In this document: one piece after another, positions 1 to 64,000 of the stretch | Layout: each line of letters begins with the position of its first letter | Position numbering within the stretch: position 1 is the first letter of the stretch | IMG/VR virus record: IMGVR_UViG_3300049001_000044 | Location: 62,001-126,000 of that record | Length of the DNA stretch: 64,000 nucleotides | Reading direction: 5' to 3' (one strand) | Position numbers and translations under genes: made by a program | The notes under the pieces: generated by a model | What the model saw: only the letters and a program-made list of their open reading frames with translations | Database searches by the model: none | What the model was told of the DNA's origin: nothing

Positions 1-73
1 CCGTACCCTGGAGTCGAACCAGGCTCTATACTGATTAACAGTCAGTCGCATACACCACGCTTGCTCGTACGGA
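1..73 (-). tRNA. tRNA-Asn(GTT); 3' end cut by window edge
   Basis: Reverse complement folds as a cloverleaf; anticodon arm ACTGA-CT-GTT-AA-TCAGT; T-loop GGTTCGACTCC. Confidence 0.9.
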
Positions 74-80
74 ATTGATT

Positions 81-155
81 TGGTGGGGGCAGTGAGAATC
101 GAACTCACCTCTCTCCGGTTAAGAGCCGGGACTTCGCCAGCAAAGTTTCACCCCC
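81..155 (-). tRNA. tRNA-Lys(CTT)
   Basis: Anticodon arm CCGG-CT-CTT-AA-CCGG; GAGTTCGATTCTC T-arm; encoded CCA. Confidence 0.9.
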
Positions 156-162
156 AATGTTT

Positions 163-237
163 TGGCATCGCCGAGGAGAGTCGAACTCCCGTCTCCAGAT
201 TGAAAGTCTAGCGTCCTAACCATTAGACGACGGCGAT
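163..237 (-). tRNA. tRNA-Glu(TTC)
   Basis: Anticodon arm CTAGA-CT-TTC-AA-TCTGG; ATCGCCG/CGGCGAT acceptor; CCA. Confidence 0.92.
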
Positions 238-246
238 ATTGAATTT

Positions 247-320
247 TGGTGTGACGTCGGGTTTCGATCCCTATCTCCAAGTTTCACAGACTTGAGTGCT
301 CCCATTACACTATCGTCACC
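247..320 (-). tRNA. tRNA-His(GTG)
   Basis: Anticodon arm CAAGT-CT-GTG-AA-ACTTG; CCA; atypical ATCGA T-loop. Confidence 0.8.
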
Positions 321-335
321 ACTGAATTTTTCCAT

Positions 336-346
336 TTGTAAGAGCA
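336..346 (-). promoter_or_regulatory. boxA-like antitermination element ahead of tRNAs
   Basis: TGCTCTTACAA, one base short of rrn boxA TGCTCTTTAACA, just 5' of tRNA-His. Confidence 0.4.
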
Positions 347-360
347 CTAACGTTTCAACC

Positions 361-566
361 ATTCTTAGAAGACGGGGTATTGCAACCGTTCTCATTAGAA
401 CTCTAACAAATGGAAGCTGCGCGATTTCTCTAGCAGCATACTTCCATTGCCAAATTCATTTTGCCTTTGTCGCACTCGTCTATCTGAAGGCTACTCGATA
501 GGTTCATCGCGGTCCGGGTTTGTTAGCTCGGATACCCTGTCCGAGGATCGCTGTTTCCCAACAGCT
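361..566 (-). ncRNA. structured non-coding RNA/leader of tRNA operon
   Basis: Hairpins GCTGTT-GGGA-AACAGC, CTCGGA/TCCGAG, TGGAAG/CTTCCA and long-range CTAACAAA/TTTGTTAG pairing; no credible ORF. Confidence 0.45.
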
Positions 567-602
567 AAAAACAAAGAAGGGATAATCTTTCGATTATCCC
601 TT
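567..602 (-). terminator. intrinsic terminator (attenuator) upstream of tRNA cluster
   Basis: AAGGGATAATC-GAAA-GATTATCCCTT followed by CTTTGTTTTT on the minus strand. Confidence 0.9.
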
Positions 603-629
603 AGTGTTTGCTTGGATTTAGTCTTCGAC

Positions 630-761
630 TTAACAGTCTGGACGTTTATCCCCTACACTAAGGGTGGTGCTAATATTCTCGACGCGTTCAAAGCGCACGG
701 TATCGCGTTGGCAATCATGCTGCCAATTTTGATTCGTGTGTTTAAACATTGCGTTGATCAT
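630..761 (-). CDS. putative attenuator leader peptide, 43 aa (MINAMFKHTNQNWQHDCQRDTVRFERVENISTTLSVGDKRPDC)
   Basis: GGAG RBS 6 nt before ATG; overlaps antiterminator arm CCCTTAGTGT (655-664); not in the ORF track because it is shorter than 60 aa. Confidence 0.7.
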   Translation of the reverse strand: MINAMFKHTNQNWQHDCQRDTVRFERVENISTTLSVGDKRPDC

Positions 762-806
762 ATCAAGCTCCAGAATTTTCCAATGCAACAATTTGCATTG
801 TGAAGT

Positions 807-814
807 TATTTATA
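807..814 (-). promoter_or_regulatory. T4-type late promoter TATAAATA
   Basis: Exact T4 gp55 consensus about 45 nt upstream of the leader ATG; a second GTAAATA copy at 877-883. Confidence 0.75.
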
Positions 815-897
815 GGGATGCCGAAAAATTCAGCAACCTGAAGAACGAAGATGTTGTTGCATCGTCGTTGTGAAGTTATTTACGTGGGGTTTTAACC

Positions 898-1027
898 TGG
901 TCGGGAATGATGGAATCGAACCATGGTTTCTTCTGTCCAACCGAAGAGTCCTAACACAAGTCGGTGTGTTACTAACTTGCTGAAAGTATCTTCGGCCAGG
1001 AGCGTTCTGCCATTGAACTAATTCCCG
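898..1027 (-). ncRNA. tRNA-Pro(TGG)-like RNA with ~55-nt structured insertion in the anticodon loop
   Basis: CGGGAAT/ATTCCCG-A-CCA acceptor, D and T arms intact; insert 941-995 closed by CCGAAGA/TCTTCGG. Confidence 0.75.
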
Positions 1028-1054
1028 ATAACTCGTAGTAGAGTTGATGGAGTA

Positions 1055-1088
1055 ATTATAGCTTATTTTGTAAGCAACAAAAACTGCA
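1055..1088 (-). promoter_or_regulatory. phage promoter, class CAGTTTTT-N18-TATAAT
   Basis: Same motif and spacing recur more than 10 times in the window. Confidence 0.75.
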
Positions 1089-1158
1089 TTTTGGTTTGTT
1101 GCAACTGCAAGAGCAGCAGCGACAATGAAATTATAGCTTAAGGGCACGCCAACAAAAA

Positions 1159-1437
1159 CTACTTTTGTGCGCCAACGTATTTGTCGTAGAGTAGATCGAA
1201 CCCTTTCAATCTACCTCGTGGCACGTTCAGCGCCAACTCAAACTGGCTAACAGCACGAGAGCCGTTCCCCGCCATCCTCTTCAATGTCCTACTGTAGCGA
1301 AGGAGCAAGTCACCGCTAGAAATCTTCAGCTCGCCAGCAATGCGAACAATCTCCCGCCTCGCTCTCGCTGCTTCTAGTCCAGGCGTCTCTATCTTCTCAA
1401 CCAAATCCATCTCTTTGAGGTACTCTTTCAGTCTCAT
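1159..1437 (-). CDS. hypothetical, putative head-packaged protein (MRLKEYLKE leader)
   Basis: ORF; N-terminal motif resembles T4 capsid-targeting sequences. Confidence 0.6.
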   Translation of the reverse strand: MRLKEYLKEMDLVEKIETPGLEAARARREIVRIAGELKISSGDLLLRYSRTLKRMAGNGSRAVSQFELALNVPRGRLKGFDLLYDKYVGAQK

Positions 1438-2237
1438 GATACCACCGCCGGAATTGTCTTGTACCCTGCTTGATCGAGGAGGAAGATGCGGTGGTGACCG
1501 TCCTGTAGATGGTAGGAGTCGTCGGGTAGCTTGATCACTTTCGCAGGATGCTTCTTCATGAAGGCTAGCAGGTTAGCTTGAGCCGACTTATCTCTCTTGA
1601 ACTCATCGACGAGGGTGCGCATATCCGCTTTAGGATCCACGCCCATCTTGCAGACGTTGATAAGAACGCCGGCGACTTGCGTGCTAGATACTCCCTGTGT
1701 TCCAATGGCGCCATTCTTTCTCTTGACGTTAGCGATTGGGAAGTCAACGATACCGGCGTCCTCATCCAACTTTGGCTTGCGGAATTTGTTCAGTACTTGA
1801 CCCGCCGCAGCGTGAGACTTACTAAAATCGCGTGTAGCCTTCTTCGCCCCTTGATGCGTTACCGTGAAGACTGCTTTGCTGTCAAGCATGACGTTGATTT
1901 GGACTTGTCTGAACTTGCAGTCGATAATGTCTTGGTTGTCGTGGATTAGTCCAACGTACTTACCGTTCTCAGCGCGTGAGAAGGTGACTGCGATATTCCT
2001 ATCGACACTGCGAAGAACCGCAGGCTCACGTTCGTCCTCATCAAATCCATCGCCAAGCAGTGACTCAAAGATGATGTGCGCTGCATCTCCCGCAACAAAG
2101 TATTGGAAGCGAGGACCAAGTGAGACGTACTTTGGCTCGCCCATGTAAGCCATTTCCTTGTTGCTCTCAATCCACCCTAGAATGTATTCCTTAATGTCGT
2201 CGTTGATCGACTCACCTAGATAGTCTTTGAATCTCAT
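1434..2237 (-). CDS. putative head-packaged protein with C-terminal ParB/Srx-like domain
   Basis: MRFKDYLGE leader; YHLQDGHHRIF motif of ParB/sulfiredoxin fold. Confidence 0.65.
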   Translation of the reverse strand: MRFKDYLGESINDDIKEYILGWIESNKEMAYMGEPKYVSLGPRFQYFVAGDAAHIIFESLLGDGFDEDEREPAVLRSVDRNIAVTFSRAENGKYVGLIHDNQDIIDCKFRQVQINVMLDSKAVFTVTHQGAKKATRDFSKSHAAAGQVLNKFRKPKLDEDAGIVDFPIANVKRKNGAIGTQGVSSTQVAGVLINVCKMGVDPKADMRTLVDEFKRDKSAQANLLAFMKKHPAKVIKLPDDSYHLQDGHHRIFLLDQAGYKTIPAVVS

Positions 2238-3346
2238 ACCTTCTTCCTTAGTTTTGCGATGAGTTGTTCCATCTCTTTGGCAGGGTCAACCTTACCAGTT
2301 GCTTTGTTGATTGCTGACTTCGTTGCGTTCTTGGAGTCGACGTAGGTCTTAGCATTTTGGTTCACCTTACCGAGGTAGGAATCTAAGTTGCTCTCCAATC
2401 TTTGCATCATGAAGTAGGCACGAATACCATCTGCTAACTCAGCCTCTTTCTTTAATTCTTCAGGGGACATCTTAGACAACCTCAGCAGATATCTCCACAT
2501 CATCAGCTGCTCACCTTCTGCCTGTGATCTAGTCATGCCGCTATACTTGCGATAACCATCAACGAACAATGCCCATTGATACCCGTCATCGCCCTCGTGG
2601 CTCATAGATCTGATTTTTACTCGGTCTATGATGCTCTTTCCGAACTCCTTGTAGAGGGCTTCCTTGCGCTCCTTCTGCCGTTCGTAATTGAGCTTGTTGC
2701 GTGCCTTCTTTTCTTCGGGGTCATTCTTAATGCGGTCACGTTCTACCCGCATCTCATCGTAATACACATGTTCTTCCTTTGCCTCATCAAGCCATTTCTT
2801 CAGCACTTCAATTGGCGCAACAATTGTTGCCGCATTTGATTTAAAAGTGTAGATGTTCTTGATTAGGTGGCCTAACTGATTGTACGCCTTATACTTCTTG
2901 GCAATGGCGGTGCTCACTACCGAATAGACAAGCTTCAGTGCTGGCCCAGTCTTTGTTGCAACATGAATCTTTACCTTACCATCACCGAGGTCTGTGAGTT
3001 GGACATCATCGTACGTGAGCTCAACAGGCTGTTCCCAACCACTCCAATCTGCCGTTGCTTTCTTCGTCTTGAAATGGTTGCCGTGAATGCGCCAGACATC
3101 CATAGGCCAATCCAAATCCATGTCCTTCATGTATTCAACCGCCTCTTGTGGAGTGGTGAACTTCAACTTGCTAGGGTGCGCAGCTTTCAGCTCATTGAAC
3201 TTCGCCTTAGCCTTCTTTTCGGCGGCCTTGACGGCTTCCTTGCTCGGGGCCTTGTCGATATTGGTCAGGTCGAATGAGTGTCCAAAGAAAATCTGTGCCT
3301 TGAATGTTGGCTTTGCGGCTGCTTCAAAGAGCTGAATTAGTTTCAT
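2234..3346 (-). CDS. hypothetical, putative head-packaged protein (MKLIQLFE)
   Basis: Start re-called at ATG after GGAGA RBS. Confidence 0.65.
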   Translation of the reverse strand: MKLIQLFEAAAKPTFKAQIFFGHSFDLTNIDKAPSKEAVKAAEKKAKAKFNELKAAHPSKLKFTTPQEAVEYMKDMDLDWPMDVWRIHGNHFKTKKATADWSGWEQPVELTYDDVQLTDLGDGKVKIHVATKTGPALKLVYSVVSTAIAKKYKAYNQLGHLIKNIYTFKSNAATIVAPIEVLKKWLDEAKEEHVYYDEMRVERDRIKNDPEEKKARNKLNYERQKERKEALYKEFGKSIIDRVKIRSMSHEGDDGYQWALFVDGYRKYSGMTRSQAEGEQLMMWRYLLRLSKMSPEELKKEAELADGIRAYFMMQRLESNLDSYLGKVNQNAKTYVDSKNATKSAINKATGKVDPAKEMEQLIAKLRKKV

Positions 3347-3347
3347 C

Positions 3348-3860
3348 TTATCTCCAAGGGTTGGACTCTGGCTTGATGTTGCCATCCTTGTCGACGCGAT
3401 AGAACGGGCTGTTGTCATCTACGTGGCCTTGCTTGGCGTCATGGACGTGGTCGCCTGCGGTATCATCCCACATGTCTGCGAGATAATCGTAGAAGCCCTT
3501 AGTGCCCTTGTTGAACTTTCTAATGATGCGGTCGATAGCGTCCATGTCGATCTCATACTTGCGCTGGATACGTTCCAACTTGAAGGATGGATCACTACCG
3601 TCAAGTGCTTGAGCTGCAATCATGGAGAGCTCGGTATCGATCTGATACTCCAGCTGTCTCTTAGCTTCTTGGGCCTTAGCACGCTTGTCTTTGCGCTCTT
3701 CGTCAGACATTTTCTGGCGCTTCTTGACAGGTTCATCGTGCGATGCAGCCCATTCTGCGGCGCCCGGGCTAGACATCGACTTGAACCGCTTATATGAACC
3801 GCTCTTGTTTTTGATTTGCACCGAACTCGGTTTGGCCTCGAACAGCTCTGTAACTTTCAT
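3348..3860 (-). CDS. hypothetical, putative head-packaged protein (MKVTELFE)
   Basis: Late-type TAAATA at 3892-3897 upstream. Confidence 0.65.
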   Translation of the reverse strand: MKVTELFEAKPSSVQIKNKSGSYKRFKSMSSPGAAEWAASHDEPVKKRQKMSDEERKDKRAKAQEAKRQLEYQIDTELSMIAAQALDGSDPSFKLERIQRKYEIDMDAIDRIIRKFNKGTKGFYDYLADMWDDTAGDHVHDAKQGHVDDNSPFYRVDKDGNIKPESNPWR

Positions 3861-3950
3861 GGAGAATCTCCAAGTATGGTTATAAAGAAGGTATTTATGT
3901 CCGGGTCCCGAGCATAAGAAAGCCCGCGAGGGTATCACGGGCCAGGATAC

Positions 3951-4460
3951 TTAGCCGCGAACTGCTTCGAAGATTGTCCAACCATCCTCAACACGAGTAT
4001 TCACGATGCGCAGTGAGGTGCCAATTCCCAAAATCCACTCTGCCTCCGCTTCGTACGTCTCAATGAGAGTGTCTCCATCGGACTCTTCGTATTCTTGTGG
4101 ATTCAACTGCTTCATCTTCTTGTGAAGATCGATGGCCCACTTACACAGCGGAAAACCTCGTACGCACTTGACATGAAGGAGGGCTTTAACTTGTCTGCCA
4201 AACCTCTCCGCCACGCACCTGTACTCGGTCAAACTTGTGTAGTGATCCAAGGTGAATCGCACGTTTGACCCAAACTGCAGCAGTTCAGTGATGGCCTTTA
4301 CCTCTTGCTCGTAAAGGCCACGCCAAAGCTGCGTGCCATCTTCACTAAGAAGCCTCAGTGCTTTTTCAACACTTGGGATTGCTTCCCCATGTTTTCCTAT
4401 GTGACCTTTGCTGTGCACCAAATACAACAGGGTCGACTCATCATCATTTGTTATAGTCAT
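3951..4460 (-). CDS. putative ADP-ribosyltransferase (R-S-E clade)
   Basis: LWRGL...YTSLT...EAEWIL motifs; early-type promoter upstream. Confidence 0.6.
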   Translation of the reverse strand: MTITNDDESTLLYLVHSKGHIGKHGEAIPSVEKALRLLSEDGTQLWRGLYEQEVKAITELLQFGSNVRFTLDHYTSLTEYRCVAERFGRQVKALLHVKCVRGFPLCKWAIDLHKKMKQLNPQEYEESDGDTLIETYEAEAEWILGIGTSLRIVNTRVEDGWTIFEAVRG

Positions 4461-4549
4461 CTCGCTCCCTAATTGTTATAAAAGCGCATCACCTCGATGC
4501 AGTTAAATTATAACACAGGTTGTTAAGAGTGCACAAAAATTTTCAAATT

Positions 4550-5797
4550 TTACAATGTGAAACGCGTGATATCCCCATTGATAATTTCTCCCTTGACCCA
4601 CTCACCAAAGGCATTACAGCCTATCAATCTCGTGGGGCCCTGGCGAGAAGCGAGGAGAGACCAGATTTCTCTGAAGAATCCTTCTCCCACCTCTAGTCTT
4701 CTCTTGTAGTAGTTGAGAGGAGAGGCGTAGATGTCTGCAAAGTTTACCACGACGCTGCTTTCAATATCCAAAATTTCCTTGATGAAGTCTTCCAACTCAT
4801 AGGATAGGAAGTCAACTTGCTTATAGATAACTTCCACATCCTTCAACGGCTGCACCACTGCGTACTCATCGCAGTCAAAGTCGCCAACCATGACTGCTTT
4901 TTCGGCTGATGGAAGATCCTTGAAGGTGCTCACCACATCGCCGTATAGTACGCTACTCTCTGCCGAAAATAGCAGGTGTTGGAAGTCAAGTGCCTCTTGC
5001 GAACGGTCCACGACGTAGATTTTCTTTACCTTGTAGTGCTCAGCCAGGATGAGAGGAGATAGTCCGGCGGCGTGCGTGATAAGTACGTCTGCCACACCAT
5101 CAGGGAGGTCAGGTAGCTCCTCACCACTTTCGTGCATGACGACATGTTGGAGTTTAGCAAGCACTTCCTTTTCAAAAATCGATTCAAAGTGCAGCTCGTG
5201 GTAAGGTGTTTTGAATTCGAACAGGAAGGTACCCTCTTCTAGTGGTAGGTTGTAGAACCTACCGTACTTTTTCAACTGTGCATTGATGAGCAGGCCGCCT
5301 CTCGCGGCATCATCCTTGCTAACCATTGCATTTTCGCCGTTCCTTTCCAAGCCATCGCTGACTTCTTTGAAGCCAACACCGATCATCTGCGTACCATTGA
5401 ACTTGGGCGAGTCGCATGCCTTCCATTCGTCGATGTTGAAGAACAAACATGTCTCTTCTAACCGCGCATATTCAACTGTCTTGCTAGCATAGCCGACTAC
5501 CATGTTGTCGCAGTACCGCTCTAAGCGCGCAACACTTTGCTCGTCATAAATGATGTGGTTGGCACTTTGCACAACGAGGTACTTCGTCTCGCACGTCCCA
5601 AGCGCATGGTCCACGCTGTCACGAAGTAGGATGTGTTTGGCATTCAGTTTGTCACGGAAGAATGGGATGAATGCTTTCGCAAAATCCCAATGCCAGTTTG
5701 GTTCGCCATCCTTAGGATTGAGGATGGCGATAGTTAGGTCGTCTCGAATCATTTCAATGTCCTGTAGTCCGGATGGTGCGCACGACAACGTCCCCAT
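4550..5797 (-). CDS. hypothetical late protein, possibly a Rossmann-fold modification enzyme
   Basis: 415-aa ORF; GATAAATA late promoter inside a hairpin upstream. Confidence 0.5.
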   Translation of the reverse strand: MGTLSCAPSGLQDIEMIRDDLTIAILNPKDGEPNWHWDFAKAFIPFFRDKLNAKHILLRDSVDHALGTCETKYLVVQSANHIIYDEQSVARLERYCDNMVVGYASKTVEYARLEETCLFFNIDEWKACDSPKFNGTQMIGVGFKEVSDGLERNGENAMVSKDDAARGGLLINAQLKKYGRFYNLPLEEGTFLFEFKTPYHELHFESIFEKEVLAKLQHVVMHESGEELPDLPDGVADVLITHAAGLSPLILAEHYKVKKIYVVDRSQEALDFQHLLFSAESSVLYGDVVSTFKDLPSAEKAVMVGDFDCDEYAVVQPLKDVEVIYKQVDFLSYELEDFIKEILDIESSVVVNFADIYASPLNYYKRRLEVGEGFFREIWSLLASRQGPTRLIGCNAFGEWVKGEIINGDITRFTL

Positions 5798-5849
5798 CCT
5801 GAATAAAGAAGTATTTATCCAGTACGGGGACGTTCAGATTTGATGCGAG

Positions 5850-6290
5850 TTAGATGTCTCGACCGTAAGCGTCTACGAGATATGGACCACCGACAGGGCC
5901 AATGAACTTGGCTTCTACCTTGATACCGTTAGGGCTTCTTACTTCATCGATGAGGTAGTAGTTGTCATTCACTCGTTCAACCATCCGCATTGCACAGCGA
6001 CAGAGGGGCTCCACTTTTCGCTCTGGACCCCAAGGCTTATCTTCGTAACCAGGCAGCGTAGCTTGACCCATGCACCCACAAGCATACCCATACGACGGTG
6101 GTTTAGCCAGATATTGGCGAATGGCAGTTTGCTTTTCGATCGTCAGCAACAGCTTAGCTCGCAATTCGCCGACAGTTAAACTGCCACCTTCAACATCCGG
6201 AGAGATGATGGGAGTATCGTCAGTGATAGTGCCTACAACCTTGAACTCTTTAGGGCCGCACGAACAGCTTTCGCATTTTCCGCAAGACAT
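5850..6290 (-). CDS. hypothetical Cys-containing protein
   Basis: ORF with RBS. Confidence 0.6.
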   Translation of the reverse strand: MSCGKCESCSCGPKEFKVVGTITDDTPIISPDVEGGSLTVGELRAKLLLTIEKQTAIRQYLAKPPSYGYACGCMGQATLPGYEDKPWGPERKVEPLCRCAMRMVERVNDNYYLIDEVRSPNGIKVEAKFIGPVGGPYLVDAYGRDI

Positions 6291-6298
6291 AACTTTCC

Positions 6299-6478
6299 TT
6301 AATCGAAGATAGAACCGATGATGTCGCCAGCGGCTTCAGCACCGCCCATGGCGATCATCCAACCCAGGCAGTTGACACCGAAGCCGATCAGTGCACCGAT
6401 ACCAGGTGCGTGTTTGGCCAACTCACCGATGAGGGCGCCCAGACCAGCGCAGACGATGGAGGTAAAGATGAACCACAT
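6299..6478 (-). CDS. small membrane protein
   Basis: Hydrophobic 59-aa ORF (MWFIFTSIVC...). Confidence 0.55.
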   Translation of the reverse strand: MWFIFTSIVCAGLGALIGELAKHAPGIGALIGFGVNCLGWMIAMGGAEAAGDIIGSIFD

Positions 6479-6479
6479 G

Positions 6480-6794
6480 TTAGCCCCTCCGCACCGAACC
6501 ACCGGCAGTGATATTACCGCCGACATCATCACAACTGACCGAGCCACCGGCCATCACGCTACCACCCACGTCATTGCAGCTTACGCTGCCGCCAGCTTGG
6601 ACATTACCCTTGACGTTGTTGCAGGAAATGCTGGCGTCTGACGAGATGTTTTCAACCACGCCTTCCAGGATTCGAACTTCAACAACGCCTTGCGCGTCAT
6701 CACGACGTTCCACGCCGTCGATAATGATCTTGCTGCCGTTAATGACGATGTTGTTGCCTTGGTAGATTTTACCGTTGATATTGATAGTGCCCAT
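6480..6794 (-). CDS. beta-helix repeat protein
   Basis: Tandem GSVSCxDVGGxVxAG repeats. Confidence 0.7.
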   Translation of the reverse strand: MGTININGKIYQGNNIVINGSKIIIDGVERRDDAQGVVEVRILEGVVENISSDASISCNNVKGNVQAGGSVSCNDVGGSVMAGGSVSCDDVGGNITAGGSVRRG

Positions 6795-6797
6795 TGT

Positions 6798-7601
6798 TTA
6801 GTTCCTCGTAAAGTTTTCTTCAAGTGCCATCACCAGCTTTTGCATGTCGCAAGCGTAGAAGCCGCAGGAGTTCAAGGTGTTGATCTCCACTACCTTCAGA
6901 CCTTCGCTCGTGTCTGCAACGTCAATGACGAACGCTTCATGCGGTTGCCATTCAGCGATTCTCTCTTCAGCATACTTCTGGAAGATGCTATCAGCAGGCA
7001 GCGATTGGTAGATTACAGTGTGGCCCAGTTTGTAAGTAGAGCTCGTCACTACCTTGCCCTTGACAACCCAGAAGCGGTGCTCGGAGTAGATCTTCTTTGG
7101 CTTGCAGAGCTGGATGAGGGTGTGCTTGTTTAGCGAATCACCGTAGTCTTCTTCCAACACGCACACCTTACGTTTCCAGGTGTAGAACTCGTCTCGCTCG
7201 AACACCTTACCAGCGAAGGATTTGGAATCGTGGATGGGACGAATGAACATCAGCTCATCGTCAAAATTCGCATCACCGAATTCACAAACTACCGCGTCAT
7301 AGTTCAGCATGTGGTTGCCCCACTTTGCCAACTGAATGGTGAAGTCGAACGGCTCCAGATCGAACACTCCTGGATACCAACCTTCCTTCTTCGCAGTGTG
7401 TCGCATCGAGTAGCTACCCATGCAGATCACATTGTCGTAGCCATCAATAGGGCACTGCGAATGGAACGGTGGGGTGATCTCACCGATGAAGGGGATGATC
7501 TTGTGGATGGAGTGCGGGATGTTGAATTTCTCCAGCGTCTCCAACAGCACGTTGTAGGCGTCCTCGTTGAAGAGATTATTTTGCAATACCCAATGCATCA
7601 C
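6798..7601 (-). CDS. ATP-grasp domain protein (R2K/DUF4343-like)
   Basis: FIRP..KSFAG, EHRFWVV, FVIDVA, VVEINT motifs. Confidence 0.75.
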   Translation of the reverse strand: MMHWVLQNNLFNEDAYNVLLETLEKFNIPHSIHKIIPFIGEITPPFHSQCPIDGYDNVICMGSYSMRHTAKKEGWYPGVFDLEPFDFTIQLAKWGNHMLNYDAVVCEFGDANFDDELMFIRPIHDSKSFAGKVFERDEFYTWKRKVCVLEEDYGDSLNKHTLIQLCKPKKIYSEHRFWVVKGKVVTSSTYKLGHTVIYQSLPADSIFQKYAEERIAEWQPHEAFVIDVADTSEGLKVVEINTLNSCGFYACDMQKLVMALEENFTRN

Positions 7602-7760
7602 TTGTCCTTTCGCTTGTCAACTTCTACTTCCAAACCATCAACATAACCATCGTAGTCAGTGTGGACACGGACGGTCACTGCGCTGTGCGACACATCCAAT
7701 TCCTTCGCAAGCAGTAACTCCAAATCTGCTTTCGTGTACTCATAGGTGATGACGTCAGAT

Positions 7761-8012
7761 TTAATTCTCGGCATTTTTAATCCTTTCTTTCAACATTGCG
7801 TCAGCGCAACGATAGGCCCAGTGAGCAAAGTCACCAGGAGAATTGCAACCAGTGACTGGATTGCCCGTTACTCCTGCAAGAGCCTGGCCAGCGAATTGAT
7901 CGCGAAGCTCAAGCGGATGCAGGGGCGTCTTCATTATCTTCAACGCCTCTGCCATGGTCAACCCGTAGCGGTCTCGTACCAAGGCGATTACATCATGGAT
8001 TGTTGGAGTCAT
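7761..8012 (-). CDS. hypothetical phage protein
   Basis: LRDQFAGQAL...AYRCADAML motif common in phage hypotheticals. Confidence 0.6.
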   Translation of the reverse strand: MTPTIHDVIALVRDRYGLTMAEALKIMKTPLHPLELRDQFAGQALAGVTGNPVTGCNSPGDFAHWAYRCADAMLKERIKNAEN

Positions 8013-9064
8013 TTTGCAAGTTGGTTAGGGGTGAATTGGCGTCCAGCGCGCCAATGTTTGGTGGTTTGAACGTGACCCTTGCGAACGAACTTGGCGACAG
8101 ATTTTCGGAACTCGCCGTACTTGAAACCTTCAGCGAGCCTTACCACGTAGCCTTCGTCCTTCGTGAAGTCCATCTTCAAATCCACATGAAGCGTCTCAAT
8201 GTACTTCGAGATGAAGATACCTTCCCACAGCACAGGCACAGGGGTGATATCCAGCAACTTGAACCACAGCAGTGTTTCATCCCATGGCAGGCATTCGTTG
8301 CGTTCATTCCAGATGCTGAAGCCGAGGAAGTAGCTGCTCAGCCCGTCGTAATGGATGGAATGTTCAGCCCACAGATTTTCACCACATACGCGCCAACCCG
8401 CTGGCAAGTTGAAGCAAACGTTCTCGATGAGGAACTTCTTCACCCATGCTCTGTCTTCGCCACCACGTGAATCAATCGAACGGGCATGGACGTGACCATC
8501 ACTGTAGCAGGTGGTGTTCTCGCCATCCATTTTCCTGGTGATGACAACATACTTGCCTTCAAACTGCGAGCAGTCCTTCAACGCCTTGTCATCATCATGG
8601 ATACCTGGCGACCAAGGAAGGTGGAAAGTGCGTTCGTACTTCACGTAGGGAGTGAAGAGCTCAAGCACATTCGCTAACACCTTCTGCACGGACTCGTCAT
8701 GGAACAACTCGCCCATCCCTCTACGCCCATCTTCAAGAATTGGGTTGCCCCACTTGTCGTAGACGTGGTCAGGGTAGAAGTGCGGAGGCACTATCTTCCT
8801 AGTGATGCCTGCTTTCTCCCTCACCTCTTCGACCGAGTAGATTGTCTTCTCGCACATGAGGTGGTGTTCCTCGCAGACGGTTGCACCATTTTCCAGGTAG
8901 TAGCCACCATCAGGCCAGAGCCTGCGCTCTAGGATGTGATGAGCATCCAATTTCCCTTCGGGCGTTTCTTCTGCCTTCTTCCCGCAGAACACGCATCGAT
9001 GATTGTCACGGGCAAATGTTCCCTCTCGGAAAGCATCCCGTGTTAGTAAGATTGGTTCCTTCAT
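8009..9064 (-). CDS. HNH-fused RNA ligase
   Basis: N-terminal CVFC..DAHHI..VCEEHH; ligase motifs KMDGEN, GEN, EGYVVR, KFVR. Confidence 0.85.
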   Translation of the reverse strand: MKEPILLTRDAFREGTFARDNHRCVFCGKKAEETPEGKLDAHHILERRLWPDGGYYLENGATVCEEHHLMCEKTIYSVEEVREKAGITRKIVPPHFYPDHVYDKWGNPILEDGRRGMGELFHDESVQKVLANVLELFTPYVKYERTFHLPWSPGIHDDDKALKDCSQFEGKYVVITRKMDGENTTCYSDGHVHARSIDSRGGEDRAWVKKFLIENVCFNLPAGWRVCGENLWAEHSIHYDGLSSYFLGFSIWNERNECLPWDETLLWFKLLDITPVPVLWEGIFISKYIETLHVDLKMDFTKDEGYVVRLAEGFKYGEFRKSVAKFVRKGHVQTTKHWRAGRQFTPNQLAK

Positions 9065-9195
9065 TTCTTCTTATTCCTTTTATGGAAGATCACCACAATG
9101 GTGACGATCACAACTACACCACCCAGGATGGCGCCAATTGCTGCAGGAGGAAGTAGGGAAATATCGCCGGTATTGGCGTAAGTGATCGCGTTCAT
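9061..9195 (-). CDS. small single-TM membrane protein (44 aa)
   Basis: MNAITY...AIGAILGGVVVIVTIVVIFHKRNKKK; downstream of promoter. Confidence 0.5.
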   Translation of the reverse strand: MNAITYANTGDISLLPPAAIGAILGGVVVIVTIVVIFHKRNKKK

Positions 9196-9232
9196 AATGG
9201 TATTGTAGCTTGTTGCACTTTGGAAATAAACT

Positions 9233-9307
9233 GAGGTGCTCAGAGACCTCCGTATAGTTTGTAATGATTGTTATTGTGCATTTTGCACTGAGGTCTCTGA
9301 GCACCTC
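9233..9307. repeat. perfect 18-bp inverted repeat GAGGTGCTCAGAGACCTC (dispersed family)
   Basis: Arms 9233-9250 and 9290-9307. Confidence 0.9.
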
Positions 9308-9425
9308 TGGTGACCTCCAGAATACATAGGAAGCACATCAATAGCATTGAGAGTCTTGACAACATTCAATAAGCAAAAAGTTATCAAGAAATAAAATGTA
9401 ATTGTAGCAACGTTACGGAGGTTAA

Positions 9426-9683
9426 ATGAAAAAAGGTTTAGTTACCCCCTTTGATAATCCACCCACTGCGCCTTTCACCAATTTGCAGGCGGTGCGTGAT
9501 TGGCATCAGCAATACGCAGTCAGTTGCGAGCGCAAGGCCGAACGTCATGCAGTAACGGCGCAGACCACAGGTGGCAGTAATAGCGCCTCGCATGCCAACC
9601 ACTTCTCGGAAAGGGCGAAGATGCACCAGTCGGCGGTGAATTTGATCGATGAGATCATCTCGCCCGCCAAGTTGGCCGCATGA
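9426..9683 (+). CDS. hypothetical protein
   Basis: GGAGG RBS, 85 aa. Confidence 0.65.
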   Translation: MKKGLVTPFDNPPTAPFTNLQAVRDWHQQYAVSCERKAERHAVTAQTTGGSNSASHANHFSERAKMHQSAVNLIDEIISPAKLAA

Positions 9684-9748
9684 GGACCCAGCACGGGAAG
9701 TTTGGGCAGCCACTACCACCTGCGTGAATTATTTCCTTGGGAGGTTTA

Positions 9749-9985
9749 ATGACTGATGTTGCAAAACTGAAGCGCGGCTTCGCTGCGATGTCCCCTGAAA
9801 AACAGCGGGAAATTGCAAGTAAAGGCGGCAAGGCCGCGCATGCCATGGGCTTCGCCCATCAATTCACCAGTGAAAACGCTGCAGAAGCAGGAAGGAAAGG
9901 AGGGCTGAAAATCAGTAAGGACCGTGAACACATGTCCAGGATAGGAACCCTAGGGGCGCTGAAGATCGGACGCGGCGGCCACTAG
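9749..9985 (+). CDS. KGG-repeat general stress protein
   Basis: RGFAAMSPEKQREIASKGG...AGRKGG. Confidence 0.85.
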   Translation: MTDVAKLKRGFAAMSPEKQREIASKGGKAAHAMGFAHQFTSENAAEAGRKGGLKISKDREHMSRIGTLGALKIGRGGH

Positions 9986-10029
9986 GGTATTGAAAACCTT
10001 TAGGGGCCGAGGAGGGCCCCTTTTCCGTT

Positions 10030-11259
10030 TTAGAGTTCTATCACGTCCTCAGCTGTGGGGCCGTAGGAGAGGTACTTGACGTTGACTTCAGGGATTCGGT
10101 CAGCGATCACCTTTGACAGTTCATCAGTGAGGATGGTGATGAGCTGCCCTCCCAAGTTCACGTTCAACTTTTCACCAACTTGATCCAGGCAAGTGATCAT
10201 CAGTTGGGGTTTGTTGACATGGATACCAGTGATTTTGCTCAAGCTGTAGGATCGCTGAATATCCCTACTGATCATCAGCGACAAGGTATCCACATCCAAT
10301 GGTGCGTAGCGGAAGTGTCCTTGCCAAGGGCCAGTTACGTTCGTCTTATCTGTGGGGATTTGTGTAGACGTGATAGGGAGATTCTCCATCTTCAGAGGGC
10401 CGGCGCCGTGACGCGTGAGGTAGCACCTAGTGATGTAGACTGGGGTGATCTCGTTGTAGAACGTCTCGTACGCAGTCAAGATGCTTGATGGCAGTCCCGT
10501 GACCGAGCGAGTGACGTGAGGGAAGATTCCCAGCTGTTCATCCAACATCAAACCTTGTGCGCCTTCAATGATGAGGTCAGTGTAGGGGCGGGTGTAGTCA
10601 GCGCGAATGCTCTTCAACGGGGAGAGCATCGTTGCGTCGTGTTCGAAGTCAGGATTTTCGAACATCTGCAGGAACGGCGCAGCCTCTTCCTCGTCGACCC
10701 TGTCCTTCAACAGCTCGTATTCTTTCTTCCAGTACTCATTGAAGATATGTTGCAAGGTGCGGGACATCTGGTAGATGGAGGTCTGCTTCACCATGCCAAG
10801 CGTGATGCTGCGGCCGGCGAGGCTGCGAGTGACCGTCTCGTTGATGCCTAACCCGCAAGAACCGTGGCGCCCTTTACCACGGGACAACTCGCGAAGAGAG
10901 TTCAATGCCATGTCGTAGATGATGGTGACGCGGCATTCGGGGTGAGCAATAATCTTGTCCTCAAGATCCACACCCATCAGATTGAGCTGGTCAATCTCTT
11001 TAGTGAGGGAGTAGGGATTGAGGATGAACTGCCGAGCGAGGTAGGTGTTGGCACCAGCAAAGGTACCTGCACCAATATGACCGAAGACATGGCGTTTACC
11101 ATCCTTCGTTTCGACGGTGTGTCCTGCTTGAGCACCACCGTTTTGGCGTGCTACGAGGGAAGGTTTTCCTGCCTTACGAACGAGATAGTCCGTAGTCAGT
11201 CCCTTACCCTCATCGCCGAAGTTTGCACCAATTACTGCAAAAGCGTGATTCATCGACAT
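10030..11259 (-). CDS. purA: adenylosuccinate synthetase-like protein
   Basis: GANFGDEGKG, GGAQAGHT, EGAQG, YLTRHGAGP motifs. Confidence 0.85.
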   Translation of the reverse strand: MSMNHAFAVIGANFGDEGKGLTTDYLVRKAGKPSLVARQNGGAQAGHTVETKDGKRHVFGHIGAGTFAGANTYLARQFILNPYSLTKEIDQLNLMGVDLEDKIIAHPECRVTIIYDMALNSLRELSRGKGRHGSCGLGINETVTRSLAGRSITLGMVKQTSIYQMSRTLQHIFNEYWKKEYELLKDRVDEEEAAPFLQMFENPDFEHDATMLSPLKSIRADYTRPYTDLIIEGAQGLMLDEQLGIFPHVTRSVTGLPSSILTAYETFYNEITPVYITRCYLTRHGAGPLKMENLPITSTQIPTDKTNVTGPWQGHFRYAPLDVDTLSLMISRDIQRSYSLSKITGIHVNKPQLMITCLDQVGEKLNVNLGGQLITILTDELSKVIADRIPEVNVKYLSYGPTAEDVIEL

Positions 11260-11292
11260 CGTGTTGCCACCTTTCATCGTTTGTTGCTTTTG

Positions 11293-11922
11293 TTAACCCA
11301 AATCAGTTTGCTCTGCGTGGTACTTCTGTGGATTCTTGTCGTCTCGCCATACCTTGACGTGGATAGGATCGTGGAGCTCGACATTGTCTTTGTCATCTTC
11401 TCCTCTCCAATCTTCGTTCTTCAGCGTGATGTTGAAGATTGCCCAGGCAACTTCCCTTCCGCTCTTCTTCCAGCGGCCGCGAAGATCAAGTGCGTCGACT
11501 CCCTTGTCGTCAATCCATGCATCTGCGATCTCACCCATGTGGATGTGATTTTCATCGCAGACTTTCTTCAGGGCTCCATCGCTCAGCCTGATCTCGTCTT
11601 CGAAGGAATCTTCGAAGCGTTGTGCTTTGCTCGCCCGGTCAGCCTTGTCAGTTTCCGCCTTGACCGTTTCAGGGTCGCGCAGCTCCTGTGCCTTCCAACC
11701 TGGCTTGAGATCGTCTTTGCTTGGTTGATGTTCGAAGCGTTGGGAAGTACCGTCAGGGTAGAAGGCGAAATAGACCTTGTGCTTTCCCTTGCCGTTGACG
11801 CCCAGCTTACCCACCAAGTCTCCCTTGATGATCTCGCCATACACCTGGCCACCTACTCGCTCAAGACGAGCAATCAGGTCTTCAATCGTGGTTTTATTTT
11901 CTAGCAGCTCATGGACTTTCAT
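11293..11922 (-). CDS. hypothetical, putative head-packaged protein (MKVHELLE)
   Basis: Leader motif; TAAATA upstream at 11959-11964. Confidence 0.6.
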   Translation of the reverse strand: MKVHELLENKTTIEDLIARLERVGGQVYGEIIKGDLVGKLGVNGKGKHKVYFAFYPDGTSQRFEHQPSKDDLKPGWKAQELRDPETVKAETDKADRASKAQRFEDSFEDEIRLSDGALKKVCDENHIHMGEIADAWIDDKGVDALDLRGRWKKSGREVAWAIFNITLKNEDWRGEDDKDNVELHDPIHVKVWRDDKNPQKYHAEQTDLG

Positions 11923-12048
11923 TTTATGTGATCCTCAAATTGAGTGTAAGTGATCTCATATTTATTTTAACACAATCAAAATCAACATGCACAAAAGGCA
12001 CAGGACTTTTACATCCTGTGCCCCTCTGTCTCCTCTACTTCTAGAGAA

Positions 12049-12441
12049 TTACTTCACGTCGAACTCGACCTCGTGCTTGACACCCTTGGCATCGTAAAAG
12101 AAGAGCTCGATGCCGGAGATAGGTGCGCCATTACCCTCGCAGGTTATGTCACCCTCGTAGAACTCATCGCTGAAACCTTCAGCGATTTGGTTGTCCGGGT
12201 CTTCGATGCCGTTCGCAGCCAGGATTTCTGCTGCCTGATCTTCCAGGTATTCACCATCTTCCAGGCCGTCGATGATCAGCAGATCCTGCTTCAGTCGTTC
12301 TTCCTCATCCATGCCGTAGTGGATGGTCCGCTCAGTATCGCCATCTGCATCGCCATGCATGTAGGTAACATTCAGCTCATACATGTTCTCGTAGGATGGG
12401 AGGGAGACCTGTTTGCCTACTTTCAGTTCAACGTTTTTCAT
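12049..12441 (-). CDS. hypothetical acidic protein
   Basis: ORF followed by terminator hairpin (~11997-12021). Confidence 0.65.
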   Translation of the reverse strand: MKNVELKVGKQVSLPSYENMYELNVTYMHGDADGDTERTIHYGMDEEERLKQDLLIIDGLEDGEYLEDQAAEILAANGIEDPDNQIAEGFSDEFYEGDITCEGNGAPISGIELFFYDAKGVKHEVEFDVK

Positions 12442-12448
12442 TTTTTGA

Positions 12449-13348
12449 TTAGCCTTGGGTCAGTGCGTTCTTGAATGCGTGGCGGAGATCGTCAGGGCAA
12501 TTGCTCGACTCGATCACGTCGTAGATGTCTTCGCCTTGTGCGATCTTCAGGGTCGCGGTGACGACATCAGCCAGCTTCTTGTGGTTGCGCAGGAAGATGA
12601 CATTCGGACCCAACAGCTTGTTCCATGCCGAAGCGACATTGTCAGGGTAGTGGCGGAAGTGGCTGCCTTCTTCCGTGACAATGTGGAAGACCTTGTACTT
12701 CTCTTGCACCACGCTGAGCAGCGATTGGATGCTTTCGACTTCAGGCACGTCATTCGACCCGAATACCCGACGCAGATGCTCTTTGCTCAGTGGAGTCGGC
12801 GGCGGCGGTTCATCGCCGATCGTGAAGAGGAAACCCTTCTGACCGCGACGATCGAAGGAGTCGATCTTGGTTCGGTGGGCAGCGAAGTACCACGGCAGAT
12901 CGTACGACTCGTGATGATTGCCACCGCCACCGCTCTCAAGATACAGAGTGCGCAGCTGTTCGATCAGAGGAATGGCACCGGCTTCGAACTGCGAAACTTG
13001 CAGGGGAGCTTGGTCACTTGCACGAACATCGCCGATGCCCATGAACATGATGTGCGGATCGGTGACAGGCTGGTCTTCGTAGATCGACTCCATCAGCGGC
13101 TGCAGACCTTCACGTGCGATGTTCTCGGCCACGAAGCCCATCGAACCAGTTACGTCCAGGCCGAAGATAACCGGAGTGGAGCTGGGGTTGGCCGCGCTGT
13201 CGCACGATTCACGCAGCATGATCTTGGCCGGGTCCAGGCCAGCAGGCAGGTAGCGGCTTTCGAAGATTTGTTCGCGGCTCTTCGATTCGAGCTTGTGAGT
13301 TGAACGGTAGGAGACGTATTCATTGCTGTCAAAACGGTGGTTACCCAT
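12449..13348 (-). CDS. vWA domain protein
   Basis: MIDAS LDVTGSMG, GGGG..ESY, FTIGDE. Confidence 0.8.
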   Translation of the reverse strand: MGNHRFDSNEYVSYRSTHKLESKSREQIFESRYLPAGLDPAKIMLRESCDSAANPSSTPVIFGLDVTGSMGFVAENIAREGLQPLMESIYEDQPVTDPHIMFMGIGDVRASDQAPLQVSQFEAGAIPLIEQLRTLYLESGGGGNHHESYDLPWYFAAHRTKIDSFDRRGQKGFLFTIGDEPPPPTPLSKEHLRRVFGSNDVPEVESIQSLLSVVQEKYKVFHIVTEEGSHFRHYPDNVASAWNKLLGPNVIFLRNHKKLADVVTATLKIAQGEDIYDVIESSNCPDDLRHAFKNALTQG

Positions 13349-13400
13349 GATCTTTCCTTTCAGAGCGGAGAGAGGAATCCTCTCTCCTTGTTGATGTTGA

Positions 13401-14087
13401 TTAGCCGCGGAACGGAGTCTTGCTGCGACCACCGTAGCTATCGTTGCTATCGCCGCTGAACATCTTCATCATCTGCATTTGCATCATCATCTGCATCATG
13501 TTGGCGCCACCTGCTGCACCTGCTGCCGGGTCCGTACCTGCTGCGCCGGTCTGCATCATCAACATCATTGGCATCATCTTCTCGAGATCGAGATCGTCGC
13601 CGCCCATCATGATCATCGGCAGCAACATGCCTTGCATTGCGCCCAGACCGGTAGCACCACCTGGCAGCATGGTAGTCAGCGAGCGAACAACCATCACGCC
13701 GCTATCGAGGCCGAACATCTGCACTTTCGGCGGGTTCCATGCCTGGATGGTACCGTTAGCACGCATGATTTTGAAGGTGCCTTTCTCGCTCTTCGAGATG
13801 ACCCAGCCAGGAGTATCGCCCGTGGTGTAGATCATATCGCCGACATTCACGGCTTCCTTCGGAGTGGATTGTGCGAAGGCAGGAACCGCGACGGCCATGT
13901 CTTCGAAGAAGTTGATGGTGATCGAAGCGTCTTCGCCTTCACCATCGATCGAAGCGATACCGTCTTTCGTTTGGACGCCGATCTTACCACTCATCAGGTC
14001 CCATACGACGCCATCGACACGGCGGAAGAAGCGGTTCATCAGTGCATCGCCACCAGGCATTTTGAATTTCGACATGTTCATTTTCAT
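13401..14087 (-). CDS. hypothetical protein with Met/Gln-rich low-complexity C-terminus
   Basis: MMQMMMQMQMMKM tail; promoter upstream at 14171-14204. Confidence 0.75.
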   Translation of the reverse strand: MKMNMSKFKMPGGDALMNRFFRRVDGVVWDLMSGKIGVQTKDGIASIDGEGEDASITINFFEDMAVAVPAFAQSTPKEAVNVGDMIYTTGDTPGWVISKSEKGTFKIMRANGTIQAWNPPKVQMFGLDSGVMVVRSLTTMLPGGATGLGAMQGMLLPMIMMGGDDLDLEKMMPMMLMMQTGAAGTDPAAGAAGGANMMQMMMQMQMMKMFSGDSNDSYGGRSKTPFRG

Positions 14088-14216
14088 TTCCTTTTTGCAG
14101 TTGCCCTCTGTCTCGAAACAGCAAGGGCAGATTGGTTTGGTGTACTTCATCTTGTTAGGCTTGCAGTTGAATTGTAGCTTGTTAGCATTCACTTCAAAAC
14201 TGCAAGCCCACTCGCT

Positions 14217-15731
14217 TTAGGCTTCCGTGTTCTGACGCATTTCGTCCAGGGTGATCTCGTTGTAGAGGTCACCGTAGTGGTAGACGATCTGGTGCAGGTC
14301 TTCCAGGGTGTGGTGCAGGTCACCTTGGTCGATACGGACAGTCTTGATCTCGTTAGTCACGGTATCGCGAACCAGAGTCAGCACACCTTCCTTCGACTTC
14401 TTGCCAGCGTCAGTGACGGGGTCCTTCGCGATGCCGACCCATTCACCATCGACCAGGATCGAAGATGCTTTCTGGGCGAACTTGTACTTGTCGCGATTGA
14501 CTTTCTGCAGCAGTGCACCACCAGAACCGAAGATGATGCAGTCAGCCGAGTAGTTCAAGCCGATGACGATGTTGCCCAGCAGGGTACGGATTGCGGAGTG
14601 ATCCACACCATCGCCTTGGATGATGCCGACGTAGCGGATCTTCTTGTGGCCGGTGCTGGTGTAGTCGAAGCCATAAGCATCTTCCTGCATCTTAAGGATT
14701 TTAGGAACGATTTCCATCATGTCGCCGCTGTCCGGGCGGAAGACCACCTTGATGCCTGATGCCTTGATCAGTTCGACGAATGGAGGAGAGCAGAGTCGAG
14801 CTGCGCAGCGGAAGACATCGCGGCCATCGATGACGAGGGAGAGGATCTTGGCACCCAGCTTCTTCGCCGATGCGATCTGGTGCTCGAGGTAGTGGATTTC
14901 GCCGGCATCGTCCAGGCCGAAGGAACATTCCACACTGTGTTCAGTGGCGTAGACGGAGAAAGCAGCCATGTCGCACTTGTAGAAGTGGTTCGCAGCCAGC
15001 ACACCTTCGATGGTATCAGAACCCATGAAGTTGATGAGGTGAGCAAAGCCACCGATTTCAGCCTGCTCCGCGCAGGTAACACCGCGGCCGCCGAAGTCGT
15101 GGTAGGCGAAGCCGATCATCGACATGTCTGCACCCGACAACTTGTAGTAGTGCTTGATTTCCTGCTTAATGTCGTAGTCATCGGTCGCGATGGTGGTGGG
15201 GTACCAGATACCGCGGAGGATGATGGTCTCGAAGTAAGCGGACATCCAGAACAGGTCTTCGTCCAGGCAGGTGACCGTGTACAGAGCGTTGCCGCCCGGA
15301 ACCTTGGTGCCTTCCTTCGCTGCACGAATGATGAGAGGAGCGTAGCCGTTGTACTTCTCCACCACTTTCTCCCAGTCCTTGCGGGAAACCAGGGAGTAGC
15401 CGAAGTGCTTCAGCGAGAACGCTTCAGCTTCGTCGATGTGGAATTTGGTGATGCGCTGGGTAAAGTAGCGCTTCAGCAGCATCTGCATACCGGCAGGAAC
15501 GATGGTCTCGTCCTTGGATACGCGGGCTTCGCCGTAGCTGGACATGCCCTTGATGCCGGGACGGTACGAGAAGGCGTGTGCACCCTTGTACGAGTCCGAA
15601 CGGAGGATGAGGGAGATGATGAGCCGATCCAGGTAGGTGTACTTCTTGTCCGTGCTGGATGGAGTGAGGTACTTGGAAATGAAGTCGAACTTCTGTACCA
15701 AGCCGATTGCGCTGCTTGCAACTTGAGTCAT
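14217..15731 (-). CDS. nadV: nicotinamide phosphoribosyltransferase (NAMPT)
   Basis: DSYK, HDFGGRG, ATEHS, RPDSGD, IQGDG, FGSGGALLQ, KDPVTD..KKSK. Confidence 0.93.
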   Translation of the reverse strand: MTQVASSAIGLVQKFDFISKYLTPSSTDKKYTYLDRLIISLILRSDSYKGAHAFSYRPGIKGMSSYGEARVSKDETIVPAGMQMLLKRYFTQRITKFHIDEAEAFSLKHFGYSLVSRKDWEKVVEKYNGYAPLIIRAAKEGTKVPGGNALYTVTCLDEDLFWMSAYFETIILRGIWYPTTIATDDYDIKQEIKHYYKLSGADMSMIGFAYHDFGGRGVTCAEQAEIGGFAHLINFMGSDTIEGVLAANHFYKCDMAAFSVYATEHSVECSFGLDDAGEIHYLEHQIASAKKLGAKILSLVIDGRDVFRCAARLCSPPFVELIKASGIKVVFRPDSGDMMEIVPKILKMQEDAYGFDYTSTGHKKIRYVGIIQGDGVDHSAIRTLLGNIVIGLNYSADCIIFGSGGALLQKVNRDKYKFAQKASSILVDGEWVGIAKDPVTDAGKKSKEGVLTLVRDTVTNEIKTVRIDQGDLHHTLEDLHQIVYHYGDLYNEITLDEMRQNTEA

Positions 15732-15810
15732 GATAAAGCTCCTTTATCTAAAATTTGGCTTTGCGTCTATCGCTTTGCCGTGGTCATCAAGAGTTGATAT
15801 TGAAATTGTA

Positions 15811-16395
15811 TTACTTCAAGTACGTTTCAAAAACTGCAGTGTTGAAGTTGAATTCGACAGGATCAACGTAGACGATCTCGATGCCAGAGGCCGTGGCCTT
15901 CTCGATCTCGTCCTTAACTCCGGTGGATTGGTCCCAACCTGGAAGCATGACGACGATCACCTTGTCGCAACGCTTAAGCAGGTTGATGGAGTAGTCGCCC
16001 CAGAAGTTGTAATCGCCCTCCATCCCTGGCGTCAGATGGATGGAGTAATGGTTGAAGAGTGGGCTGACGACGTGTTCGCCCGGATTCTTCATCATGTACA
16101 TCCCGCTGATACCCATGATCGCCGTCATGAGCACTTCCTTGTTCTCGTACTGCGAGTACGGGCCGGCCAGATAAACCAGCTTATGCCTGGGTTTATCCAG
16201 GACTTCGAAGCGAGAAGCGATGTAGGAGATGCCTCGCGCTTCCAGCAGCTCAACAAAGCAAGTGTTGGTGTCACTGGCAACTGTGTAAACCCTGCCAACT
16301 TCCAGCTTGAAGAGCCGGTCGTTTGGGAGCAATTCTTCGCTCTCTCCAGCATCAACGCAACGGAGCTGAGTGCCTGCGTGAATCATTTTCGACAT
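15811..16395 (-). CDS. nucleoside 2-deoxyribosyltransferase-like (DUF1937/DUF4406) protein
   Basis: VYLAGPY...CD.V..LPGW..STGV..E. Confidence 0.7.
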   Translation of the reverse strand: MSKMIHAGTQLRCVDAGESEELLPNDRLFKLEVGRVYTVASDTNTCFVELLEARGISYIASRFEVLDKPRHKLVYLAGPYSQYENKEVLMTAIMGISGMYMMKNPGEHVVSPLFNHYSIHLTPGMEGDYNFWGDYSINLLKRCDKVIVVMLPGWDQSTGVKDEIEKATASGIEIVYVDPVEFNFNTAVFETYLK

Positions 16396-16398
16396 GAT

Positions 16399-16971
16399 TT
16401 AATCCTTTTGACGTGGGAGCAACTTGACGTAAGATGCTCCGAATTCTTTAACCACTGCATCGAAATCCTTTGCAGCTTCTGCGAGGTACTTCTTGTCCAA
16501 GCTGGTGATGCTCATGATTGGGAAGCCATACGCTTCTTCCTTCTCTGCAACTAGCGAGGTTTTGTTGTCCTCGTAAGTCAGGTAGAAAGGGCGGCCTTTC
16601 TCGAAGAATACCAGCACCACGATATCCATCTTGGCGATCTTATCTCGCTCACGCTTGGCATCGAAGGCACGATTGTGGAGATAGGTTCCCATCTGCTTCC
16701 ACCACTGCCGAATGAAGGTATAGTCCACACCCTGCTCCAGCAGATTTTCGGCGGTGTGAGCCAGATCATAGATGGTCAGTGTGTCCATCCCACCAGCAAC
16801 CAGCGTCATGTCGATGCGGTGCTTGTAGAGAAGGTAGGAGAGGAATCGATTCCTTACCGTGAACAGCTGGATTTCCCAGAACTCTTCGTCCTTCTCTTCA
16901 GTGATTCCCAGCGCCTTGATGACCTGTTCCTTGGTGGCCATCGTAGCGAGCATTTGTTGCAGGTCGTTCAT
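16399..16971 (-). CDS. hypothetical protein
   Basis: ORF downstream of promoter 17007-17040. Confidence 0.65.
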   Translation of the reverse strand: MNDLQQMLATMATKEQVIKALGITEEKDEEFWEIQLFTVRNRFLSYLLYKHRIDMTLVAGGMDTLTIYDLAHTAENLLEQGVDYTFIRQWWKQMGTYLHNRAFDAKRERDKIAKMDIVVLVFFEKGRPFYLTYEDNKTSLVAEKEEAYGFPIMSITSLDKKYLAEAAKDFDAVVKEFGASYVKLLPRQKD

Positions 16972-17205
16972 CGTAGTTCCTTCATCGAAAAGCATTCAGA
17001 TGATTCATTGTAATGCTTTTCGATCGCATCAAAAACTGCAGTTACAGGTGCTTTTCACCCACCATGGAAAATTCCTTAGGTGCCCAGAGGCGAGTGAACC
17101 TGGACCGCCTTACAACGACGATCATGCCAGGACTGTCTTGGTGCCACACGAGCAAATCTCGGTAGTCTACAACCCAGTCCCAAAAGTCCTTGAGGGCGGT
17201 CATGG

Positions 17206-18339
17206 TCAGTCCTTGATCAGGCCAACCATCGTGTCGATGATGGCGTGGTGATCTTCGAACCAGTTCTGCGGATTTGCACGTGCTTCCGAGATCGGCAGCC
17301 AGAAGGCCTTCGCGGTTTCGACGATGCCTTCAACCCCGCCAGTATCTTCCAGGGGAGCGAACTGGCCAGCCACTTTCGGCAGCGGCTTGGTATCGTCGAG
17401 GCGGTACAGGAATGCGAAGGTGATGGTGCGACCACGCAGCGAACGATTTGGATCGTCGAAGTATTCGTAATCGACGATCGAACCGCGGAGGATGTCCTCG
17501 GTGATTTCCTTCGCTCGCTTGCCTTCGGCTAGTCGCAGGCCGGTTTCTTCCAGCACTTCGGTGATCGCGGCTTCTTTCACTCGCTGCTTCGGCTTGACGA
17601 AGCCACCAGGCAGGGCCCACAGACCTTTGCCAGGCAATGCGCCGCGTTCGACGACGAGGATGTGGCCAGACTGGATGATGACGGAGTCGGCGGTGACGAA
17701 GGTTGGCGCGTAAGGAGCAAATGCCCAGCGTTCCTTGTATGCCTTGATGAAGTTGTATTCATCACGCAAAACGCCGAGAGTTGGCGTGGTGATGAAGTTG
17801 CGAAGGAAGCGATCGGTTGCTTCAGGAATATCCCGCCACGTCATGTAAGCGCCAGTGAACAGGCGATCGCGGAGAGCTGTGGCGTTGAGGTCTTCGCCGA
17901 CAGGGTGTGGGTCCTTGAAGTCCTTGCCCCATTGAGGGAAGCAGCGGAGGTACCAGGTGCTGTCATCGCGCTCGGAACCGGTCACGAAGATTTCCGGGTT
18001 GTCGAAGCCGAAGTCTCGCACAGCAGCTTGGACATTCTCCTGGACCGATTGGATCCATTTCGCGTCGTTGTACGGCTGATCAGGGAGGGGACGAATTTCG
18101 TAGGAGGTTTCTGCCGTTACTTGCAGATTACCGAGCACCCAGTTCGTGATGATCTGGCGGCGTTCGATGTAGGTGAAGGGGTTCTTGATGTCTCGGGATT
18201 TGTTAGCCGAGCCGACCAGAACTACAACGCCATCGTAATTTTGGAAGGCATTGTTGAGGACGTGAACGTGTCCGTTGTGGAGGGGTTGGAATCGACCGAT
18301 GTAGACGGCCACCCGCTTGCGGGGATTAGTGTTTGCCAT
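17206..18339 (-). CDS. nadM: bifunctional NMN adenylyltransferase / Nudix ADP-ribose hydrolase
   Basis: [10 protein letters not shown]; KNPF; Nudix box LPGG..E..EETG; FEDH. Confidence 0.92.
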
Positions 18340-18399
18340 TTTCGAGCTCCTCGTAGTTGGCGTTGGTTTCCTTGGCGTCTATCGCCTCGGTGAAATTAT

Positions 18400-18639
18400 T
18401 TACTGGTTCTGGCGGTAGATTGATTCAGGAACAGTGGTGTAGACCCAGCCTGGATCGCCATCCTTATAGCAGCCGAAGTCAGTGACTCTTCCCATTGGGG
18501 CATTAATGCTGTTCAACGTGGTTACCGACATGTCATGCTGTTTGCAGTAGGTTTCTGCTCTCACACGATCTTCAGCAGTTCGTCCAGCGCAGCCCACCAG
18601 GGAGAGGGTAAGCACCATCATCAGAATTTTCTTCATCAT
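18400..18639 (-). CDS. putative lipoprotein
   Basis: Signal peptide with LVGC lipobox. Confidence 0.7.
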   Translation of the reverse strand: MMKKILMMVLTLSLVGCAGRTAEDRVRAETYCKQHDMSVTTLNSINAPMGRVTDFGCYKDGDPGWVYTTVPESIYRQNQ

Positions 18640-18983
18640 CTTTTCAGCTGCATTTTACTGGAGACGCTTGATGTCTTGCTTCAGGTCAGCGATTTTCTTC
18701 ATCGTGCCTGGAACGTCGTAGGCCTTGCCTTGGCGCTTCTTCTGCAGGGCTTCCTGCATTTCAGCCTCGAGCTGGTTAATGCGATCCTGCAGCACCTTGA
18801 TTTTCTTGTCGTTCTTTGCCATTCAGTTCTCCCATGTGATGATTAGTTTTCGACAGCAGCTCCTGCAGTCGTTGACCTTGCTCTTTAACTTTGTCAAGTA
18901 GAGTATTCATAAGAGCATTTTACACGAGAGTACACACAACAAAAACTGCAGTAGGTCCTTAGAGCATAGTCTGGGACCTCTAA

Positions 18984-19057
18984 ATGAGGCCCAGAGATGA
19001 CACAGGGACCTCGATGACAGCTTTATCATCAAAGGTCCCTGAGGTCTCTGAGCACCT
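18984..19057. repeat. dispersed intergenic repeat cassette
   Basis: ATGAGGCCCAGAGATG (18984-18999), hairpin, GAGGTCTCTGAGCACCT (19041-19057). Confidence 0.85.
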
Positions 19058-19368
19058 TACAGAGTTTTCGCGATCTGAATCGAGGAGGTTTGTTGCAGGT
19101 ACTGTTGTTGGACGTTCTCCGCAGGAGTGAACTTCACGAGGACGCTATTTGCGGGAATCTCCAAGGTCTCAATCTCTGGATTCGAGAGAGTCCATGGCAC
19201 GAACGCCAGTCCTAGTTGACCTGGGCGAACTTGCTGGAATTGGAGAATGTGGGGACGACGAACGACGTAGGAGGTTGGCTTGTCGCTGCCCAAGAGAGTG
19301 AGAGTGCTCTTCAGTTCGGTGACGAGCTCTTCACCGGTGATCATTTTCAGGGAAACGATTTCAGACAT
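19057..19368 (-). CDS. Sm/LSm-like fold protein conserved in T4-like phages
   Basis: IVSLKMITGEELV..P..L....GLAFVPW pattern; late promoter upstream. Confidence 0.55.
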   Translation of the reverse strand: MSEIVSLKMITGEELVTELKSTLTLLGSDKPTSYVVRRPHILQFQQVRPGQLGLAFVPWTLSNPEIETLEIPANSVLVKFTPAENVQQQYLQQTSSIQIAKTL

Positions 19369-19380
19369 GTGGGTGATCCT

Positions 19381-19414
19381 AAAAAGAAAATAGTGGAGCT
19401 ATTTAGCTCCACTA
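19381..19414 (-). terminator. terminator hairpin with TAAATA late promoter at its centre
   Basis: TAGTGGAGCTA-AA-TAGCTCCACTA followed by TTTTCTTTTT. Confidence 0.8.
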
Positions 19415-19435
19415 CCGGATCAGATGTCTGGCTTG

Positions 19436-20071
19436 TTAGGCAGCTTGGGGTGTTGCCTTCTCGAGGGTACGGGTGATGCGGCGCTTTACGATGGGTGTGC
19501 GGATTTTGGCCATCTTCTGCTGGTATTCTTTCAGCTTGTCACCCAGGTTTTCCACACCCAGGAACGTGCTGATCCGATCCAGGTCCTTCCACGTGATGCC
19601 CTCGAGGTAGGATTCGGCGCAGATGTGGAAGGTCTCACGCTCCTCATCCGTGATTTCACGGTAGTACTCGGCCTCGTCCTCGATCACGACGAAGTTGTCA
19701 GTGAGGTGTTCCTTGTGCCGTGCCAGCCACTGGCGGATTTCCGTCAATTTGCTGGTACGCTGGGCGTAGCGGGCTTGGCCATGGACAGTGCACCAGTCAT
19801 CGTGGATTTTCAGGAACAGACCGTTCTCGAAAAAGATGCGCTCCCAGCTTTCCTTGCTGTCCGTCGAGGTGCCGTCGAACGGGCTGGTCATGCCCACACG
19901 ATGGGAGCTGATGACGACGCGAAGATTGGGAACAGCCCAGTCCAGGAAGTTCAGCATGCCCACAGCGCAGGGGTCGAACTGCCAGCCATAGCGGGGAACG
20001 ATGTTCTTGGGCATGAAGAGGGCGCGGCCAGGGACCATCGGTCCGTCAACGTCAAAAAACAGAATTGGCAT
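19436..20071 (-). CDS. HAD-family phosphatase (RNA-repair associated type)
   Basis: FFDVDG, VVISS, FVVIEDE. Confidence 0.7.
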   Translation of the reverse strand: MPILFFDVDGPMVPGRALFMPKNIVPRYGWQFDPCAVGMLNFLDWAVPNLRVVISSHRVGMTSPFDGTSTDSKESWERIFFENGLFLKIHDDWCTVHGQARYAQRTSKLTEIRQWLARHKEHLTDNFVVIEDEAEYYREITDEERETFHICAESYLEGITWKDLDRISTFLGVENLGDKLKEYQQKMAKIRTPIVKRRITRTLEKATPQAA

Positions 20072-20403
20072 AAGTCCTCCCTGGGTTAGAACCCGGTATC
20101 GTCTTTGTTGTAGATGAAGGCCGAGATCAGAAACGCGGTCGCCTGCTCGAGAATCTTCCCTTCCAGAGGGATAGCATTCCCAAAGTCGTCCATGATGAAG
20201 GTCCGCAGATCCTCATCCTTGTAGATGGGGCCGTTAGGCCCATGGAGAACCCGCATCATTTGCGCAGTTCCTCAACAATGCGGGTTACCTCATCGAGGTC
20301 GGCTTCTTCCAGTGCCGCGTCGTAAGTGAGCATGTCCACGGCGATCGCGCGAGCATCCATTCCGGTGAAGTCGTAGCCGTTTTCGGCCGCGTTCTTCAGT
20401 GCT

Positions 20404-20685
20404 TCACGTACCAGTTCTTTGAGCTTGTCCATCTCGCCTCCTGCAAATGTTCACTAGTTCCCTCGAAGTAATGCTCGAGGCTCCAAGCTGGAGAGCCAAA
20501 TCTCGCTGCTCCCCGGAGATGTCGTAGTGCGGGTACTTCGTGTTCTTGTGGAAGAAGTGGGGTTTGATTCCCACCTTCTCCGCAAATTCGTGCATCTCTT
20601 CGTATGTGTCGGCCACGAGGTGAGCGTAGGATTTCCTTCCCTTACTCCCCTTTTTCCAAGTGGCCCCATCCACGTACACTCCCAT
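20404..20685 (-). CDS. DUF4031-like protein
   Basis: VYVD..HLVAD..E.H.FA..G..HYD. Confidence 0.75.
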   Translation of the reverse strand: MGVYVDGATWKKGSKGRKSYAHLVADTYEEMHEFAEKVGIKPHFFHKNTKYPHYDISGEQRDLALQLGASSITSRELVNICRRRDGQAQRTGT

Positions 20686-21437
20686 CACTTGCCTTTCGAC
20701 AGGTGCTTGATGACCTCGACTGCGTGTCCGCACGGGGAGAACACGGAGGCAGACCTGATCGTCGGGAACTTCTTGGAGAGCAGCTCACCAAGTTGCCTGA
20801 ACTCCTTCTCCATCATGAGCTGCTCCACGGTCGGTTCCGCTTCCAAGCTGATGTCGAAGCCCAGGCGCTGCTTCAGGGCCTCCATCTCCTCTTCGTTCAG
20901 GGTCCCGATCTTGGCGATAATCTCGCCCACTTTCCTGCCGCCCGGCTTTCGTGGCCCGTGCTTCTTGCGAACCGGGAGTTGGATCGAGGAAGGGTCGTAG
21001 ACGTGCTTGATGACGTCCTTCCAAGTTTGGCCTGGCTTCGGCCCGCGATCCAGGAACTCCATCACGATCCGCCACTCCTGACCATGGGCCATGACCTTCC
21101 CATTTCCAAGAGAGGGGTTCTCCTTGCGGAGGATTGGGGCAACGTGCTTGGTGGCGATGTGGGCTACCTCGTGTGGAATCGTCTCCAAGATGTAGTCGCT
21201 CTCGTTCTCCACCAGGAACACCGGATGGAAACGCAGGACGTTCAACGAGGGCATTGCCATCCCGCAGGTGAGCGTCTTCAAATCGTACCGGATTTCCGGC
21301 ATGCCCAACTTCAATTTCCACTTCTTGTTGCAAGCGTCGAGGGTTTCTTTAACCCTGGCTTCGCACTTGGCCTTGAGTTCGTCCGTGAGCAATACGGCTT
21401 CACGTTCCATGAACTTGATCTGCTTCTTCTTTTTCAC
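20685..21437 (-). CDS. SprT-like metalloprotease
   Basis: TIPHEVAH...HGQEWR. Confidence 0.85.
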   Translation of the reverse strand: MKKKKQIKFMEREAVLLTDELKAKCEARVKETLDACNKKWKLKLGMPEIRYDLKTLTCGMAMPSLNVLRFHPVFLVENESDYILETIPHEVAHIATKHVAPILRKENPSLGNGKVMAHGQEWRIVMEFLDRGPKPGQTWKDVIKHVYDPSSIQLPVRKKHGPRKPGGRKVGEIIAKIGTLNEEEMEALKQRLGFDISLEAEPTVEQLMMEKEFRQLGELLSKKFPTIRSASVFSPCGHAVEVIKHLSKGK

Positions 21438-21469
21438 CTACAACCTCCGTTGCTGCATTCGATAAGGCT

Positions 21470-21498
21470 ATAATATCACAACCTGATAGAAAGTACAC
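21470..21498 (-). promoter_or_regulatory. early-type promoter GTGTAC-N17-TATTAT
   Basis: Same architecture at 41528-41556 and 47297-47326. Confidence 0.7.
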
Positions 21499-21535
21499 AG
21501 GCAAAATTGTAACAAGCCAGACTTCCTGTTACAAG

Positions 21536-22078
21536 TTACTCAAAGGAAACAAGTCCTCCCATACTCGCATTCATTTGCTCTATTAAAGCAACCCGTTCTT
21601 GGCGGAGTTCTTCGAGCTTAGCGGCATTCGCGGTTGGTAGTTTCAACTCCATTTGGAAAAGGGTGCGAAGTTCCATGAGGAGTTGACCCAAGTGATTTAA
21701 GCCGTTGCCACTGCCCACAGGCGAGACACCCCAGAAGCGGTCGCCCCAAGAGTTGCCCTCAATGAGTATGGCATCTTTCGTGTCGATGAGTAGTTGTTTC
21801 AGGTGGGGATTTTGGTCGAACTTGGCGAAGAGGATTTCCGCCATGACCTCAACTTTGATGTCGTCCCAGTCCGGACGAATGAGGATTTGCCTTCCATATC
21901 TCTTAGCTTGGCCTGGAGACAGATGTAGGAATTTACGTCTTACGAGTGGGTGTTCGGATTTTGCAGCTTGGAAGGCAGCTTCACTGTGGGCCCAAGTGAA
22001 TCCATCCCACGTGAAGCTGCAAAGATAAAAGTTCGATAGGAAACGGTAGTCTCCCTGGAACTCAAGTATTTTTGCCAT
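21536..22078 (-). CDS. NADAR (YbiA/RibX-like) family protein
   Basis: FLSNFY, SEAAFQAAK, KFDQN, IEGNSWGDRFWG, GLNHLG. Confidence 0.9.
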   Translation of the reverse strand: MAKILEFQGDYRFLSNFYLCSFTWDGFTWAHSEAAFQAAKSEHPLVRRKFLHLSPGQAKRYGRQILIRPDWDDIKVEVMAEILFAKFDQNPHLKQLLIDTKDAILIEGNSWGDRFWGVSPVGSGNGLNHLGQLLMELRTLFQMELKLPTANAAKLEELRQERVALIEQMNASMGGLVSFE

Positions 22079-22364
22079 CGGTCTTTTTACGACGCTTCTT
22101 CTTAGGAGGCGTCGTCACTATCTTGTTGAACAGTAAACGAGTGTCGTAAATGACGCCTCTATCCATCAGCACGTCCATGTGGCGTTGATCCAACTGGAAG
22201 TGGTTCTGATGCAGAAGAATGCCGTACTTTGACGCGGCAAAGTTGGCTGCCTGAATTGTGTCTACCCTTCCCCATTGATCGGAGAAGTTGTAGTAAAGCA
22301 GAAGCACGTCTATTTCTAGATCTGAGATATTATTATCGAAGGTGTTATTCTTGCTTAGGTCCAC
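22062..22364 (-). CDS. hypothetical protein
   Basis: ORF. Confidence 0.55.
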   Translation of the reverse strand: MDLSKNNTFDNNISDLEIDVLLLYYNFSDQWGRVDTIQAANFAASKYGILLHQNHFQLDQRHMDVLMDRGVIYDTRLLFNKIVTTPPKKKRRKKTDGKNT

Positions 22365-22403
22365 CTTGGGTGCCTCCGTACGGCGTATTGCGACAGCTCT
22401 ATT

Positions 22404-22604
22404 TTACTTCGGCGGGCGAGTAAAAATTACTTCGACCAGAGTCGAAGTGTCCTCACGATAATAAACCGAGAACCCAGCTGCAAGAGCATCGGCCTCGGGC
22501 GTACCAGTCACTGTAGTTGGATCATACGCTACAGTAACGACTACGGCCCCAGCTTCCGCCAGGGCCTGTAGATTCTTTTTCTGCGTTTCGGTAAAGTTAC
22601 GCAT
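22404..22604 (-). CDS. hypothetical protein
   Basis: ORF with RBS. Confidence 0.55.
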   Translation of the reverse strand: MRNFTETQKKNLQALAEAGAVVVTVAYDPTTVTGTPEADALAAGFSVYYREDTSTLVEVIFTRPPK

Positions 22605-22928
22605 TCAATCCTTTTCTCGGGAGACCGCCTCCTCGAAGATATCCCACATGGAGTTCTTCCATCCAGGCAACGTCGTGATATCGGTCCCCTTGTTAATCAT
22701 GCCAATTACAGTGTGTCCTTCGTCCTTCGTGAGGCGGACTTCTCCGACAGTGACTGCGTTAATCAACTCAACTGAATAACCCAGGTCTTCCTCAGCGTAT
22801 CCTTGACCGTATGGATGACGTTCAATACCATGGTGCTCCACCCTGTAGGTGATAAGCACGTCCATCATATCCACGCCTGCATCGCAAAGCAAATCAAAGT
22901 CGCGGTAAACCAAAGTCTTCATCATCAA
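22605..22928 (-). CDS. hypothetical protein
   Basis: ORF. Confidence 0.6.
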   Translation of the reverse strand: MMMKTLVYRDFDLLCDAGVDMMDVLITYRVEHHGIERHPYGQGYAEEDLGYSVELINAVTVGEVRLTKDEGHTVIGMINKGTDITTLPGWKNSMWDIFEEAVSREKD

Positions 22929-22941
22929 TCCCGTTCAGTAT

Positions 22942-23721
22942 TTATTCAATCATCTCAATGGCAAGTCGCTTGCACGAGTTACCGAATTCGCTCGTATCAA
23001 CGATGATCACATCGTACCCTCTGTCCTCCAGGGTCTTCTTCAGCTGAGGCGTGATCTTCGATACGATAATTGTATCATGTATCGAAATCGCGTTACACAC
23101 CATATTCAATGCATCCTCCTCAGTTATCTCGATCATCTTGCCTTCGTACCACATCTCGATGTTCATCTTCGAGTGCGGATGGAAAGCGTTCGGGTACCAA
23201 AGTAGGTCACCAGTATCTAGCGTGTTCATCACCATGCTCAGGTGATAGAAGCGAGGGTCCTTCAACAGGATGGGACGTACGATGATATCCGCTTCATCGA
23301 GCAGGTCGTCAAGGTGGGCTTTGAACTTGTGGGAGCTGCGATGACCGAAGCCAAACCACAGATGCTTGCGATCGTGACTAATGACTACATCACTGCCTTC
23401 GAACGTGTCAGGACGTTCTTCGCCCCCGTACGATGGGTTGTAGAGGATGTCAAAGCGATGTTCTTGGAACCACTCGGCAATGAAGTGCTCATCGACTTGG
23501 CGTCGTGCGTGCTTAAAGCGGCCCACTATGAAGTCGTTTTTGTACACTGTTCCATAGTCGCCGCAATAGACGCTATCTACTCGCTTCGATGGAGTGTCAG
23601 GCATGACGATCACGTCCGCACCGACGTCGAGCAGCATATTGCGCAGATCGCTCCACTGTTGATACTCCTTGAACGTCGTGTCAGGAGCGGATGGGGTTGT
23701 CATGATGAATTGCTTGGTCAT
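22942..23721 (-). CDS. amidinotransferase / dimethylargininase-family protein
   Basis: DSVY..D, FEGSD, PRFYHL, CNA, C-terminal SC motif of pentein fold. Confidence 0.75.
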   Translation of the reverse strand: MTKQFIMTTPSAPDTTFKEYQQWSDLRNMLLDVGADVIVMPDTPSKRVDSVYCGDYGTVYKNDFIVGRFKHARRQVDEHFIAEWFQEHRFDILYNPSYGGEERPDTFEGSDVVISHDRKHLWFGFGHRSSHKFKAHLDDLLDEADIIVRPILLKDPRFYHLSMVMNTLDTGDLLWYPNAFHPHSKMNIEMWYEGKMIEITEEDALNMVCNAISIHDTIIVSKITPQLKKTLEDRGYDVIIVDTSEFGNSCKRLAIEMIE

Positions 23722-23798
23722 AAGAAGTATGGTTAGTTGGCCTACAAGTGTATCTATCCCAAATAAATATCCTGACCCCTAACAACATGGACGATACC

Positions 23799-24347
23799 AT
23801 GAACATCAAATTCAAGAAATACCTAGAGTTCGTTAACCTTGACGACCCTTCTGATGAGCAAATCAACGAACTGTTCGGCATCTTCAAGAACAATCAGAAG
23901 ATCGACAAGGTGAAAGCTGCTCGTGAAAAGCTGAAAGCGGACACTGCAAAGAAGGTGAATGATTGGCGCGCACAGAAAGCTGCCCAACAGCAAGGTGACG
24001 ACGACGAAGATACAGACATCCCGCAAGCGAAGAATGATCAACGTCGTCCTAACATGACTGCTCAAGCAGCACCGAAGGCAGCCGCTGCTGGTCGCGCAGC
24101 AGAAAGAGACTGGGTGAGCAACCTTGCTGAGGAACACCGCATAAAGACGGTCAAGGGCGAAGAAATGATCGCCATGGCAAAAGATAAGTACCCATTTGGG
24201 CCTGGCTTCAGTGATGAAGATCTGAAAGATGCGGTGACCATGGAAATTTGGGGCTCGTCGTTTGATGACCACGGTGAATGGACCGAATTCAAGCTTAAAG
24301 ATGCCAGTGGCAAACTTATCAAGAGAAAGCGCGTTGACGGGTATTAA
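23799..24347 (+). CDS. putative head-packaged protein (MNIKFKKYLE...INE)
   Basis: TAAATA at 23764-23769; Leu/Ile-X-Glu sites. Confidence 0.6.
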   Translation: MNIKFKKYLEFVNLDDPSDEQINELFGIFKNNQKIDKVKAAREKLKADTAKKVNDWRAQKAAQQQGDDDEDTDIPQAKNDQRRPNMTAQAAPKAAAAGRAAERDWVSNLAEEHRIKTVKGEEMIAMAKDKYPFGPGFSDEDLKDAVTMEIWGSSFDDHGEWTEFKLKDASGKLIKRKRVDGY

Positions 24348-24349
24348 GA

Positions 24350-24778
24350 ATGGCCGCTCATCGCACACCACCAAAGCCAGCATGGTACGACAGCGTTCCT
24401 GAAGGGACCTGTCGTTGGTGCAACAAGGAAGTTGGCTTGACTAGGACTGGCCGTCAAAGCAAGTCACGTTGGCACGCGAAATGTTTTGAGGAATATGAGC
24501 TGCTCTTCTTTGCTGGAGAAACGAGGAAGGCAGTTTGGAAGAGAGATTTTGGCAAGTGCGCAGAGTGCGGACATCAATGCGCTAGGAAGGGTGAAGATGT
24601 GTGGCACATGGACCACATCAAGCCGCTCATCGAAGCCAACGGTGATCTGTCTTATTGGCGTCTTCCTAACTTGCAAACTCTCTGTCAAGAGTGCCACATC
24701 AAGAAGACATCGGCTGAAGCAACTGAACGAGCGACTCGTAGGAGGCTCTTGAAGGAGGCAAAAGAAAAGGGAGCTTAA
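24350..24778 (+). CDS. HNH endonuclease
   Basis: CAEC..DHIKPL..NLQTLCQECH. Confidence 0.9.
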   Translation: MAAHRTPPKPAWYDSVPEGTCRWCNKEVGLTRTGRQSKSRWHAKCFEEYELLFFAGETRKAVWKRDFGKCAECGHQCARKGEDVWHMDHIKPLIEANGDLSYWRLPNLQTLCQECHIKKTSAEATERATRRRLLKEAKEKGA

Positions 24779-24788
24779 GCTCCCTTTT
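24766..24788. terminator. bidirectional terminator
   Basis: AAAAGGGAGCTTAAGCTCCCTTTT. Confidence 0.8.
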
Positions 24789-24790
24789 CT

Positions 24791-24907
24791 GATAATGTTG
24801 GTAGGATTCGAACCTACACTTGCAGTCATTTGATGAACAGTTGGGGTGTTTATTCCCTCTCCCAGTCTTAGTGGGACGCCTTGACCAATTTGGCGTTCAA
24901 CATTATC
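24791..24907 (-). ncRNA. tRNA-Leu(AAG)-like RNA with oversized variable region, no CCA
   Basis: 10-bp closing stem GATAATGTTG/CAACATTATC; D arm; TCCCA-CTAAGAC-TGGGA; GTAGG-TTCGAAT-CCTAC. Confidence 0.65.
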
Positions 24908-24941
24908 GCGAGGCTGCTAGTTATGCAGCATCGTTATCGAA

Positions 24942-25496
24942 TTAAGCTGCTTCCAGCTCTGCTTCAACCATCGTTTCGGTACCTTCGACTTGTGCTTCGA
25001 CTGCGATGCCGCTGCCTTCAGCTTCGGCTTCCGGCGCCGGATCTGCGAAGACTGCAGCGACCTTGCGGGTGGTAGTGGAAGCCTTGACGGTGGTCTTGGC
25101 CTCGGTTGCTTCAGCCTTGCGACCGCGAGGCAGCTTGGTCACGACGCCGCCGACTTCCTTGATGCGACCACCCAGGATCTGGTTCAGTTCCAGCAGGTGC
25201 TTTTTCAGCTGCTTGACGGTGATTTCCGGTTCGACGGTCTTCGCCGCTTCCAGCAGACGCTCTTCAGCTTTCGAGAAGAACTCCGGGTTGACGAAGTTGT
25301 AGTTGCGCGGGATTTCGAAACCTTGCGCGCCCAGGGTGGTGCCGACTTCGATTGCTACGCCCTTCCAGCTGTCGGCGTGATCGGCCGGGCGTGCTTCTTT
25401 CCAGAAGCCGGTTGCGATTTCCTGCAGCAGGACTTGTTGCAGAACAGCCTGTTGAGCGGCGGTCGCAACGAACAGAACTTTGGTGGTGGTCGACAT
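24942..25496 (-). CDS. hypothetical protein with Lys/Ala/Thr- and Glu-rich tail
   Basis: AGGAG RBS, promoter 25561-25594. Confidence 0.75.
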   Translation of the reverse strand: MSTTTKVLFVATAAQQAVLQQVLLQEIATGFWKEARPADHADSWKGVAIEVGTTLGAQGFEIPRNYNFVNPEFFSKAEERLLEAAKTVEPEITVKQLKKHLLELNQILGGRIKEVGGVVTKLPRGRKAEATEAKTTVKASTTTRKVAAVFADPAPEAEAEGSGIAVEAQVEGTETMVEAELEAA

Positions 25497-25595
25497 CTTC
25501 AAATCTCCTAAAAGAAAATACATCAAAATTTAATACGATCGTTTGTTTGATCGATGAGTTATTTTACTTTGCAACGTCATCATCAAAAACTGCAT

Positions 25596-25726
25596 TTGCT
25601 ACTAGTTAGGTGACTCTTTTGGTTGGCCTTCCCTCAACAGGCGAGGAGTCGAACCTCGCTATACCGACCTCTCAGCCGTCGCTGTGCCATTCGCGTTCTG
25701 TTTCAGAGTCACCTAACTAGTAGCAA
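25596..25726 (-). ncRNA. tRNA-like domain enclosed in a 22-bp perfect stem
   Basis: IR 25596-25617/25705-25726; T-arm GCGAGG-TTCGACT-CCTCGC; own promoter at 25741-25772. Confidence 0.65.
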
Positions 25727-25807
25727 CTGCTGATAGTGAAATTATAAGCTACTTGACACTGAATAAAAACTGATTATTTCCCCACTGTATCTTTTCGTTC
25801 TCATCAG

Positions 25808-25896
25808 CAGATGAGGCCCAGAGGTGTTGTGCAAAAGTGACAACAGCAAATACAACGAAGGGTCCCTAACACCACTGGGACCCTTCTGACACCTCT
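25808..25896. repeat. dispersed intergenic repeat cassette
   Basis: CAGATGAGGCCCAGAG plus GAAGGGTCCC/GGGACCCTTC hairpin. Confidence 0.75.
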
Positions 25897-25904
25897 AGCG
25901 ATAC

Positions 25905-26114
25905 TTAGAAGTCAACTTGTCTGACTTCCTTTACAGCTGCAGAAAATTCAACCTGCACTAGCATGCCCGCACGCAGATTATGGGTGTTCAAAGTCAGGTA
26001 AGTGTAGCTCATCCCAAACTCGTTCTCCATGTACACCTCATCATACTGGTCTGCCATGTGAGGTGCTGGCCAAGGTCTTACGGACTTGACCGTCATCTTC
26101 ACCCTGAAGCTCAA
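25905..26114 (-). CDS. hypothetical protein
   Basis: ORF coupled to telA. Confidence 0.5.
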   Translation of the reverse strand: MSFRVKMTVKSVRPWPAPHMADQYDEVYMENEFGMSYTYLTLNTHNLRAGMLVQVEFSAAVKEVRQVDF

Positions 26115-27238
26115 TTGGTGCCCCAGTTCTTCATCTCGAGACGGAGCTGCTCGCGGTTTGCAGAGATTTTCTGCGCATCAGCTTGGCGTTGGGCACGGCC
26201 TTGGGCTTCGATCTGCTTGACTTGGCCCAGGCGGTCGATGAGCTTGGCTTGGGTATACTCGAGCGTATCAGTATCTGCGACCGAGGAACGTTGCGCCAGT
26301 TGGGCGGTTTGAATCGAGCTCTCATGCATGAGGTCAGCACGCTTACGCATCAGATCGTTGTTGCGATCGGCGATGGCATTACCCAGCTTCGCACGATTGA
26401 GGTTCCTTGCTGCCTGCAGAGCCATGGTCAGCTGGCGTTTCCACAGAGGGAGGGTCACGTCGATGATGTCATTGAAGGAAGCAGTGGTGTCGAAGTTGTT
26501 CTTCTGCAGCGAGCGAATGTCTGGTGCATCCATCATGCCGATCTGAATCAGGCGCTCGAGGCGGTCGATCTGTCGCTCGATGCGCTCTTGGATGTTGGCC
26601 TCGTCATTGATGAGCTGGGCATGTTGCATTCGCTGCGTGTCGTCCATGTCCGTCTCCGGCACTTGACGGAGAGAGTTCACGTATGCGATTTGTCGCTGCA
26701 GCAGTTCTTGAAGATTCTCCACGTCATCCTTCATCGTGATGATCTCTTTGATGTTCTCCTGGTAGAGTTGCTCCAACCATTTGTTCTCCACCTGCATCTC
26801 GACCAGCTCTTTCTTCAGATCGTTCGCGATGCGTTCGACTTGCTGGTTGACGTCTTCGTACTGAGCGAGGACCTTCACTCGGGTTTGCTTGAAGAGGTTG
26901 GTGATCTTACCCACCAGACCAGGGTCGCCCTCTTCCAGCTTCGACATGTCCACGGTGGCAGTGAGCGAGAGGATGTCAGTGATGCCCTTACCCAAACCGC
27001 CAGTGTCACCCACCTTCACCTTGTTCAGTACTTGCTCGCTGATCTTATTGATCTTGCTCGTGCTGCCGCGGCCGATCTCTTCAATGTTGGCTGGGAGTTG
27101 GGGCTTCTGCACCAGGCCGTACGTGGGCTGAACTACCGGCAGATTCGCGGTAGGCTGGCTAATCGTCGCATTCAAGTTGATGGACGGGGTCTTTGCGATC
27201 GTCGGCTTTGCGCCAAACATTTTGCTGAAGTCGGTCAT
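26111..27238 (-). CDS. TelA/KlaB toxic-anion resistance family protein
   Basis: Coiled-coil protein with AP.IR..Q.NN and TLPLWK motifs. Confidence 0.8.
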   Translation of the reverse strand: MTDFSKMFGAKPTIAKTPSINLNATISQPTANLPVVQPTYGLVQKPQLPANIEEIGRGSTSKINKISEQVLNKVKVGDTGGLGKGITDILSLTATVDMSKLEEGDPGLVGKITNLFKQTRVKVLAQYEDVNQQVERIANDLKKELVEMQVENKWLEQLYQENIKEIITMKDDVENLQELLQRQIAYVNSLRQVPETDMDDTQRMQHAQLINDEANIQERIERQIDRLERLIQIGMMDAPDIRSLQKNNFDTTASFNDIIDVTLPLWKRQLTMALQAARNLNRAKLGNAIADRNNDLMRKRADLMHESSIQTAQLAQRSSVADTDTLEYTQAKLIDRLGQVKQIEAQGRAQRQADAQKISANREQLRLEMKNWGTN

Positions 27239-27993
27239 AGTGCGTTCCTTAATTCGATAGATTGCTTGGTGCCGTTCAAAACATCCAAGCACAACATTCG
27301 GTACATGGGAACAGTGGCGTTGAGTAGGTCGTCAACTTGATGCGGACGAGTCTTGATATCCATCGCCAGCTTTCTCACCTGTTCCACTCCTAGTGCCACA
27401 AGCTGCTGTTGGGTGTAGAGGGTGTGGCACCGCCTGTTAATTGCGTCCACCTCCAGATCGTCAGTGCAGTTGGGTTTTTTCTTCTCCAGATCTGCACCGG
27501 CTTTCGCCAACTGTTCAGCAAGGTATGAGGCCTGCTGCAGCATCTTCTCCACTTCCGCAATCTTGAAAGGATTGGGACGTTTGAAGCTGCGCAAGGTTGC
27601 TTCCACTTCAGCAATCACCGTGTCGACATAGGCGTCCATGTCGACTTGCGGCTCTTGTTTGAAGAAGCGGAAGATGGATTTTGAAGATGCTTGTTCGTTG
27701 TGGCGCAAGACATCTTCCGCCATCTCATGCAATTTCTGCTGAACCTCTGCAACGATGTCCACATCGTTCTTCACCAGTGCCTCGATCAAGTCCACGTGCT
27801 CCTTGACCTTCTCACTCAGGTCACGGCGCCAGTCCATGATATTGTTGCTGTTGCTGAAAGCATTCGAAGGAGAAGTGCGAACTACAGCAGGTGCTTGTGC
27901 TTTCGGCTTCTCAAACATCTTGCTGTAATCCACTTTCTTCTCCTTCGCTTTCGCAGCAGGTTGGTTTTCAAACATCCTGCTGTAATCTTTCAT
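27235..27993 (-). CDS. helical protein, TelA-like paralog/partner
   Basis: DYSKMF N-terminal motif shared with telA; TVPMY C-terminus resembles TLPLW. Confidence 0.6.
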   Translation of the reverse strand: MKDYSRMFENQPAAKAKEKKVDYSKMFEKPKAQAPAVVRTSPSNAFSNSNNIMDWRRDLSEKVKEHVDLIEALVKNDVDIVAEVQQKLHEMAEDVLRHNEQASSKSIFRFFKQEPQVDMDAYVDTVIAEVEATLRSFKRPNPFKIAEVEKMLQQASYLAEQLAKAGADLEKKKPNCTDDLEVDAINRRCHTLYTQQQLVALGVEQVRKLAMDIKTRPHQVDDLLNATVPMYRMLCLDVLNGTKQSIELRNAL

Positions 27994-28205
27994 CGCTGCC
28001 TAAAACACTGGTAGATGAAGGTGACCATCTTCTCTTCGACCCCCTCATCGCTTAACGAATCGATGAAGGCATCCGAGATGTGGCAGAATCTGCCCTTCGG
28101 CATCTTGAAGTCGGAAGGATGCTGGGAGCCGTGAGCCATGATGGTCTCCACGTTTCGTTCCCTTGCATCCTTCACCAACTTCTTGAAGAGCTCTTTGGCT
28201 TCCAT
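27990..28205 (-). CDS. hypothetical protein
   Basis: Coupled ORF. Confidence 0.55.
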   Translation of the reverse strand: MEAKELFKKLVKDARERNVETIMAHGSQHPSDFKMPKGRFCHISDAFIDSLSDEGVEEKMVTFIYQCFRQR

Positions 28206-28885
28206 TACTCGGTTTCGAAACCGTACAGGTGGAAGAATTCAGCCAGACCGTTCTCGAATCCTTGATTAACGGCTTTGACGGACCAAACACCGTTCTTTTT
28301 ACGGAGCTCAACGAAGAGCAGGCTGGTTGCCGAGTTACCGTCAGCGGTAGTGGCGTCGTCTTCCAGGTCGTAGCTGGCAAGACACTCATCCGTTTCGTTG
28401 TTGAACACCTTGATCCAAGAGTTGTGGACTTGGCCGAAGTTCTGGCGGCGAGCATGCGCTTCGTCGATGGTCACGATGACGTGGACGACGTTGATTTCTT
28501 CCGGCAGGCGATCAGTGAAGACCGTGATGATCTCGTCGGCACCATCACCAGCACCGTCACGGCTGTCGCCGCTGTGGATCATTGCGCAGTTCGGAACAGT
28601 CGGCTTGCCTTTCTTCGGCAGACCACTATCGATGAAGGTGGTCTTGTCGTCGCTAGTGCGCAGCATCGAGTTGTAGAAGAGAACGAATTCTTCGCTGTGA
28701 CCACGGCCGAACGGATACTCGGGTTCATCTTTGTCGACAAGACCGATCGCGCTGACGTCGAGGTCGAACTTCTGACCGGTCTGGAAGACTTGCGGGCTCC
28801 AACCTAGTTCCAGCCGAACTGCGGTGATTGCCGAACCATCGGCTTTCTGCATTTTCAGCTTGCTACCTTTGGTCATTTGCAACAT
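28205..28885 (-). CDS. terD: TerD-family stress protein
   Basis: LGW..FDLD.SA..FYN..HSGD.RDG.GDG.DE.I. Confidence 0.9.
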   Translation of the reverse strand: MLQMTKGSKLKMQKADGSAITAVRLELGWSPQVFQTGQKFDLDVSAIGLVDKDEPEYPFGRGHSEEFVLFYNSMLRTSDDKTTFIDSGLPKKGKPTVPNCAMIHSGDSRDGAGDGADEIITVFTDRLPEEINVVHVIVTIDEAHARRQNFGQVHNSWIKVFNNETDECLASYDLEDDATTADGNSATSLLFVELRKKNGVWSVKAVNQGFENGLAEFFHLYGFETE

Positions 28886-28975
28886 GGTATTTCCTTTCAA
28901 GATTTACGAAGGGGAGTAATTTCCCCTTCGTTTGAAACATGAGATATTCTACTATCGATTGATGCTCTGAAAAAC

Positions 28976-30079
28976 TTAAGTCAGAGTACCTGCTTCGTAT
29001 TTTACAGGTTCACCTTTATTACGTACCTTCAGCGAGTGGATGGCGGCGATCGAGATGATTACCAGGCTGCCACCTGCGGTTACTACTTCGCCGAGTTCGA
29101 TGCCAGCGGCAGAGAGGAACATGACGGCTACGAGGAAGCCAATCGCATAGAATGCGCCGTGTTCGAGGTAAGCCAGTTCATCCAACGCTTCCTTATCGAC
29201 CATGTACAAGGTGAGGGACCGTACGAACATTGCGCCGATACCCAGGCCCAGTGCGATGATGAGGAAGTTGTTCGTGATGGCGAAAGCTGCGATCACACCG
29301 TCGAAGGAGAAGGAAGCATCCACTACTTCCAGGTAGATGAAGGCACCCAGGCCGGTTTTCGCTGCTGCATTGTCATCGCCGAGGAAGGCGCCGATACCAT
29401 CAACCAAGATGTAGGCGACCAGGCCAACCAGGCCAGCAGTGAAGAAGTGAGTGGGCTCATGCATGAAGGGAGAGACGATCAGCAGGGTGACGATGGCAAC
29501 AGCTGCTTGAATCGATTCGATCTTGCCAATGGTGACGAAGTGTTTCTCGATGAAGCCGATCCAGTGATGGTCCTTCTCAGCATCGATGAAGAACTTCAGG
29601 AAGACCATCAGAAGGAAGATGCCACCGAAGGCCATGATCTGCGTGTGAGCACTGGTGATTGCCGCTTGGTACGCTTGAGGATCGAACAACGCCATGTAGA
29701 CGGAGGTACCCTTGAACAGCTCGACCCATGCAGCTCCATTGAAGACCGCGCCGATGTGATCCCAGTTAATCACTGAGTGGGCGCCCGTTGCGATGGAGAC
29801 GATTGCAATGGGGAAGACCAGTCGCATACCGAAGACTGCAATCGCCATACCCCAGGTGAGGAAGCGATGTCGCCATTTGTCGTCCATGTCCTTGAGGACG
29901 GTGGCATTGACGATTGCGTTATCGAAGGAGACGCAGGTTTCCAGAACACCCAGCATGAAAGCTGCGAACATGTACTGCATTGCGGTGGTGATGCCGCCGT
30001 ACATGAAGCCGATACCGCCTGAGAGAGCGATCGCAGCCAGTGCGAAGGCAATGGAGCCACCAAAATATTTCTTGATCAT
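28976..30079 (-). CDS. DUF475/TerC-related integral membrane protein
   Basis: LE..SFDNA..NA, YLEV.DASFSFDGVI, YLEHGA. Confidence 0.88.
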   Translation of the reverse strand: MIKKYFGGSIAFALAAIALSGGIGFMYGGITTAMQYMFAAFMLGVLETCVSFDNAIVNATVLKDMDDKWRHRFLTWGMAIAVFGMRLVFPIAIVSIATGAHSVINWDHIGAVFNGAAWVELFKGTSVYMALFDPQAYQAAITSAHTQIMAFGGIFLLMVFLKFFIDAEKDHHWIGFIEKHFVTIGKIESIQAAVAIVTLLIVSPFMHEPTHFFTAGLVGLVAYILVDGIGAFLGDDNAAAKTGLGAFIYLEVVDASFSFDGVIAAFAITNNFLIIALGLGIGAMFVRSLTLYMVDKEALDELAYLEHGAFYAIGFLVAVMFLSAAGIELGEVVTAGGSLVIISIAAIHSLKVRNKGEPVKYEAGTLT

Positions 30080-30097
30080 CTTGTTCTTTCTTTGAAG

Positions 30098-30805
30098 TTA
30101 AACAGCGGGTTGACGGGCGATCAGCCAGTCGCAGATTTCTTTCTGCAGGATTTGTTCGTACATCTCATCATCGCTGATTTTCAGATCATCGAAGTGGACG
30201 AAGCCAACGTTGTCGTACAGATCAGCAGCTTCTTGCATCAAGCCAAAGTCACGGACATTGCCAACGCCGATCAGCATGAAGTAGTCGTTTGGCGAACTCT
30301 GCACCAGCCGCTTGAACTCTGCGTGGTCACCCATGTCTTGGCCATCGCTGACGAAGAAGTGGACGTTCGGGTAGACTACTTCTTTCTTCGAGAACATCTT
30401 CGTGAAGAAGCCTTTCGCCTTGGCGACCGGGTTGGCTGCGAGTGCAGTGCTGACCGCCTTGGCGTAGTTGGTACCACCGCGCCAGGTGCCGGCTTGGGTT
30501 GCTTCAGGAATGAAGCGTGCCTGAATGTAGGTGTAGATTTCCGGCTCGGTGACATCGCCGTGTTTGTGAGCTTTGTCGCTGAAGGAAGTCACTTCCAGCA
30601 GACCATCTGCGTCGAGGCGGAGAGCCACGGCCATCAGACGTTCAGTCAGCTCTTGCATATCGCTGCGAGGACCATGATAGAAGGGCATTGCCGATCCGCT
30701 GACGTCAAGCAGGAATTTGATCTGTGCCTTCAGATTATCGGGCACGTTGTGCTTCTTCAGTTGCAAAGCAACCTTACCGACTCGTTTACTCATCTCAAGT
30801 GCCAT
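30098..30805 (-). CDS. vWA domain protein (TerF C-terminal type)
   Basis: LLDVSGS, GGTNYA, FVSDG, DNVGF. Confidence 0.8.
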   Translation of the reverse strand: MALEMSKRVGKVALQLKKHNVPDNLKAQIKFLLDVSGSAMPFYHGPRSDMQELTERLMAVALRLDADGLLEVTSFSDKAHKHGDVTEPEIYTYIQARFIPEATQAGTWRGGTNYAKAVSTALAANPVAKAKGFFTKMFSKKEVVYPNVHFFVSDGQDMGDHAEFKRLVQSSPNDYFMLIGVGNVRDFGLMQEAADLYDNVGFVHFDDLKISDDEMYEQILQKEICDWLIARQPAV

Positions 30806-30860
30806 CTAAAAATTCTCCATGAAGGAGTGGTTGTTAAAAAGTTTGTGAGGCTATTGTATG

Positions 30861-31223
30861 CTACTGCTCGATGCTGAAAAACTCATCTTTCTTGCCACCG
30901 CTCAAGATGCTGATGAGGCTATCGATAATACGCAGTCGATAGGCTTGGATTTCCACCTCTGACAGATCGTATGCGACCGCCTCGCCCAGCTTGTCGTAGA
31001 GAAAGGTCATCGCGGTGTTGCTATGACCATTGATATGATCGCCGATCATATCGTGAAGAACTTCTGGGACCAGGCCTTCGTCATTGCTAAGGGGCTGATT
31101 ATTCATGATTGCAACTGTGCGCGCGATTGCAAAGCACACATAGCGAGTCGTTTTACGATCATGCACATCCTCACCATTCCACAGGTGCTCTTTGGATTTC
31201 TCCAGAATTTCAATCAGGTCCAT
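30861..31223 (-). CDS. hypothetical protein
   Basis: ORF. Confidence 0.6.
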   Translation of the reverse strand: MDLIEILEKSKEHLWNGEDVHDRKTTRYVCFAIARTVAIMNNQPLSNDEGLVPEVLHDMIGDHINGHSNTAMTFLYDKLGEAVAYDLSEVEIQAYRLRIIDSLISILSGGKKDEFFSIEQ

Positions 31224-31226
31224 TTC

Positions 31227-31667
31227 TTATCCCTGGTAAACTTGGGTAACAGTCGCACCAGCAGCCACGCCGCCAGTAACAACGTTGGTGTTGGAAGTGG
31301 GAGCTTCTTTCAGTTCGCGGGAGATCAGGTGAGCGAAGCGCTCGAAGAAGACGGCCTTCTGCGAGGAGGCCAGCATCGCGTTCACGTCGACTATGCCGTT
31401 GTGCTTGGGGTCCATCATGTCGTACTCGACGAAGTTGGCGTGTTCCTTGGCAATGTCCACGATCTGTCCCATGCCCAATTGCATGGAGTCGTAGTTGACG
31501 TGGCTGAGTGCTTCGCAGATAGCCAGGGAGAAGAGGATGTATTCGTGCTGTTGCGATTGCACGATGTGGTTGTCGCCGCCAAACGGCATGTCGTTCTTGT
31601 GACCTGCTTTAACAGCCAGGGCGAGCATGCGGATTGCCGGGATAGTGCGGAAGGTAGTGGTAGTCAT
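31227..31667 (-). CDS. hypothetical protein
   Basis: AAGGAG RBS; promoter 31704-31735. Confidence 0.7.
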   Translation of the reverse strand: MTTTTFRTIPAIRMLALAVKAGHKNDMPFGGDNHIVQSQQHEYILFSLAICEALSHVNYDSMQLGMGQIVDIAKEHANFVEYDMMDPKHNGIVDVNAMLASSQKAVFFERFAHLISRELKEAPTSNTNVVTGGVAAGATVTQVYQG

Positions 31668-31806
31668 CGTTTACTCCTTAGAGTTTGTTCATCAAGTAAG
31701 GCTATAGTATACAGGACTTGATGCTACAAAAACTGAAGTAACAAATTTTTCACGCAACAAAAGGGAGCCTTTCGGCTCCCTCCAGAAGAATCTTGAAATT
31801 CTCTGC

Positions 31807-32421
31807 TTACTGGATTTCTTCGACCTCGAAATCGCGGAAGCCGCCGCCATCATCCGCGTACTGACCCCAGATGCAGTTGCCGATCATACTGTCGCAGACG
31901 TAGTGGAGCAGTGCGCTCTTGTCATCTGCGACCGCAGGACCGGTATCACCATGGTCAACAGGGCCGTCAGTGGTAATGATCGCGGTGATTGTGTACGGCA
32001 TGTTCGAGCCATGGCCATGATCCATTGCATCAGCATAGGTCTCGATGCTGATTTCATCTTCCTCATCTTCCTCATCTTCATCGTCACCATATCCACCACC
32101 GCTGATATCTGCTTCGGATTCCACATTGTTCATAAACTCATGGATTCCGAATTCGACGGATTCAATTTCAATGTCCAACACCTTGACGCCCATGCCCTCC
32201 TTTTCGAGGTCCTCGACGTAGTGCGGGTTCTTGAGCAGACTCATTACCTCGTCTTGCAGGTCCTTGCATTGGCTTCCCTTGAATTCGATGTCGTGGTCAG
32301 TACCATCAGGGATATCGAAGTAGTGGGGCGTGTTGTAGGCATTTGCATTCAGCTCAAAAGTAATCTTGTACTTGTGAGGCTTTGCCTGGTTCATGTTATT
32401 CAGTTCTTGCAAGAGTTTCAT
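31807..32421 (-). CDS. acidic protein, putative head-packaged (MKLLQELN)
   Basis: GGAG RBS; DEEDEEDE tract. Confidence 0.65.
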   Translation of the reverse strand: MKLLQELNNMNQAKPHKYKITFELNANAYNTPHYFDIPDGTDHDIEFKGSQCKDLQDEVMSLLKNPHYVEDLEKEGMGVKVLDIEIESVEFGIHEFMNNVESEADISGGGYGDDEDEEDEEDEISIETYADAMDHGHGSNMPYTITAIITTDGPVDHGDTGPAVADDKSALLHYVCDSMIGNCIWGQYADDGGGFRDFEVEEIQ

Positions 32422-32553
32422 ATTTTCTCCAGGAAAATGGTTTATCAAAGTATGTATTATTTTACATCGCAGGAGGTGTCCTGTACACTCGATGTATGCA
32501 TTTGCAACAAAGGGCCCAGATCATCTCTGAGCCCCTCTAGGAGGTCCTGAAGG

Positions 32554-33126
32554 TTATTGGCAGAACACTCCGTACAGGCTGTTAAACTCCATCAGCACTT
32601 TGCCGGGTTGATCGCTCATGGTGTACTTCGAGATCAGGATGTTGTACTCGTCGCCTTTCTTCAAGGCGTAGGCGTTGTTGCAGTGTTTGGAGACGTAGAT
32701 ATTGTTGTACACCTGATGGGTTTGCACGTCCTCCAAGTTCACATAGAAGTGCTTTGGCGGATTCCAACCTACCAACTCATAGCGACGCAGTTCAGTGCCT
32801 ACCTCAATGCGGACAGGTTTGACAGACGCCTTTTCCTCGATGTCAACCTGGTACGTATAGGCGCCCCAACCCTGCATGAACTTGTTGCGAGCGTCCATGG
32901 TGACTGAGCCATTGCACATCCAATCCCAGTAGGGGATGGAGATGAAGAGAGCAACGCATCCCCATATGATGAGACTGTTGCGTTCGGTCCTTTCACTGTC
33001 GTAGTCGGGTATTGCCCAGGACATCAGGCCCAAAATGAAGAAGATGCCGAACATGAAGAACAACACGACACCGGTAAAGACCTTCCATAGCAGGAAGCTA
33101 ACGACGAGAGCAAGTACACTAAACAT
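32554..33126 (-). CDS. membrane protein
   Basis: Three hydrophobic N-terminal segments. Confidence 0.65.
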   Translation of the reverse strand: MFSVLALVVSFLLWKVFTGVVLFFMFGIFFILGLMSWAIPDYDSERTERNSLIIWGCVALFISIPYWDWMCNGSVTMDARNKFMQGWGAYTYQVDIEEKASVKPVRIEVGTELRRYELVGWNPPKHFYVNLEDVQTHQVYNNIYVSKHCNNAYALKKGDEYNILISKYTMSDQPGKVLMEFNSLYGVFCQ

Positions 33127-33184
33127 TTCTATCCTCGAAAAGAAAAAGGGAGTCCGAAGACTCCCAAACATCAGGTGTTGATTA

Positions 33185-33772
33185 TTAACGCAGTTTCAGC
33201 GGGCCATCTTCCTTGCCGGCTTTGTACACGTTCTCGGTGCGGTCGGTGGTGATCGGCTTGAACTTGTTCATGTCGACTTTCGGGTAGCCAGCGATGCGCA
33301 GCCAGAAACCTTGCCACAGGCTACCCTGAGCGGTCTTGTAGCTGCGAGTGACGTCGATCATCTTGGTCTGGTTCACTTCGAACTTGGCACGGAAAGCCTT
33401 GATGGTCGGTTGGATTTCCTTGTACATCTCCACCGCGCCGCCGTCCATCTTGATGTCGTGCTCGTTCATGAAGACGCTCACCGCCTTCAGACCATCCTTG
33501 CCGTAGCGGCCTTGAATGTCGGCCTCGACGATCTTCTTGAAGTCTTCAGCGTACATCGCCGGCACTTGGGCAATTTCCAGAACGGTCTGGGTGCCTTGTG
33601 CGTAAATGTTCTTGTTGTTATCGTAGATGGCTTCCAGCTCGTTGTCCATCTTGTTGCCGTAATCATACGCTGACTTGTACGACATGAATGCAGCGAGAGC
33701 GATACCACCCAGGAGAACCACGATCGCGATCAGCGCTACCATCGCATTGCCAGCTTGGTGTTTCAGTTTCAT
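33185..33772 (-). CDS. LemA-like membrane-anchored protein
   Basis: Single N-terminal TM plus helical domain. Confidence 0.55.
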   Translation of the reverse strand: MKLKHQAGNAMVALIAIVVLLGGIALAAFMSYKSAYDYGNKMDNELEAIYDNNKNIYAQGTQTVLEIAQVPAMYAEDFKKIVEADIQGRYGKDGLKAVSVFMNEHDIKMDGGAVEMYKEIQPTIKAFRAKFEVNQTKMIDVTRSYKTAQGSLWQGFWLRIAGYPKVDMNKFKPITTDRTENVYKAGKEDGPLKLR

Positions 33773-33799
33773 CTTGAACCTTTCAAAGTTTGGGGTTAA

Positions 33800-34945
33800 T
33801 CAACGAAAGCGTCGATTACGATTGGAATTATAACGTGCTGTTTGAGCACCAAAAACTTCAAGTCGCCATGCCCAGAAGCCAAAGTACGCGAGGACAATCA
33901 GCACACCCACAGTCACATTGACCCAGGTCGGAGGATCGATCTCAGCATCAAGGTAGGCGAACTCCTTCATGCGCTTCCGTTGGTGGTACTGCAGCGTGTC
34001 CTTCTCAATCACACTGATGGCAGAGTCAGCTGTCAACTCTTCCATCTCCATCAGGTGATCTTGCAGCTTCACCTTGAACATCTCGTTGTTCGTGAGGGTG
34101 AGGATGTGGACGAAGTCTGGTTTCGATGGGAACTTGGTCGCACCAATTACCACGATCACGTCATTCTTCTTGCCGTTTAACCATGCATCTTGAAGGGCGA
34201 AGCCGTAGGTTGGATCAGCTGTGTTGACCAAGACCACTACCACGTTCGCTTGTTTTGCTGGTCCCAACTTCTTCAGGGATTCGCTCAGCTTGTCGTTCCA
34301 TTCTCGGAGGTTTGGAACTTTCACGCCCACTGCCAGTACTCGATCCACCTTCCAGCGGTTGTAGATGTCAAGTGGATATTCAGGGATCATGTTCTTGAAC
34401 TGCTCCCTCACACTGCCATCAACAGGGTGGAAGAGAGACTCAGGCACCGCCTTGATGTAGTTCGTGTATTGGTTTGTCACCGCACATGGGTCGCCTTTTC
34501 GCACATTCGTGTATTCTCGGGGGTCTGGCGTTCTATACACGTCATCGTCCGTCTCGTCCAAATGCTTCAAGGTGAAGTGACCCACATTCGCATGCGCTTT
34601 CCAAGTTACCGTGAAGTGGTCACGGTAACAGGTCTGACATGAAGTCGTGGTGTTGCCCTTCGAATCCCTTGACGTGGTGCAATTGCATTGGTAGGACTCG
34701 ACGTAGGAACCGTGCAGACGTTCCTTACTGACAATCTCACCATTCCAAATCTCCGTGTCCGACGTCTTGCTTCCTTTGGCAATGAAGAAAGCCGCCGAAA
34801 TGATGAGAGCTGAGATGAGGAACCCGCCAACAGTGAAGAGAGCGATTTCCTTCGCATCTGCTTTCTTCTTCATGAGTACGAAGACCGTAATCACCGACAT
34901 GAAGAGCGGGATAAGCAGCAACCAGAAGAGGGTAGAGTTAACCAT
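33800..34945 (-). CDS. membrane protein with Cys-rich segment and TPM-like periplasmic domain
   Basis: TM helices; CNC..CQTC; W.NGKKNDVIVVIG. Confidence 0.6.
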   Translation of the reverse strand: MVNSTLFWLLLIPLFMSVITVFVLMKKKADAKEIALFTVGGFLISALIISAAFFIAKGSKTSDTEIWNGEIVSKERLHGSYVESYQCNCTTSRDSKGNTTTSCQTCYRDHFTVTWKAHANVGHFTLKHLDETDDDVYRTPDPREYTNVRKGDPCAVTNQYTNYIKAVPESLFHPVDGSVREQFKNMIPEYPLDIYNRWKVDRVLAVGVKVPNLREWNDKLSESLKKLGPAKQANVVVVLVNTADPTYGFALQDAWLNGKKNDVIVVIGATKFPSKPDFVHILTLTNNEMFKVKLQDHLMEMEELTADSAISVIEKDTLQYHQRKRMKEFAYLDAEIDPPTWVNVTVGVLIVLAYFGFWAWRLEVFGAQTARYNSNRNRRFR

Positions 34946-35129
34946 GACAATCCTTGTTATCCATGAAGTAATCGCAAGTCATAACAGCGCCGGAATCCTC
35001 AAGCTGAATCATGTAGCATGGTGGGTGCGCGAAGTAGGCCTGGCGATACTCGTTTGCGGGCGCAGTGTAGCGATAGCATTTCGCCTTCAAGCTGCATTCT
35101 GTCCCGTGACATTTGGAGATGTCGGCCAT
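34938..35129 (-). CDS. small Cys-rich protein
   Basis: MADISKC...C...CYRY. Confidence 0.65.
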   Translation of the reverse strand: MADISKCHGTECSLKAKCYRYTAPANEYRQAYFAHPPCYMIQLEDSGAVMTCDYFMDNKDCHG

Positions 35130-35404
35130 TATTTCGTCATCGCCTCGAGGGCGTGCATGATGTTGTTCTGGGCATCATTGATGCGGCGGTCAGTGCGCTT
35201 GGTCCACGAGCTGTCGTTAGCATCCAAGGCCGACAGCAGATTCTCGTTTGCGTGGCGCAGTTCGCGGCACACGATGGACTTGAGTTGCGTGGTGTCCGTG
35301 CCTCCGATCTTTTGAGCCATCGCCAGGGCCAGCTTCGCCTTCTCGTTGCCTTCAGCTGCCAGTTCCTGCAGGGTTACACGGTAAATGTCTTCAGCGCTTG
35401 CCAT
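35129..35404 (-). CDS. hypothetical protein (paralog of 61538-61801)
   Basis: LQELAAEGNEKAKL motif. Confidence 0.7.
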   Translation of the reverse strand: MASAEDIYRVTLQELAAEGNEKAKLALAMAQKIGGTDTTQLKSIVCRELRHANENLLSALDANDSSWTKRTDRRINDAQNNIMHALEAMTK

Positions 35405-35507
35405 ACTTCTCTCCATAGTAAAAGAGGTCGATAGTCCGAAGAACTATCGACCTCGCGTTCATCGTGATAGAGACATTCTACTTTGAATGTACACTCACAA
35501 AAACTGC

Positions 35508-35774
35508 TTACTTCGCAGTGGCAGTAGTCTTACGACGATGTGGACGGAATGGCTCAGACACATTCACTGGGGACTTTGCCAGATCCACCTGAATTTCCAC
35601 CAGGGTTTCTTCAGGTCGCAGCTTGATGTCGTACTTATTGGTAAACTTTTTCGCTTCCAGTGGATCAACGACGAAGTTTGCTTTCCCTTGTCCAGCATCG
35701 AAGCCAGCGAAGAAGGTGCCATCAGCGGTTTTGACAGCGTACAGGGACACGACGGTATTTTGGTTTTGCATCAT
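35508..35774 (-). CDS. hypothetical protein
   Basis: GGAG RBS. Confidence 0.65.
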   Translation of the reverse strand: MMQNQNTVVSLYAVKTADGTFFAGFDAGQGKANFVVDPLEAKKFTNKYDIKLRPEETLVEIQVDLAKSPVNVSEPFRPHRRKTTATAK

Positions 35775-36009
35775 AACTCCAAATGAGATTTTTATAGGAT
35801 AGCTCGCTTCGTGCGAGTCTTCTAAAGGAAGGTTGGGCAACAAGTTGTGGTGTGTTGCTGTAAGAGAATTATACGTCTTCCAACGTTACAATGTAACTGA
35901 AGTGGTCCTGCAGTTAACAGATACGGAACAATGTAACGTACTACGGACAAAAAGAAGGGTAGCCTAGGCTACCCTTAAAGGACCTTTCGGTCTTTGGAGG
36001 CACAACAAG

Positions 36010-36399
36010 TTACACAGGTTTCAGGCCAGCCGGCCCAAAGAATTCCATTTTGAAGACGACACCATCTTTCGTCATCTTCAGCAACTGCCGAGGATAGACA
36101 AGCTCGATGTTCCTTGCTTCATTCTTCGTCAGCTCGGTGATTTGACAGTAGCCCAGACCTTTCGTCTGTCTCACCCACCGCTTCTGCGTGGTAAGTACTG
36201 CCTTCAACCCACCATAAAGCTCTGCCCACTTAATGTCGGGCTGCCAAATGACTTCATTGTCGCGGAGTAGTTTCCCATCCTTGACTTCGAAGAAGGCTTC
36301 ATGCTTGTGATTGAGAACGTTGCTCACGTGCTCCAGATCGAAGCCCTCATCGAGGAGGAATTTGGCGATGCGCGCGTCTTGCGGCTTAGTACGACTCAT
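36010..36399 (-). CDS. hypothetical protein
   Basis: ORF. Confidence 0.6.
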   Translation of the reverse strand: MSRTKPQDARIAKFLLDEGFDLEHVSNVLNHKHEAFFEVKDGKLLRDNEVIWQPDIKWAELYGGLKAVLTTQKRWVRQTKGLGYCQITELTKNEARNIELVYPRQLLKMTKDGVVFKMEFFGPAGLKPV

Positions 36400-36622
36400 C
36401 TAACGCCTCGACGATTTCTTCGTCAGTGAGAGTTGGGAAATCAACCACTTGCTTGCAATCCAAACAGATCGTCAGATCCAAGTAGTCACCTCGGCCAATG
36501 CCCAAACCACTGGGCACATAGCCATTGTGGTCTATGTCGTCACCTTCTGCAGGGACGAATGTTACGCCACACATATCGCTTACCTTGCCGCCCACCTCGA
36601 GACGACGGTTATGTTCACACAT
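36386..36622 (-). CDS. hypothetical protein (GYVP..G..DY....CLDC family; related to 52871-53356)
   Basis: Motif shared with 52871-53356. Confidence 0.6.
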   Translation of the reverse strand: MCEHNRRLEVGGKVSDMCGVTFVPAEGDDIDHNGYVPSGLGIGRGDYLDLTICLDCKQVVDFPTLTDEEIVEALDESY

Positions 36623-36629
36623 TCAAACC

Positions 36630-36791
36630 TCACTGAAACGGGAAGAAGATGCTGTCCACGATTAGGTAAAAGACGGTGACTAAGATCGCTTGAACCAACA
36701 CCAAGTCCCAGTCCTTCTTCAAATCCACTGTGAAAGAACGAAAACCGACAAAGGTCAAAAAACAAATGATTGCACCGAATAAAGTACCCAT
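36630..36791 (-). CDS. small two-TM membrane protein (53 aa)
   Basis: AGGAG RBS; MGTLFGAIICFLTFVG... Confidence 0.55.
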   Translation of the reverse strand: MGTLFGAIICFLTFVGFRSFTVDLKKDWDLVLVQAILVTVFYLIVDSIFFPFQ

Positions 36792-36819
36792 CTAACAGCT
36801 CCTAGTTGATTAGGCTATT

Positions 36820-37212
36820 TTAGCTTGCGTGCGGCACTTTAAAAACTGCATCATCCTGGCCGGGTATGAAGCACGTTCGGAACCTAAGGGCCTTCTCATA
36901 CAGGACGTATGCGAATACCCCGCTCTCGAGATAGATCCTACCGTGCTTCGCGTCCTCGCTCACATTGGCGTCAAAGAGTAGTTGGCAGTAGTGTTGGTCA
37001 ATCCAGTCCTCGACCTCCTTGAGGAATGGAATCCCGCCAGTGCCAAATCGCTCGATAAATCTTTGAACGAAATGCTCTTCGACGAACATCTTCAGGCGAA
37101 TCTTTTCATCAGGGCACCACACCTTGTTCTTCTCATGGAAGCGGGCCCTGAACGGATTGACGACTTTTAGGTCAAGCACAGTAGTTCTCCAATATGACAT
37201 CGACCTCTTCAT
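36820..37212 (-). CDS. hypothetical protein
   Basis: ORF; HF.QRF.ER motif. Confidence 0.55.
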   Translation of the reverse strand: MKRSMSYWRTTVLDLKVVNPFRARFHEKNKVWCPDEKIRLKMFVEEHFVQRFIERFGTGGIPFLKEVEDWIDQHYCQLLFDANVSEDAKHGRIYLESGVFAYVLYEKALRFRTCFIPGQDDAVFKVPHAS

Positions 37213-37588
37213 CGATCGTCAAACCTCTGCCTATCCGTATGTCGAAGTTTTCAGGAGGAACAAAGAGTTGGTTAGTATCTTCAAATCGTCCTTTTGAAAT
37301 TCGATCCACCCACACAATGAACGCGTCACCGAAAGCCACTCTGCATTCTGGCAGCGGACAGACAAAGTCGGCAACGCAGGGTGTATTAGCACGCAGAACC
37401 GTTTGGCAGAGCCAGCCCATCCTTCTTGCTTGTTCGATGCGATCCTCAACACTGAACTTGAGGTCCTTGTTGAGATTGCCGCGCACCTCATCGGCGTTCC
37501 AATGTACTGCACCAAGTCTCTTAGCCAGCTCTATTGCCAGTGCGGTCTTACCGCTACCGGGCAGTCCCATGATTAAGATTGGCTTCAT
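37172..37588 (-). CDS. adenylyl-sulfate kinase-like P-loop kinase
   Basis: GLPGSGKT, AD.VR..L..DL.FS.EDR. Confidence 0.8.
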   Translation of the reverse strand: MKPILIMGLPGSGKTALAIELAKRLGAVHWNADEVRGNLNKDLKFSVEDRIEQARRMGWLCQTVLRANTPCVADFVCPLPECRVAFGDAFIVWVDRISKGRFEDTNQLFVPPENFDIRIGRGLTIDEEVDVILENYCA

Positions 37589-38273
37589 CGAAAATCTCCT
37601 TCAGTTGGGTAAAGTTCATCACGAACTTGGCCTTGTCGCCGAACTCGATAGTGTTCTTTTGTAGATTGAAAGGCTTGACGGGTAAGCCCACCAATTGACA
37701 GAACTTTTGGGCGTTCGCCGCGAATAGATCCTCGACAAAAACGTGATGAGGATTGCCTAAGTCGATATTTCTATTTTGTTGATACTCTTCAATGCGATGC
37801 CTCCAATGGGCGACATCAATCAGGATTGGGTTCGCAGCGAGTGCCACCTTGTGCTCTTCCATCCTCTGCCCTGGGATGTACCAGTTGAGATGGATGCTGA
37901 TGGCTTGGCTCAGTAGTTGGTTAAAGAGGTCTCTTCGTTCAACCAAAATCACGTGATCGAACGACGCGATGGTTTCCTTCAAGAGGTCTGGGTATTTTAC
38001 CAGGCGTTCTTGGTGGATCTTCGCTACTAAGGGAGCCTCAGCTTTGCGAACTACGTCGATTCGATTTTGGAAAAATTCCCTTGACGAATGTTCAATGAAA
38101 TCGCCGTGTGTGGTGACGATCCTACCCTCATCAACAAACAGCCGAACATGCTTAACCATCCCATTGTACATGTCGGTGGGATGGTTCGACGGACCCAAGT
38201 AGTTGATGATGTTTCGACTTACGAACTTAGATCCAGTTCTGGGTAACCCGAAGATCAGAACTTTGATGTTCAT
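37554..38273 (-). CDS. sulfotransferase-like protein
   Basis: PAPS-binding GLPRTGS; RRD...LS motif. Confidence 0.7.
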   Translation of the reverse strand: MNIKVLIFGLPRTGSKFVSRNIINYLGPSNHPTDMYNGMVKHVRLFVDEGRIVTTHGDFIEHSSREFFQNRIDVVRKAEAPLVAKIHQERLVKYPDLLKETIASFDHVILVERRDLFNQLLSQAISIHLNWYIPGQRMEEHKVALAANPILIDVAHWRHRIEEYQQNRNIDLGNPHHVFVEDLFAANAQKFCQLVGLPVKPFNLQKNTIEFGDKAKFVMNFTQLKEIFDEANLNHGTAR

Positions 38274-38578
38274 GCGTAAGTCGCTGGCTTGAAAGTCCAG
38301 AAGGCGTTGTAGGATTCGTTGTATCCTGGCTTATCATAGACGACGTGCCAGCCAGCTTCGCGGAAAACATCCTCAATGTCTAGCAGCTTGTTGTCAAAGA
38401 CTTGATTGCTGGTGAGGGACAAAGCTTCCATCACCTTCGACAGAGCCTCGTCTTGCTTGATGTGGGCAGTCCGACCATTGTAGTGCTTGGCGATCAGATC
38501 GTTGAAGACCTTGATCACCTCAGGAGGGATGGACTTGATTTGCTTTTCTTTAACTTCGTGGGGACGGATTGGTTGCAT
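38270..38578 (-). CDS. hypothetical phage protein
   Basis: ORF with RBS. Confidence 0.65.
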   Translation of the reverse strand: MQPIRPHEVKEKQIKSIPPEVIKVFNDLIAKHYNGRTAHIKQDEALSKVMEALSLTSNQVFDNKLLDIEDVFREAGWHVVYDKPGYNESYNAFWTFKPATYA

Positions 38579-38639
38579 GTTAGCTCCTTTCTGTAACAGA
38601 GCTATTGTACTTCTGTATTATTCAGAAGAAATCTTCTAC

Positions 38640-38729
38640 CTGAGGTGCTCAGAGACCTCCAGAGACCTCCTATGCGGTCGATGTATGCAACAACACCCAG
38701 ACAGACCCTTCATCTCTGGGCCTCATCTG
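38640..38729. repeat. dispersed intergenic repeat cassette
   Basis: CTGAGGTGCTCAGAGACCTCC (identical to 9231-9251) and CATCTCTGGGCCTCATCTG (reverse complement of 45457-45475). Confidence 0.9.
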
Positions 38730-38753
38730 GGTGTTCGTAGAGGTATCGGAAAC

Positions 38754-39041
38754 CTAGAAGAAGGCAGCACCGTAGTCGTTAAGACGGATCAGTGCAGTAT
38801 CCTGCTCCCCACGGCTTTCCAATTTCAGGGTATCGGACTTGCCATGGCACTCATCGAGGAACCCGGTCGAGGACAGGAAGCCTGCACTTATGGGAGTCGC
38901 AGTGGAACCTTCCCAATGTTTCTCTAGTGTTGGTTGAACCGCTTCCGCGATGAGGGAGTGCACGCACAGCTCAGGAAAGACGATGGGAACTTCAAGCCCA
39001 CCGCCATCCTTGAAGTCGACCCTGAAGATCACGTACTTCAT
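38754..39041 (-). CDS. hypothetical protein
   Basis: ORF. Confidence 0.65.
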   Translation of the reverse strand: MKYVIFRVDFKDGGGLEVPIVFPELCVHSLIAEAVQPTLEKHWEGSTATPISAGFLSSTGFLDECHGKSDTLKLESRGEQDTALIRLNDYGAAFF

Positions 39042-39493
39042 GCGGTCATTCCGTAAATGAGGGATGCATTCTCACGGATCGCTGCGAAGTTCAGTATTTC
39101 CAGGATCGCGGTGAGATGCTTCCGGTCGGCCACACGTTCAGGGTAGGCCTTCATGATGAACTCGTACGCGCTGCTCGGGCCAGTGCAGGAGTTCTGGCAT
39201 TCGCCGGCCACGATGTGGATGATGTCGGCGATTGTGAGCGGGGTGTTCCAGCTTTCGATCAGCTTCAGGAGCTTGTCCTTGTCCTCGGGGAAGAAGTAGC
39301 CGATGTCAGGTTCGTGGGCTTCCATGTCGTCTTCCATGTCGCTAACCGCCTGGCATTCCTGGGCAGTGGCAGCATAGAGTTGAATGCCCTTCTTGCCCAG
39401 CGCTTCGATCATGGCCGTGACGTCTTCCTCCTCGAGGCGAATCACTGCATTGCGGCGGGTATCAGTGGGATGAACCAAAGTAAATTGCCTCAT
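39038..39493 (-). CDS. hypothetical protein
   Basis: Start re-called at MRQFTL. Confidence 0.6.
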   Translation of the reverse strand: MRQFTLVHPTDTRRNAVIRLEEEDVTAMIEALGKKGIQLYAATAQECQAVSDMEDDMEAHEPDIGYFFPEDKDKLLKLIESWNTPLTIADIIHIVAGECQNSCTGPSSAYEFIMKAYPERVADRKHLTAILEILNFAAIRENASLIYGMTA

Positions 39494-39762
39494 GGCATGT
39501 CCTTTGCGAGGGTTACACGGAAGTGGCCAGGATTGACCAGGTAGCTCATCTTGAACGTCCCATTCTTGTTGCCCAGGGGCTTGCGAATGTGGCGATACGA
39601 GTACTTCGCGATTGCCGCACGAACGGCCTGAAACTCGGCGGAGTCCTTGTAGGGGATATCCACGAAGGAACCCGCTGTCTTTTTCGCGGCCAGCTCCTTG
39701 AGGTGGTTCTCGACCATGGTCTCGAGCTCTGACTTGGTCTCCATCAATTCTTGAACTTTCAA
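39490..39762 (-). CDS. hypothetical, putative head-packaged protein (MKVQELME)
   Basis: TTG start after AAGGAG. Confidence 0.6.
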   Translation of the reverse strand: MKVQELMETKSELETMVENHLKELAAKKTAGSFVDIPYKDSAEFQAVRAAIAKYSYRHIRKPLGNKNGTFKMSYLVNPGHFRVTLAKDMP

Positions 39763-39773
39763 TGTCGCGCTCC

Positions 39774-40052
39774 TTACGGCAGTTTGGAGAAGTCCAACCC
39801 TGCTTCGTCGAGGGTGTGGTTCTTGAAGTCGCGGATGTAGTTCGAGAAGTCCATCTCGTAGCGGAAGGACACCTCGTCGCCCACACTCAGCAGGCGTAGC
39901 TTCGCGAGCTCTACCTTGCTCTGTCCCAGCGTTTGACCTTCGTACACAGTCTTCTGCCCTTCGACAACCATCGTCAGGGTAATCATGCCGCCGCGTTCTT
40001 CCATCATGCGTACGCGCTGCACCTTACCACGATTCACCAAATGTGCCATCAT
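39774..40052 (-). CDS. hypothetical protein
   Basis: GAGGAG RBS. Confidence 0.6.
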   Translation of the reverse strand: MMAHLVNRGKVQRVRMMEERGGMITLTMVVEGQKTVYEGQTLGQSKVELAKLRLLSVGDEVSFRYEMDFSNYIRDFKNHTLDEAGLDFSKLP

Positions 40053-40096
40053 CGTTCTCCTCAAAAAGTGGGAGGGTTGGTTCCCTCCCGTTCATC

Positions 40097-41491
40097 TTAT
40101 ACAGCGATCATGTTGCGGCCCTTGAACTCCAGGACTGCGTCATCAGCCATTTCCACGACCTTGTCGAAGCGGATACCGCCACTTGCATCCTTGCGGTTGA
40201 GGGTGGGGAAGCGGAGGGATGCGTGCTTCTTCGCCTTCGTCTTCGACACTTCCTGGAACTTGATCACGGCCGTGGCACCCAGGTATTTCTTGGGGTTAGC
40301 CAGCATGTCTGCCCGCATGTCATCGTTCAGACCCGAGCCGACACAGGTTTCGAAGTAGATGCCATCGTCAGTCCAGCCCGCCACCACGATGCCGCCGACG
40401 GTATTCGCGAGGCGGGATTTGGGGCGACCGTAGTAGAAGCCAATGATGCGAGCGTCCGCCGGGTAGAAGCGCTTGACCTTGATCCAGGTGAAGGTGCGAT
40501 CCCACTCATAAGTGCTGTTCAGGTTCTTCAGGATCAGGCCCTCGATCTTCCTCGCCTTGTTCTCCGGCATGTCGATGGCTTCGTCGCAGTACTCCAGCAT
40601 GTCCGCCTCGTCTTGAACGATGCGTCCTTCCGTGAGGATGATCTTCTTCAGGCCCAGGGCTGGCAGGAGTTCAGCCAGGTACGCACGATTCTGTTCCATC
40701 GTGATGCCGCATTTCTGTGCCATCCAGTCCGTGAGCGGCATGAGGAAGAATGCGCGGAGCCGGAGGGATGCCTTGGCCTCGGTGTTGCCCGCTTTCTTCG
40801 CGTTCACTGTGGCCTCAAAGCCCAGGTCAGAGATGCGTTCGCAGTCCAACACGTAGTCGAATCCCAAGTGGTTGCGAATCTTGTAGAGCTCTTCGTCGAA
40901 GAGGCCGAGGATGTGGGAGGATTGTTTGCCCGACCGGGAGAAGGGGAGGATTTCGTCCTTCTTGACCATGATGATCGTGCGCTCGCCGTCGTACTTGAAG
41001 TCGGCTTGGCAGGGGAAGGTGATGTAGTCCCCGAATTCCATGTCCTCACCCATCTTCTCGGCCAGCATGACCTCGAAGGAAGGGATCACCCCGTACTTGT
41101 CCTTCAGCACCTTGTTCACAGTGTCGGCGGAGAAGCCCGCTTTCAGGTCCTTGTCCAGGATTCGTGCGAGGTAGCGTTGGGTTTCGTGGTCGAAGTAGGA
41201 GAGGGAGTCTGACACCGCCTCTCGTGCGTCATTGCCCGTGAGCTCCTTTGCATCCAGCTTGTCGAGGAGCTGGAAGAACCGGTCGTAATCCTTCTGGGAT
41301 GCGGGGACCTTCGCATCGTCTCCCGGCATATCGAATTTGCGAACGCCGAAAACGCGGAAGGGATTCTGAGCTTCCCAGATCAGCCGCCAGGTATTCTTGT
41401 CGGCTTGTTGCAGGGCAGCCACAATGGCTTTCTTAGTCCCAGCACCGCCAGCAGATTCCGCGGCTTTGATGACTTGTACGAAGTTACTCAT
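40097..41491 (-). CDS. ATP-dependent DNA ligase (T4 gp30-like)
   Basis: KYDGER, EGLILK, WIKVK, VGSG, SLRFP. Confidence 0.92.
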   Translation of the reverse strand: MSNFVQVIKAAESAGGAGTKKAIVAALQQADKNTWRLIWEAQNPFRVFGVRKFDMPGDDAKVPASQKDYDRFFQLLDKLDAKELTGNDAREAVSDSLSYFDHETQRYLARILDKDLKAGFSADTVNKVLKDKYGVIPSFEVMLAEKMGEDMEFGDYITFPCQADFKYDGERTIIMVKKDEILPFSRSGKQSSHILGLFDEELYKIRNHLGFDYVLDCERISDLGFEATVNAKKAGNTEAKASLRLRAFFLMPLTDWMAQKCGITMEQNRAYLAELLPALGLKKIILTEGRIVQDEADMLEYCDEAIDMPENKARKIEGLILKNLNSTYEWDRTFTWIKVKRFYPADARIIGFYYGRPKSRLANTVGGIVVAGWTDDGIYFETCVGSGLNDDMRADMLANPKKYLGATAVIKFQEVSKTKAKKHASLRFPTLNRKDASGGIRFDKVVEMADDAVLEFKGRNMIAV

Positions 41492-41612
41492 TCTTGGTTA
41501 ACCTCAGTTTGTTGTTTTGATAATGTTATTATACCAAGGTTCCTGCAAAAGTACACAACTTTTTTCACTCGTGCCACATAAATATCTGGACGAACCCTAG
41601 ATCTAGGAACCC

Positions 41613-42260
41613 ATGACCATGATCAATCTCGAAAACTTTAAACCTATAAAGCCTTGGCCGACTACAGGCTTCATGCACAACGACAAAATGTTCAGTGATG
41701 AAGATTTTGCGAAGCTCAAGAACTTCAATTTTCGTAAGTGCCAACTCACTGCGGCTGAAGGCAATCGTAAGAGCAAACAGTACTGGAGAACCCAGGACAT
41801 TGACCCAAATGATCCAGCAGAAGTTCTGATCAAACAGACTCTAGAGCAGCTTGATGATTGGGAAGTTCTCAAAGCACTTACCCTCAAAGCATTAGCAAAT
41901 GAAGGACTAACTCCGTCAGATGTGTGGACTGGTGATATCGATGATCTGAAGGATCACTACCTCGGCGTGTTCTGTGCCGTTCATGAAGATGACGCAGAAT
42001 ACTATTTGACGACCCACCTAGATTCAAGACCACTTCTTCAAGTGTACATTGAACCAGATGGGGCGCCAGTTGGAACATACTTCTATGAGATGGATGATTA
42101 CTCGAAGTTTGTGCAGTTGCCATTCAAAGAAAACACTGGATATTTCCAGCTTCATGTTAGACGTGGCTGGCACAGCGTGAGGAACATTCCTGGCGTAACG
42201 AGGCGTTCGATAATTTTCGGGTGGAACATGATGTTCAGTGACAGATTTAGAATGAAATAA
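41613..42260 (+). CDS. 2OG-Fe(II) oxygenase-like protein
   Basis: HLD...GT.F...WHSV...RRS; late promoter CATAAATA at 41577-41584. Confidence 0.7.
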   Translation: MTMINLENFKPIKPWPTTGFMHNDKMFSDEDFAKLKNFNFRKCQLTAAEGNRKSKQYWRTQDIDPNDPAEVLIKQTLEQLDDWEVLKALTLKALANEGLTPSDVWTGDIDDLKDHYLGVFCAVHEDDAEYYLTTHLDSRPLLQVYIEPDGAPVGTYFYEMDDYSKFVQLPFKENTGYFQLHVRRGWHSVRNIPGVTRRSIIFGWNMMFSDRFRMK

Positions 42261-42269
42261 AAAGGGAGC

Positions 42270-42860
42270 CTAGGCTCCCTTTACTTGATCGATTGCCCAC
42301 TTTCGTTCTGTGCAGTGGAAGCAAACTCCGCATGGTGGAATGCTATCATGCTTGGGACATGAACGAGTTAAATCGAGCAAATCATTTACACCAAGCAATG
42401 AGTACAGATAGATCGTCGCGCGCTTATCGAATGTCACGAACGGTGTTGCGTACCCTCTGTACTTGTTATCCATTGCAGTCAATGGACGCATTGGCTTAGG
42501 TCCAGTGTAATCCCAGTTGATTGGATTTTGAGTCACGCCAGTGTAGAGCCAATCGACTTGCTCCATGGTTTCGTAGATGTCTCTACGAAGCAATCCATTC
42601 TCAAGAACGAACTCATGCACCCTAGATCGCAAATCCACGTTGAATTTGTTTTCAAGATAGATGAGTGTGTTATCAATCGAGGCATTCTTCAAGTCTTTTC
42701 GGTACACGACAAAAATTTTGTCAGGCACGACCCCATTTACAAGTAGGCAGTACAGAAGAATTACACTGTCTGCCCCGCCCGAATACGAGATGCCGGTCAT
42801 CCCATCATGCAGCGGGATGATCACGTTTCGATAGGGGGTCTTGTAAATGATTTCCTTCAT
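42270..42860 (-). CDS. QueC-like PP-loop ATPase
   Basis: SYSGGADS; TRSC..CGVCFHCTERKWA. Confidence 0.75.
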   Translation of the reverse strand: MKEIIYKTPYRNVIIPLHDGMTGISYSGGADSVILLYCLLVNGVVPDKIFVVYRKDLKNASIDNTLIYLENKFNVDLRSRVHEFVLENGLLRRDIYETMEQVDWLYTGVTQNPINWDYTGPKPMRPLTAMDNKYRGYATPFVTFDKRATIYLYSLLGVNDLLDLTRSCPKHDSIPPCGVCFHCTERKWAIDQVKGA

Positions 42861-44434
42861 TACGACTTGATACCTTTACCTTGGACTGATTCTTGATCAA
42901 CCTCTTCTAGGAAGGTGAACGAGCTTGATGCGCTCAACTCATCTAGCATTGGTTTGATATCAGACGATACAGCATCTGGTGTCACCAAGAAGAAATAAAT
43001 CTTGGGTGAGACGAATGTAATGCCTGGACAGTGTAGAGTCACGGTGAACCACATCTGCTTAACATTCTCGCCTGGGGCTAGTTGTGTCCCTGGAGTGATT
43101 CGGATACCAACCACGCCGTCATCAGACACTACCGAGTTTTGCAAGATAGTAGCCATCTCAGCATCACCAAATTGCAGCGAGAAGACCAGGTCTTCTTTTT
43201 CAATCTGGGATAGCACGTTAACTGGCATCAGCATTTTCACGTCGACCTTCATATCAGCAGTGCCGCCGAGGGTGTTCGTACCCAGATACTGGATGTTGTT
43301 ATCTGGAAGCGAGTTAGTGTCTGGGCGATGCAGAAGACGATTTTCTGTTTGACTCACCTTATCATTCAAAATCAGCGCATTGTAGGTCGAATCGGCGATC
43401 ATGACGTCCTTCACCTCTTGCGCCATTGGGGCGATCTTGTTGATGCCGAACAGTGCCGATGCAACGCCACTTGCCAACGCGGCCGAGAAAGAAGAACCGG
43501 TGTTAAGCGTGTACTCATCTACCGCATTGAAGCCCGCAACGTCAACGTCTTTAGCTGGCGCATACAGATCAATTTTCTTGTTCACACCATAAACCTCAGC
43601 GAATTCATGATCGTCACTAGTGCTACCTGCAACGGTGAAAACACCCGCCAGACCAGCAGGAGTAACCTCGTCGATGTTTGTGAGAGTGTTACCAGCAGCC
43701 GCAACAACCATCATGCCTGCATCGATGAGTTTGGTAATTTTCGCGTTGATGTACTCGCTCGCTGGGATACGCCACGACATATTCACGACCATTGGCACAT
43801 CGAGTTTCGTCTGACGGTATTCGTAGACTTGGTCGATCAAATCACCCAGTTCACTGATGGATGGTTTGCGAGTAGCATCGCTGACCTTTACGATCTTGAG
43901 TGTTGCGTTCTTGTTGACACCGAGCGTTTTACCAGCTACGAGAGATGCAATTGCAGTGCCGTGACCCAACGTATCTTCGGTGTCAGTGAAATCGGGGAGG
44001 GTGAAGAGGTCTTCGATTTGCACGCCCTCGAACTCGACGTGGTCCTTTCTGATTCCGCTATCCATCACAATAACTTCTACCGATCGCTGCGCTTCAACAG
44101 TCGCAAGATATGGGTTGGCGACAAATGGGGCGTAGCGATTTGCGATTCGATTCTGCGCCCACCCCAGCATTTTGATTGGTGCTTCAGCAGGTTCTAGGAT
44201 TTCGCCTGCTTGAATACGACTGACGGGATCGGCAACTATTTCAGTGGTCCAGCCATCGTCGGTCTTTACATGAAACAGAATAGGCTCGCCAACAGCCACG
44301 CAGGACACAAGTCCTTCGGCTTTCAGAGCCATGTTAATCAAGCCGATCGGAATGTTTGACAGATCGGTCTCGTCAGTCTTGAGCAAGAACAGGTTAGCTT
44401 GCTCAGTAGTTGCGAAGGTTAGTTGAAGTTTCAT
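42860..44434 (-). CDS. S8 subtilisin-like serine protease
   Basis: DSGI, HGT, AAAGN, GSSFSA catalytic triad motifs. Confidence 0.9.
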   Translation of the reverse strand: MKLQLTFATTEQANLFLLKTDETDLSNIPIGLINMALKAEGLVSCVAVGEPILFHVKTDDGWTTEIVADPVSRIQAGEILEPAEAPIKMLGWAQNRIANRYAPFVANPYLATVEAQRSVEVIVMDSGIRKDHVEFEGVQIEDLFTLPDFTDTEDTLGHGTAIASLVAGKTLGVNKNATLKIVKVSDATRKPSISELGDLIDQVYEYRQTKLDVPMVVNMSWRIPASEYINAKITKLIDAGMMVVAAAGNTLTNIDEVTPAGLAGVFTVAGSTSDDHEFAEVYGVNKKIDLYAPAKDVDVAGFNAVDEYTLNTGSSFSAALASGVASALFGINKIAPMAQEVKDVMIADSTYNALILNDKVSQTENRLLHRPDTNSLPDNNIQYLGTNTLGGTADMKVDVKMLMPVNVLSQIEKEDLVFSLQFGDAEMATILQNSVVSDDGVVGIRITPGTQLAPGENVKQMWFTVTLHCPGITFVSPKIYFFLVTPDAVSSDIKPMLDELSASSSFTFLEEVDQESVQGKGIKS

Positions 44435-44462
44435 ACGTTCATCCTTGAGGTTGTCTTCTCTA

Positions 44463-45413
44463 TTACTTATTGAGTAGGGAGAATTGGTTGTTGAGTTTTG
44501 TCAGTCTTCTTTCAACTGACGGTGACAGGCGCAATTCACTGCCATACTCGGGGTATTTTCCATGATTTGGATGTCGATACAGCTTCTCGAACATCCAAGC
44601 ATCGTGCGTCTGACTCTCAATCTGCTTCTTAACTAATTCGAAGCCGTTGAACTTTTGCTCCTGTGGGATTACGTCCAAGCCGTTGAGCCACATTCCTTTA
44701 AGCTTGCACCCATACCAGTCGATCTTCTCCTTGTTGATCGTCCGCATGTTAGGTTGCTGAAGCATGAAAGGGATTGCAATGTCCCTGCTGTAGGACAGGA
44801 AGTTTCCAAATATAGGAAACTTGTTCAACTTTGCGAACGTCATCCACGCAGATTGTGATCGTGTTGAAATGAACTCCCACTTTTCGTCTCGAAGACAGGG
44901 TGGGTTGCCACCACAGATGATCGAGGTGGCGTTGTTTTCCATGATGAGCATCTCGTAGAAGTAGAAATGCGTTGCGAACTGCGGTGATGGACATTCATAT
45001 CGCTCCACGAATTCCATTCTATCCCTTGACAGGAACCGCATGATGTCGACCTCATGCACGATGAAGGGTACCGCATTTAGCGCGCAAAAGTTCAACGCAC
45101 TCGTGACATCATGTTGGTTCAAATCGTCCTTGAACCTGAGGATGGCGGCGGTGAAAGGAACACCATTCCGTTTCAAAGCCAAACATGCTGCTTGGCTATC
45201 CACCCCGCCACTCAGTGCCACGAGCGGATTGTCTCCTAATTGGTTACCCAACCGTTTCACTGCATTGTCGAACCTCACACGCATTTCGTCGCAGGTGAAG
45301 CTCGCCACGTTGATGAAAGTGGTCGTGCTTTTCGATAGGCGCCACACGATTGTTCTATCCTCAAGGGTAGGATAGATCCAATCTTTTTCGAAGGGTTCGT
45401 AAGTGTGGTCCAT
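44463..45413 (-). CDS. PP-loop (asparagine synthetase/adenine-nucleotide alpha-hydrolase-like) protein
   Basis: VALSGGVDSQ. Confidence 0.65.
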   Translation of the reverse strand: MDHTYEPFEKDWIYPTLEDRTIVWRLSKSTTTFINVASFTCDEMRVRFDNAVKRLGNQLGDNPLVALSGGVDSQAACLALKRNGVPFTAAILRFKDDLNQHDVTSALNFCALNAVPFIVHEVDIMRFLSRDRMEFVERYECPSPQFATHFYFYEMLIMENNATSIICGGNPPCLRDEKWEFISTRSQSAWMTFAKLNKFPIFGNFLSYSRDIAIPFMLQQPNMRTINKEKIDWYGCKLKGMWLNGLDVIPQEQKFNGFELVKKQIESQTHDAWMFEKLYRHPNHGKYPEYGSELRLSPSVERRLTKLNNQFSLLNK

Positions 45414-45456
45414 GGACGTATTTATCCATGAACCATCAAGGCACCTCCTGGTGCCT

Positions 45457-45475
45457 CAGATGAGGCCCAGAGATG
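45457..45475. repeat. dispersed repeat CAGATGAGGCCCAGAGATG
   Basis: Matches 18984, 25808 and 38711 copies. Confidence 0.85.
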
Positions 45476-45484
45476 CGAGGGATT

Positions 45485-45892
45485 TTAAGATGATGACTTA
45501 TTAGTCCGAAGGAACCGTTCCATCTCGTATAAACCTGGGGCGTGGTGCTTTTCGTTCACGTACGCGGAAACTTCCCGGAAGGTGAACTCGGCCACGCTGA
45601 TATACTCGCAGCGCTGCATGTACTTCTCAGCAAGGGTAACGTCCACGTACGTGTCGCCGTGCTTTACCCACGCGTGCTCGATTGGAGCCCCACCTTCAAG
45701 GATGAGGAATCCCAGCACGTACTTCGTGCTGTCATCGGAGACTTCGTGGAGGACAACCCTAAATGCATTGTTGAAGCACTGGCTCTGTTCGCTGCGGGCA
45801 TGGACTTTGGAGGTCACGTGAACCTCCTTGACGTCTACTGGCAAATACCGGTAATTCGACGCCATCATTTTGACGAGCTCGAGGGCGTTCAT
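45485..45892 (-). CDS. hypothetical protein (Cys-His-Asp, transglutaminase/papain-like)
   Basis: CFNNA...HAWV...DVT. Confidence 0.55.
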   Translation of the reverse strand: MNALELVKMMASNYRYLPVDVKEVHVTSKVHARSEQSQCFNNAFRVVLHEVSDDSTKYVLGFLILEGGAPIEHAWVKHGDTYVDVTLAEKYMQRCEYISVAEFTFREVSAYVNEKHHAPGLYEMERFLRTNKSSS

Positions 45893-46174
45893 TGGGGACT
45901 CCTTAAAGGAGGTATTTATGCTGGCCGGTTCTCACTCAGCCATTTTGCCTTCTGGGCCATTCCCTCAGGATCCTTTTCCACCTGCTCACGGGCAAACTGA
46001 TCCACAAAGTCCACCTCCCAGGGTTCCAACTTTCTTTCAAAATCCTGCTCGTGGATGAAGATGAGTTCTTGAAGGAGCTCGGCTGCGATCGTTTCTTTCC
46101 GCCGCCATCCTGCCCGTGCCACACTGTTGATATGCAACACGATGAGGACGGACAGGATGATTGCCTGACCACGA

Positions 46175-46390
46175 TCAGTGAACACGGCTTTTCCCCAGTG
46201 CTTTGTCGGCCATAATGATGGAGTCGATCGAGGACTGCAAGTTTTCGTACACCGACTGCAGGTGACTGCGCTGGACATCATCGCCCGTCTCCGAGATCAT
46301 CTGCTCCACCCGCTGTTTCTGCACGTGCAGATCGATCGCCAAGATGCTGTAGGCATTACTTTTCCAATTACGATTCGTGAGACTCATCAC
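46175..46390 (-). CDS. hypothetical protein
   Basis: ORF with RBS. Confidence 0.55.
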   Translation of the reverse strand: MMSLTNRNWKSNAYSILAIDLHVQKQRVEQMISETGDDVQRSHLQSVYENLQSSIDSIIMADKALGKSRVH

Positions 46391-46443
46391 TTCCTCCCAG
46401 GAAAAGGGGGCCCGAAATCCTTTCCATTCCGGGCCACTTGACT

Positions 46444-46791
46444 TTAGACGCGCAGCTTATCCATGTTGTTGCCAGCCGCGATGTATGCCTTCACCCATTT
46501 CGGGCGGGCACCCTTGCCTCCCCAGGTTTCTTGGGGGTTGTCGGGATTGCGGTACATCACCGCTGCACCCGGTGCGCGGTAGGTGAGGATTTCCGAGAGG
46601 GGCATGCCGATGTTGGCCGCGATCTGCATGATCTGCTCCACGGCCTGCTGGCGTTCGCGCTGCTCCACTTCCTTCGTCTTTGCGGCTACTCGCTCGGCCA
46701 GCTTTTTCAGATCCGCCGCACTGAGGTTGTCCAGCTGCGGGGTGATCTGCTCGAGGGCCACAGCCGAGAATTTGTTGTCTGCTTCTGCCAT
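46444..46791 (-). CDS. hns: H-NS family nucleoid protein
   Basis: YRNPDNPQETWGGKGARPKW DNA-binding motif; N-terminal coiled coil. Confidence 0.85.
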   Translation of the reverse strand: MAEADNKFSAVALEQITPQLDNLSAADLKKLAERVAAKTKEVEQRERQQAVEQIMQIAANIGMPLSEILTYRAPGAAVMYRNPDNPQETWGGKGARPKWVKAYIAAGNNMDKLRV

Positions 46792-46874
46792 TTTTGTTTC
46801 TCCTATTTCTACTTCTTCATCATCAAACCCAGAGTTTCCTCCGGGCACTCATCATCCGCGATTTGCGGGATTCC

Positions 46875-47264
46875 TTAGGCCTTGAACGGCTTGCCGTTGC
46901 GGAAGACCACTTCCAGGGTCGGTTGGGTCAGGCCCACGGTCCACTTGGTGGTGGGGAACTGCGGGGTGCCGTCCGAGTTGCACGAGGGGCCCTGCATGCA
47001 ATCACCGTTCCGGTTCATGTGGTCGAACTTGAAGTAGTTGTAGCCCGCATTTTTGCCGCGGCCCGACTTGTAGAAGCGAATGACATCGCCCACCTGGAAT
47101 TTCCCCTCCACCACTGCAGCCGTGGCGACAGTTTGGCGGCTAATCCGATTCTTGGCCTTGTAAATCACACTCAGTTGTTTGTTCAACTGGAGGAGTTCCT
47201 CCGCGGTCAGGTTATGCAGGCCAGCCATCATTTCAGCGAGAGTAAGTTTTTTAGTTTCCATCAT
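46875..47264 (-). CDS. hypothetical early protein
   Basis: Follows early-type promoter 47297-47326. Confidence 0.7.
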   Translation of the reverse strand: MMETKKLTLAEMMAGLHNLTAEELLQLNKQLSVIYKAKNRISRQTVATAAVVEGKFQVGDVIRFYKSGRGKNAGYNYFKFDHMNRNGDCMQGPSCNSDGTPQFPTTKWTVGLTQPTLEVVFRNGKPFKA

Positions 47265-47418
47265 CGTTTCCTTCAGTTTGTTTCGTCGATAAGGCTATAA
47301 TACCATGGTGCGTCAGGATGTAAAACAAAAGATTGTAACAAATTGTAACGATGAATCCTAAACCTGGCGCTATATATAGCAGACCTTGGTAAATACGCGA
47401 TCTAATATGGAGGCCACC

Positions 47419-47886
47419 TTGGCGAAGAAAAGAATCCCAGAACTTAAGATCGAGACTATTAACGGTCGAGACAACTACATCTACCTTTCCCTAGTAGAGT
47501 ACAAGCGAGAGAATTACCTATGCATCATCGACAACATTAAGTCCGCAGAAATTGGTGCGTACGTCTTGGACTATGCTGGCCAGAGCGGTATTGACGTTGT
47601 GGAATTTTTGGAGTTGGCTACCCTATGGTTCTACTCCAAGTCCGACGAGTACCCACTGTCCGTGGCCTTGGCACAACAAGGCAAGACCGAATGGGCATCA
47701 GGTATGTACCGAACTTTTGACACCACCTACGTCTCACGAATCGTTGGGCAGGGGTTCTCGTACGACAGAATGGAAAAATCGAAGGTGCGTAGACGTAGAG
47801 TGGTTGCTCTACCGGCGGGCATCGAAGTACGATTGAAGAAGGATGGACGGAAACTAGAGCCAGGACAACTTATCCCGGAGGAATGA
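47419..47886 (+). CDS. hypothetical late protein
   Basis: GTAAATA at 47389-47395; GGAGG RBS then TTG. Confidence 0.65.
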   Translation: MAKKRIPELKIETINGRDNYIYLSLVEYKRENYLCIIDNIKSAEIGAYVLDYAGQSGIDVVEFLELATLWFYSKSDEYPLSVALAQQGKTEWASGMYRTFDTTYVSRIVGQGFSYDRMEKSKVRRRRVVALPAGIEVRLKKDGRKLEPGQLIPEE

Positions 47887-48383
47887 TGAAGCTAAGTCAG
47901 CTGTTTGAAGCAAAGGCGGTGCCAGAGATTTGCAGAGGAATCAACGCAACTGTTACGGTGAACTTAGAACAGGCAGATAGGATTCTTAATGGCGAAATGG
48001 ATGGGAAGGAAATCGTATCATTCCTAGAGGACGCAGGAATTTGGTGGTACGACATGGAGAAGGATGGTGCCTCTATGATAGAGGAGGCGAAGGAATTCGC
48101 CATGAAGGAAGATGACCTCACCCAAGGATTTGGCAAGTACTGCTATGACTTGCTGAAGAAGGGCGAATCCAAGACAGAGGAAGTAGAACTGCCCATCGTC
48201 CTCGTGGCAAAGAAGCCAAAGGGATGGGACTATGAGAAAAACCCGCTACAGCAGGGCGGGCTGAATGGTAATTCCTACATCGAAACCAGTCGTTGGAAGT
48301 CCGTGCAGCTCTTACGGGTTCTCTACTTCAGCAACAAGGGCTGGGTAGAGAAACCAGTAAGCGCCAAAATCAAACTTGAGTGA
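47883..48383 (+). CDS. putative head-packaged protein (MKLSQLFE)
   Basis: Leader motif; late operon. Confidence 0.6.
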   Translation: MMKLSQLFEAKAVPEICRGINATVTVNLEQADRILNGEMDGKEIVSFLEDAGIWWYDMEKDGASMIEEAKEFAMKEDDLTQGFGKYCYDLLKKGESKTEEVELPIVLVAKKPKGWDYEKNPLQQGGLNGNSYIETSRWKSVQLLRVLYFSNKGWVEKPVSAKIKLE

Positions 48384-48849
48384 GAGCCTTCTCAACGTGG
48401 AGTCGTTCGATGTAGTAACCAAGGAACTCGTTCGCAAGAGTGTAGGATCCTTGGAACAATCCCTCATCGAAGATGTAGGAGGCGTCTAGCGAACCAATGA
48501 AGGTGGTGGTTCTTACTTCAAGGTCGTTGACGTAGAAGAGGACTTTGTACTGCCCACCGTTGATGAAGACCTGCCCACGCATGAACTTGTATTCCTCAGC
48601 AGAGAACGTGAAGTATAAACCACTCGTGCTCTTCACTTCCAAATACAAGTCACCCATCTGCAAATCATAATGCGCGAACTTTGGTGGAATAGTACACGAA
48701 AGTTCGCGCATTGCTTTGTGCTTGAACATGTCATCAACGGCCAACCCAAACGCCTGACCCATTGCAAACTTGGTCTTCCTCAGCGTTTGGGCAGCCCACT
48801 CCAGAGTTTCCTCAGGGACTGGGATCGGCTCGTTGGGCTGATGAATCAC
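48370..48849 (-). CDS. PD-(D/E)xK nuclease-like protein
   Basis: YDL......EVKS. Confidence 0.55.
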   Translation of the reverse strand: MIHQPNEPIPVPEETLEWAAQTLRKTKFAMGQAFGLAVDDMFKHKAMRELSCTIPPKFAHYDLQMGDLYLEVKSTSGLYFTFSAEEYKFMRGQVFINGGQYKVLFYVNDLEVRTTTFIGSLDASYIFDEGLFQGSYTLANEFLGYYIERLHVEKALTQV

Positions 48850-49214
48850 GGCTTGTTGAAGTACTGCGTGACCACGACTTCACGAGGATAGACGCGCTCC
48901 AGGGAGGAGTCATCCCACTCGGTACCCGCGTATGAGTTGTAGAAGCCAGTGAAGCGAACGTGAGCCAGTACTTCATCGCCGTAGGAAATACCAACGACTA
49001 CTTCAGCATGATCACCACCGCCTTCGTAGCCGCCTTCCGAATACACCTGCTTCAGCTCAAAACCGTTGATGGCTTCCGGTTCTCCACTGTAGTCGAAGAT
49101 GCACAGGCTTTCGCCAGTTTCTTCCATGAATTGGTTGAAGTAACGGACTGGATCCTGGAGGATCAGTGCTTTGGTTTCGTCGATCGACAGGTCTTGCAGA
49201 TTAAGTTCTTCCAT
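48846..49214 (-). CDS. acidic protein, tandem paralog 1
   Basis: GGYEGGG...G.Y.SY.GTEWDD. Confidence 0.75.
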   Translation of the reverse strand: MEELNLQDLSIDETKALILQDPVRYFNQFMEETGESLCIFDYSGEPEAINGFELKQVYSEGGYEGGGDHAEVVVGISYGDEVLAHVRFTGFYNSYAGTEWDDSSLERVYPREVVVTQYFNKP

Positions 49215-49224
49215 TTTCTTCTCC

Positions 49225-49602
49225 TTAGATTGCGTGGTATTGGGTGACCATCACTTGCACCGGCGTCACGAGGTAGATGTCATCCCACTCGGTGCCTTCG
49301 TAGCTGTCATAGCTACCAGCCATTTCAAAATAGAACACATCAGTGTCGCCTATCACATTGCGAACAGCAAAGGTTCGTTCGGCATACTCGCCACCACCTT
49401 CGGTGCCACCAACGCTGTTGACCAGCTTGATGTACATGCCGTGATGGGTCTTCATACCACGATAGCTGTACGAGTAGTCAGATGCGCAATCATAGCCGTC
49501 AGTCCGCATTGCGGTCTTCACCCATTCGATCGGGTCGTTCTTGGCCAGCTCATGCGCTTCCGCTTCGGTCATTTCGTCAAACGTACGTTCAGTCATATCC
49601 AT
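49225..49602 (-). CDS. acidic protein, tandem paralog 2
   Basis: GGTEGGGE...GSYDSYEGTEWDD. Confidence 0.75.
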   Translation of the reverse strand: MDMTERTFDEMTEAEAHELAKNDPIEWVKTAMRTDGYDCASDYSYSYRGMKTHHGMYIKLVNSVGGTEGGGEYAERTFAVRNVIGDTDVFYFEMAGSYDSYEGTEWDDIYLVTPVQVMVTQYHAI

Positions 49603-50045
49603 TACTTTCCTTTTGGCAGCCACTTCATTACTTTGACTTCGCGCTTTTCCACTTCATAGGCGTGATCGTTGTAGTTGCTGTACTCATAAGAGCTGTAAGT
49701 ACCATCGACGGCGAAGTAGGTTACCAGCTCGCCATCCTTGTAGATGCCGAAGACTTCAGTGATGTCGCTGCAGTCGTACTCCCCACCTTCAGTTTCCTTG
49801 TGCTTGATGTGGAAGCCCAGAACCTTGTGCTCATGGTTGAAGTACTGATACTCTTCGATTTCTTCAATGAAGATTTTCTTTTCCTCGGCTTCGTAGCCTT
49901 CACCGCGCTCGTCCTGGAACGGGAAGTTCGACAAGAATGCCGTCAACCATTCGCTGACATCCTTCTTCAGCAACGCTTCGAATTGTTCCTGGGTCATGCC
50001 TTCAGTGAGAGAAGTTCCAGTGCTTTGGTTATCTGCGTCTGCCAT
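49602..50045 (-). CDS. acidic protein, tandem paralog 3
   Basis: EGGEY...GTYSSY. Confidence 0.7.
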   Translation of the reverse strand: MADADNQSTGTSLTEGMTQEQFEALLKKDVSEWLTAFLSNFPFQDERGEGYEAEEKKIFIEEIEEYQYFNHEHKVLGFHIKHKETEGGEYDCSDITEVFGIYKDGELVTYFAVDGTYSSYEYSNYNDHAYEVEKREVKVMKWLPKGK

Positions 50046-50779
50046 TCTTTCTTCCTTACGTAGAGTAGATTGTAGTGGTTGATGATGAGGTACCTTGCGA
50101 ACCAACCCTTAGTCATCGAGGTGCACAGTTGGCGATGTGCGTACTTTACAGCTCGAAGGCGCTCAACCTTCGTACTTTCTTTCGTCAGTTGCGCTCGTTC
50201 GATCGCAGTGACGAGGATTTCTTCCAATGCGTCTTGCGCTTGCTGATCAGGAGTGAGTGCATTGAACATCTCCTCACTACACCAAACCTTCGTCAAGTCA
50301 GGTCGGATAAGTTCATGCATTGGGCGATCGTTGAACTTCACACAGTCATGAACATGATCGTGAGGATAGATACGCTTGACCTTCTCGGTGAAGAAGGTAT
50401 CTACATCACCTCCAACGTAGGCAGGCTTCTTACCATGAATCCGTTCCCACATTGCATAGAGCTTGTAGTAGAGATCCAAATCGAAAGGAACCTGCTTCTG
50501 TTGAAGGAAGTGGATATCGAAGAGCGTCTTGTCGAAGTGGATGTCCCAATGAGCATGACTGATCTTCAAGGTGAGTAAAATCCAGGGATCAGCAAAGACC
50601 TTGTCCTCGCTCCTCTCCATGATCTCTTCAGCCAGCTCATGCCACTGACTATCGACAACACAAACCTTCGCTTGATTGCCTGCTATCTTTGCAGGGGTGA
50701 GAAGGTCAAGATCCGTTGGCTTGCGCGAGTCCTCAAACCAATGATACTGTGCGGTGCTGCCGATAATCATCCAAGTCAT
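49994..50779 (-). CDS. phage nucleotidyltransferase-like protein
   Basis: IIGS...DLDL; K.SH..W; HDHVH. Confidence 0.6.
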   Translation of the reverse strand: MTWMIIGSTAQYHWFEDSRKPTDLDLLTPAKIAGNQAKVCVVDSQWHELAEEIMERSEDKVFADPWILLTLKISHAHWDIHFDKTLFDIHFLQQKQVPFDLDLYYKLYAMWERIHGKKPAYVGGDVDTFFTEKVKRIYPHDHVHDCVKFNDRPMHELIRPDLTKVWCSEEMFNALTPDQQAQDALEEILVTAIERAQLTKESTKVERLRAVKYAHRQLCTSMTKGWFARYLIINHYNLLYVRKKEWQTQITKALELLSLKA

Positions 50780-51012
50780 TTCATCTTCCGTTTCTTACGC
50801 TCTTTTTCCAATCGTCGTTGAAGTCTTCTATCTGCTTCAAGATCACGAATGCGCTGCCATTCACGAGCCTCTTGTGCCGGTGTTAATGGATCTGGCATTG
50901 GCGTAGAGCTCCAACAAACTAAGACCCATTCACCATCCCGATATTCGAAAATAGAGTTGCCTCTCGGCCACAACATACCTTCAACCGGTTGGGATGGAGG
51001 GAAGTCACTCAT
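50776..51012 (-). CDS. hypothetical protein
   Basis: Coupled ORF. Confidence 0.5.
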   Translation of the reverse strand: MSDFPPSQPVEGMLWPRGNSIFEYRDGEWVLVCWSSTPMPDPLTPAQEAREWQRIRDLEADRRLQRRLEKERKKRKMK

Positions 51013-51340
51013 TCTTCTTCAACCCATTCGGTATGGTTCACTTCTCCGCAGCAAGCACTTGCGAGGCCATGCTCTTCTGGTACTTTATCCCCGCAGTAGA
51101 CGCATGCCCAATAACCATCCTTCTCAGGCTTCTCATCTATGACATGACCACAGCCAGCGCTACAGCACCACTTGCCGTTGTTCTCACCGTAGTGTAGTTG
51201 CAACTTCCACCAACCCATGTTGTGTTTGCAGCACAGGTTGCAGATGGTGCCGTGGTTGTGATCGTACATGTAAGTGCCGGTGCCCTTACAGCGGGGACAA
51301 TCTGGGCGAGCATTGTCCTTCGCGTTCTGCCATGTGTCAG
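51009..51340 (-). CDS. Cys-rich zinc-finger protein (start uncertain)
   Basis: CPRCKGTG and several CxxC motifs. Confidence 0.55.
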
Positions 51341-52416
51341 TCAAGGTAGTACTTTCGCAGAAGATTGGTTTTGAACTCGACGTACTGCTCATCCAGTTCA
51401 GGGGTGCGTTCCTGAAGATGAGAGTTCGCCACTGCATCGTCGATCACATTGAAGAGAGTAGTGAGGTAGTTGGTTGCGTCCTCGAGAGTGCGCTTACCCT
51501 CCTTCACCTCTTTCAAGTAATCAGCGTTGGCGCAAGGGAAGACCAGCTTACCCGTGGTCGTCAGCTCCAGCACCTGCTCAGTGATTCGGATGGCGTGAGA
51601 GAGAGCTTTCCAATCTACGCCTTCGCCATCGTACTTCTTAACGCGATCGCCATATTGCGCGAGCGATGCTTTAAGCGACTTAAGCATTGTACTAAATGCG
51701 GCCGTCAGAGGAAACTGCTTTCCGCATACTTCGATCGCTGGCGCCATCTGAGTTCCACCGGCACCATTCAGGATTTCGCACTCTTTCACATGCGGCATCT
51801 TGACCAGCTCTGCGATGAGGGCAGGCGAATCCTTTAGGATCAGCTTGTTGATTGCCTGCTCGTTCGTCTTCATGATTGCAAGACTTTGGATGTAGCCCTC
51901 GACAGTCTCAACCACGTTCTTCATCGAGGTGTAGCGCTCAGTCTTCAGACCATAGTTGCGCGATTGGCTCACTGCGTAGCCCACCATCTTCTGGACGTTG
52001 CGAGTCAGGAAGCGGCCGACCAGTTCGTCCATCCACTCGAAGACGAAGATGTGATCGTCGGTGATTAGCTTGTCTGCCGCCAATTGCTGCACAGGCATGC
52101 CCTCGAACCACACTTTCTCTTGCAGCACAGCAAAGGCGATTTCCAGCGCGTAGGTTTGGCCAGCGATGAAGTCATTGAGGAAGACTTGCAGAGGGATGTA
52201 CTCGTACTCTGCTTCTCCTACCGACATTTTCTCACCATCCTTCTTACCCTCAGGCAGAACCTTACGATTGGTGACTTGCTTGTTCAGCAGAAGGTCGGCC
52301 AGCGAAGGCAGGCAAACCAGCTTGAAGTCAAGATCCGAATTTGGACCGTTGGTGCCGTACAGGTGCGAACCAAAAGGCACCATGAACAGCGCAGTTTCTA
52401 CTTTTACTTTCATCAC
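51337..52416 (-). CDS. Pol-beta-superfamily nucleotidyltransferase (RlaP-like)
   Basis: FGSHLYGT....SDLD; DWKALSHAIR. Confidence 0.75.
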   Translation of the reverse strand: MMKVKVETALFMVPFGSHLYGTNGPNSDLDFKLVCLPSLADLLLNKQVTNRKVLPEGKKDGEKMSVGEAEYEYIPLQVFLNDFIAGQTYALEIAFAVLQEKVWFEGMPVQQLAADKLITDDHIFVFEWMDELVGRFLTRNVQKMVGYAVSQSRNYGLKTERYTSMKNVVETVEGYIQSLAIMKTNEQAINKLILKDSPALIAELVKMPHVKECEILNGAGGTQMAPAIEVCGKQFPLTAAFSTMLKSLKASLAQYGDRVKKYDGEGVDWKALSHAIRITEQVLELTTTGKLVFPCANADYLKEVKEGKRTLEDATNYLTTLFNVIDDAVANSHLQERTPELDEQYVEFKTNLLRKYYLD

Positions 52417-52871
52417 ATCTCCAGATTAAACTTGTGGCTCATATCGATCGAGTCGCACTTGATGAAGGTGACCTCCATCTTCTCCACCACTCGAATGAAC
52501 AAGTCGTAGTCTTCGTAGTCGACGGTGTCGCCCAACACTTCACGAAGCTCGTCATAGATTTCCTTCGCACGAGTAGTCTCTTCATCCGTGTCTTCGTCTG
52601 CTTCGCCGAACTCGTGGTAGTACTTTGAACGAACATCCGCGCTGATACCTGGATGTTCGTCGAGAGATTCCTTCACGATCGAAAGCAGGGTGCTAGTACA
52701 GATTTCGTCGTTGCCTTCGCCACCACCGTTGTACTTGCTCTTGAAGTGACGAAGGATGTGAACGTAGAACTCCACGTCTTCCTTCGACAGCCCGCCAATA
52801 CTGTTGGTTTGGTAGTGGTCAGCATCGTTCTCCCAAGTGGTGACGTGGAGTTGATAGCCAGCTTGGATCAT
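52413..52871 (-). CDS. hypothetical protein
   Basis: TWENDADHY motif. Confidence 0.65.
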   Translation of the reverse strand: MIQAGYQLHVTTWENDADHYQTNSIGGLSKEDVEFYVHILRHFKSKYNGGGEGNDEICTSTLLSIVKESLDEHPGISADVRSKYYHEFGEADEDTDEETTRAKEIYDELREVLGDTVDYEDYDLFIRVVEKMEVTFIKCDSIDMSHKFNLEM

Positions 52872-53356
52872 TACTCTTCTCCTAAGATCATTTTGATTGC
52901 CTTGAGCGTGGTGCCAGTAGCGGTGGAGAGCTCATCCCGCAGCATCTGAATTGCGTCAGGATTTTTCTCCCACTCGCTGCCGAATGCGTCCTTTAGCACT
53001 GCGATGATATGGTTTTTCTCTAGCACTGTGGCATTGATGACGGGTTCAGGCAGGGCGGCTTTGACTTCCGCGTTCTTCACCTTCTTCGCATCCAGTTTTT
53101 CCAGGTGCTCTTCGTATCCTTCAAGAGCTTCCACCTCTTCGTCAGAGATGGGTTCCCAATCTCTGATCTTTCCGCAGTCCATACAGATGTAGACGTGAGT
53201 CTCATCTCCACCCAGAATTCCAACATAGGGGAGGTAACCCTGAGTCTCAAAATTTTTGAGGTGAGAGAACCGCACATTGGTTACGTCGTTGTGCTTGACG
53301 TAAATCTCCATCAGTCGCGTGCATTCACACATCATCGGCCTTTCAAAATACTGCAA
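52871..53356 (-). CDS. hypothetical protein
   Basis: GYLP..GGD....CMDCG. Confidence 0.6.
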   Translation of the reverse strand: MQYFERPMMCECTRLMEIYVKHNDVTNVRFSHLKNFETQGYLPYVGILGGDETHVYICMDCGKIRDWEPISDEEVEALEGYEEHLEKLDAKKVKNAEVKAALPEPVINATVLEKNHIIAVLKDAFGSEWEKNPDAIQMLRDELSTATGTTLKAIKMILGEE

Positions 53357-54449
53357 TCAATCGTTTGATACGAGCCTTACGCTCTTTGTTCATGGCCACG
53401 CCGATGGCCGGGCCTTCCAGGTGCGTGTAGGGTTCGCTCGTTACTCGACGAACCTCTTGCAGCATTTCCTTCAATTCGTCAGGCCATACCGCAGTCACGT
53501 GGCCGGAATTGTTCAGCACTTCGACAGCTAAGATCACGTCCTTGATGAGCGTGTCATCTTGCCATGCTTTCGTCGTCTTGAACAGTTCGAAGATGGCTTC
53601 GACTTCCAGATCACCCATCCTGTCGATGCGCTGAACAGCTTGATGGATTTGGGTGACGTGGGTGGGCAGAGCATGCACACGACCAGGCAGATCATTCTTC
53701 GCAGTCAACGCGACGAAGTAAGCGAACTGAATCTCGTCCCTGACATAGCGAAGAGTCCTTGCCAGCTTGTCCATCTTGGAGATGACTCGCACGGCTTCAT
53801 GCTGATTGCCCCACACCTCTTTGAAGAACTTGACCCTATTGAAGACGCCAAAGCTGTGCAAGACGTGGAACATCAAGTTAGCCCTGCCGTCTTCAACTGC
53901 TTTGCTGATCTCCAGCCAGTAGCGTTCGTAGGGGATGTGGTCAAGTTCACCCGACTCAACCACGCTGATCGCCAGCTTTTGGGTCTCCTCTGCAATGGAG
54001 AAGTCCTCATAGCGCGCAGCAAATCGTGCGAGGCGAACAACACGCAGAGGGTCTTCAGCAAAAGCTGGGGACACATGCCTCAGCACCTTGTTCTTCAGAT
54101 CATCCAAACCACCGAAGTAGTCGATGATGTTGCCATGAACGCTATCCTTTGCGAGGGCGTTGATGGTGAGGTCACGGCGAGAGAGGTCTTCTTCCAACGT
54201 CACGTCGGTACCGAAGTCGCAGGAGAAACCGTGATAGCCAACACCCGTCTTTCGTTCACGGCGCGCCATTGCAATCTGACTACCATCTGCAGGGTCGATG
54301 AAGACGGGGAAGTCAGCACCGACCGGATCACCGAAGCTTGCTTGCAGTTGTTCGAACGTGCAGCCAACAGCTACGTAATCCAAATCATTTGTTGGTCGGC
54401 CCAACAGCTCATCACGAACTGCACCTCCAACCAAATAGACTTTCTTCAT
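53343..54449 (-). CDS. cca: tRNA nucleotidyltransferase (CCA-adding enzyme, class II)
   Basis: YLVGGAVRD.LLG..DLD; DLSRRDLTINA; EDPLRV.R.ARF. Confidence 0.92.
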   Translation of the reverse strand: MKKVYLVGGAVRDELLGRPTNDLDYVAVGCTFEQLQASFGDPVGADFPVFIDPADGSQIAMARRERKTGVGYHGFSCDFGTDVTLEEDLSRRDLTINALAKDSVHGNIIDYFGGLDDLKNKVLRHVSPAFAEDPLRVVRLARFAARYEDFSIAEETQKLAISVVESGELDHIPYERYWLEISKAVEDGRANLMFHVLHSFGVFNRVKFFKEVWGNQHEAVRVISKMDKLARTLRYVRDEIQFAYFVALTAKNDLPGRVHALPTHVTQIHQAVQRIDRMGDLEVEAIFELFKTTKAWQDDTLIKDVILAVEVLNNSGHVTAVWPDELKEMLQEVRRVTSEPYTHLEGPAIGVAMNKERKARIKRLIAVF

Positions 54450-54694
54450 CAATCCTCCTCGATGGTTGTTCCAAAGAAATGGCAAACGCTGCCCTTTACC
54501 TTCTTGCCCTTTGGGTTAACTGCTTTGAATGACGTGCCAAGAGCCCAAAATTGTGGAGGTCCACAACGAATGTCCATAGCACCGTCATTCACTTCAACGT
54601 GGGTGTAGCCATTCTTCTCAAGGAGGTCTTGATCAGCTTGACTTTGACACCCAACGAGAAGCAAGGCCACCGTTACGATGGCCAGGTATTTCAC
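54449..54694 (-). CDS. putative lipoprotein
   Basis: LLVGC lipobox. Confidence 0.7.
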   Translation of the reverse strand: MKYLAIVTVALLLVGCQSQADQDLLEKNGYTHVEVNDGAMDIRCGPPQFWALGTSFKAVNPKGKKVKGSVCHFFGTTIEED

Positions 54695-55278
54695 GACCAG
54701 ACCACTCCACCCGAAACCACCGAGCCGGCGATCTTGAATGCAACGAAGTGGACGCCCGGATTCAGACCAGCCAGTCGAGTCATCTCGCTCTTCAGCGAGG
54801 CCTCAGTGGTATGGATGACCGGGTTGGTACCGAAGACGAACTTGCCGTCAACGATCGACGCGATCATCGTGCCTTTCGAAGACAGTGCTTCGTCGACAGT
54901 GCGAGCGTGGTTACGCTCAGCGGTGATGGCGGCGCCAGTTGCCTTCAGCTTCGTTAGTACTGCGCCAGGCTGCACTTTTGAAGGCAGAGTACTGGTGCGA
55001 ATGCCGGTAACGGTCGGGACGGAGGTCTCGATACCGAAGTCACGGTGCGACTTGCAGTTGGTGGTCAGGTACGACTGTTGAAAGGTGGCGCCGTCCAGCG
55101 TGAAGTAGCGGGTTTGGTAACCGTACTGTTGGGAGCCCATCAGCTGCTTCAGCTTACCAGTGCCACGAGTCGAGAAGATGTTGCCATCCTTGTCCATGAA
55201 GTAACCGCGGAAGCGGCTCTGGAACTTCTCCATCGGAAACAGGTGCTGCTCTTTACCTTGAGTGTTGTATACTTTCAT
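54691..55278 (-). CDS. hypothetical protein
   Basis: GGAG RBS; promoter upstream. Confidence 0.7.
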   Translation of the reverse strand: MKVYNTQGKEQHLFPMEKFQSRFRGYFMDKDGNIFSTRGTGKLKQLMGSQQYGYQTRYFTLDGATFQQSYLTTNCKSHRDFGIETSVPTVTGIRTSTLPSKVQPGAVLTKLKATGAAITAERNHARTVDEALSSKGTMIASIVDGKFVFGTNPVIHTTEASLKSEMTRLAGLNPGVHFVAFKIAGSVVSGGVVWS

Positions 55279-55340
55279 CTAAGCTCCGTAATTTGTTGAT
55301 GTGTTATTGTAGCATTTTGCCACTTGTGAAAAATCTGCAA

Positions 55341-55637
55341 TCAGATAGGGGTGCGCAGGTAGCGCAATACCTTCGTCTTCTTGTAGGCAACCCGCCGCTC
55401 AATCAGCTCTTCGCTGAGAGGGCTATCCTCTGTCTCCTTCAGCATCTCAACCAACGCCAGTGCATCGGCGGTTTCCAGATTCAGGAGCTCGAAGTTAGTG
55501 CCTGCGTCAGGGTCGCCAGGGTTGAAGCTGTTGATGCCAAACCTTCGAATCTTGCTGATGATTTGGATGATCTCGGCACACTCCTCTTGCAGAATGCCCA
55601 GCAATTCCATTTGGTATGGGGTGGGTTCTTTTATCAT
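55341..55637 (-). CDS. MazG-like NTP pyrophosphohydrolase
   Basis: LQEECAEIIQ.ISK..R...ETAD. Confidence 0.75.
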   Translation of the reverse strand: MIKEPTPYQMELLGILQEECAEIIQIISKIRRFGINSFNPGDPDAGTNFELLNLETADALALVEMLKETEDSPLSEELIERRVAYKKTKVLRYLRTPI

Positions 55638-55856
55638 TTAGTCGGTCTCAAATTCTGCGTCTGCGCGGCAGACAGTTTGGATTATGCTGTTTACCTGACG
55701 ACCCATTGCGTAGCCATCAGTGAACGCCTCTGCATCGTCAGTGTTGCTGCCCATGTACATGACGAGTACTTCGCCATCTACTTCGACAGTGGTGTAGAAG
55801 TCCCCATAGAACTCCTCATCTTCCGGTTGGAAGTGCTTTACGATTTCAATCTTCAT
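55638..55856 (-). CDS. hypothetical protein
   Basis: ORF. Confidence 0.55.
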   Translation of the reverse strand: MKIEIVKHFQPEDEEFYGDFYTTVEVDGEVLVMYMGSNTDDAEAFTDGYAMGRQVNSIIQTVCRADAEFETD

Positions 55857-56143
55857 AGTCCTACTTTATCAAGTGCGCCCCAGTATTCTTCAAGAGGAAT
55901 CCACAGATCGTCGTCATCGGCTTCCCAGCCGTCGAAGAGAATCTTCAATGTGCATCCTTCTACTTCTTTCTCACCGTTGTAGCCGCATGTGGTACCTTCT
56001 TCGTCGTCCCACACGTACTCAACTTGGATCTGTCGTGGGTCAAAGCCTTCATGAAAGCCTTGAACCTTTTTCAACCAGATGATGTCTTCACCGTGAGCAG
56101 GCTTGCTCTCTGCGACGGTGTGGAATGTGAATGTGACGCTCAT
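55853..56143 (-). CDS. hypothetical protein
   Basis: ORF. Confidence 0.6.
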   Translation of the reverse strand: MSVTFTFHTVAESKPAHGEDIIWLKKVQGFHEGFDPRQIQVEYVWDDEEGTTCGYNGEKEVEGCTLKILFDGWEADDDDLWIPLEEYWGALDKVGL

Positions 56144-56334
56144 ATGTATCCTCTTGGGTTACGAACCATCTCCATGATCTGGAGTTGAAGTTCAGTCGGT
56201 GTAGGTGGAGGTGGGGTTGTGGTGTCTATGTAGAAGACCCTTCGCTCACCTCTCACTATCTTGAATATGGGAACGTATGGGCAGTAGAAGTTAGCGACAT
56301 CCATTTCTGTCTGTCCCTTGTAACCAGTAATCAT
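56140..56334 (-). CDS. 64-aa protein combining capsid (gp23)-like and portal (gp20)-like motifs
   Basis: GYKG..EMD...YCPYVP then ERRVFYIDT; translationally coupled on both sides. Confidence 0.6.
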   Translation of the reverse strand: MITGYKGQTEMDVANFYCPYVPIFKIVRGERRVFYIDTTTPPPPTPTELQLQIMEMVRNPRGYI

Positions 56335-56783
56335 TCTAGTCGTCCAATAGTTAGGTGGAAGAAGCGCTTGTTGGTGGGGAGGCCATACGATGAGCGGATA
56401 TCCGCCAACTCATCGCATCGAACGTTCAACCACCAATGGTCCGCGTTGGAGTAGATTTGGTGGGTGTAATCAATCTTGACTTTCCTACCATCATCCCATC
56501 CCCATCGTTCAGGGTTAGGGAGTGTCTCGCCTCGTATAACGGAGACGTGAGCACCCCACTTACTCCGCCAATGGAGAGGGATGTCGAAGCGCTTTTGGAT
56601 CTGCGCTGCGTAGTAACGAGCGATCTCGTCATCTACCTGGAGTAGGAGCCAGTCACCTACGTAGCGAAGGGTGCCAACAACACTGTGCACGTAATCGTCA
56701 CCCTCGCGATCGCGATACGTCGTGACGAGTCTTCCAAAGCTACTTCCTAAGATGAGGGTCCCGTCAGACGTATCTACAATCAT
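56331..56783 (-). CDS. 2H phosphoesterase
   Basis: HVSV and HLTI motifs. Confidence 0.75.
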   Translation of the reverse strand: MIVDTSDGTLILGSSFGRLVTTYRDREGDDYVHSVVGTLRYVGDWLLLQVDDEIARYYAAQIQKRFDIPLHWRSKWGAHVSVIRGETLPNPERWGWDDGRKVKIDYTHQIYSNADHWWLNVRCDELADIRSSYGLPTNKRFFHLTIGRLE

Positions 56784-57316
56784 GTCGAGATGACCTCCGA
56801 ATCGGTGCCTACGGAAGGCGAGAAGGTTCCTGCTGCGATGATCGCGTTCTTGACGATCGTTTCGGCAGCCTCGTAGGTGCGAGGAGTACCATTCAGCAGA
56901 TTAGTGAAGACGCTACCCATTGCGTACTCAGCACCGCTACCAACTGCAGCGAAGCCACGAGTCGAGCGAAGGACGGAGAAGTCCGCTTGTAGTTCCCACA
57001 GTTGACCCTTCACACCGATCAGTGCATTGCCGCCCTTGTCGTGGTCGAAGCTCTTCAGCGCGTCCTTGATGTCAGGGATCAGCACAGTGATTAGCCAACG
57101 ATAGATCTGTTTTGGATCTTCAGGAACGACTGGATCCGGTAGCCCATGCTCCAGCACTTGGCCAAAGCGATAGCTTGAGGTAAAGCCGAAGATGACGCCG
57201 TTCTTGTCAAACACCTTGGGTTGAGTGTGAACGACTTTGTTGTTCCAGCCAGTTCCTTGGATGTCGCCACCCATCAGAACCTTGCCATTGTGTTCGATGC
57301 CTACGATGCAGGTCAT
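56780..57316 (-). CDS. proteasome/HslV-like Ntn hydrolase
   Basis: N-terminal Thr (MTCIVG), K33-like PKVF, AVGSGAEYAMG. Confidence 0.8.
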   Translation of the reverse strand: MTCIVGIEHNGKVLMGGDIQGTGWNNKVVHTQPKVFDKNGVIFGFTSSYRFGQVLEHGLPDPVVPEDPKQIYRWLITVLIPDIKDALKSFDHDKGGNALIGVKGQLWELQADFSVLRSTRGFAAVGSGAEYAMGSVFTNLLNGTPRTYEAAETIVKNAIIAAGTFSPSVGTDSEVIST

Positions 57317-57609
57317 GTAGTCTCCTTAGGAGGTTGAATGAATCCACCGACGATCAGTTCGTCTTCGAGCTGGTTAGCCCATCGAGCGACTTGTGCCGTG
57401 GATGTATGAGGGTCATTGAAGGCCGCCAACATCTGAGTAGCGGTGTTAATGACTGGGAGTTTTGTCTTGGTGAAGAGGTGCGCCATGTGGAGAACTCGGA
57501 CCATGATGTCGTCCTCGAGCTCGTTACCTTCCTCGTAGTATTGAATCCACTGGAGCAGTTCTTCTTGAGATAGAGGTGATGGTGCTGGCATTATTTGTTT
57601 GGATACCAA
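57313..57609 (-). CDS. hypothetical protein
   Basis: ORF. Confidence 0.55.
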   Translation of the reverse strand: MVSKQIMPAPSPLSQEELLQWIQYYEEGNELEDDIMVRVLHMAHLFTKTKLPVINTATQMLAAFNDPHTSTAQVARWANQLEDELIVGGFIQPPKETT

Positions 57610-57769
57610 ACAGCGGTACCTTCCTTAAGTTCGTTTACCCAAGTGTCAATTCTCCATCCCTTCTCAGTGTCAAATTCCCAAAACACTGGAAGAAAGGTTC
57701 TGACGCCGTCGATAGAGACGTTGTATTTTCCCGACTCTGTTGGTGGGTCCATAAAGCAATCAAATCCGT

Positions 57770-58345
57770 TCATAGGACTCCTGTTGAGATGAGATGCAGT
57801 TGTAAGACGATCACCAATGCGTAGGCAATCGCGTGGCTCTTTTTGAAGCTGTACCCTTGCTCGTCCTTCGCATACAGAGTGCGACGGCATACGTCACGTT
57901 GGGCGTTGTAGAGCTTGAGGAATTGCTTCTTACCCGGTCGAATCAGTGCGAGGACGTCTGCAAGTTCTTCCACACTTCGTGGCTTCACAAAGTTGAGGAC
58001 GTCACCATGATTCGACAACTGAAACAGTTTCTTCTGTTCAGTTGGAACCAGAAGTAGCCCCCAGTCGGGTTCGATCTTCAACAGCTCTTCAATCTCTTCA
58101 CGAGAAGAGAAGTGATCGTACACACCCAAGTGCAGCATGTCCACTTTGAAGTAGCCCAGCTTTTCAGCTGCCTCGTAAGGGATGGCTGCGAGCTGTGTGA
58201 CAGGGTCGACAGGGATTTTCTGAGGATAGACACCGCATGGGTGAGGAGCTAGGTAACCGTTCTTCACTAAGCTGGCACGAGGCCAAGGAAAGACAGAGTT
58301 GGGTTTGAAGCTCGTCGGGAAGTCGATGTCAATATCCGCGTTCAT
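57770..58345 (-). CDS. miniature DNA polymerase III alpha (DnaE) catalytic-core protein
   Basis: DIDIDF, HPCGVY, KVDML, ALIRPG, YSFKKSHAIAYA. Confidence 0.8.
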   Translation of the reverse strand: MNADIDIDFPTSFKPNSVFPWPRASLVKNGYLAPHPCGVYPQKIPVDPVTQLAAIPYEAAEKLGYFKVDMLHLGVYDHFSSREEIEELLKIEPDWGLLLVPTEQKKLFQLSNHGDVLNFVKPRSVEELADVLALIRPGKKQFLKLYNAQRDVCRRTLYAKDEQGYSFKKSHAIAYALVIVLQLHLISTGVL

Positions 58346-58527
58346 TGGAGTACAGAATCTTTCTTGATGCAGTAGAAGCGGTCTTCAGCGTTGATGAATA
58401 CTCCGCCTTTGGCTTTGCACTGTTCACGGTAGTCAACCTTCTCGTTGACGTACAAGACGCCGACCACCACGATAATTGGCAGGGCGATGAAGGGAAGAGA
58501 CAGCATGATGCGGTCTAGTATGCTCAT
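58342..58527 (-). CDS. small membrane protein
   Basis: Single TM. Confidence 0.6.
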   Translation of the reverse strand: MSILDRIMLSLPFIALPIIVVVGVLYVNEKVDYREQCKAKGGVFINAEDRFYCIKKDSVLQ

Positions 58528-58556
58528 ATTGTATCCTTTATGAATGATGGGAAAAA

Positions 58557-58958
58557 CTAGGGACCTCGATCTAAGTCTTCATCATCGAAGTACTCGACCT
58601 CATCCCTACTGCAACTGACGCTGCCATTTTGGAAGGTCTTCAGCCACACGTCGTCGCCCATTCCATCTCCTTCACCTACTCCTTCTAGGATGAACTTGAT
58701 GGTAGGGAATGCTTCGCTGATTCTGCGCATGTGACCCTCATGATGGTACCATTTGCAGTTACCGCCAACGCAAGCACTCTCAACGTAGTCGAAATCGTAG
58801 TAGTTCTCTAGTCCGTCAGGCTTGTACTCTGCGATGATTCGTTCGATCACCTCACGGTTGTTGAGGAAGAACCGCTGCACTTCCATCCTTGGGCTGCAGC
58901 GAACTTCTGTCCCACCGGTCTGATCAACGTGCAGCTTGTAGTCAGTGTAGTATCCCAT
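58557..58958 (-). CDS. hypothetical protein
   Basis: MGYYTDY...KWY..M..IS..FP..F.LEG.GE. Confidence 0.65.
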   Translation of the reverse strand: MGYYTDYKLHVDQTGGTEVRCSPRMEVQRFFLNNREVIERIIAEYKPDGLENYYDFDYVESACVGGNCKWYHHEGHMRRISEAFPTIKFILEGVGEGDGMGDDVWLKTFQNGSVSCSRDEVEYFDDEDLDRGP

Positions 58959-59701
58959 TACAAACCCAGCTCCTTCACAATGCTGATAATCTCTTCACGA
59001 ATTTTTGCGTTCTTCTGCAGACGCTCTGCCCAAGTAGAGAACTTGATGATCTTGTCGTACGCCTTCTTCTCCTCATCATCCAACTTTCTAATCAACTCTT
59101 GCGAGGTGACCGAGTGGAAGAGGAACCACGGCGAAATCTTCCGCTGCGTAATAAGGGAGAGCATGCGTTGAGGGCCAAGGTGGTTGACGATCTTGTTGTA
59201 CTCCACCCCTTCCTTGTCTGCCATATCCATCAGGGTCTGGATCGACATCACCACTTGATCGAGTGGCTTCTCACGGGTGTCCATGTAGTCCAAGTACATG
59301 GTGTAGCACTGATCCCTTGTCCATAGATCAGGTGTGATCCCACTGTCGACCATGATTTCGATGTAGCGGTCTGGCTTGCTAATTCCAGCAGTGGCGACCA
59401 TTGTTGCGAACTTCAGAAATTGCTTGTAGTAACGGGATGCGGCGAATGCATCGATCGCTTGGGTCTTGAACTTCCTCACCCGCATCCAGGTGAGGTAGTG
59501 TTGGTATGCAGCTTGACCCATAGGAGAGGCCAGCTCTTGAGCACGAGTCTTCTCCTTGCATGCATGCCGTTCGAACACCACTTCATTGGTGAAACGCTTT
59601 GAGCAGTAGTGGCAGAGCCAGTGCCCTGCCTTTTGCGATTGCGTGATATTCGCATCTTCCAACGAGACACGACGATCCGCGATTGCATCCATGTTAAGCA
59701 T
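58958..59701 (-). CDS. C2H2-type zinc-finger protein of the replication block
   Basis: CHYCSKRF.....H.C. Confidence 0.65.
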   Translation of the reverse strand: MLNMDAIADRRVSLEDANITQSQKAGHWLCHYCSKRFTNEVVFERHACKEKTRAQELASPMGQAAYQHYLTWMRVRKFKTQAIDAFAASRYYKQFLKFATMVATAGISKPDRYIEIMVDSGITPDLWTRDQCYTMYLDYMDTREKPLDQVVMSIQTLMDMADKEGVEYNKIVNHLGPQRMLSLITQRKISPWFLFHSVTSQELIRKLDDEEKKAYDKIIKFSTWAERLQKNAKIREEIISIVKELGL

Positions 59702-60311
59702 TTGAGTATCTTTCTGGGACAATTTCAACCTCCTTACCTGTCCATGCTCGGCCAGGTGTGATTGGTTCCCCTAAGGATTGGTAGAACTTGATGAAGTCGA
59801 CAATGACTTCAGGTGTGATCTTCGGTACATCTAAGGTGACCCAGAGACCTACAGCAACTTTGCCATAGTCCTTTACATCTACTTTAGGCGACACCTTCTG
59901 GGCCTCTCTAGTGACCTCAGGCAATAACTGTTGCTTCAACAGCTCTCTTGCATTGTAAGCTGCAGTGTGTTCGTCCGTAAACTCAAGTCGACCAAAGCCA
60001 GTCTTCTTGTCGATAGGATGGAAGATCAGACCACTTCCTGCTGGATATGGATGCAACTCGTTCAGCTTCGCATCGATGATTTCTTCTACCATCTCCTCCA
60101 CAGCGTATTGCGCGGTGTTGGCTGCGACAGCGAAGTACTTCTTCAGCTTGGTGTGGAAGAACCGAAAGTCAACCCACTGCCAACCACGATCTGGATCGTA
60201 CATGTGGTTGCAGTAGAATTGCCCATCATACGCGCAGTCAGGGTACTGACGCATCAGGTTCTTGGCGTTAATCCACTGCTCTTTGCGTTGCTTTCGGTTC
60301 TTTGCTTTCAT
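59694..60311 (-). CDS. hypothetical protein
   Basis: ORF. Confidence 0.6.
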   Translation of the reverse strand: MKAKNRKQRKEQWINAKNLMRQYPDCAYDGQFYCNHMYDPDRGWQWVDFRFFHTKLKKYFAVAANTAQYAVEEMVEEIIDAKLNELHPYPAGSGLIFHPIDKKTGFGRLEFTDEHTAAYNARELLKQQLLPEVTREAQKVSPKVDVKDYGKVAVGLWVTLDVPKITPEVIVDFIKFYQSLGEPITPGRAWTGKEVEIVPERYSNA

Positions 60312-60426
60312 TTTGAAAATGCCTTATCTGCAGTAAAGTCGTGGAACTTGATCGACCACTTACTATTACAGGTGATGCCCATCAAGGGATGCGCCACCAC
60401 GTTATGGATAAATTCCCACAGCTTCA

Positions 60427-60603
60427 TCATTTGGGAAACTTGGTGACGTAGACGGTTGGGATGCCGAGCGGGCCTGCTTCGCTAGTGAAGGTGTACTCCA
60501 CTCCATCAGTGCCGATCAGTTTGATTTCGTTCAGTGTCTGTGCGTCAACACGGGCGATGGTTACGCCAATCAACTCTTTGGAACCGCGATTAGGGTCGAT
60601 CAT
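60427..60603 (-). CDS. hypothetical protein
   Basis: AAAGGA RBS. Confidence 0.5.
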   Translation of the reverse strand: MIDPNRGSKELIGVTIARVDAQTLNEIKLIGTDGVEYTFTSEAGPLGIPTVYVTKFPK

Positions 60604-60807
60604 TTCATTTCCTTTCAATAAAACCCACGCCAGTCCATCCAACGACGCAATCATCAGAGATGTGCAACGGATATTTCTCATCCTTCAGGAATGGCTCCTG
60701 TTCGATAAGTTTAGCGAGCAGTTCTTCTTCAGTGTCGACTGTGAAAGGAGCAGGAATCTTACCCTCCTCATCTTGCCACAGACTGATATTACGATACGAG
60801 AACGTGA

Positions 60808-61263
60808 TCATTCTTTCAATTCCTTTTTCAGTTTCGCCATCTCGTCCTTCTGCCATCCCAGCGCCTCTGCCATTTCGACGATCTCTTCTGCGGGTGGGAG
60901 CACGGTCATCTTGCGCATCTCCAAAGAGGAGTAGTCGAAGTAGTCTTGCACCACTTGACGCGACAAACTCTTCTTCTTGCTGCTCTTGATACCCAACCAT
61001 TGATAGCGGCGGGATACCTTGCTACTACACGATGCGAGTAGCATGGACAGAAGTTCAGGGTGCTTGCCTAAGGGAAAGATCACCTTGTTGGCAAAGGTGT
61101 TGATGGCCATGATTTGGCGTTCATCACTTGTGCCGGTCATCCATCGCATGATGACGAGTGGAGCAAAGCCCTTCTTCTCGTCATCGCTAAGACGGCGATA
61201 CACCATGTGATCACCGGAGCTGAGCTCGCCCAGCACTTTGAAGATGTCTAGTTTGAATGTCAT
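60808..61263 (-). CDS. putative clamp-loader small subunit (gp62-like)
   Basis: F.P.VIMRW...N...H..L...Y.W; near gp44. Confidence 0.65.
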   Translation of the reverse strand: MTFKLDIFKVLGELSSGDHMVYRRLSDDEKKGFAPLVIMRWMTGTSDERQIMAINTFANKVIFPLGKHPELLSMLLASCSSKVSRRYQWLGIKSSKKKSLSRQVVQDYFDYSSLEMRKMTVLPPAEEIVEMAEALGWQKDEMAKLKKELKE

Positions 61264-61541
61264 GGGCAATATGGCGCAGGTACGCCGAACTCGTGGTCAA
61301 GCCAGTCCTTACCACACTTGGGGCAATTTTCTGTGATTTCTTTGCACTGATTATTTGGACGTTCCTTCAGAATCTTCATCTCATAATTTGGCTCAACAGT
61401 GCGTGGCAAATCATGCAGCATCAGGTCAACGTACGGCTGATACGGATGGACTGGCAGCTTGGAAGGAAGAACGACAGGAGGCATGTCCTTGATCATCTCC
61501 TTCAGCTGCGCCATCAACTCCTCTTGCGTGATCGTGCTCAT
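61260..61541 (-). CDS. hypothetical protein
   Basis: Coupled ORF. Confidence 0.55.
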   Translation of the reverse strand: MSTITQEELMAQLKEMIKDMPPVVLPSKLPVHPYQPYVDLMLHDLPRTVEPNYEMKILKERPNNQCKEITENCPKCGKDWLDHEFGVPAPYCP

Positions 61542-61801
61542 ACGTGCGAGAGGGCAGCGGTGGCCGCCAGAATGTTCATGCGGACTTTGTCGAGCTCGGC
61601 AACTGCGGAGGCGTCGTACCCACTATCGATGTGGCCCGCGGCCTTGTTGATGGCGGCCATTGCAGATGTCAGCTCGGCGATGATCTTACTCGGGGTGGGG
61701 GAGTCGTCGCGCTCACACAGACGCAGGCCCAGCTTTGCTTTCTCGTTGCCTTCATTGGCAAGTTCTTGCAGGACTTGATACAGGATTTCTTCGCGTTTCA
61801 T
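61538..61801 (-). CDS. hypothetical protein (paralog of 35129-35404)
   Basis: LQELANEGNEKAKL. Confidence 0.7.
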   Translation of the reverse strand: MKREEILYQVLQELANEGNEKAKLGLRLCERDDSPTPSKIIAELTSAMAAINKAAGHIDSGYDASAVAELDKVRMNILAATAALSHV

Positions 61802-62709
61802 TGGTTACCCAGTTCGATGAACATTGCAGCCAGATTGATTTCGGTATCGGCCATGAGAGGATGGCGCGACAGGTATTCGGCGATGGTGACGATTGCTTGG
61901 TCTTTGTCCTTCACCTTCATCTTGTCGATGTTTTGGTACAGGAACTTGAACACGTCTTCATGCTCTTCACGAGTGGCAGACTCGCAGACCAACTTCCTGG
62001 CTTTCTTGAAGTCACCCTTCTGAATGCATTCCAGCAGACCAAACTTCCAGTCAGCGGCATCAGCACTCACATCCTTCGCACTTTGCAGTTTCTTGTTCTG
62101 CACATTTTGGGACAGGAGCTGGATAGTCTTGCGAATGTCAGGGTAGCCAACAGCCACGTAATCGCACAGGATCAGAGGATCATATTCCACCTTTTCCGTG
62201 TCCAGCATTTCTGCCATTCGCAGCGCAACCTTCTCTTGGTCAGGGGCTTTGAACGACACCTCTTGGAATCGGCTACGCAGCGGAGGGATGACCTTGTTGA
62301 CGTAGTTGCAGGTGGCGATGTAGCGGCAGTTCTCCGAGCTGTCTTCGATCAGCGAACGAAGCAGAGCTTGTGCATCGAGCGAGAGGTAGTCGAACTCTTC
62401 CAACTGAATCACTTTGAACTTACCCAGTGGGAAGGTCATTGCGAAGCCAACCGCCTTGTCACGAAGGGCTTCGATCTTTTCGTCCGAACATTTCAGCCTT
62501 AACACATCAGACGGATCAATTTGCAGATCGTTGATGAGGGCTTTGGAGATGGTGGTCTTTCCGGTGCCTTGCACGCCGAACAACAGGAGATTGGGAAGAT
62601 CACCGCTTGCTACGATGTTCTTGAAGAAGTTCTCTTGCTTATCGTCCTGAAAGATTACTTCAGCGATAGTCTTCGGGCGATAGCGTTCAACCCACAGCGA
62701 TGTTTTCAT
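61798..62709 (-). CDS. clamp-loader AAA+ subunit (T4 gp44 / RFC-like)
   Basis: LWVERYRP, G.QGTGKTT, LEEFD, AQ.LLR, LRSR. Confidence 0.92.
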   Translation of the reverse strand: MKTSLWVERYRPKTIAEVIFQDDKQENFFKNIVASGDLPNLLLFGVQGTGKTTISKALINDLQIDPSDVLRLKCSDEKIEALRDKAVGFAMTFPLGKFKVIQLEEFDYLSLDAQALLRSLIEDSSENCRYIATCNYVNKVIPPLRSRFQEVSFKAPDQEKVALRMAEMLDTEKVEYDPLILCDYVAVGYPDIRKTIQLLSQNVQNKKLQSAKDVSADAADWKFGLLECIQKGDFKKARKLVCESATREEHEDVFKFLYQNIDKMKVKDKDQAIVTIAEYLSRHPLMADTEINLAAMFIELGNQ

Positions 62710-62780
62710 TTTGATCCTTTAAGTGACAGCGATACCTACCGTACTATTGTAGTACGGAGGCAATCAACTTTAAACTTCAG

Positions 62781-63188
62781 TCAGTCTTTGCAGTCTTCGC
62801 TGATGCGAGTAGGAGGGGTAGTGCCGAAGAACTCAGGATGCTTCGCGTAGTGCGCAGCTCGTTCTTGGTGGTCTTGCTCGAGGTAGGCCTGCAGCGCATT
62901 CACAACGTGCTGCGTCTCGTGAGGGGACATGTGGTAGAAGAGAGTGTCGAGAAGCTTCTTCGCCATCTCCTTTGCATCCTCGCATGTCGCACTGATGCCT
63001 TGTTCAGCAAGTTGTTCAGTGCGCCATAGCCCGGCAAAGGAGTGGGTGATTGACTCATGCGAAGCATGCTCCACGATAAGATGAAAGCGCTCATTCTCTG
63101 TCCGATAGATGAGGTACTCTTCCTTGCCACGCCATGTGGGATTACCGTTCTCTTCGGCAAACTTTTCTAACGGTTGAAGGTCTGTCAT
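62781..63188 (-). CDS. hypothetical protein
   Basis: ORF. Confidence 0.55.
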   Translation of the reverse strand: MTDLQPLEKFAEENGNPTWRGKEEYLIYRTENERFHLIVEHASHESITHSFAGLWRTEQLAEQGISATCEDAKEMAKKLLDTLFYHMSPHETQHVVNALQAYLEQDHQERAAHYAKHPEFFGTTPPTRISEDCKD

Positions 63189-63261
63189 TTCTTCTTCGGT
63201 GGTTTTGGGAACAACGTGCAGAGGATCATCGCCAGCACCATGATCACCATGGGATGGGAGT

Positions 63262-63600
63262 TCATTGATAGGTCTTCAGCCAGCGATTCAGGATTTTCTT
63301 GCACTCTCTAGCTTCTTCGCCCTTCCACGCCTGCATGTTGTTGAGCATGTACATGACTTGAGATTGAACACCTCTGATGCCGAACAGCTCACCATCCTCT
63401 CCTCGACTTTGGAAGGATTTCGTCATTGCATGGGCGTAGGTCAGAGCATAGGTGTTAACGCTTGCATTCAGCATGGCGATTCGAAGGGCGTCGATGACTT
63501 CCTTGGGCACCTTCGCCTTCGCAAGTTGCACGGCAAGTTCGTCGCTCATCATTGGGCCAGGGCCTTTGTTCTTGCCCTCTAGTAGTTCATTCACTTTCAT
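63262..63600 (-). CDS. putative head-packaged protein (MKVNELLE)
   Basis: GGAG RBS then MKVNELLE. Confidence 0.6.
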   Translation of the reverse strand: MKVNELLEGKNKGPGPMMSDELAVQLAKAKVPKEVIDALRIAMLNASVNTYALTYAHAMTKSFQSRGEDGELFGIRGVQSQVMYMLNNMQAWKGEEARECKKILNRWLKTYQ

Positions 63601-63601
63601 G

Positions 63602-63811
63602 TTAGCTCCAGCATAGTCTGAGTTTGCGCTTGACGATCTCCACTCCGGCGATTTCACGTGGATCGATCCAAGCAATGTTCTGTTGGTCTTTCTTTGGCCA
63701 CTTGATGTTGTAGCCCTCTTCACCGAACTTCCAGTCGCGGACGTTCTTAGTGACGATGGTGCCACCACCTTTCAGGATAATTCGTAGGTCGTGCAGCTCT
63801 TCAAACTTCAT
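63602..63811 (-). CDS. hypothetical protein
   Basis: GAGGA RBS. Confidence 0.6.
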   Translation of the reverse strand: MKFEELHDLRIILKGGGTIVTKNVRDWKFGEEGYNIKWPKKDQQNIAWIDPREIAGVEIVKRKLRLCWS

Positions 63812-64000
63812 CTTGTCCTCTTATTTTGGATTGCCTACAACGACGGGATCAGCTTGAGCTGGCTCTTCGATGTAGTGGTTACGCAGTCTAACGGAATGGT
63901 TGGAAAGCGTGGTGTTGTCGGTAACGATGTCAGCATTGTAGGTGCTTACATCTTCAAGCGCACTACGTGGAGTGGACAGAGCGATGACATCGCGGCCGTC

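Follow-up and report, generated by a model that had tools for sequence, protein, structure and literature searches.

How might a giant phage control the supply of the tRNAs it encodes? Why phages carry tRNA genes, and how they are used, is a long-running question. Current answers are codon compensation, replacement of degraded host tRNAs, and escape from anticodon nucleases (PMC10264068, PMC12409363), but how expression of these tRNAs is controlled is largely unknown. The stretch of DNA analysed here (the window) comprises 64,000 nucleotides, positions 62,001 to 126,000 of IMG/VR record IMGVR_UViG_3300049001_000044. It belongs to a 343-kb T4-type jumbo phage from soil with about 52 tRNA genes in two arrays. 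In front of one array lie a short open reading frame (ORF) and an intrinsic terminator. A sequence-only reading had interpreted them as a leader-peptide attenuator of the trp/his type that samples nearly all tRNAs, such that loss of almost any tRNA would switch on transcription of the phage tRNAs. We asked whether the elements of such a switch are present, whether they are conserved, and which tRNAs the leader samples.

Architecture of the leader module

Every sequence feature listed in the sequence-only reading is present where it had been placed. All positions refer to the minus strand of the window. The motif TATAAATA (814-807) is followed by a Shine-Dalgarno (SD) sequence GGAG (771-768), 6 nt before the ATG at 761, and by a 43-codon ORF (761-633) with a TAA stop codon (632-630) that encodes the expected peptide. 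The terminator consists of an 11-bp stem closed by a GAAA loop, AAGGGATAATC-GAAA-GATTATCCCTT (602-577), and the U-tract CTTTGTTTTT (576-567). A segment at codons 33-36, CCCTTAGTGT (664-655), is perfectly complementary to ACACTAAGGG (607-598), which shares 5 nt (602-598) with the 5' arm of the terminator. Array 1 then begins with tRNA-His (320-248), Glu (237-163), Lys (155-81) and Asn (73-1, cut by the window edge), and runs on to genome position 58039.

The alternative pairing is unlikely to have arisen by chance. A perfect complement of 10 nt or more between the ORF and a segment overlapping the 5' arm arose in 0.08% of 20,000 shuffles of the ORF (p = 8e-4). Of 20 SD-ORF-terminator combinations found in the 343-kb genome, only this one has a perfect complement of 7 nt or more. 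The 241-nt transcript folds far better than shuffled sequences (z = -5.4). The use of 19 of the 20 amino acids, which the sequence-only reading had emphasised, is not unusual for a random 43-codon ORF (p = 0.09), whereas the use of both codons of six two-codon amino acids is (p = 0.004).

The promoter block (840-807) has the form CAGGTTGCTG-N16-TATAAATA. The exact 8-mer TATAAATA occurs only 7 times in the genome, which by itself might suggest that it is not a phage motif. This reading is ruled out by the core ATAAATA, which occurs 47 times on the coding strand and 15 times on the other, mostly 20-55 nt before an SD and start codon, and is therefore a recurrent promoter motif of this phage. The sequence-only reading had called the site a late promoter. 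A T4-type portal protein (Portal_T4) is encoded, but the second module described below has TATATATA or AATATATA instead, and both modules keep a TTGC block at -35. A gp55-type factor was not searched for, and the observations leave the choice between a T4-late-like and a sigma-70-like promoter undecided. A hairpin, CAATGCAA-ATTG-TTGCATTG (800-781), lies close to the 5' end of the transcript.

The surroundings are more complex than first described. The tRNAs do not follow the terminator directly: 247 nt separate the U-tract from tRNA-His. Within this spacer, a structured element just before tRNA-His (415-330) has a conserved core of ~45 nt enclosed by a long stem whose sequence differs between lineages. 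Upstream of the module lies an odd tRNA-like gene (1027-901) with a ~69-nt insertion in the anticodon arm; it scores 36.3 bits against the Rfam tRNA model and is called Thr(tgt) by ARAGORN in intron mode. Further upstream, two promoter-like sites form a tandem pair of direct repeats 75 bp apart, site A (AGTTTTTGTTG ... AAGCTATAAT, 1166-1129) and site B (1091-1054).

Conservation in related lineages

We recovered relatives from metagenomes and run assemblies, representing three further uncultured lineages: L006 (identical to L016-L019 in this region), L020 and L021. In all of them the module lies directly ahead of tRNA-His at the head of an array, and in L006 and L020 protein genes lie upstream. 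No close relatives were found among GenBank phages by megablast, blastn or tblastn, and scans of IMG/VR with a neighbouring protein and three DNA patterns found nothing. The neighbouring 267-aa gene has only domain-level homologues (a ParB-like C-terminus) in unrelated contexts. A 19-mer from the leader hit nine bacterial MAG contigs, but only over 19-29 nt, and we treat these matches as chance. A brief look at the tRNA region of phage XacN1 showed small ORFs preceding tRNA groups, but no composition match and no counterpart of the module.

The ORF, the terminator and the competing pairing are all maintained. Identity to the window for L020 and L006, respectively, is 94% and 95% over the SD and codons 1-31, 100% and 92% over the terminator, 44% in both over codons 32-43, 41% and 45% over the spacer, and 38% and 58% upstream; tRNA-His is only 70% identical in L020. 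The promoter block is conserved in all relatives, the SD is invariant in the four lineages, and the 5'-proximal hairpin varies only in its loop and by one A-U to G-U change. The ORF is open in all relatives (43, 42 and 41 codons) with an in-frame 3-nt indel at codon 10, and its stop codon always lies 16-22 nt after the 5' strand of the alternative pairing. Other parts are less constant. The tRNA-like gene is present in the window and L021 but absent in L006 and L020, AAGCTATAAT also lies upstream of the module in L020, and a 173-nt stretch (568-396) is present only in the window and L021, being replaced by ~30 nt in L006, L020 and the contig of sequencing run X23.

Loss of the 10-bp pairing in relatives had been named in advance as an observation that would count against an attenuator. 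The outcome is in favour: the pairing is kept as 10, 9, 8(+3) and 7 bp, and U661>C is compensated by A601>G, a change also seen in runs X12, X23 and X2. Covariation is nevertheless thin, with four lineages and one clean compensatory pair. The constrained terminator and antiterminator folds differ by only -3.6 to +2.2 kcal/mol in all five modules examined, and for L021 and L006 the antiterminator form is the minimum-energy fold. Contigs from RNA libraries of three environments cover the leader of relatives, although these could be DNA carry-over, and one crosses the terminator.

A large, almost invariant predicted hairpin domain (772-665) encloses the SD, AUG and codons 1-32, with 94-99% nucleotide identity where the flanks are 33-58%. 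Consensus-fold covariation inside this domain is uninformative because its columns are invariant. The domain is predicted to sequester the SD and AUG, and leader 1 has almost no synonymous change in 31 codons. Codon sampling alone does not explain this, so an extra RNA-level role must exist.

These properties could suggest a structured non-coding RNA or pre-tRNA leader (a stable small RNA, or a processing or stability element) in which the ORF is incidental and the hairpin merely ends or protects the RNA. A 5' hairpin is typical of stabilised RNAs, the antisense frame is also open, and the tRNA cluster of T4 carries two stable RNAs of unknown function. We consider this reading unlikely. SD and ATG are invariant and ideally spaced, the frame is kept through a 3-nt indel and a diverged tail, the second leader has ordinary synonymous variation, and the match of amino acids and codons to the arrays (see below) only makes sense if the ORFs are read. 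There is no Rfam family: neither module gave a match at E <= 1, and weak hits to BjrC68 on terminator 2 (24 bits against a threshold of 39 bits) and to HSR-omega on module 1 are chance. We also rejected the antisense ORF (447-803, plus strand, 118 aa), which is open only because the same conserved nucleotides are read; it has no conserved start, its substitutions are also non-synonymous, and module 2 has no counterpart.

A second module at the head of the other array

A paralogous module lies outside the window, at genome position 214642-214412. It has a homologous promoter block (CAGGTTG-N9-TCGG-N4-CCTATAWATA), a 5' hairpin, AGGAG 5 nt before an ATG, a 31-codon ORF, the 5' strand of an alternative pairing (6-9 bp) at the last codons and stop, and a GAAA-capped terminator, followed by tRNA-Val and array 2. 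Leader 2 (31 aa) gave no hit in a library of 1.84 billion representatives, but its relatives L024 and L025 were found through the upstream 185-aa gene. The module is conserved in both, with synonymous and non-synonymous changes. Strong terminators in the arrays occur only at the two heads and at the array ends.

Because modules 1 and 2 are paralogues, their RNA switches are not independent evidence. They do bear on whether a genuine terminator/antiterminator switch answers to some other signal, such as nascent-peptide arrest, an RNA-binding protein, a small ligand, or general transcription-translation coupling. The alternative structures are supported independently of what drives them, the invariant domain of leader 1 could be a binding site, and the conserved N-terminal peptide could act as an arrest peptide, as TnaC or SecM do. 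However, leaders 1 and 2 share the switch core and promoter but have unrelated peptides and ORF-internal RNA, which argues against a common ligand, protein site or arrest peptide, and the one property that tracks the downstream genes is codon content. A different signal is therefore possible but improbable.

A separate promoter downstream of the terminator had also been named beforehand as evidence against attenuation. Downstream of terminator 2 there are candidate promoters, a conserved TGnTATAAT and a TTTTCG-N17-TATAAT before tRNA-Val, which could feed array 2 independently; a weak promoter before tRNA-His cannot be excluded either.

Leader composition matches the downstream array

Of the first 31 residues of leader 1, 29 belong to the amino-acid set of array 1, and all 14 amino acids of this set are represented. 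Of the 31 codons, 29 are readable by array-1 anticodons (p = 1.6e-4), and 17 of 19 anticodons are sampled (p = 1.6e-3); those for AGA (Arg-tct) and AAG (Lys-ctt) are not sampled in the window's leader. Of the 31 residues of leader 2, 30 are from the array-2 set. Array-exclusive residues are distributed 19:2 against 1:25 (Fisher p = 5.6e-10). The Thr codons are ACG and ACC in leader 1, where array 1 has Thr-cgt and Thr-ggt, and ACA in leader 2, where array 2 has Thr-tgt.

The residues that do not match cluster where a stalled ribosome could no longer free the antiterminator: at codon 31 or later in leader 1, with the exception of Ala4, and at codons 28-29 in leader 2. In the inferred sensing window of leader 1 (codons 2-29, 758-675), whose limits are inferred from the size of the ribosome footprint, 27 of 28 codons specify amino acids whose tRNAs are in the downstream array. 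All substitutions among lineages inside the region where a stall would free the antiterminator stay within the set. The sensing part of leader 1 avoids Gly, Leu, Pro and Tyr and nearly avoids Ala and Ser, whose tRNAs sit in the other array behind its own Ala/Ser/Leu/Pro/Gly/Tyr-rich leader. The presence of 19 of the 20 amino acids in leader 1 comes from its unconstrained C-terminal tail.

This match also bears on the possibility that the modules are autonomous mini-genes, each a small protein gene with its own promoter and an ordinary terminator, while the tRNAs are made from other promoters or by constitutive leak and the competing pairing has no regulatory role. Gene callers predict the 41-43-aa products in four assemblies, the N-terminal 31 residues of peptide 1 are well conserved, the candidate promoters after terminator 2 exist, and many small ORFs lie among phage tRNA genes, for example in XacN1. 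Yet the C-terminal third of peptide 1 is free to change in sequence and length, and peptide 2 changes at 6-7 of 28 codons between close relatives while staying within one amino-acid set. The mini-gene reading gives no reason for the composition match, for the maintained, nearly isoenergetic alternative pairing, or for a terminator placed at the head of an array. No homologues were found outside this lineage. We regard this explanation as unlikely.

Discussion

Our preferred explanation, to which we assign a probability of roughly 0.7, is a ribosome-mediated transcription attenuator that gates a phage tRNA array and uses the array's own products as its signal. Transcription would start at the conserved promoter block, and probably also at promoters further upstream, and run through the leader ORF into the terminator. 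If the ribosome follows the polymerase closely, it would cover codons 33-36 or sit between them and the terminator arm, so that the terminator forms and little transcription enters the array. If the ribosome lags anywhere in codons 2-29 because an aminoacyl-tRNA is scarce, CCCUUAGUGU (664-655) would pair with ACACUAAGGG (607-598), removing the G-C-rich base of the terminator stem, and the polymerase would read on into tRNA-His and the rest of the array. In this view the circuit is a negative feedback on tRNA supply, too little giving read-through and enough giving termination, and the paralogous module does the same for the second array.

Sequence and comparison establish the parts, their conservation, the competing structures, and the match between leader and array. 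That ribosome position decides the fold, the direction of the response, and the physiological trigger (host tRNA loss through shut-off or tRNA-cleaving defence, or high late demand) are inferred. No experiment has been done, so the response of read-through to leader translation and charged-tRNA supply was not measured, and the host is unknown. Two features fit the classical scheme less well. The stop codon lies 22 nt after the 5' strand in the window (16-17 nt in L006 and L020), so a terminating ribosome does not cover that strand as in trp and would have to block pairing by sitting in the 47-nt loop. We also found no conserved anti-antiterminator (1:2) pairing that sequesters 664-655, so untranslated transcripts should read through; a local CCCU/AGGG hairpin is absent in L006 and L020, while the large domain over codons 1-32 could act as a pause hairpin, which leaves it undecided whether ribosome and polymerase are synchronised in this way. 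The interpretation offered by the sequence-only reading is thus partly supported: an attenuator is favoured, but each leader samples its own array and is not a pan-codon sensor, and the proposed link to anticodon nucleases is speculation.

If this reading is correct, phage tRNA arrays can regulate themselves, and the two arrays of one phage carry two differently programmed copies of the same switch. We consider this broader claim somewhat more likely than not. It would be the first attenuator whose regulated products are the tRNAs being sensed, and a built-in sensor that lets a virus replace tRNAs lost to host shut-off or to tRNA-cleaving defence systems. A leader whose codons mirror the tRNA set behind it would show that tRNA supply is under closed-loop control, and would make that directly testable, as the two modules predict opposite responses to the same tRNA limitation. 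It would extend attenuation from one amino acid, a run of codons and enzyme genes to many codons, tRNA genes and a virus. The matched pair of leaders would also be a compact, reprogrammable sensor of translational capacity for synthetic biology. We found no prior description of such a switch.

Comparison with other regulatory systems

The tRNA gene clusters of T4 and T5 provide the nearest genomic setting, as the phage is of the T4 type, has clustered tRNA genes, and carries a recurrent ATAAATA motif before genes that is present in module 1. To our knowledge no leader-peptide attenuator has been described for those clusters, and full-text literature searches found none. Module 2 has TATATATA in place of TATAAATA, and both modules have a conserved TTGC 16-17 nt upstream, unlike T4 late promoters.

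T-box riboswitches, like the switch proposed here, make a terminator/antiterminator decision set by tRNA status, but they bind one uncharged tRNA directly through a specifier codon and the T-box sequence, without translation. No such elements are present here, Rfam gives no hit, and the module contains a conserved ORF that is inferred to be translated.

The leader-peptide attenuators of enterobacterial amino-acid biosynthetic operons (trpL, hisL, leuL, thrL, ilvL, pheL) share with the present modules a promoter-proximal short ORF with an SD, an intrinsic terminator before the structural genes, an antiterminator that shares a strand with the terminator and starts inside the ORF, leader codons that correspond to the end product of the operon, and, as inferred for the present modules, negative feedback through ribosome speed. 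Here the regulated genes are tRNAs and not enzymes, the signal is spread over about 14 different amino acids with no run of one codon, and the system lies in a virus. No 1:2 anti-antiterminator was found, the stop codon of module 1 lies well beyond the antiterminator strand, and there is no sequence or Rfam similarity. The pheST (pheM leader) attenuator of E. coli, like the attenuator proposed here, controls a component of the translation apparatus, an aminoacyl-tRNA synthetase, in response to the supply of charged tRNA, but it uses a single amino acid (Phe codons), regulates a protein gene, and is cellular. In the pyrBI and pyrE attenuators, as proposed here, the distance between ribosome and polymerase decides whether a terminator forms. 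There, however, a closely following ribosome prevents termination and the signal is UTP-dependent polymerase pausing, whereas in the present modules a closely following ribosome should favour termination.

Genomic context and sequence features

The window covers positions 62001-126000 of a 343,229-bp virus record with direct terminal repeats and 50% G+C, derived from a soil metagenome. The genome encodes a T4-type portal and is therefore that of a T4-type jumbo phage. ARAGORN finds 52 tRNA genes (55 in its intron mode), all of which are on the minus strand. Nearly all lie in two arrays: array 1 at genome 58.0-62.3 kb, with one further tRNA at 52.4 kb, and array 2 at 206-214 kb, with three more tRNAs at 195-198 kb. 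Two adjacent tRNA genes at genome 195112-195264, outside the window, have the anticodon CTA (amber suppressors, labelled Pyl by ARAGORN); a similar pair is present in XacN1, another tRNA-rich T4-type jumbo phage, and they could point to stop-codon reassignment or read-through in part of the genome. Pfam identifies auxiliary genes for adenylosuccinate synthetase, nicotinamide/nicotinate phosphoribosyltransferase, a TerC/DUF475 membrane protein, an ATP-dependent DNA ligase and a subtilase S8 at window positions 10030-11277, 14217-15731, 28976-30079, 40097-41491 and 42860-44434, respectively, all on the minus strand.

The element of interest lies at the head of array 1. All of the features that the sequence-only reading had listed are present at the stated coordinates: the promoter motif TATAAATA at 814-807; GGAG at 771-768, an ATG at 761 and a 43-codon ORF ending in TAA at 632-630; an 11-bp stem with a GAAA loop at 602-577, with a U-tract to 567; and a perfect 10-nt complement, 664-655 against 607-598, which shares five bases with the 5' arm of the terminator. 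Shuffling the ORF gives such a complement in only 0.08% of trials, and of 20 SD-ORF-terminator combinations found in a genome-wide scan, only this one has a perfect complement of 7 nt or more. The transcript is far more structured than shuffled sequences (z = -5.4). The use of 19 of the 20 amino acids, which the sequence-only reading had noted, is not unusual for a random ORF (p = 0.09), but the use of both codons of six two-codon amino acids is (p = 0.004). The 19-mer TTGGCAGCATGATTGCCAA of the leader's inner hairpin (707-725) occurs exactly in nine unrelated bacterial MAG or genome contigs, where about four would be expected by chance, and the matches do not extend beyond 19-29 nt. The observation itself is confirmed.

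Upstream of the module are two tandem copies, 75 bp apart, of a promoter-like unit (AGTTTTTGTTG-N14-AAGCTATAAT; about 1166-1129 and 1091-1054, minus strand). Similar TATAAT-TTCATTGT units occur before other tRNA genes, for example at genome 195.3 kb, and TATAAT is strand-biased genome-wide (38 vs 8). Between these sites and the module lies a tRNA-like gene (1027-901, minus strand; also L021, a relative described below, at 1979-2109) with normal acceptor, D and T arms, but with a ~69-nt insertion forming a long hairpin in place of the anticodon arm. It scores 36 bits with the Rfam tRNA model and is called Thr-tgt by the intron mode of ARAGORN, but the insertion is far too short for a group I intron; three more such genes are proposed by the same mode at genome 36159, 58408 and 267524. 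The gene at 1027-901 is absent in the relatives L006 and L020. An exact 15-nt direct repeat, TAAATAACTTCACAA, is found at 868-882 and 798-812 (minus strand); a second copy of the promoter -10/+1 region lies 70 bp upstream, followed by its own hairpin (ACGACGATG...CATCTTCGT); it is also recognisable in the relative L006.

Downstream of the module, 247 nt separate the U-tract from tRNA-His. This stretch holds a 173-nt segment (396-568, minus strand) that exists only in the window and L021 and contains several small hairpins (for example, GCTGTTGGGAAACAGC and CTCGGACAGGGTATCCGAG); other lineages have ~30 unrelated bases instead. Just before tRNA-His (330-415, minus strand; L006 2603-2672; L020 1417-1489), a conserved ~45-nt core (TGAGAACGGTTGCAATACCCCGTCTTCTAAGAATGGTTGAAAC) is enclosed by a 13-21-bp stem whose sequence differs completely between lineages while the pairing is kept. 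This element has no Rfam match and may be a processing or structural element of the pre-tRNA. In the arrays, strong terminators occur only at the two array heads and at the array ends.

Promoter motifs

The exact 8-mer TATAAATA is rare in the genome. However, ATAAATA occurs 47 times on the coding (minus) strand (for example, at genome 52533 and 198477, outside the window, and at window 3898 and 5818) against 15 times on the other, mostly 20-55 nt before an SD and start codon, and twice about 13 nt before the 5' end of a tRNA gene. ATAAATA is probably the T4-late-like promoter motif of this phage. TGTTACAATTT and CTCTGGGCC are also enriched in intergenic DNA. We leave the class of the module's promoter open: the ATAAATA pattern fits a T4-late-like motif in a T4-type phage, but against that reading the second module described below has TATATATA or AATATATA, and all seven sequences keep TTGC 16-17 nt upstream, which is the sigma-70 spacing.

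Conservation of the module in related lineages

Searches of GenBank phages and IMG/VR returned no relatives, and a brief inspection of XacN1 showed no counterpart. Comparison of public sequencing runs with positions 230-1180 revealed related contigs in three RNA libraries (rhizosphere, soil and wastewater), which may represent DNA carry-over, and in one DNA run. In one contig, the stretches 239-395 and 569-816 are joined by 30 unrelated bases, which marks 569-816 as a discrete conserved unit. A metagenome scan and a search with the 43-aa peptide then gave sequences for three further lineages, L006 (identical in this region to L016-L019), L020 and L021. In all of them the module lies directly ahead of tRNA-His at the head of a tRNA array; in L006 and L020 protein genes lie upstream, so that the module is the very first element of the array. 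Gaps inside the tRNA arrays of the relatives (L016 4117-4758, 5469-6311 and 7111-7521; L017, L018, L019 and L020) carry DUF559/MTES_1575 genes (endonuclease-like) and a Phage_endo_I gene, suggesting mobile nuclease genes that reshuffle the arrays.

The promoter block (CAGGTTGC-N-TATAAATA), the 5' hairpin, the SD, the ATG and codons 1-31 are 94-99% identical at the nucleotide level, and the terminator is 92-100% identical. Elsewhere, identity to the window is much lower: 33-58% upstream of the block, 44% in codons 32-43 (L020 and L006), 41-45% in the spacer and 70% in tRNA-His (L020). The conserved domain of leader 1 is predicted to sequester the SD and AUG, and is conserved far beyond what codon sampling needs, so it has an additional unknown role (a pause hairpin, a stability element or a binding site). 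The ORF stays open (43, 43, 42 and 41 codons) through an in-frame 3-nt indel and a diverged tail, and its stop is always 16-22 nt beyond the antiterminator strand.

Loss of the 10-bp pairing in relatives had been named in advance as an observation that would count against an attenuator. Instead, the pairing is maintained as 10, 9, 8 (plus 3 with a bulge) and 7 bp. U661 to C is matched by A601 to G, and the same two changes appear together in sequencing runs X12, X23 and X2, although the covariation rests on few lineages. As a coding change, U661>C would turn Leu into Pro, so the constraint there is on RNA pairing. Constrained folding, also proposed beforehand, gave energies of the two structures within -3.6 to +2.2 kcal/mol of each other in every module, and for L021 and L006 the antiterminator form is the minimum-energy fold. 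In that form only a 6-bp A/U-rich hairpin remains, separated from the U-tract.

A second module at the head of array 2

The head of array 2 (genome 214642-214412, outside the window; sequence L022) has the same build. It has CAGGTTGCGTCGATTCTCGGCAAACCTATATATA, and the two promoter blocks share CAGGTTG-N9-TCGG-N4-CCTATAWATA. This is followed by a short hairpin, AGGAG, an ATG and a 31-codon ORF, MASLLLSTSYYLPAVPAAGSVLSAPGVKSPS. A 5' strand made of the last codons and the stop (GAGUCCUAG) is complementary to CUAGGGACUC, and a GAAA-capped terminator (GGGACUCCGC/GCCGAGUCCC) with a U-tract follows. tRNA-Val lies about 200 nt further on. Transcription of the tRNAs from a separate promoter downstream of the terminator had been listed beforehand among the findings that would tell against attenuation; a conserved TGnTATAAT and a TTTTCG-N17-TATAAT lie between terminator 2 and tRNA-Val and may feed array 2 independently. 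The module is kept in relatives L024 and L025, which were found through the upstream 185-aa gene. In them the terminator is identical, the pairing survives as 6-7 bp in a shifted register, and the ORF has both synonymous and non-synonymous changes and a stop that moves by two codons but stays in the 5' strand. The switch core (CCCUAG/CUAGGG plus GGGA...UCCC) is the same in both modules, so they are paralogs with different leaders.

Match between the leaders and their arrays

Array 1 encodes tRNAs for His, Glu, Lys, Asn, Thr, Trp, Asp, Ile, Phe, Gln, Arg, Val, Cys and Met, and array 2 encodes tRNAs for Val, Gly, Ala, Leu, Met, Pro, Tyr, Ser, Arg, Thr and Trp. The first 31 residues of leader 1 contain all 14 array-1 amino acids, and 29 of the 31 belong to that set. 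At the codon level, 29 of 31 codons are readable by array-1 anticodons (p = 1.6e-4 against windows of the phage's own genes), and 17 of 19 distinct anticodons are sampled (p = 1.6e-3). In leader 2, 30 of the 31 residues come from the array-2 set, and all four Ser tRNAs, both Gly tRNAs and three of the four Leu tRNAs are sampled. Counting only residues exclusive to one array gives 19:2 for leader 1 against 1:25 for leader 2 (Fisher p = 5.6e-10). Thr is encoded by ACG and ACC in leader 1 (array 1 has Thr-cgt and Thr-ggt) and by ACA in leader 2 (array 2 has Thr-tgt).

The non-matching residues of leader 1 (S31, L34, S35, G37 and P41; the exception is A4), and K28, C29 and N28 of the three leader-2 versions, lie at or after the antiterminator strand, where a stalled ribosome would mask that strand rather than free it. 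All differences between lineages inside the sensing part stay within the set: in leader 1 these are Thr ACG>ACC, an added Val, N>K, Q>H and V>N, and in leader 2 they are Y>L, P>S/V, V>L, A>V, V>A, L>S and A>G. This is what a leader-peptide attenuator predicts if its signal is the supply of the tRNAs encoded behind it. It also explains the use of both codons of Asn, His, Gln, Glu, Asp and Cys, because array 1 is essentially the set of two-codon amino acids.

Proposed mechanism

We propose that the polymerase transcribes the leader while a ribosome translates it. With ample charged tRNAs, the ribosome would reach codons 30-43 as the polymerase makes 607-577, and would then cover 664-655 or sit in the 47-nt loop, allowing the terminator to form. 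The second possibility arises because in the window's module 1 the stop is 22 nt beyond the 5' strand; in module 2, a ribosome at the stop codon would cover the strand outright. A stall anywhere in codons 2-29 would leave 664-655 free to take 607-598 as soon as it emerges, so that the terminator loses its G-C base and transcription continues into the array. The result would be negative feedback on tRNA supply, set separately for the two arrays. Weak points of this reading are the position of the stop in the window's module 1 and the lack of a conserved 1:2 pairing, none of which was found, so untranslated RNA should read through.

Our analysis establishes the parts, their conservation, the competing folds and the codon match, whereas the role of ribosome position, the direction of the response and the physiological trigger are inferences, and the limits of the sensing window rest on the known size of the ribosome footprint. 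We put the probability of this reading at about 0.7. The interpretation offered by the sequence-only reading is partly supported: its core, a leader-peptide attenuator, is supported, but its scope has to be corrected, as each leader is matched to its own array and is not pan-codon.

Comparison with known systems

The module is not a T-box, as a search of Rfam gave no hit. Full-text literature searches found no leader-peptide attenuator on tRNA genes, cellular or viral, and we know of none. In the proposed mechanism, the module works like the leader-peptide attenuators of the trp, his, leu, thr, ilv and phe operons. Four of their defining features are present; for a fifth our observations point neither way, and a sixth was not measured here. 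The module differs from these attenuators in three ways: in what is regulated (tRNA genes), in the signal (many codons rather than a run of one) and in the host (a virus).

Follow-up and report, generated by a model that had tools for sequence, protein, structure and literature searches.

Why should ten genes in one stretch of phage DNA, with products of 90 to 370 residues, begin with such similar N-termini? The window analysed here, 64,000 nucleotides long, is part of the 343-kb genome of an uncultivated T4-like jumbo phage; genome-wide counts refer to the whole genome, whose coordinates carry the prefix G000, and G001 and G002 are relatives used for comparison. The ten N-termini listed in the initial annotation all read as given: MRLKEYLKE (1437), MRFKDYLGE (2237), MKLIQLFE (3346), MKVTELFE (3860), MKVHELLE (11922), MKLLQELN (32421), KVQELME behind a TTG start (39762) and MKVNELLE (63600) on the minus strand, and MNIKFKKYLE (23799) and MKLSQLFE (47886) on the plus strand. 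Because these tags resemble the head-packaging and protease-cleavage tags of T4, they may mark proteins that are packed into the phage head and possibly injected.

Leader classes and their likeness to T4 tags

The ten genes do not share a single leader, as had been proposed. Six (3346, 3860, 11922, 39762, 47886 and 63600) belong to class 1, M-K-[LVI]-x-[EQD]-L-[FLM]-E, three (1437, 2237 and 23799) to class 2, M-R-F-K-x-[YF]-[LI]-x-E, and 32421 has a small variant leader, MKLLQEL. The estimate of about ten such proteins holds for the window, where all ten are real, but genome-wide there are about 38 otherwise unrelated leader genes (18 of class 1 and 20 of class 2, about 8% of genes), dispersed over all 343 kb in many small late units. 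Both classes end in L/I-x-E, the cleavage motif of T4 gp21, and L6 and E8 are invariant in 18/18 class-1 leaders.

In T4, a capsid targeting sequence (CTS; Mullaney & Black 1996, as presented in the reviews PMC3012670 and PMC5694885) and gp21-cleaved propeptides are described for IPI, IPII, IPIII, Alt and gp24, and gp21 also removes the gp23 propeptide (PMC5694885). The T4 record NC_000866 gives the N-termini MKTYQEFIAE for IPII and IPIII, MAKINELLRE for gp24 and MELITE for Alt, and within gp23 the sequence ..FLTEAEIGG. As in T4, the tag here is short (8–9 residues; 6–10 in T4), strictly N-terminal, closed by L/I-x-E and common to otherwise unrelated, hypervariable proteins. Class 2 (MRFKxYLxE) resembles the internal-protein tag MKTYQEFIAE, as do MKTFKQFLSE of the phage RsoM2USA and MITFKQFIAE of an IMG/VR relative, while class 1 (MKVNELLE) resembles the gp24 propeptide MAKINELLRE. 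As in T4, too, one genome encodes a gp21-family prohead protease (Peptidase_S77, E = 7e-24), a gp23 capsid protein (E = 1e-92) and a gp55-like late sigma factor (E = 1.5e-8), the late promoters are alike (nTAAATA here, TATAAATA in T4), and one cargo protein has, like Alt, an ADP-ribosyltransferase fold.

The two systems also differ. T4 has a handful of tagged genes in one or two IP loci, whereas here some 38 are spread genome-wide, with two interchangeable tag classes co-existing on a large scale. T4 IPII and IPIII have 100 and 193 aa, whereas the cargo here includes enzymes of 170–620 aa and a family of nine paralogues. Mature cargo is not markedly basic (median pI 6.3), unlike the T4 internal proteins.

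On balance, we consider it likely that the leaders are T4-type capsid-targeting propeptides, greatly expanded and present as two interchangeable sequence classes. We infer prohead-core binding, cleavage at the Glu, virion residence and injection. Late in infection, the gp55-like sigma factor would act at TAAATA promoters to yield about 38 proteins with an 8–9-residue N-terminal tag; the tag, a short helix with a flexible linker behind it, would draw each protein into the assembling prohead core, where the gp21-family protease would cut behind the invariant Glu of L/I-x-E and leave the mature protein trapped in the head with the DNA. At least some cargo (ADP-ribosyltransferase-fold, P-loop kinase and NUDIX proteins) might then, like T4 Alt and IPI*, reach the next host cell together with the DNA. 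AlphaFold2 models place a helix at residues 3–8; pLDDT is below 50 at residues 9–32 of a class-2 paralogue and averages 53 over the first ten residues of the ADP-ribosyltransferase.

Propeptides of head and ejection proteins are also processed in phiKZ, 201phi2-1 and SPN3US, by an S80 protease (gp175 or gp245) (PMC5694885). These, too, are jumbo phages, and many of their head proteins are cut after the Glu of a three-residue motif; their propeptides are thought to be CTS-like, and the paralogous inner-head proteins gp53 and gp54 of SPN3US have identical N-termini (PMC5694885). There, however, the motif is S/A/G-x-E or A-x-E rather than L/I-x-E, the propeptides mostly have at least 100 residues, the protease is of the S80 and not the S77 family, and the phages belong to another lineage, the capsid protein here being gp23-like.

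Leader genes of the window and their promoters

Four leader genes form a single minus-strand unit. It is headed by the class-1 gene at 3348..3860 (170 aa, MKVTELFE/AKPSS, the slash closing the leader; GGAG ribosome-binding site upstream), 37 nt upstream of whose start lies a TAAATA late-promoter-like element, ACATAAATACC (3892..3897, minus strand), preceded by a hairpin. The class-1 gene at 2234..3346 (370 aa, MKLIQLFE/AAAKP) and the class-2 genes at 1434..2237 (267 aa, MRFKDYLGE/S) and 1159..1437 (92 aa, MRLKEYLKE/M) complete the unit; an operon walk from the last gene, 1437, ended at the same TAAATA. The 3346 protein had no match in Pfam, PHROG or Atlas. The C-terminus of the 2237 protein gave a weak ParB-like nuclease hint (Pfam ParBc_2, E = 3.7e-4, 21.1 bits against a cut-off of 23.6 and so short of it), and the IMG/VR search returned no relative of it.

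The class-1 gene at 11293..11922 (minus strand, 209 aa, MKVHELLE/NK) has its own promoter: a late-promoter-like TAAATA at 11959..11964 (minus strand) lies 42 nt ahead of its start and follows a terminator-like hairpin. An in-frame stop just 4 codons upstream of the start means that this leader must be N-terminal. A leader gene had been described between purA and a vWA gene; purA does lie downstream of it (10030-11259), but the vWA assignment found no Pfam support.

On the plus strand, the class-2-like gene at 23799..24347 (182 aa, MNIKFKKYLE/F) lies 35 nt behind a TAAATA element (23764..23769, plus strand), and its homologues begin with MKATFKQSY (G001) and MKLSFKQYS (G002). The class-1 gene at 47886..48383 (plus strand, 165 aa, MKLSQLFE/AKAVP; GGAGG ribosome-binding site) is second in a unit headed by the TAAATA at 47390..47395 (plus strand), which precedes the 47419 start by 29 nt.

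Two further class-1 genes lie on the minus strand. That at 63262..63600 (112 aa, MKVNELLE/GKNKGPGP) has a GGAG ribosome-binding site, and its operon walk met no TAAATA. That at 39490..39762 (90 aa, (M)KVQELME/TK) starts with TTG behind an AAGGAG ribosome-binding site. An overlapping 282-aa ORF (39038-39886) looks, in its N-terminal part, like off-frame R/T/S-rich sequence; the next real gene probably starts near 39493.

The weakest member of the set is the variant gene at 31807..32421 (minus strand, 204 aa, MKLLQELNN), in which L-Q-E occupies residues 4–6 and the 110 nt upstream contain no TAAATA. Its start, MKLL[QR]EL[QN], is common to G000 220671, which adjoins the capsid gene and has an unrelated body, and to G000 162329.

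TAAATA was thus found upstream of several leader genes, as first described, and the association extends through the genome: 31/38 leader genes (82%) stand in TAAATA-headed units, as against 108/442 other genes (24%; p = 3e-12), the linkage not being found for 7/38. The protease operon and the scaffold–capsid operon are likewise TAAATA-headed.

Head proteins, virion proteins and cargo

The capsid protein itself begins with MELFEN.. and has LLEG and VLEN sites further on; the T4 gp23 cut site is ..FLTE/A. Leader-like ELFE or ELLxE motifs occur in this protein and in the putative scaffold, and directly downstream of the capsid gene lie three leader or variant-leader genes. These observations, together with the closeness of class 1 to the propeptide of gp24, a T4 vertex protein, and the location of many class-2 genes in structural-looking clusters, would also suit a leader that is a mere protease-recognition propeptide on structural or scaffold-like head proteins (cf. 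T4 gp24, gp67 and gp68), marking them for processing or degradation at maturation rather than targeting effectors. We regard this as rather unlikely. The enzyme-fold cargo has no obvious structural role, and when 25 leader genes, namely the class-1 set and the three class-2 genes of the window, were compared with relatives whose capsid proteins are 78-81% identical, most had no homologue there; such absence, which applies to most of the tested class-1 cargo, is atypical of structural proteins. Moreover, the short propeptides of T4 are targeting tag and cleavage site at once (PMC5694885).

Many class-2 genes lie among tail-sheath-, tail-tube- and neck-like genes (neighbours judged by their N-terminal sequences only), and the window encodes an S8 subtilase (42860-44434). 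The tag might accordingly serve another destination or process, such as tail or baseplate targeting, phage chaperone binding or action as a degron (e.g., for that subtilase). Yet the leader ends in exactly the L/I-x-E cut by T4 gp21-family proteases, looks like a T4 head propeptide and has no hydrophobic signal-peptide core. It also recurs on capsid-flanking genes of relatives: a scan of 1.06 Mb flanking the capsid genes in 80 IMG/VR relatives found 64 leader starts, against 4 for reversed-motif controls.

Cultured relatives bear on the same point. The closest is RsoM2USA; XacN1 is also near, and phages called Rak2-like by the XacN1 authors, such as CBB and GAP32, are more distant. Mass spectrometry detected 10 virion proteins of RsoM2USA (PMC8504454), from 10 gel bands and with N-termini not read; three of them (ORF89, ORF132 and ORF438) begin with the class-2 leader M(K/L)TFKQ[FY], as against about 15/486 genes overall (hypergeometric p about 0.0025). 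Taken together, this makes a destination other than the head, or a role in another process, improbable. As judged by its DNA pattern, class 1 is poorly represented in the closest of these phages, the strict pattern having 0 matches in RsoM2USA and 1 in XacN1, inside a long ORF.

The portable, T4-like capsid-targeting and cleavage leader first suggested is therefore favoured by every available test, albeit as two classes plus a variant: the protease and gp23 capsid protein are encoded, the L/I-x-E ending and T4 propeptide likeness are present, the units are TAAATA-driven like the head genes, leaders persist while bodies and linkers vary, and 3/10 RsoM2USA virion proteins carry a class-2 leader (PMC8504454).

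The cargo itself is mixed. One member, G000 208201, has a fold of the H-Y-E ADP-ribosyltransferase type (best Pfam match ART-PolyVal, E = 3e-6; model pLDDT 84.6). Foldseek matched it best to a domain of a cyanophage pre-ejectosome protein, with MbcT, an anti-CRISPR protein entry (6kyf) and diphtheria toxin as the next hits. G000 163700 encodes a P-loop, zeta-toxin-like kinase, another cargo protein is a NUDIX hydrolase (its orthologues in RsoM2USA and XacN1 have no leader), and there is a weak transglutaminase hint. The nine-paralogue class-2 family showed a weak ADP-ribosyltransferase likeness (VIA-align Z = 3.3-5.6) and no Foldseek match.

Such effector-type domains, presumably delivered with DNA, recall phage ejectosome proteins and the polyvalent proteins that phages and conjugative elements encode (Iyer et al. 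2017, as cited in PMC7824862), the likeness extending to the ART-PolyVal and pre-ejectosome matches and, in other cargo, to the weak ParB-like nuclease and the zeta-like kinase. Polyvalent domains, however, are fused in one giant protein, whereas here they occupy separate small leader-bearing genes; likewise, the phrog_12810 profile (788 positions) takes in both the domain of the class-2 paralogues and the kinase, each encoded here by a gene of its own. The proposal of injected anti-defence effectors thus gains some backing for a few proteins (the ADP-ribosyltransferase fold, kinase and NUDIX, together with the weak signs of a ParB nuclease and a transglutaminase), but many class-2 proteins, to judge from their gene neighbourhoods, may be bulk internal or structural parts instead. 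Overall, the initial interpretation is partly supported.

Conserved leaders on changing bodies

The bodies had been described as mutually dissimilar. This is true of class 1 (BLASTP, all E > 0.02), but the class-2 bodies fall into nine families, one with nine paralogues whose bodies are about 30% identical and in which M1, R2, F3, K4 and E9 are invariant. Leaders outlast bodies: in three body families it is still present in homologues only 34-50% identical, with an indel-rich linker behind it. The 3346 family retains a leader start in 7/8 members, down to 34% identity, before an indel region of 0–45 aa; homologues of the 11922 protein (47-53% identity) keep MKVQEILNE or MKLSQVLNE ahead of an indel-bearing linker. 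In the 3860 family, homologous bodies carry either leader class: the G001 protein begins with MKVAELLEN, and homologues at 31% identity start with class-1 MKITELLEG or class-2-like MRLSEYLKE. About 10-12 leader starts occur in each of G001 and G002.

A nucleic-acid or translation-initiation feature (AAA as codon 2, an AT-rich unstructured 5' coding region or a recombination hot-spot) could be envisaged, since Lys is the most frequent second residue genome-wide (86/476 genes) and codon 2 is AAA in 12/18 class-1 leaders. We find it very improbable. Codons differ in 56% of same-residue leader pairs, with five codons used for Leu6 and both for Glu8, and mean leader nucleotide identity is 63%, too low for recombination; these figures point to selection on the peptide, not the DNA. 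In addition, the peptide survives in the diverged homologues, and the two classes are unlike in DNA but both close with L/I-x-E.

In 13 places in the genome the strict core K[VLI]x[EQ][LF][FLMI][EN] stands right behind a start codon, each time with 83 or more open codons downstream, and 2 internal matches were seen against 0.4 expected from amino-acid composition; the back-translated DNA pattern matched 12 times, its reverse 0 times. Least credible of all, therefore, is chance or descent of whole genes from one paralogous family with bodies diverged past recognition: nine class-2 genes are real paralogues and ADP-ribosyltransferase-like cores occur in two tested cargo families (weakly in one), but composition predicts only 0.002 strict-core N-termini among 476 called genes, the H-Y-E ADP-ribosyltransferase, P-loop kinase and NUDIX folds are clearly different, the leader-bearing proteins span 81 to 622 aa, and leader classes swap within one body family.

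Two classes of N-terminal leader

The ten N-termini singled out by the initial annotation were each recovered at the position assigned to them, and the gene at window position 39762, with a TTG start and an AAGGAG ribosome-binding site upstream, is a real gene of 90 aa. A 282-aa ORF called at window 39038-39886 (-) owes its N-terminal part to an artefact, an off-frame R/T/S-rich sequence; the true genes there are probably 39774-40064 (96 aa), 39490-39762 (the 90-aa, TTG-initiated leader gene) and a third of ~151 aa starting near 39493 (MRQFTL...).

The proposal of a single leader on about ten proteins held as regards the leader, but not as regards its number and unity, because we found two classes and a variant on ~38 genes. 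Class 1, M-K-[LVI]-x-[EQD]-L-[FLM]-E-[ASGN], comprises 18 genes, with L6 and E8 invariant in 18/18. Class 2, M-R-F-K-x-[YF]-[LI]-x-E, comprises 20 genes, the majority at 162-183 kb of the whole phage record, with [LI]-x-E at residues 7-9; it came to light through three odd cases among the original ten (window genes 1437, 2237 and 23799, named by their starts) and is about as large as class 1. The variant, MKLL[QR]EL[QN], occurs on three genes, among them window gene 32421 and the gene adjoining the capsid gene. The element L/I-x-E is present in all three forms. By inspection, the leaders, 8-9 aa in length, are acidic and amphipathic in character, and the linkers behind them are polar and rich in Pro.

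In the whole genome, 13 start codons are followed by the strict core K[VLI]x[EQ][LF][FLMI][EN], all with at least 83 open codons downstream; the number of such N-termini expected from composition is 0.002. The back-translated DNA pattern gave 12 matches in the genome against 0 for the reversed pattern, and by a position-specific scoring matrix 15-18 leader genes stood clear of background. Many leader starts lie only 0-7 codons downstream of an in-frame stop.

Sec/Tat signal peptides can be discarded, as the leaders do not show a positive n-region plus a hydrophobic core of at least 10 residues. An mRNA-level cause of the likeness is ruled out by codon diversity: when the same leader residue was compared between genes, 56% of the pairs differed in codon (Leu6 is written with five codons), and leader DNA identity between genes averaged 63%. 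It is thus the peptide that is under selection.

Bodies, linkers and predicted cargo

The initial annotation had also stated that the remainders of these proteins, their bodies, have no visible likeness to one another. In an all-against-all BLASTP comparison this was borne out for class 1 (E > 0.02 throughout), but not for class 2, whose bodies form nine families; the largest consists of nine paralogues, ~30% identical, in which M1, R2, F3, K4 and E9 are invariant. Six class-2 paralogues of ~277-301 aa stand in tandem at 177.4-182.6 kb of the record, inside the 162-183 kb region (loci L007/L008). A single paralogous family behind all leader genes is ruled out by the unrelated bodies and by the distinct cargo (NUDIX, P-loop kinase, ADP-ribosyltransferase fold).

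When 25 leader genes (the class-1 set and, from class 2, the three genes in the window) were tested for homologues in the complete IMG/VR relative genomes G001 and G002, in the Ralstonia phage RsoM2USA or in the Xanthomonas phage XacN1, the majority had none, which indicates a rapid turnover of this cargo. Three families were traceable into metagenomes, namely those of a 189-aa ADP-ribosyltransferase-like protein and of the window 209-aa and 370-aa proteins (genes 11922 and 3346). In all three the leader is kept down to 34-50% identity and is directly followed by an indel-rich linker, the indels being 0-45 aa long in the 370-aa family. No relatives of the window 267-aa class-2 protein (gene 2237) were found in IMG/VR. 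AlphaFold2 models place a short helix at leader residues 3-8; in the model of a class-2 paralogue, residues 9-32 are of low confidence and precede a globular domain, and in that of the ADP-ribosyltransferase-like protein residues 1-10 have a mean pLDDT of 53.

Homologues of the window 170-aa protein (gene 3860) share one body type but not one leader: some have MKITELLEG, of class 1, and others the class-2-like MRLSEYLKE. At the loci L219:3001-3552 and L221:3001-3474, from IMG/VR relatives, the bodies are homologous (WPVTNMMGHVKNFRKIDGWWEHPTEV and WTVHNMSGYPKKFRKIDGFWEHPTEV) and the leader is of class 1 in one phage and class-2-like in the other. The two classes are thus interchangeable modules.

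Searches of the ten window leader proteins against Pfam and PHROGs returned nothing beyond one sub-threshold ParBc_2 match, and an ESM Atlas search with the window 370-aa protein gave no usable match. The protein encoded at 207632-208201 of the record matched ART-PolyVal (PF18760) by hmmscan with E = 3e-6 and 28.4 bits, under the cut-off of 31.2; in a precomputed annotation, it and three homologues are listed under PF18760. Its AlphaFold2 model (pLDDT 84.6) matched ADP-ribosyltransferase folds in Foldseek with E = 5e-5 to 1e-3 and TM ~0.4-0.5, and in the structural ranking a cyanophage pre-ejectosome protein came best, followed by MbcT, the anti-CRISPR entry 6kyf, diphtheria toxin and PARPs. 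The family alignment has invariant columns of His, Tyr and Glu (H-Y-E type). This predicted ADP-ribosyltransferase-fold cargo parallels T4 Alt.

Among the other cargo are a P-loop kinase (162981-163700 of the record; AAA_33, Zeta_toxin), whose RsoM2USA orthologue keeps the leader, and a NUDIX hydrolase (56482-56949), whose distant orthologues are leaderless; a transglutaminase-like fold and a ParB-like nuclease are weakly indicated as well. For a paralogue of the nine-member class-2 family, Foldseek found no match in the PDB and VIA-align gave weak matches (Z = 3.3-5.6) enriched in ADP-ribosyltransferase folds; we therefore go no further than calling the family possibly ADP-ribosyltransferase-like. 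A single PHROGs profile of 788 positions, phrog_12810, spans the paralogue domain together with the leader-tagged kinase next to it, and the two may therefore be fused in a polyvalent-like protein in other phages. The idea of T4-like basic, DNA-binding internal proteins found no general support, the mature cargo not being notably basic.

Candidate late promoters and genomic neighbourhood

Upstream of 64 called genes, among them those of the protease and the scaffold-capsid operon, the element TAAATA (consensus nATAAATA) has its peak at 30-40 nt, and the phage encodes a gp55-like late sigma factor. Walking upstream along operons led to a TAAATA for 31/38 leader genes, as opposed to 108/442 other genes (24%; Fisher p = 3e-12). 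The TAAATA elements noticed earlier at several leader genes are confirmed, window genes 3860 and 11922 being examples. From these positions, we infer that the leader genes are expressed late, together with the head genes.

Window genes 3860, 3346, 2237 and 1437 form one TAAATA-headed unit with a leader on every gene, and gene 11922 is a hairpin-plus-TAAATA cassette ahead of purA. A GC-rich hairpin and T run directly upstream of TAAATA elements were seen at window 11965-12000 and 3898-3935 and at 290075-290110 and 220702-220740 of the record; they give compact arrangements of terminator, promoter and leader gene, which, to judge from their layout, look like insertable late-gene modules.

Within the window the leader genes are interspersed with minus-strand genes for an RNA ligase (8009-9064), adenylosuccinate synthetase (purA, 10030-11259), an ATP-dependent DNA ligase (40097-41491) and an S8 subtilase (42860-44434); the neighbouring gene that had been called vWA drew no Pfam support even at E ≤ 1. 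The same strand encodes two NAD salvage proteins, a nicotinamide phosphoribosyltransferase (14217-15731; NAPRTase + NAMPT_N) and a cytidylyltransferase-like plus NUDIX protein (17206-18339) that reads as a bifunctional NMN adenylyltransferase/NUDIX enzyme. The pair recalls phage NAD+-reconstitution pathways of counter-defence. Three tandem tRNA genes (Lys-CTT, Glu-TTC, His-GTG) lie at 81-320 (-).

Head assembly, T4 propeptides and related phages

The phage record (343,229 bp, ~50% GC, direct terminal repeats; the window is its bases 62001-126000) contains one cluster with a Peptidase_S77 prohead protease of the T4 gp21 family (224554-225168(-); PF03420 E = 6.9e-24, phrog_207 E = 4e-56), a putative scaffold and a gp23-type capsid protein (220823-222040(-); PF07068 E = 1e-92). 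Directly downstream of the capsid gene come a variant-leader gene and two class-1 leader genes.

In the T4 record (NC_000866), IPII and IPIII begin with MKTYQEFIAE, gp24 with MAKINELLRE and Alt with MELITE, and gp23 includes ..FLTEAEIGG, with what we take to be the cut site at ..FLTE|A. The N-terminal propeptides of T4 are taken off by gp21 and serve as capsid targeting sequences (PMC5694885, PMC3012670). Class 2 is like the T4 internal-protein tag, RsoM2USA having MKTFKQFLSE and one IMG/VR relative MITFKQFIAE, and class 1 is like the gp24 propeptide. As in T4, the tag is short, stands strictly at the N-terminus and ends in the gp21 cleavage motif L/I-x-E, the phage encodes a gp21-family protease and a gp23-type capsid protein, and the tag is common to otherwise unrelated, hypervariable proteins. 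The propeptides of phiKZ-like phages, in contrast, are long and are cut by an S80 protease at S/A/G-x-E (PMC5694885); such a system is ruled out here by the S77 protease, Leu/Ile at P3 and tags of 8-9 aa.

We therefore consider it likely that the leaders constitute a T4-type propeptide system of capsid targeting and protease cleavage, which is, to judge from the sequence, enlarged to ~8% of genes and uses two interchangeable tags. By analogy, we infer that leader proteins are packaged and cleaved in this phage, and that injection into the host plausibly concerns part of the cargo. A complex prediction pairing the prohead protease with the N-terminal 30 residues of the window 3348-3860 protein scored 0.00 (partner pLDDT ~30; no controls), which we count neither for nor against cleavage. 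The capsid protein itself begins with MELFEN and has further LLEG and VLEN sites, and the class-1 tag may imitate this scaffold-binding N-terminus.

Should the tags function as they do in T4, the packaged, possibly injected, proteome of a mostly uncultivated jumbo-phage clade could be listed by a simple rule on sequence, with dozens of otherwise unannotated candidate host-takeover and anti-defence proteins. The capsid-targeting principle, so far characterised in T4, would extend to 340-390-kb phages at roughly five to ten times the scale, and short portable tags might be of use for loading foreign proteins into large capsids. Leader swapping and indel-rich linkers would offer a route by which phages make new genes virion cargo. 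A bolder reading, which we hold to be rather doubtful, is that throughout the clade the two tags are a plug-and-play address by which whatever gene a phage acquires becomes an effector that is packaged in the head and injected into the host. Each phage would then deliver dozens of proteins of its own, in a quickly changing set with ADP-ribosyltransferases, kinases and nucleotide hydrolases among them, several times the known tagged proteins of T4. On this reading, the two classes may dock at different prohead-core sites or differ in copy number; class 2 would carry abundant paralogous internal proteins and class 1 accessory effectors. In a full-text literature search, capsid targeting sequences were treated for T4, for SPN3US and phiKZ-like phages and for P1; a comparative review of jumbo phages makes no mention of such tags.

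T4 itself has a 76-codon ORF at 114210 (+) of NC_000866 (locus L211), presumably uvsW.1, that begins with the class-2-like MLLEFKQFLYE. We know of no link made between this ORF and the head.

By capsid identity, the nearest cultured phages are RsoM2USA (64%), XacN1 (54%), CM1 and RAS14 of Stenotrophomonas (57%, at a query coverage of 93%) and CBB, GAP32 and similar jumbo phages (~44%), which the XacN1 authors classify as Rak2-like; when 6 kb of the window were compared with cultured phages by megablast, no match resulted. Uncultivated relatives are numerous in IMG/VR (capsid proteins 55-96% identical, mostly 65-81%) and include the complete genomes G001 (358 kb) and G002 (368 kb), in each of which ~10-12 genes carry a leader. 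In RsoM2USA, ~12-14 genes belong to class 2 and few to class 1, and in XacN1 leader genes are almost absent. In 80 IMG/VR relatives, the 1.06 Mb surrounding the capsid genes contained 27 class-1 and 37 class-2 starts, against 1 and 3, respectively, for reversed-order control motifs. The capsid N-terminus is conserved, reading MELFENW in both G001 and G002 and MNLFENW in RsoM2USA; it is the class-1 core minus MK.

Ten virion proteins of RsoM2USA have been identified by gel-band LC-MS/MS (PMC8504454), and three of them begin with the class-2 leader: ORF89 (MKTFKQFLSE), ORF132 (MKTFKQFLN..LME) and, from an internal Met, ORF438 (MLTFKQY..ILTE). With ~15 leader carriers among 486 genes, 3/10 in the virion corresponds to a hypergeometric p of ~0.0025. 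A search of our phage genome for homologues of RsoM2USA ORF82-90 found none. In the RsoM2USA record (MG752970), the annotated starts of ORF82 (57864-58508) and ORF438 (309479-311161) seem to be placed too far upstream; read from an internal Met, both have an N-terminus of leader type, that of ORF82 being MRLLQELLEAK.

What the first reader, a model, noticed from the sequence alone, without database searches (positions are those of the whole stretch)
9231..45475. Dispersed intergenic repeat family sitting beside promoters
Seen: motif A, GAGGTGCTCAGAGACCTC (9233; inverted 9290; inverted 19041; 38642), and motif B, CAGATGAGGCCCAGAGATG (18984, 25808, inverted 38711, 45457). Degenerate copies occur at ~17078 and 32471-32550, the latter sharing TCGATGTATGCA with 38678. 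Each cassette is ~70-110 nt, contains inverted arms and lies immediately upstream of a promoter. A and B share a GAGG..C(T/C)CAGAGA core. Inference: binding sites for one phage protein (nucleoid, replication or packaging), or recombination handles for module shuffling like the PeSL cassettes of T4-type phages.
Basis: partly seen in the sequence, partly recalled or inferred. Interest (0 to 1): 0.65.

Follow-up and report, generated by a model that had tools for sequence, protein, structure and literature searches.

The report
Fixed-geometry palindromic repeats in jumbo phage
The two motifs are the arms of one 100-bp palindromic repeat, present about 28 times in a 343-kb T4-like soil phage, kept at the same sites in a sister phage with the arm spacing fixed at 54 bp, and most likely a protein docking site on DNA.

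Summary
Motifs A and B occur exactly where stated, far above chance. They are variants of the two inverted arms of a single ~100-bp element.

The window lies in a 343-kb circularly assembled T4-like jumbo phage from soil, which carries about 28 copies, 26 of them intergenic.

- **Arms:** each arm is two or three 10-bp units beginning CAGAG.
- **Spacing:** the inner CAGAG and CTCTG lie 54 nt apart (±1) in nearly all copies and in all orthologs. The 38-49 nt between them differs freely in sequence.
- **Conservation:** eight of eight comparable sites in a diverged sister phage (GC 39-47%) keep the element. One of these lies inside a coding gene.
- **Pairing:** the arms pair no better within a copy than between copies. 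Neither strand folds better than the other. Some copies barely pair.

The phage encodes no detectable transposase, recombinase, HU/IHF or RNase III. No bacterial genome carries the family. Gene-content differences do not cluster at the elements.

My best reading, at moderate confidence, is a dispersed DNA site for a phage-encoded sequence-specific oligomeric protein. It would act as a boundary or architectural site at the ends of transcription units. The closest known architecture is the bacterial REPIN/BIME.

Rivals are an RNA hairpin, a REPIN-like selfish element, and PeSL-type recombination handles, which is the least supported. The function remains unproven.

The parts
9220..9320 (.). Copy W1, nearly symmetric. 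Arms at 9233-9250 and 9290-9307 form a perfect 18-bp inverted repeat. CAGAG is at 9241 and CTCTG at 9295, spacing 54. It lies in a divergent region between a + strand ORF (9426-9683) and the minus-strand genes.
18971..19071 (-). Copy W2. The B-type arm is at 18981-18999 and the A-type arm at 19041-19058, spacing 54. The spacer is itself a 14-17 bp hairpin. The stop codon of gene 19057-19368(-) lies inside the 5' arm.
   Evidence: The sister ortholog L128:2191-2291 keeps the 3' arm 18/18 identical and shows three compensatory changes in the spacer stem.
25798..25898 (-). Copy W3, degenerate. The B-type arm is at 25808-25826. Its partner is CACTG at 25873 followed by GGACCCTTCTGACACCTCTAG, spacing 54.
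   Evidence: 28/58, below the threshold used for counting
32450..32550 (.). Copy W4, degenerate. It shares TCGATGTATGCA with W5. A relative with GC 34% (L033:15255-15355) has an element at roughly the same place.
   Evidence: 32/58
38639..38739 (+). Copy W5. The A arm at 38642-38659 has an extra tandem CAGAGACCTC unit (38650 and 38660). The inverted B arm is at 38711-38729. Spacing is 54 from the inner unit. The arms do not pair in the minimum-energy fold.
45438..45539 (-). Copy W6, a solo arm. The B arm is at 45457-45475. The partner position falls in the 3' end of ORF 45485-45892(-) and is almost erased (CATCTCG).
   Evidence: 25/58
59821..59921 (.). Copy W7, inside ORF 59694-60311(-), spacing 54. 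It is retained in the sister phage.
   Evidence: Nucleotide identity is 89% in the element against 76% in the rest of the gene. Third codon positions are 76% against 58% (p=0.08).
17064..17162 (.). It lies in a small ORF conserved as protein in the sister phage, spacing 52. Not counted as a copy.

Best explanation
The element is a cis-acting DNA site. Each arm carries two or three CAGAG-led decamers phased every 10 bp. The two arms are inverted and held exactly 54 bp apart, about five helical turns, across a spacer whose sequence is free but AT-richer than the genome. A weak central palindrome, cGATGT-N8-10-ACATCg, sits at the dyad.

I infer that an unidentified, phage-encoded, sequence-specific protein binds both arms as an oligomer. 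That would bend or loop the spacer and build a defined nucleoprotein complex at about 28 roughly evenly spread places. These are mostly just past the 3' ends of genes or transcription units.

The most likely consequence is a boundary or architectural role. Candidates are a conditional roadblock or insulator between transcription units, or an anchoring site for a topoisomerase or packaging protein.

- **Shown:** the family, its geometry, its conservation at orthologous sites, and the absence of pairing covariation.
- **Inferred:** that a protein binds, that the phage encodes it, and what the complex does.
For: 1. **Spacing.** In an unforced half-site pairing, 12 of 22 convergent pairs lie at exactly 54 nt and no other distance occurs more than twice. 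Divergent and same-strand controls show no peak. In the sister-phage copies the spacing is 54; in L033/L043 it is 53. Spacer sequence identity between orthologs is only 41%, against 63-74% in the arms.
2. **Phasing.** CAGAG units recur every 10 nt, as in CTGGGACTTAC|CAGAGGTGCT|CAGAGACCTC. W5 has one extra tandem unit.
3. **No covariation.** 75.9% of arm cells pair, but shuffling 3' arms among copies gives 75.7% (255 of 500 shuffles as high). The covariation score is 0.209 against 0.192.
4. **Conserved non-pairing bases.** Inner-arm positions are conserved but not complementary: C.A in 12 of 21 copies and C.C in 14 of 21.
5. **Weak pairing in some copies.** Arm-arm duplex energy ranges from -7.6 to -39.5 kcal/mol. 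W5 does not fold arm to arm. Neither strand folds better: 9 of 22, p=0.24.
6. **One-sided outer unit.** The outer decamer is often present on one side only.
7. **Retention.** 8 of 8 comparable loci are occupied in a sister phage with GC 39-47% and 60-90% protein identity, including an intragenic copy with raised nucleotide identity. One copy also sits in a phage with GC 34%.
8. **Even spread.** Copies are spread more evenly than random intergenic placement: CV 0.66 against 0.96, P=0.013.
9. **No other source.** No bacterial genome carries the family. The nearest cultured relative, Ralstonia phage RsoM2USA, lacks it. That fits a lineage-specific protein-site pair.
Against: - No binding protein is identified. 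Neighbouring genes are ORFans or metabolic.
- No HU/IHF-type bender is encoded.
- The distance to downstream promoter-like hexamers varies, so it is not a classical operator.
- About a quarter of the spacers form strong hairpins coaxial with the arms (z -3.7 to -7.4). One ortholog pair shows three compensatory changes in such a stem. That points to nucleic-acid pairing in at least some copies.
- About 11 copies abut the upstream stop codon, as 3'-UTR hairpins do.
- Column 21/82 does covary: T-A, T-G and C-G, with no mismatch in 21 copies.
- No experimental or RNA data exist for this uncultivated phage.
Confidence: 0.4

Rival explanations
1. REPIN- or MITE-like non-autonomous element. Two inverted ends, recognised as a hairpin by a transposase, spread through intergenic space in this lineage. 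The copies are now quiescent and are kept alike by gene conversion in a highly recombinogenic T4-type phage.
For: [quoted passage not shown]
- The family is lineage-restricted: many copies here and in the sister phage, one in an intermediate relative, and none in 13 more distant relatives or in RsoM2USA. That implies an expansion.
- One copy lies inside a gene.
- Arm variants (GTGCT versus AGGCC; inner ACCTC versus RTGNN) swap between orthologous copies, as conversion would produce.
- One spacer stem shows compensatory changes.
Against: - The phage shows no Y1/RAYT transposase, no rve DDE transposase and no tyrosine or serine recombinase in six-frame Pfam searches.
- Motif A is not repeated in any of about 185,000 bacterial species genomes: 22 scattered single hits, at chance level.
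- There are 8 of 8 orthologous occupancies and no empty site.
- Most spacers (15 of 22) have no hairpin capacity.
- The arms show no within-copy compensation.
- The intragenic copy is more conserved than its gene.
Confidence: 0.22
2. RNA-level hairpin in minus-strand transcripts. It would be an RNase III-type processing site or a 3'-end stabiliser or attenuator between cistrons, analogous to the T7 RNase III sites or to transcribed REP elements.
For: - Many copies fold into long hairpins far more stable than shuffles (z -4.7 to -8.7).
- About 11 copies start within 0-12 nt of the upstream stop codon. Four lie inside operons with no promoter before the next gene.
- Column 21/82 varies as U-A, U-G and C-G without mismatch.
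- One spacer stem shows compensatory changes between orthologs, with G.U pairs on the minus strand.
Against: - There is no strand asymmetry in folding energy.
- There is no covariation beyond the arm consensus.
- A strictly fixed loop length and a conserved arm sequence are not needed for a hairpin.
- Some copies do not pair arm to arm.
- About 8 copies lie after an intrinsic-terminator-like hairpin and before a promoter-like site, where little transcription is expected.
- Copy 252963 has its ACCTCC-bearing arm on the opposite side relative to its + strand genes, unlike most other copies. Orientation bias overall is only 11:4.
- There is no Rfam match and the phage encodes no RNase III.
Confidence: 0.2
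3. PeSL-like recombination handles: short dispersed homologies that mediate deletion, insertion and exchange of gene cassettes.
For: - 25-30 bp near-identical arms are dispersed in a T4-type phage with very active homologous recombination. This rests on established knowledge of T4.
- Arm variants swap between orthologs.
- In the GC-34% relative, the single copy sits where synteny with this phage breaks.
- About 0.9 kb of extra DNA lies next to the ortholog of copy 57002 in L004.
Against: - The conserved part lacks the promoter and short terminator stem that define PeSLs (PMC4122927).
- In the about 55 kb of this genome covered by sister-phage contigs, 1 of 5 element-bearing intergenic regions adjoins a non-conserved gene, against 22 of 68 without an element (Fisher p=1.0).
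- All 8 comparable sites are retained.
- The fixed 54-bp geometry is not explained by a homology-only role.
Confidence: 0.1

Closest known systems
REPINs / BIMEs (REP doublets) of bacterial chromosomes (PMC3116915, PMC3337134)
   Same: Both have two inverted, highly conserved ends separated by a less conserved spacer of fixed length. Both run to tens of copies, are extragenic, often lie just after genes, and have hairpin potential.
   Different: This family is in a phage genome. No RAYT or Y1 transposase is present. The arms are built of phased 10-bp CAGAG units. Most spacers do not form hairpins and the arms show no compensatory covariation. All comparable copies are fixed at orthologous sites.
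PeSL / PmSL promoter-terminator cassettes of T4-type phages (PMC2839356, PMC4122927)
   Same: Both are dispersed intergenic repeats in T4-related phages, lying among terminators and sigma-70-like promoters.
   Different: PeSLs are defined by a promoter plus a short GC stem-loop. Here the conserved unit is a 100-bp palindrome with neither. Promoter-like hexamers lie outside it at variable distance. No association with indels was seen.
Stoperators of Cluster A mycobacteriophages (PMC9283540, PMC6550527)
   Same: Both give dozens of copies of one protein-binding sequence scattered through a phage genome, mainly in short intergenic gaps. This is a working model for dispersed sites of one phage protein that act on elongating polymerase.
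   Different: Stoperators are about 13-14 bp, asymmetric, bound by a monomeric immunity repressor, and belong to temperate phages. This element is 100 bp and two-fold symmetric, in an apparently lytic T4-like phage, and no repressor was found.
T7-type RNase III processing sites
   Same: Both are families of similar intergenic hairpins within polycistronic phage transcripts.
   Different: T7 sites are about 50-60 nt hairpins with small loops and a defined strand. Here the 'loop' is a fixed 38-49 nt, neither strand is favoured, and pairing is poor in some copies.

Membership tests
PeSL (T4-type promoter-early stem-loop) | Sigma-70-like -35/N17/-10 promoter inside the repeated cassette | tested here: not met
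   The consensus of 21 aligned copies has no promoter hexamers. The consensus scan finds none inside the elements. -10-like hexamers lie 5-62 nt outside.
PeSL (T4-type promoter-early stem-loop) | Short GC-rich stem-loop terminator adjoining the promoter | tested here: not met
   The arms are 18-30 nt and separated by 38-49 nt. Terminator-like hairpins, where present, are separate and lie on either side.
PeSL (T4-type promoter-early stem-loop) | Preferential location at indel or replacement breakpoints between close relatives | tested here: not met
   1 of 5 regions with an element against 22 of 68 without, Fisher p=1.0. The sample is small.
REPIN / REP doublet | Two inverted conserved ends at a fixed distance, extragenic, many copies | tested here: met
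   Spacing is 54 ±1. 26 of about 28 copies are intergenic.
REPIN / REP doublet | Spacer and ends form one hairpin, with frequent compensatory changes | tested here: inconclusive
   7 of 22 spacers fold better than shuffles and 15 do not. The arms show no within-copy covariation. One ortholog pair has 3 compensatory changes.
REPIN / REP doublet | Cognate RAYT (Y1 HUH transposase) in the same genome | tested here: not met
   PF01797 gives no match in the phage while the controls respond. The host is unknown. No bacterial genome repeats motif A.
REPIN / MITE | Evidence of movement: empty sites, target duplications, excision junctions | tested here: not met
   8 of 8 orthologous sites are occupied. 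Only assembled contigs of the source run were available and they show no variant. Raw reads were not available.
Integron attC | R''/R' core sites (RYYYAAC / GTTRRRY) and an IntI tyrosine recombinase | tested here: not met
   The core sites are absent from the consensus. PF00589 gives no match.
Stoperator-type dispersed operator | One short site bound by an identified phage repressor, dispersed and oriented with transcription | tested here: inconclusive
   Dispersal is met. Orientation bias is only 11:4. No repressor was identified. Binding is not testable here.
RNase III processing hairpin | dsRNA stem maintained by selection on the transcribed strand | tested here: not met
   There is no strand asymmetry and no covariation beyond the consensus. 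Some copies do not pair. Cleavage itself is not testable here.
Any Rfam RNA family | Match at gathering score | tested here: not met
   Only tRNA matches in the window.

The most novel reading that the evidence does not exclude
The elements are a virus-borne counterpart of REPINs. They would be a population of palindromic doublets that multiplied inside a jumbo-phage lineage using an unrecognised phage-encoded protein that binds hairpins or arms. They would since have been domesticated as evenly spaced genome-organising sites, for example for the phage type II topoisomerase or the packaging machinery. This would be the first such replicator-turned-architecture system described in a virus.
Probability: 0.15. 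Interest if true: 0.8.

Novelty: new variant of a known kind. Interest (0 to 1): 0.55.

Why it matters
Jumbo phages carry hundreds of genes, yet almost nothing is known about how their long genomes are partitioned for transcription, topology or packaging.

This repeat has a strictly fixed geometry and is conserved at orthologous sites across a large shift in base composition. It is spread more evenly than chance. That makes it a concrete, synthesisable handle for finding the protein that reads it.

If the protein-site reading is right, it would define a new genome-wide cis/trans system in T4-related jumbo phages. If the mobile reading is right, it would extend REPIN-type elements to viruses.

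It also warns annotators that motif families such as 'A' and 'B' may be halves of one larger unit.

Tried and rejected
- **Known RNA family.** Rfam gives only tRNAs.
- **Variable spacers as guides or antisense.** Spacers have only chance-level 13-19 nt matches elsewhere in the genome.
- **Host-derived REP.** No bacterial genome repeats the arm.
- **phiKZ-type phage with its own RNA polymerase.** PF00562 gives no match. The replication and structural genes are T4-like.
- **Near relatives among cultured phages.** There are none by megablast. The closest is Ralstonia phage RsoM2USA, at 47% DNA-polymerase identity, and it lacks the element.
- **Loose gapped patterns in IMG/VR.** These returned only chance hits, apart from contigs already known.
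- **Analogous palindromes with other sequences in 13 more distant relatives.** No recurrent arms were found.
- **Strong orientation bias.** On a clear marker (inner ACCTCC) it is only 11:4, which is not significant.
- **Strict 'terminator, element, promoter' order.** The order varies. The sigma-70 consensus scan is not enriched.
- **Expression or variant evidence from reads.** Only the source soil run holds the phage, as contigs. There are no RNA runs and no joints beyond repeat cross-matches.
- **A regulator gene next to a copy.** Neighbours are ORFans, DHFR, nudix or phosphohydrolase genes.


Full report
**Context.** The window is bases 62001-126000 of a single 343,229-bp contig with GC 50.5%. 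Its ends overlap by 127 bp, so the assembly is circular. It is an IMG/VR virus record from a soil metagenome. About 89% of my ad-hoc gene calls lie on the minus strand.

Hallmark genes are T4-like:
- a family-B DNA polymerase, the topoisomerase II large subunit, and an SbcC/gp46-like nuclease;
- baseplate wedge and tail sheath proteins;
- NAD-salvage, ligase and nucleotide-metabolism genes.

No near relative exists among cultured phages. The closest is Ralstonia phage RsoM2USA, at 47% DNA-polymerase identity.

**The observation.** Reading the flanks and mapping the whole genome shows that A and B are variants of the two inverted arms of one element of about 100 bp.

On the minus strand the consensus reads ..accaGAGGtGCTCAGAGACCTCC, then about 38 variable nt, then CAtCTCTGgGCctCTCTgGTaag.tC.ag. 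Each arm is a run of 10-nt units that start with CAGAG, as in CTGGGACTTAC|CAGAGGTGCT|CAGAGACCTC. W5 carries one extra tandem unit.

A template with fixed geometry finds 22 copies at or above 34 of 58 positions, against a shuffled-genome maximum of 31. Degenerate or off-by-one copies bring the total to about 28, of which 26 are intergenic. The window holds seven: 9220, 18971, 25798, 32450, 38639, 45438 (a solo arm) and 59821 (intragenic).

**Geometry.** This is the most telling feature. In an unforced pairing of half-sites, 12 of 22 convergent pairs are exactly 54 nt apart, and no other distance occurs more than twice. Divergent and same-strand arrangements show no such peak. Copies 57002 and 5139 have 53 and 55.

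The sequence between the arms differs freely from copy to copy. It is AT-richer than the genome (42% against 50.5% GC). It shows only a weak central palindrome, cGATGT-N8-10-ACATCg, at the dyad.

**Relatives.** Exact and degenerate arm searches recovered contigs of a sister phage: L002/L005, L003, L004, L006 and L007, and later L105 and L128. They have GC 39-47%, 60-90% protein identity, and are syntenic.

- All eight loci that can be compared carry the element at the same place, in every case with spacing 54.
- Between orthologs the arms are 63-74% identical and the spacers 41%.
- At W2 the 3' arm is 18/18 identical while the adjoining promoter region has diverged.
- The intragenic copy W7 is kept inside an ORF whose protein is 79% identical. 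Nucleotide identity is 89% in the element against 76% outside. Third codon positions are 76% against 58% (p=0.08).
- A phage with GC 34% (L033/L043) has one copy at roughly the position of W4.
- Thirteen other relatives with 50-60% ligase identity have none near the ligase gene, and RsoM2USA has none.
- No bacterial genome repeats the arm.

The family is therefore specific to this phage lineage and long-lived at fixed sites.

**Is it a hairpin?** Many copies fold very stably on either strand. The tests for selection on pairing are negative.

- 75.9% of arm cells pair, but dealing the 3' arms out among copies gives 75.7% (255 of 500 shuffles as high). Complementarity therefore follows from each arm matching a consensus.
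- Only one column pair covaries: T-A, T-G and C-G.
- Inner-arm positions are conserved yet non-complementary: C.A in 12 copies and C.C in 14 of 21.
- Arm-arm duplex energy runs from -7.6 to -39.5 kcal/mol, and neither strand is favoured (9 of 22, p=0.24).
- W5 does not fold arm to arm.
- The outer decamer is frequently present on one side only.

Some evidence points the other way. Seven of 22 spacers form hairpins coaxial with the arms, four of them very strong. The W2 spacer stem shows three compensatory double changes between orthologs. So pairing, or arm-to-arm conversion of a quasi-palindrome, matters in a minority of copies.

**Position.** On the gene strand, about 11 copies begin within 0-12 nt of the upstream stop codon. 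About 8 follow a terminator-like hairpin, and many are followed by a -10-like or ATAAATA late-type motif at a variable distance. Four lie directly between a stop codon and the next ribosome-binding site.

Orientation, judged by the inner ACCTCC marker, is 11:4 with the genes, which is not significant. One ortholog has the marker on the opposite arm. Copies are spread more evenly than random intergenic placement: CV 0.66 against 0.96, P=0.013.

**Mobility and recombination.** Six-frame Pfam searches find no Y1/RAYT, rve, tyrosine or serine recombinase in the phage. They also find no HU/IHF and no RNase III, while the controls respond. Gene-content differences with the sister phage are not enriched beside elements: 1 of 5 against 22 of 68. 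Only the source run holds the phage, as contigs, with no RNA and no variant joints.

**Interpretation.** The following together fit a DNA site read by a sequence-specific oligomeric protein better than a structure-only hairpin or a homology-only recombination handle:
- fixed spacing of about five helical turns over a free spacer;
- 10-bp phasing of the arm units;
- conserved but non-pairing bases;
- absence of covariation;
- retention across a large GC shift and inside a gene;
- even spread along the genome.

Placement at the ends of genes suggests a boundary, roadblock or architectural role. I hold this at about 0.4.

The published REPIN description is the closest architecture: inverted conserved ends, fixed distance, and a spacer constrained in length (PMC3116915). 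It supports a selfish-origin rival at about 0.2, weakened by the missing transposase and the fixed sites. An RNA-hairpin role is also at about 0.2, and PeSL-like shuffling at about 0.1. These readings are not mutually exclusive, since a once-mobile element may have been domesticated.

**Comparison and novelty.** The element is not a PeSL by definition, because the repeat contains no promoter and no short terminator (PMC4122927). It is not an attC site, not a stoperator and not any Rfam family. It resembles REPIN/BIME doublets in form and stoperators in the idea of one protein with many dispersed sites. My two literature searches for comparable phage repeats returned only the PeSL papers and nothing resembling this element. 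I rate it a new variant of a known kind, with function unproven.

Noticed in passing
window 21461-21534 and 47288-47340; also genome 5033, 9107, 12511, 42670, 45292: A second repeat family has 7 copies, all on the minus strand. It reads (TTGTAACAGG-N8-CC)TGTTACAAT, then about 45 nt, then ..GTGTACA..CCATGGTAATATAGCCTTATCGA. The -35-like and -10-like hexamers are the two halves of a palindrome in at least two copies. It looks like a strong early-promoter or operator cassette with a conserved leader.
   Followed up: partly
window 1087, 15837, 17039, 18949, 25593, 35507, 36849 (5' ends, minus strand): GCAGTTTTT occurs 11 times on the minus strand of the genome and never on the plus strand, mostly in intergenic DNA just upstream of -10-like hexamers. 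It is conserved in the sister phage next to two elements. It may be part of a promoter class.
   Followed up: partly
window 24793-24904 and 901-1027 (minus strand): Rfam tRNA matches of 112 and 127 nt that ARAGORN did not call. They may be intron-containing or otherwise unusual tRNA genes near the phage tRNA cluster.
   Followed up: no
L019:400-520 (genome 286,400-286,520): About 110 nt of non-coding DNA is almost identical in the sister phage. It includes a 12-bp hairpin (GCAGCAGGACCTC-CCAG-AGGTCCTGCTGC) whose stem shows compensatory changes. It is a candidate structured RNA adjoining an element arm.
   Followed up: partly
window 9195 and 18912 (minus-strand ATG): A -10-like hexamer (TACAAT, TAAAAT) lies exactly 6 nt upstream of an ATG with no Shine-Dalgarno sequence. 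These small ORFs may be translated from leaderless mRNAs.
   Followed up: no
window 8009-9064 (-): This protein combines an N-terminal HNH-endonuclease-like stretch with an RNA ligase family match (phrog_24030). It lies next to the most perfect palindromic copy, W1.
   Followed up: no
window 10030-11277 (-): An adenylosuccinate-synthetase-like gene matches the PHROG named for the PurZ-type enzyme of 2-aminoadenine phages. Whether this phage modifies its adenines was not examined.
   Followed up: no
genome 1656-1889, 4462-4638, 57158-57379: A small paralogous gene family is dispersed in the genome, and several members lie within 1 kb of an element. The sister contig L004 has about 0.9 kb of extra DNA between the element and its copy.
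   Followed up: partly
genome 154.6-186.5 kb and 253-276 kb: The longest element-free stretches coincide with the large structural-gene blocks (sheath, baseplate, head). Elements are denser in the regions rich in small ORFs and metabolic genes.
   Followed up: no
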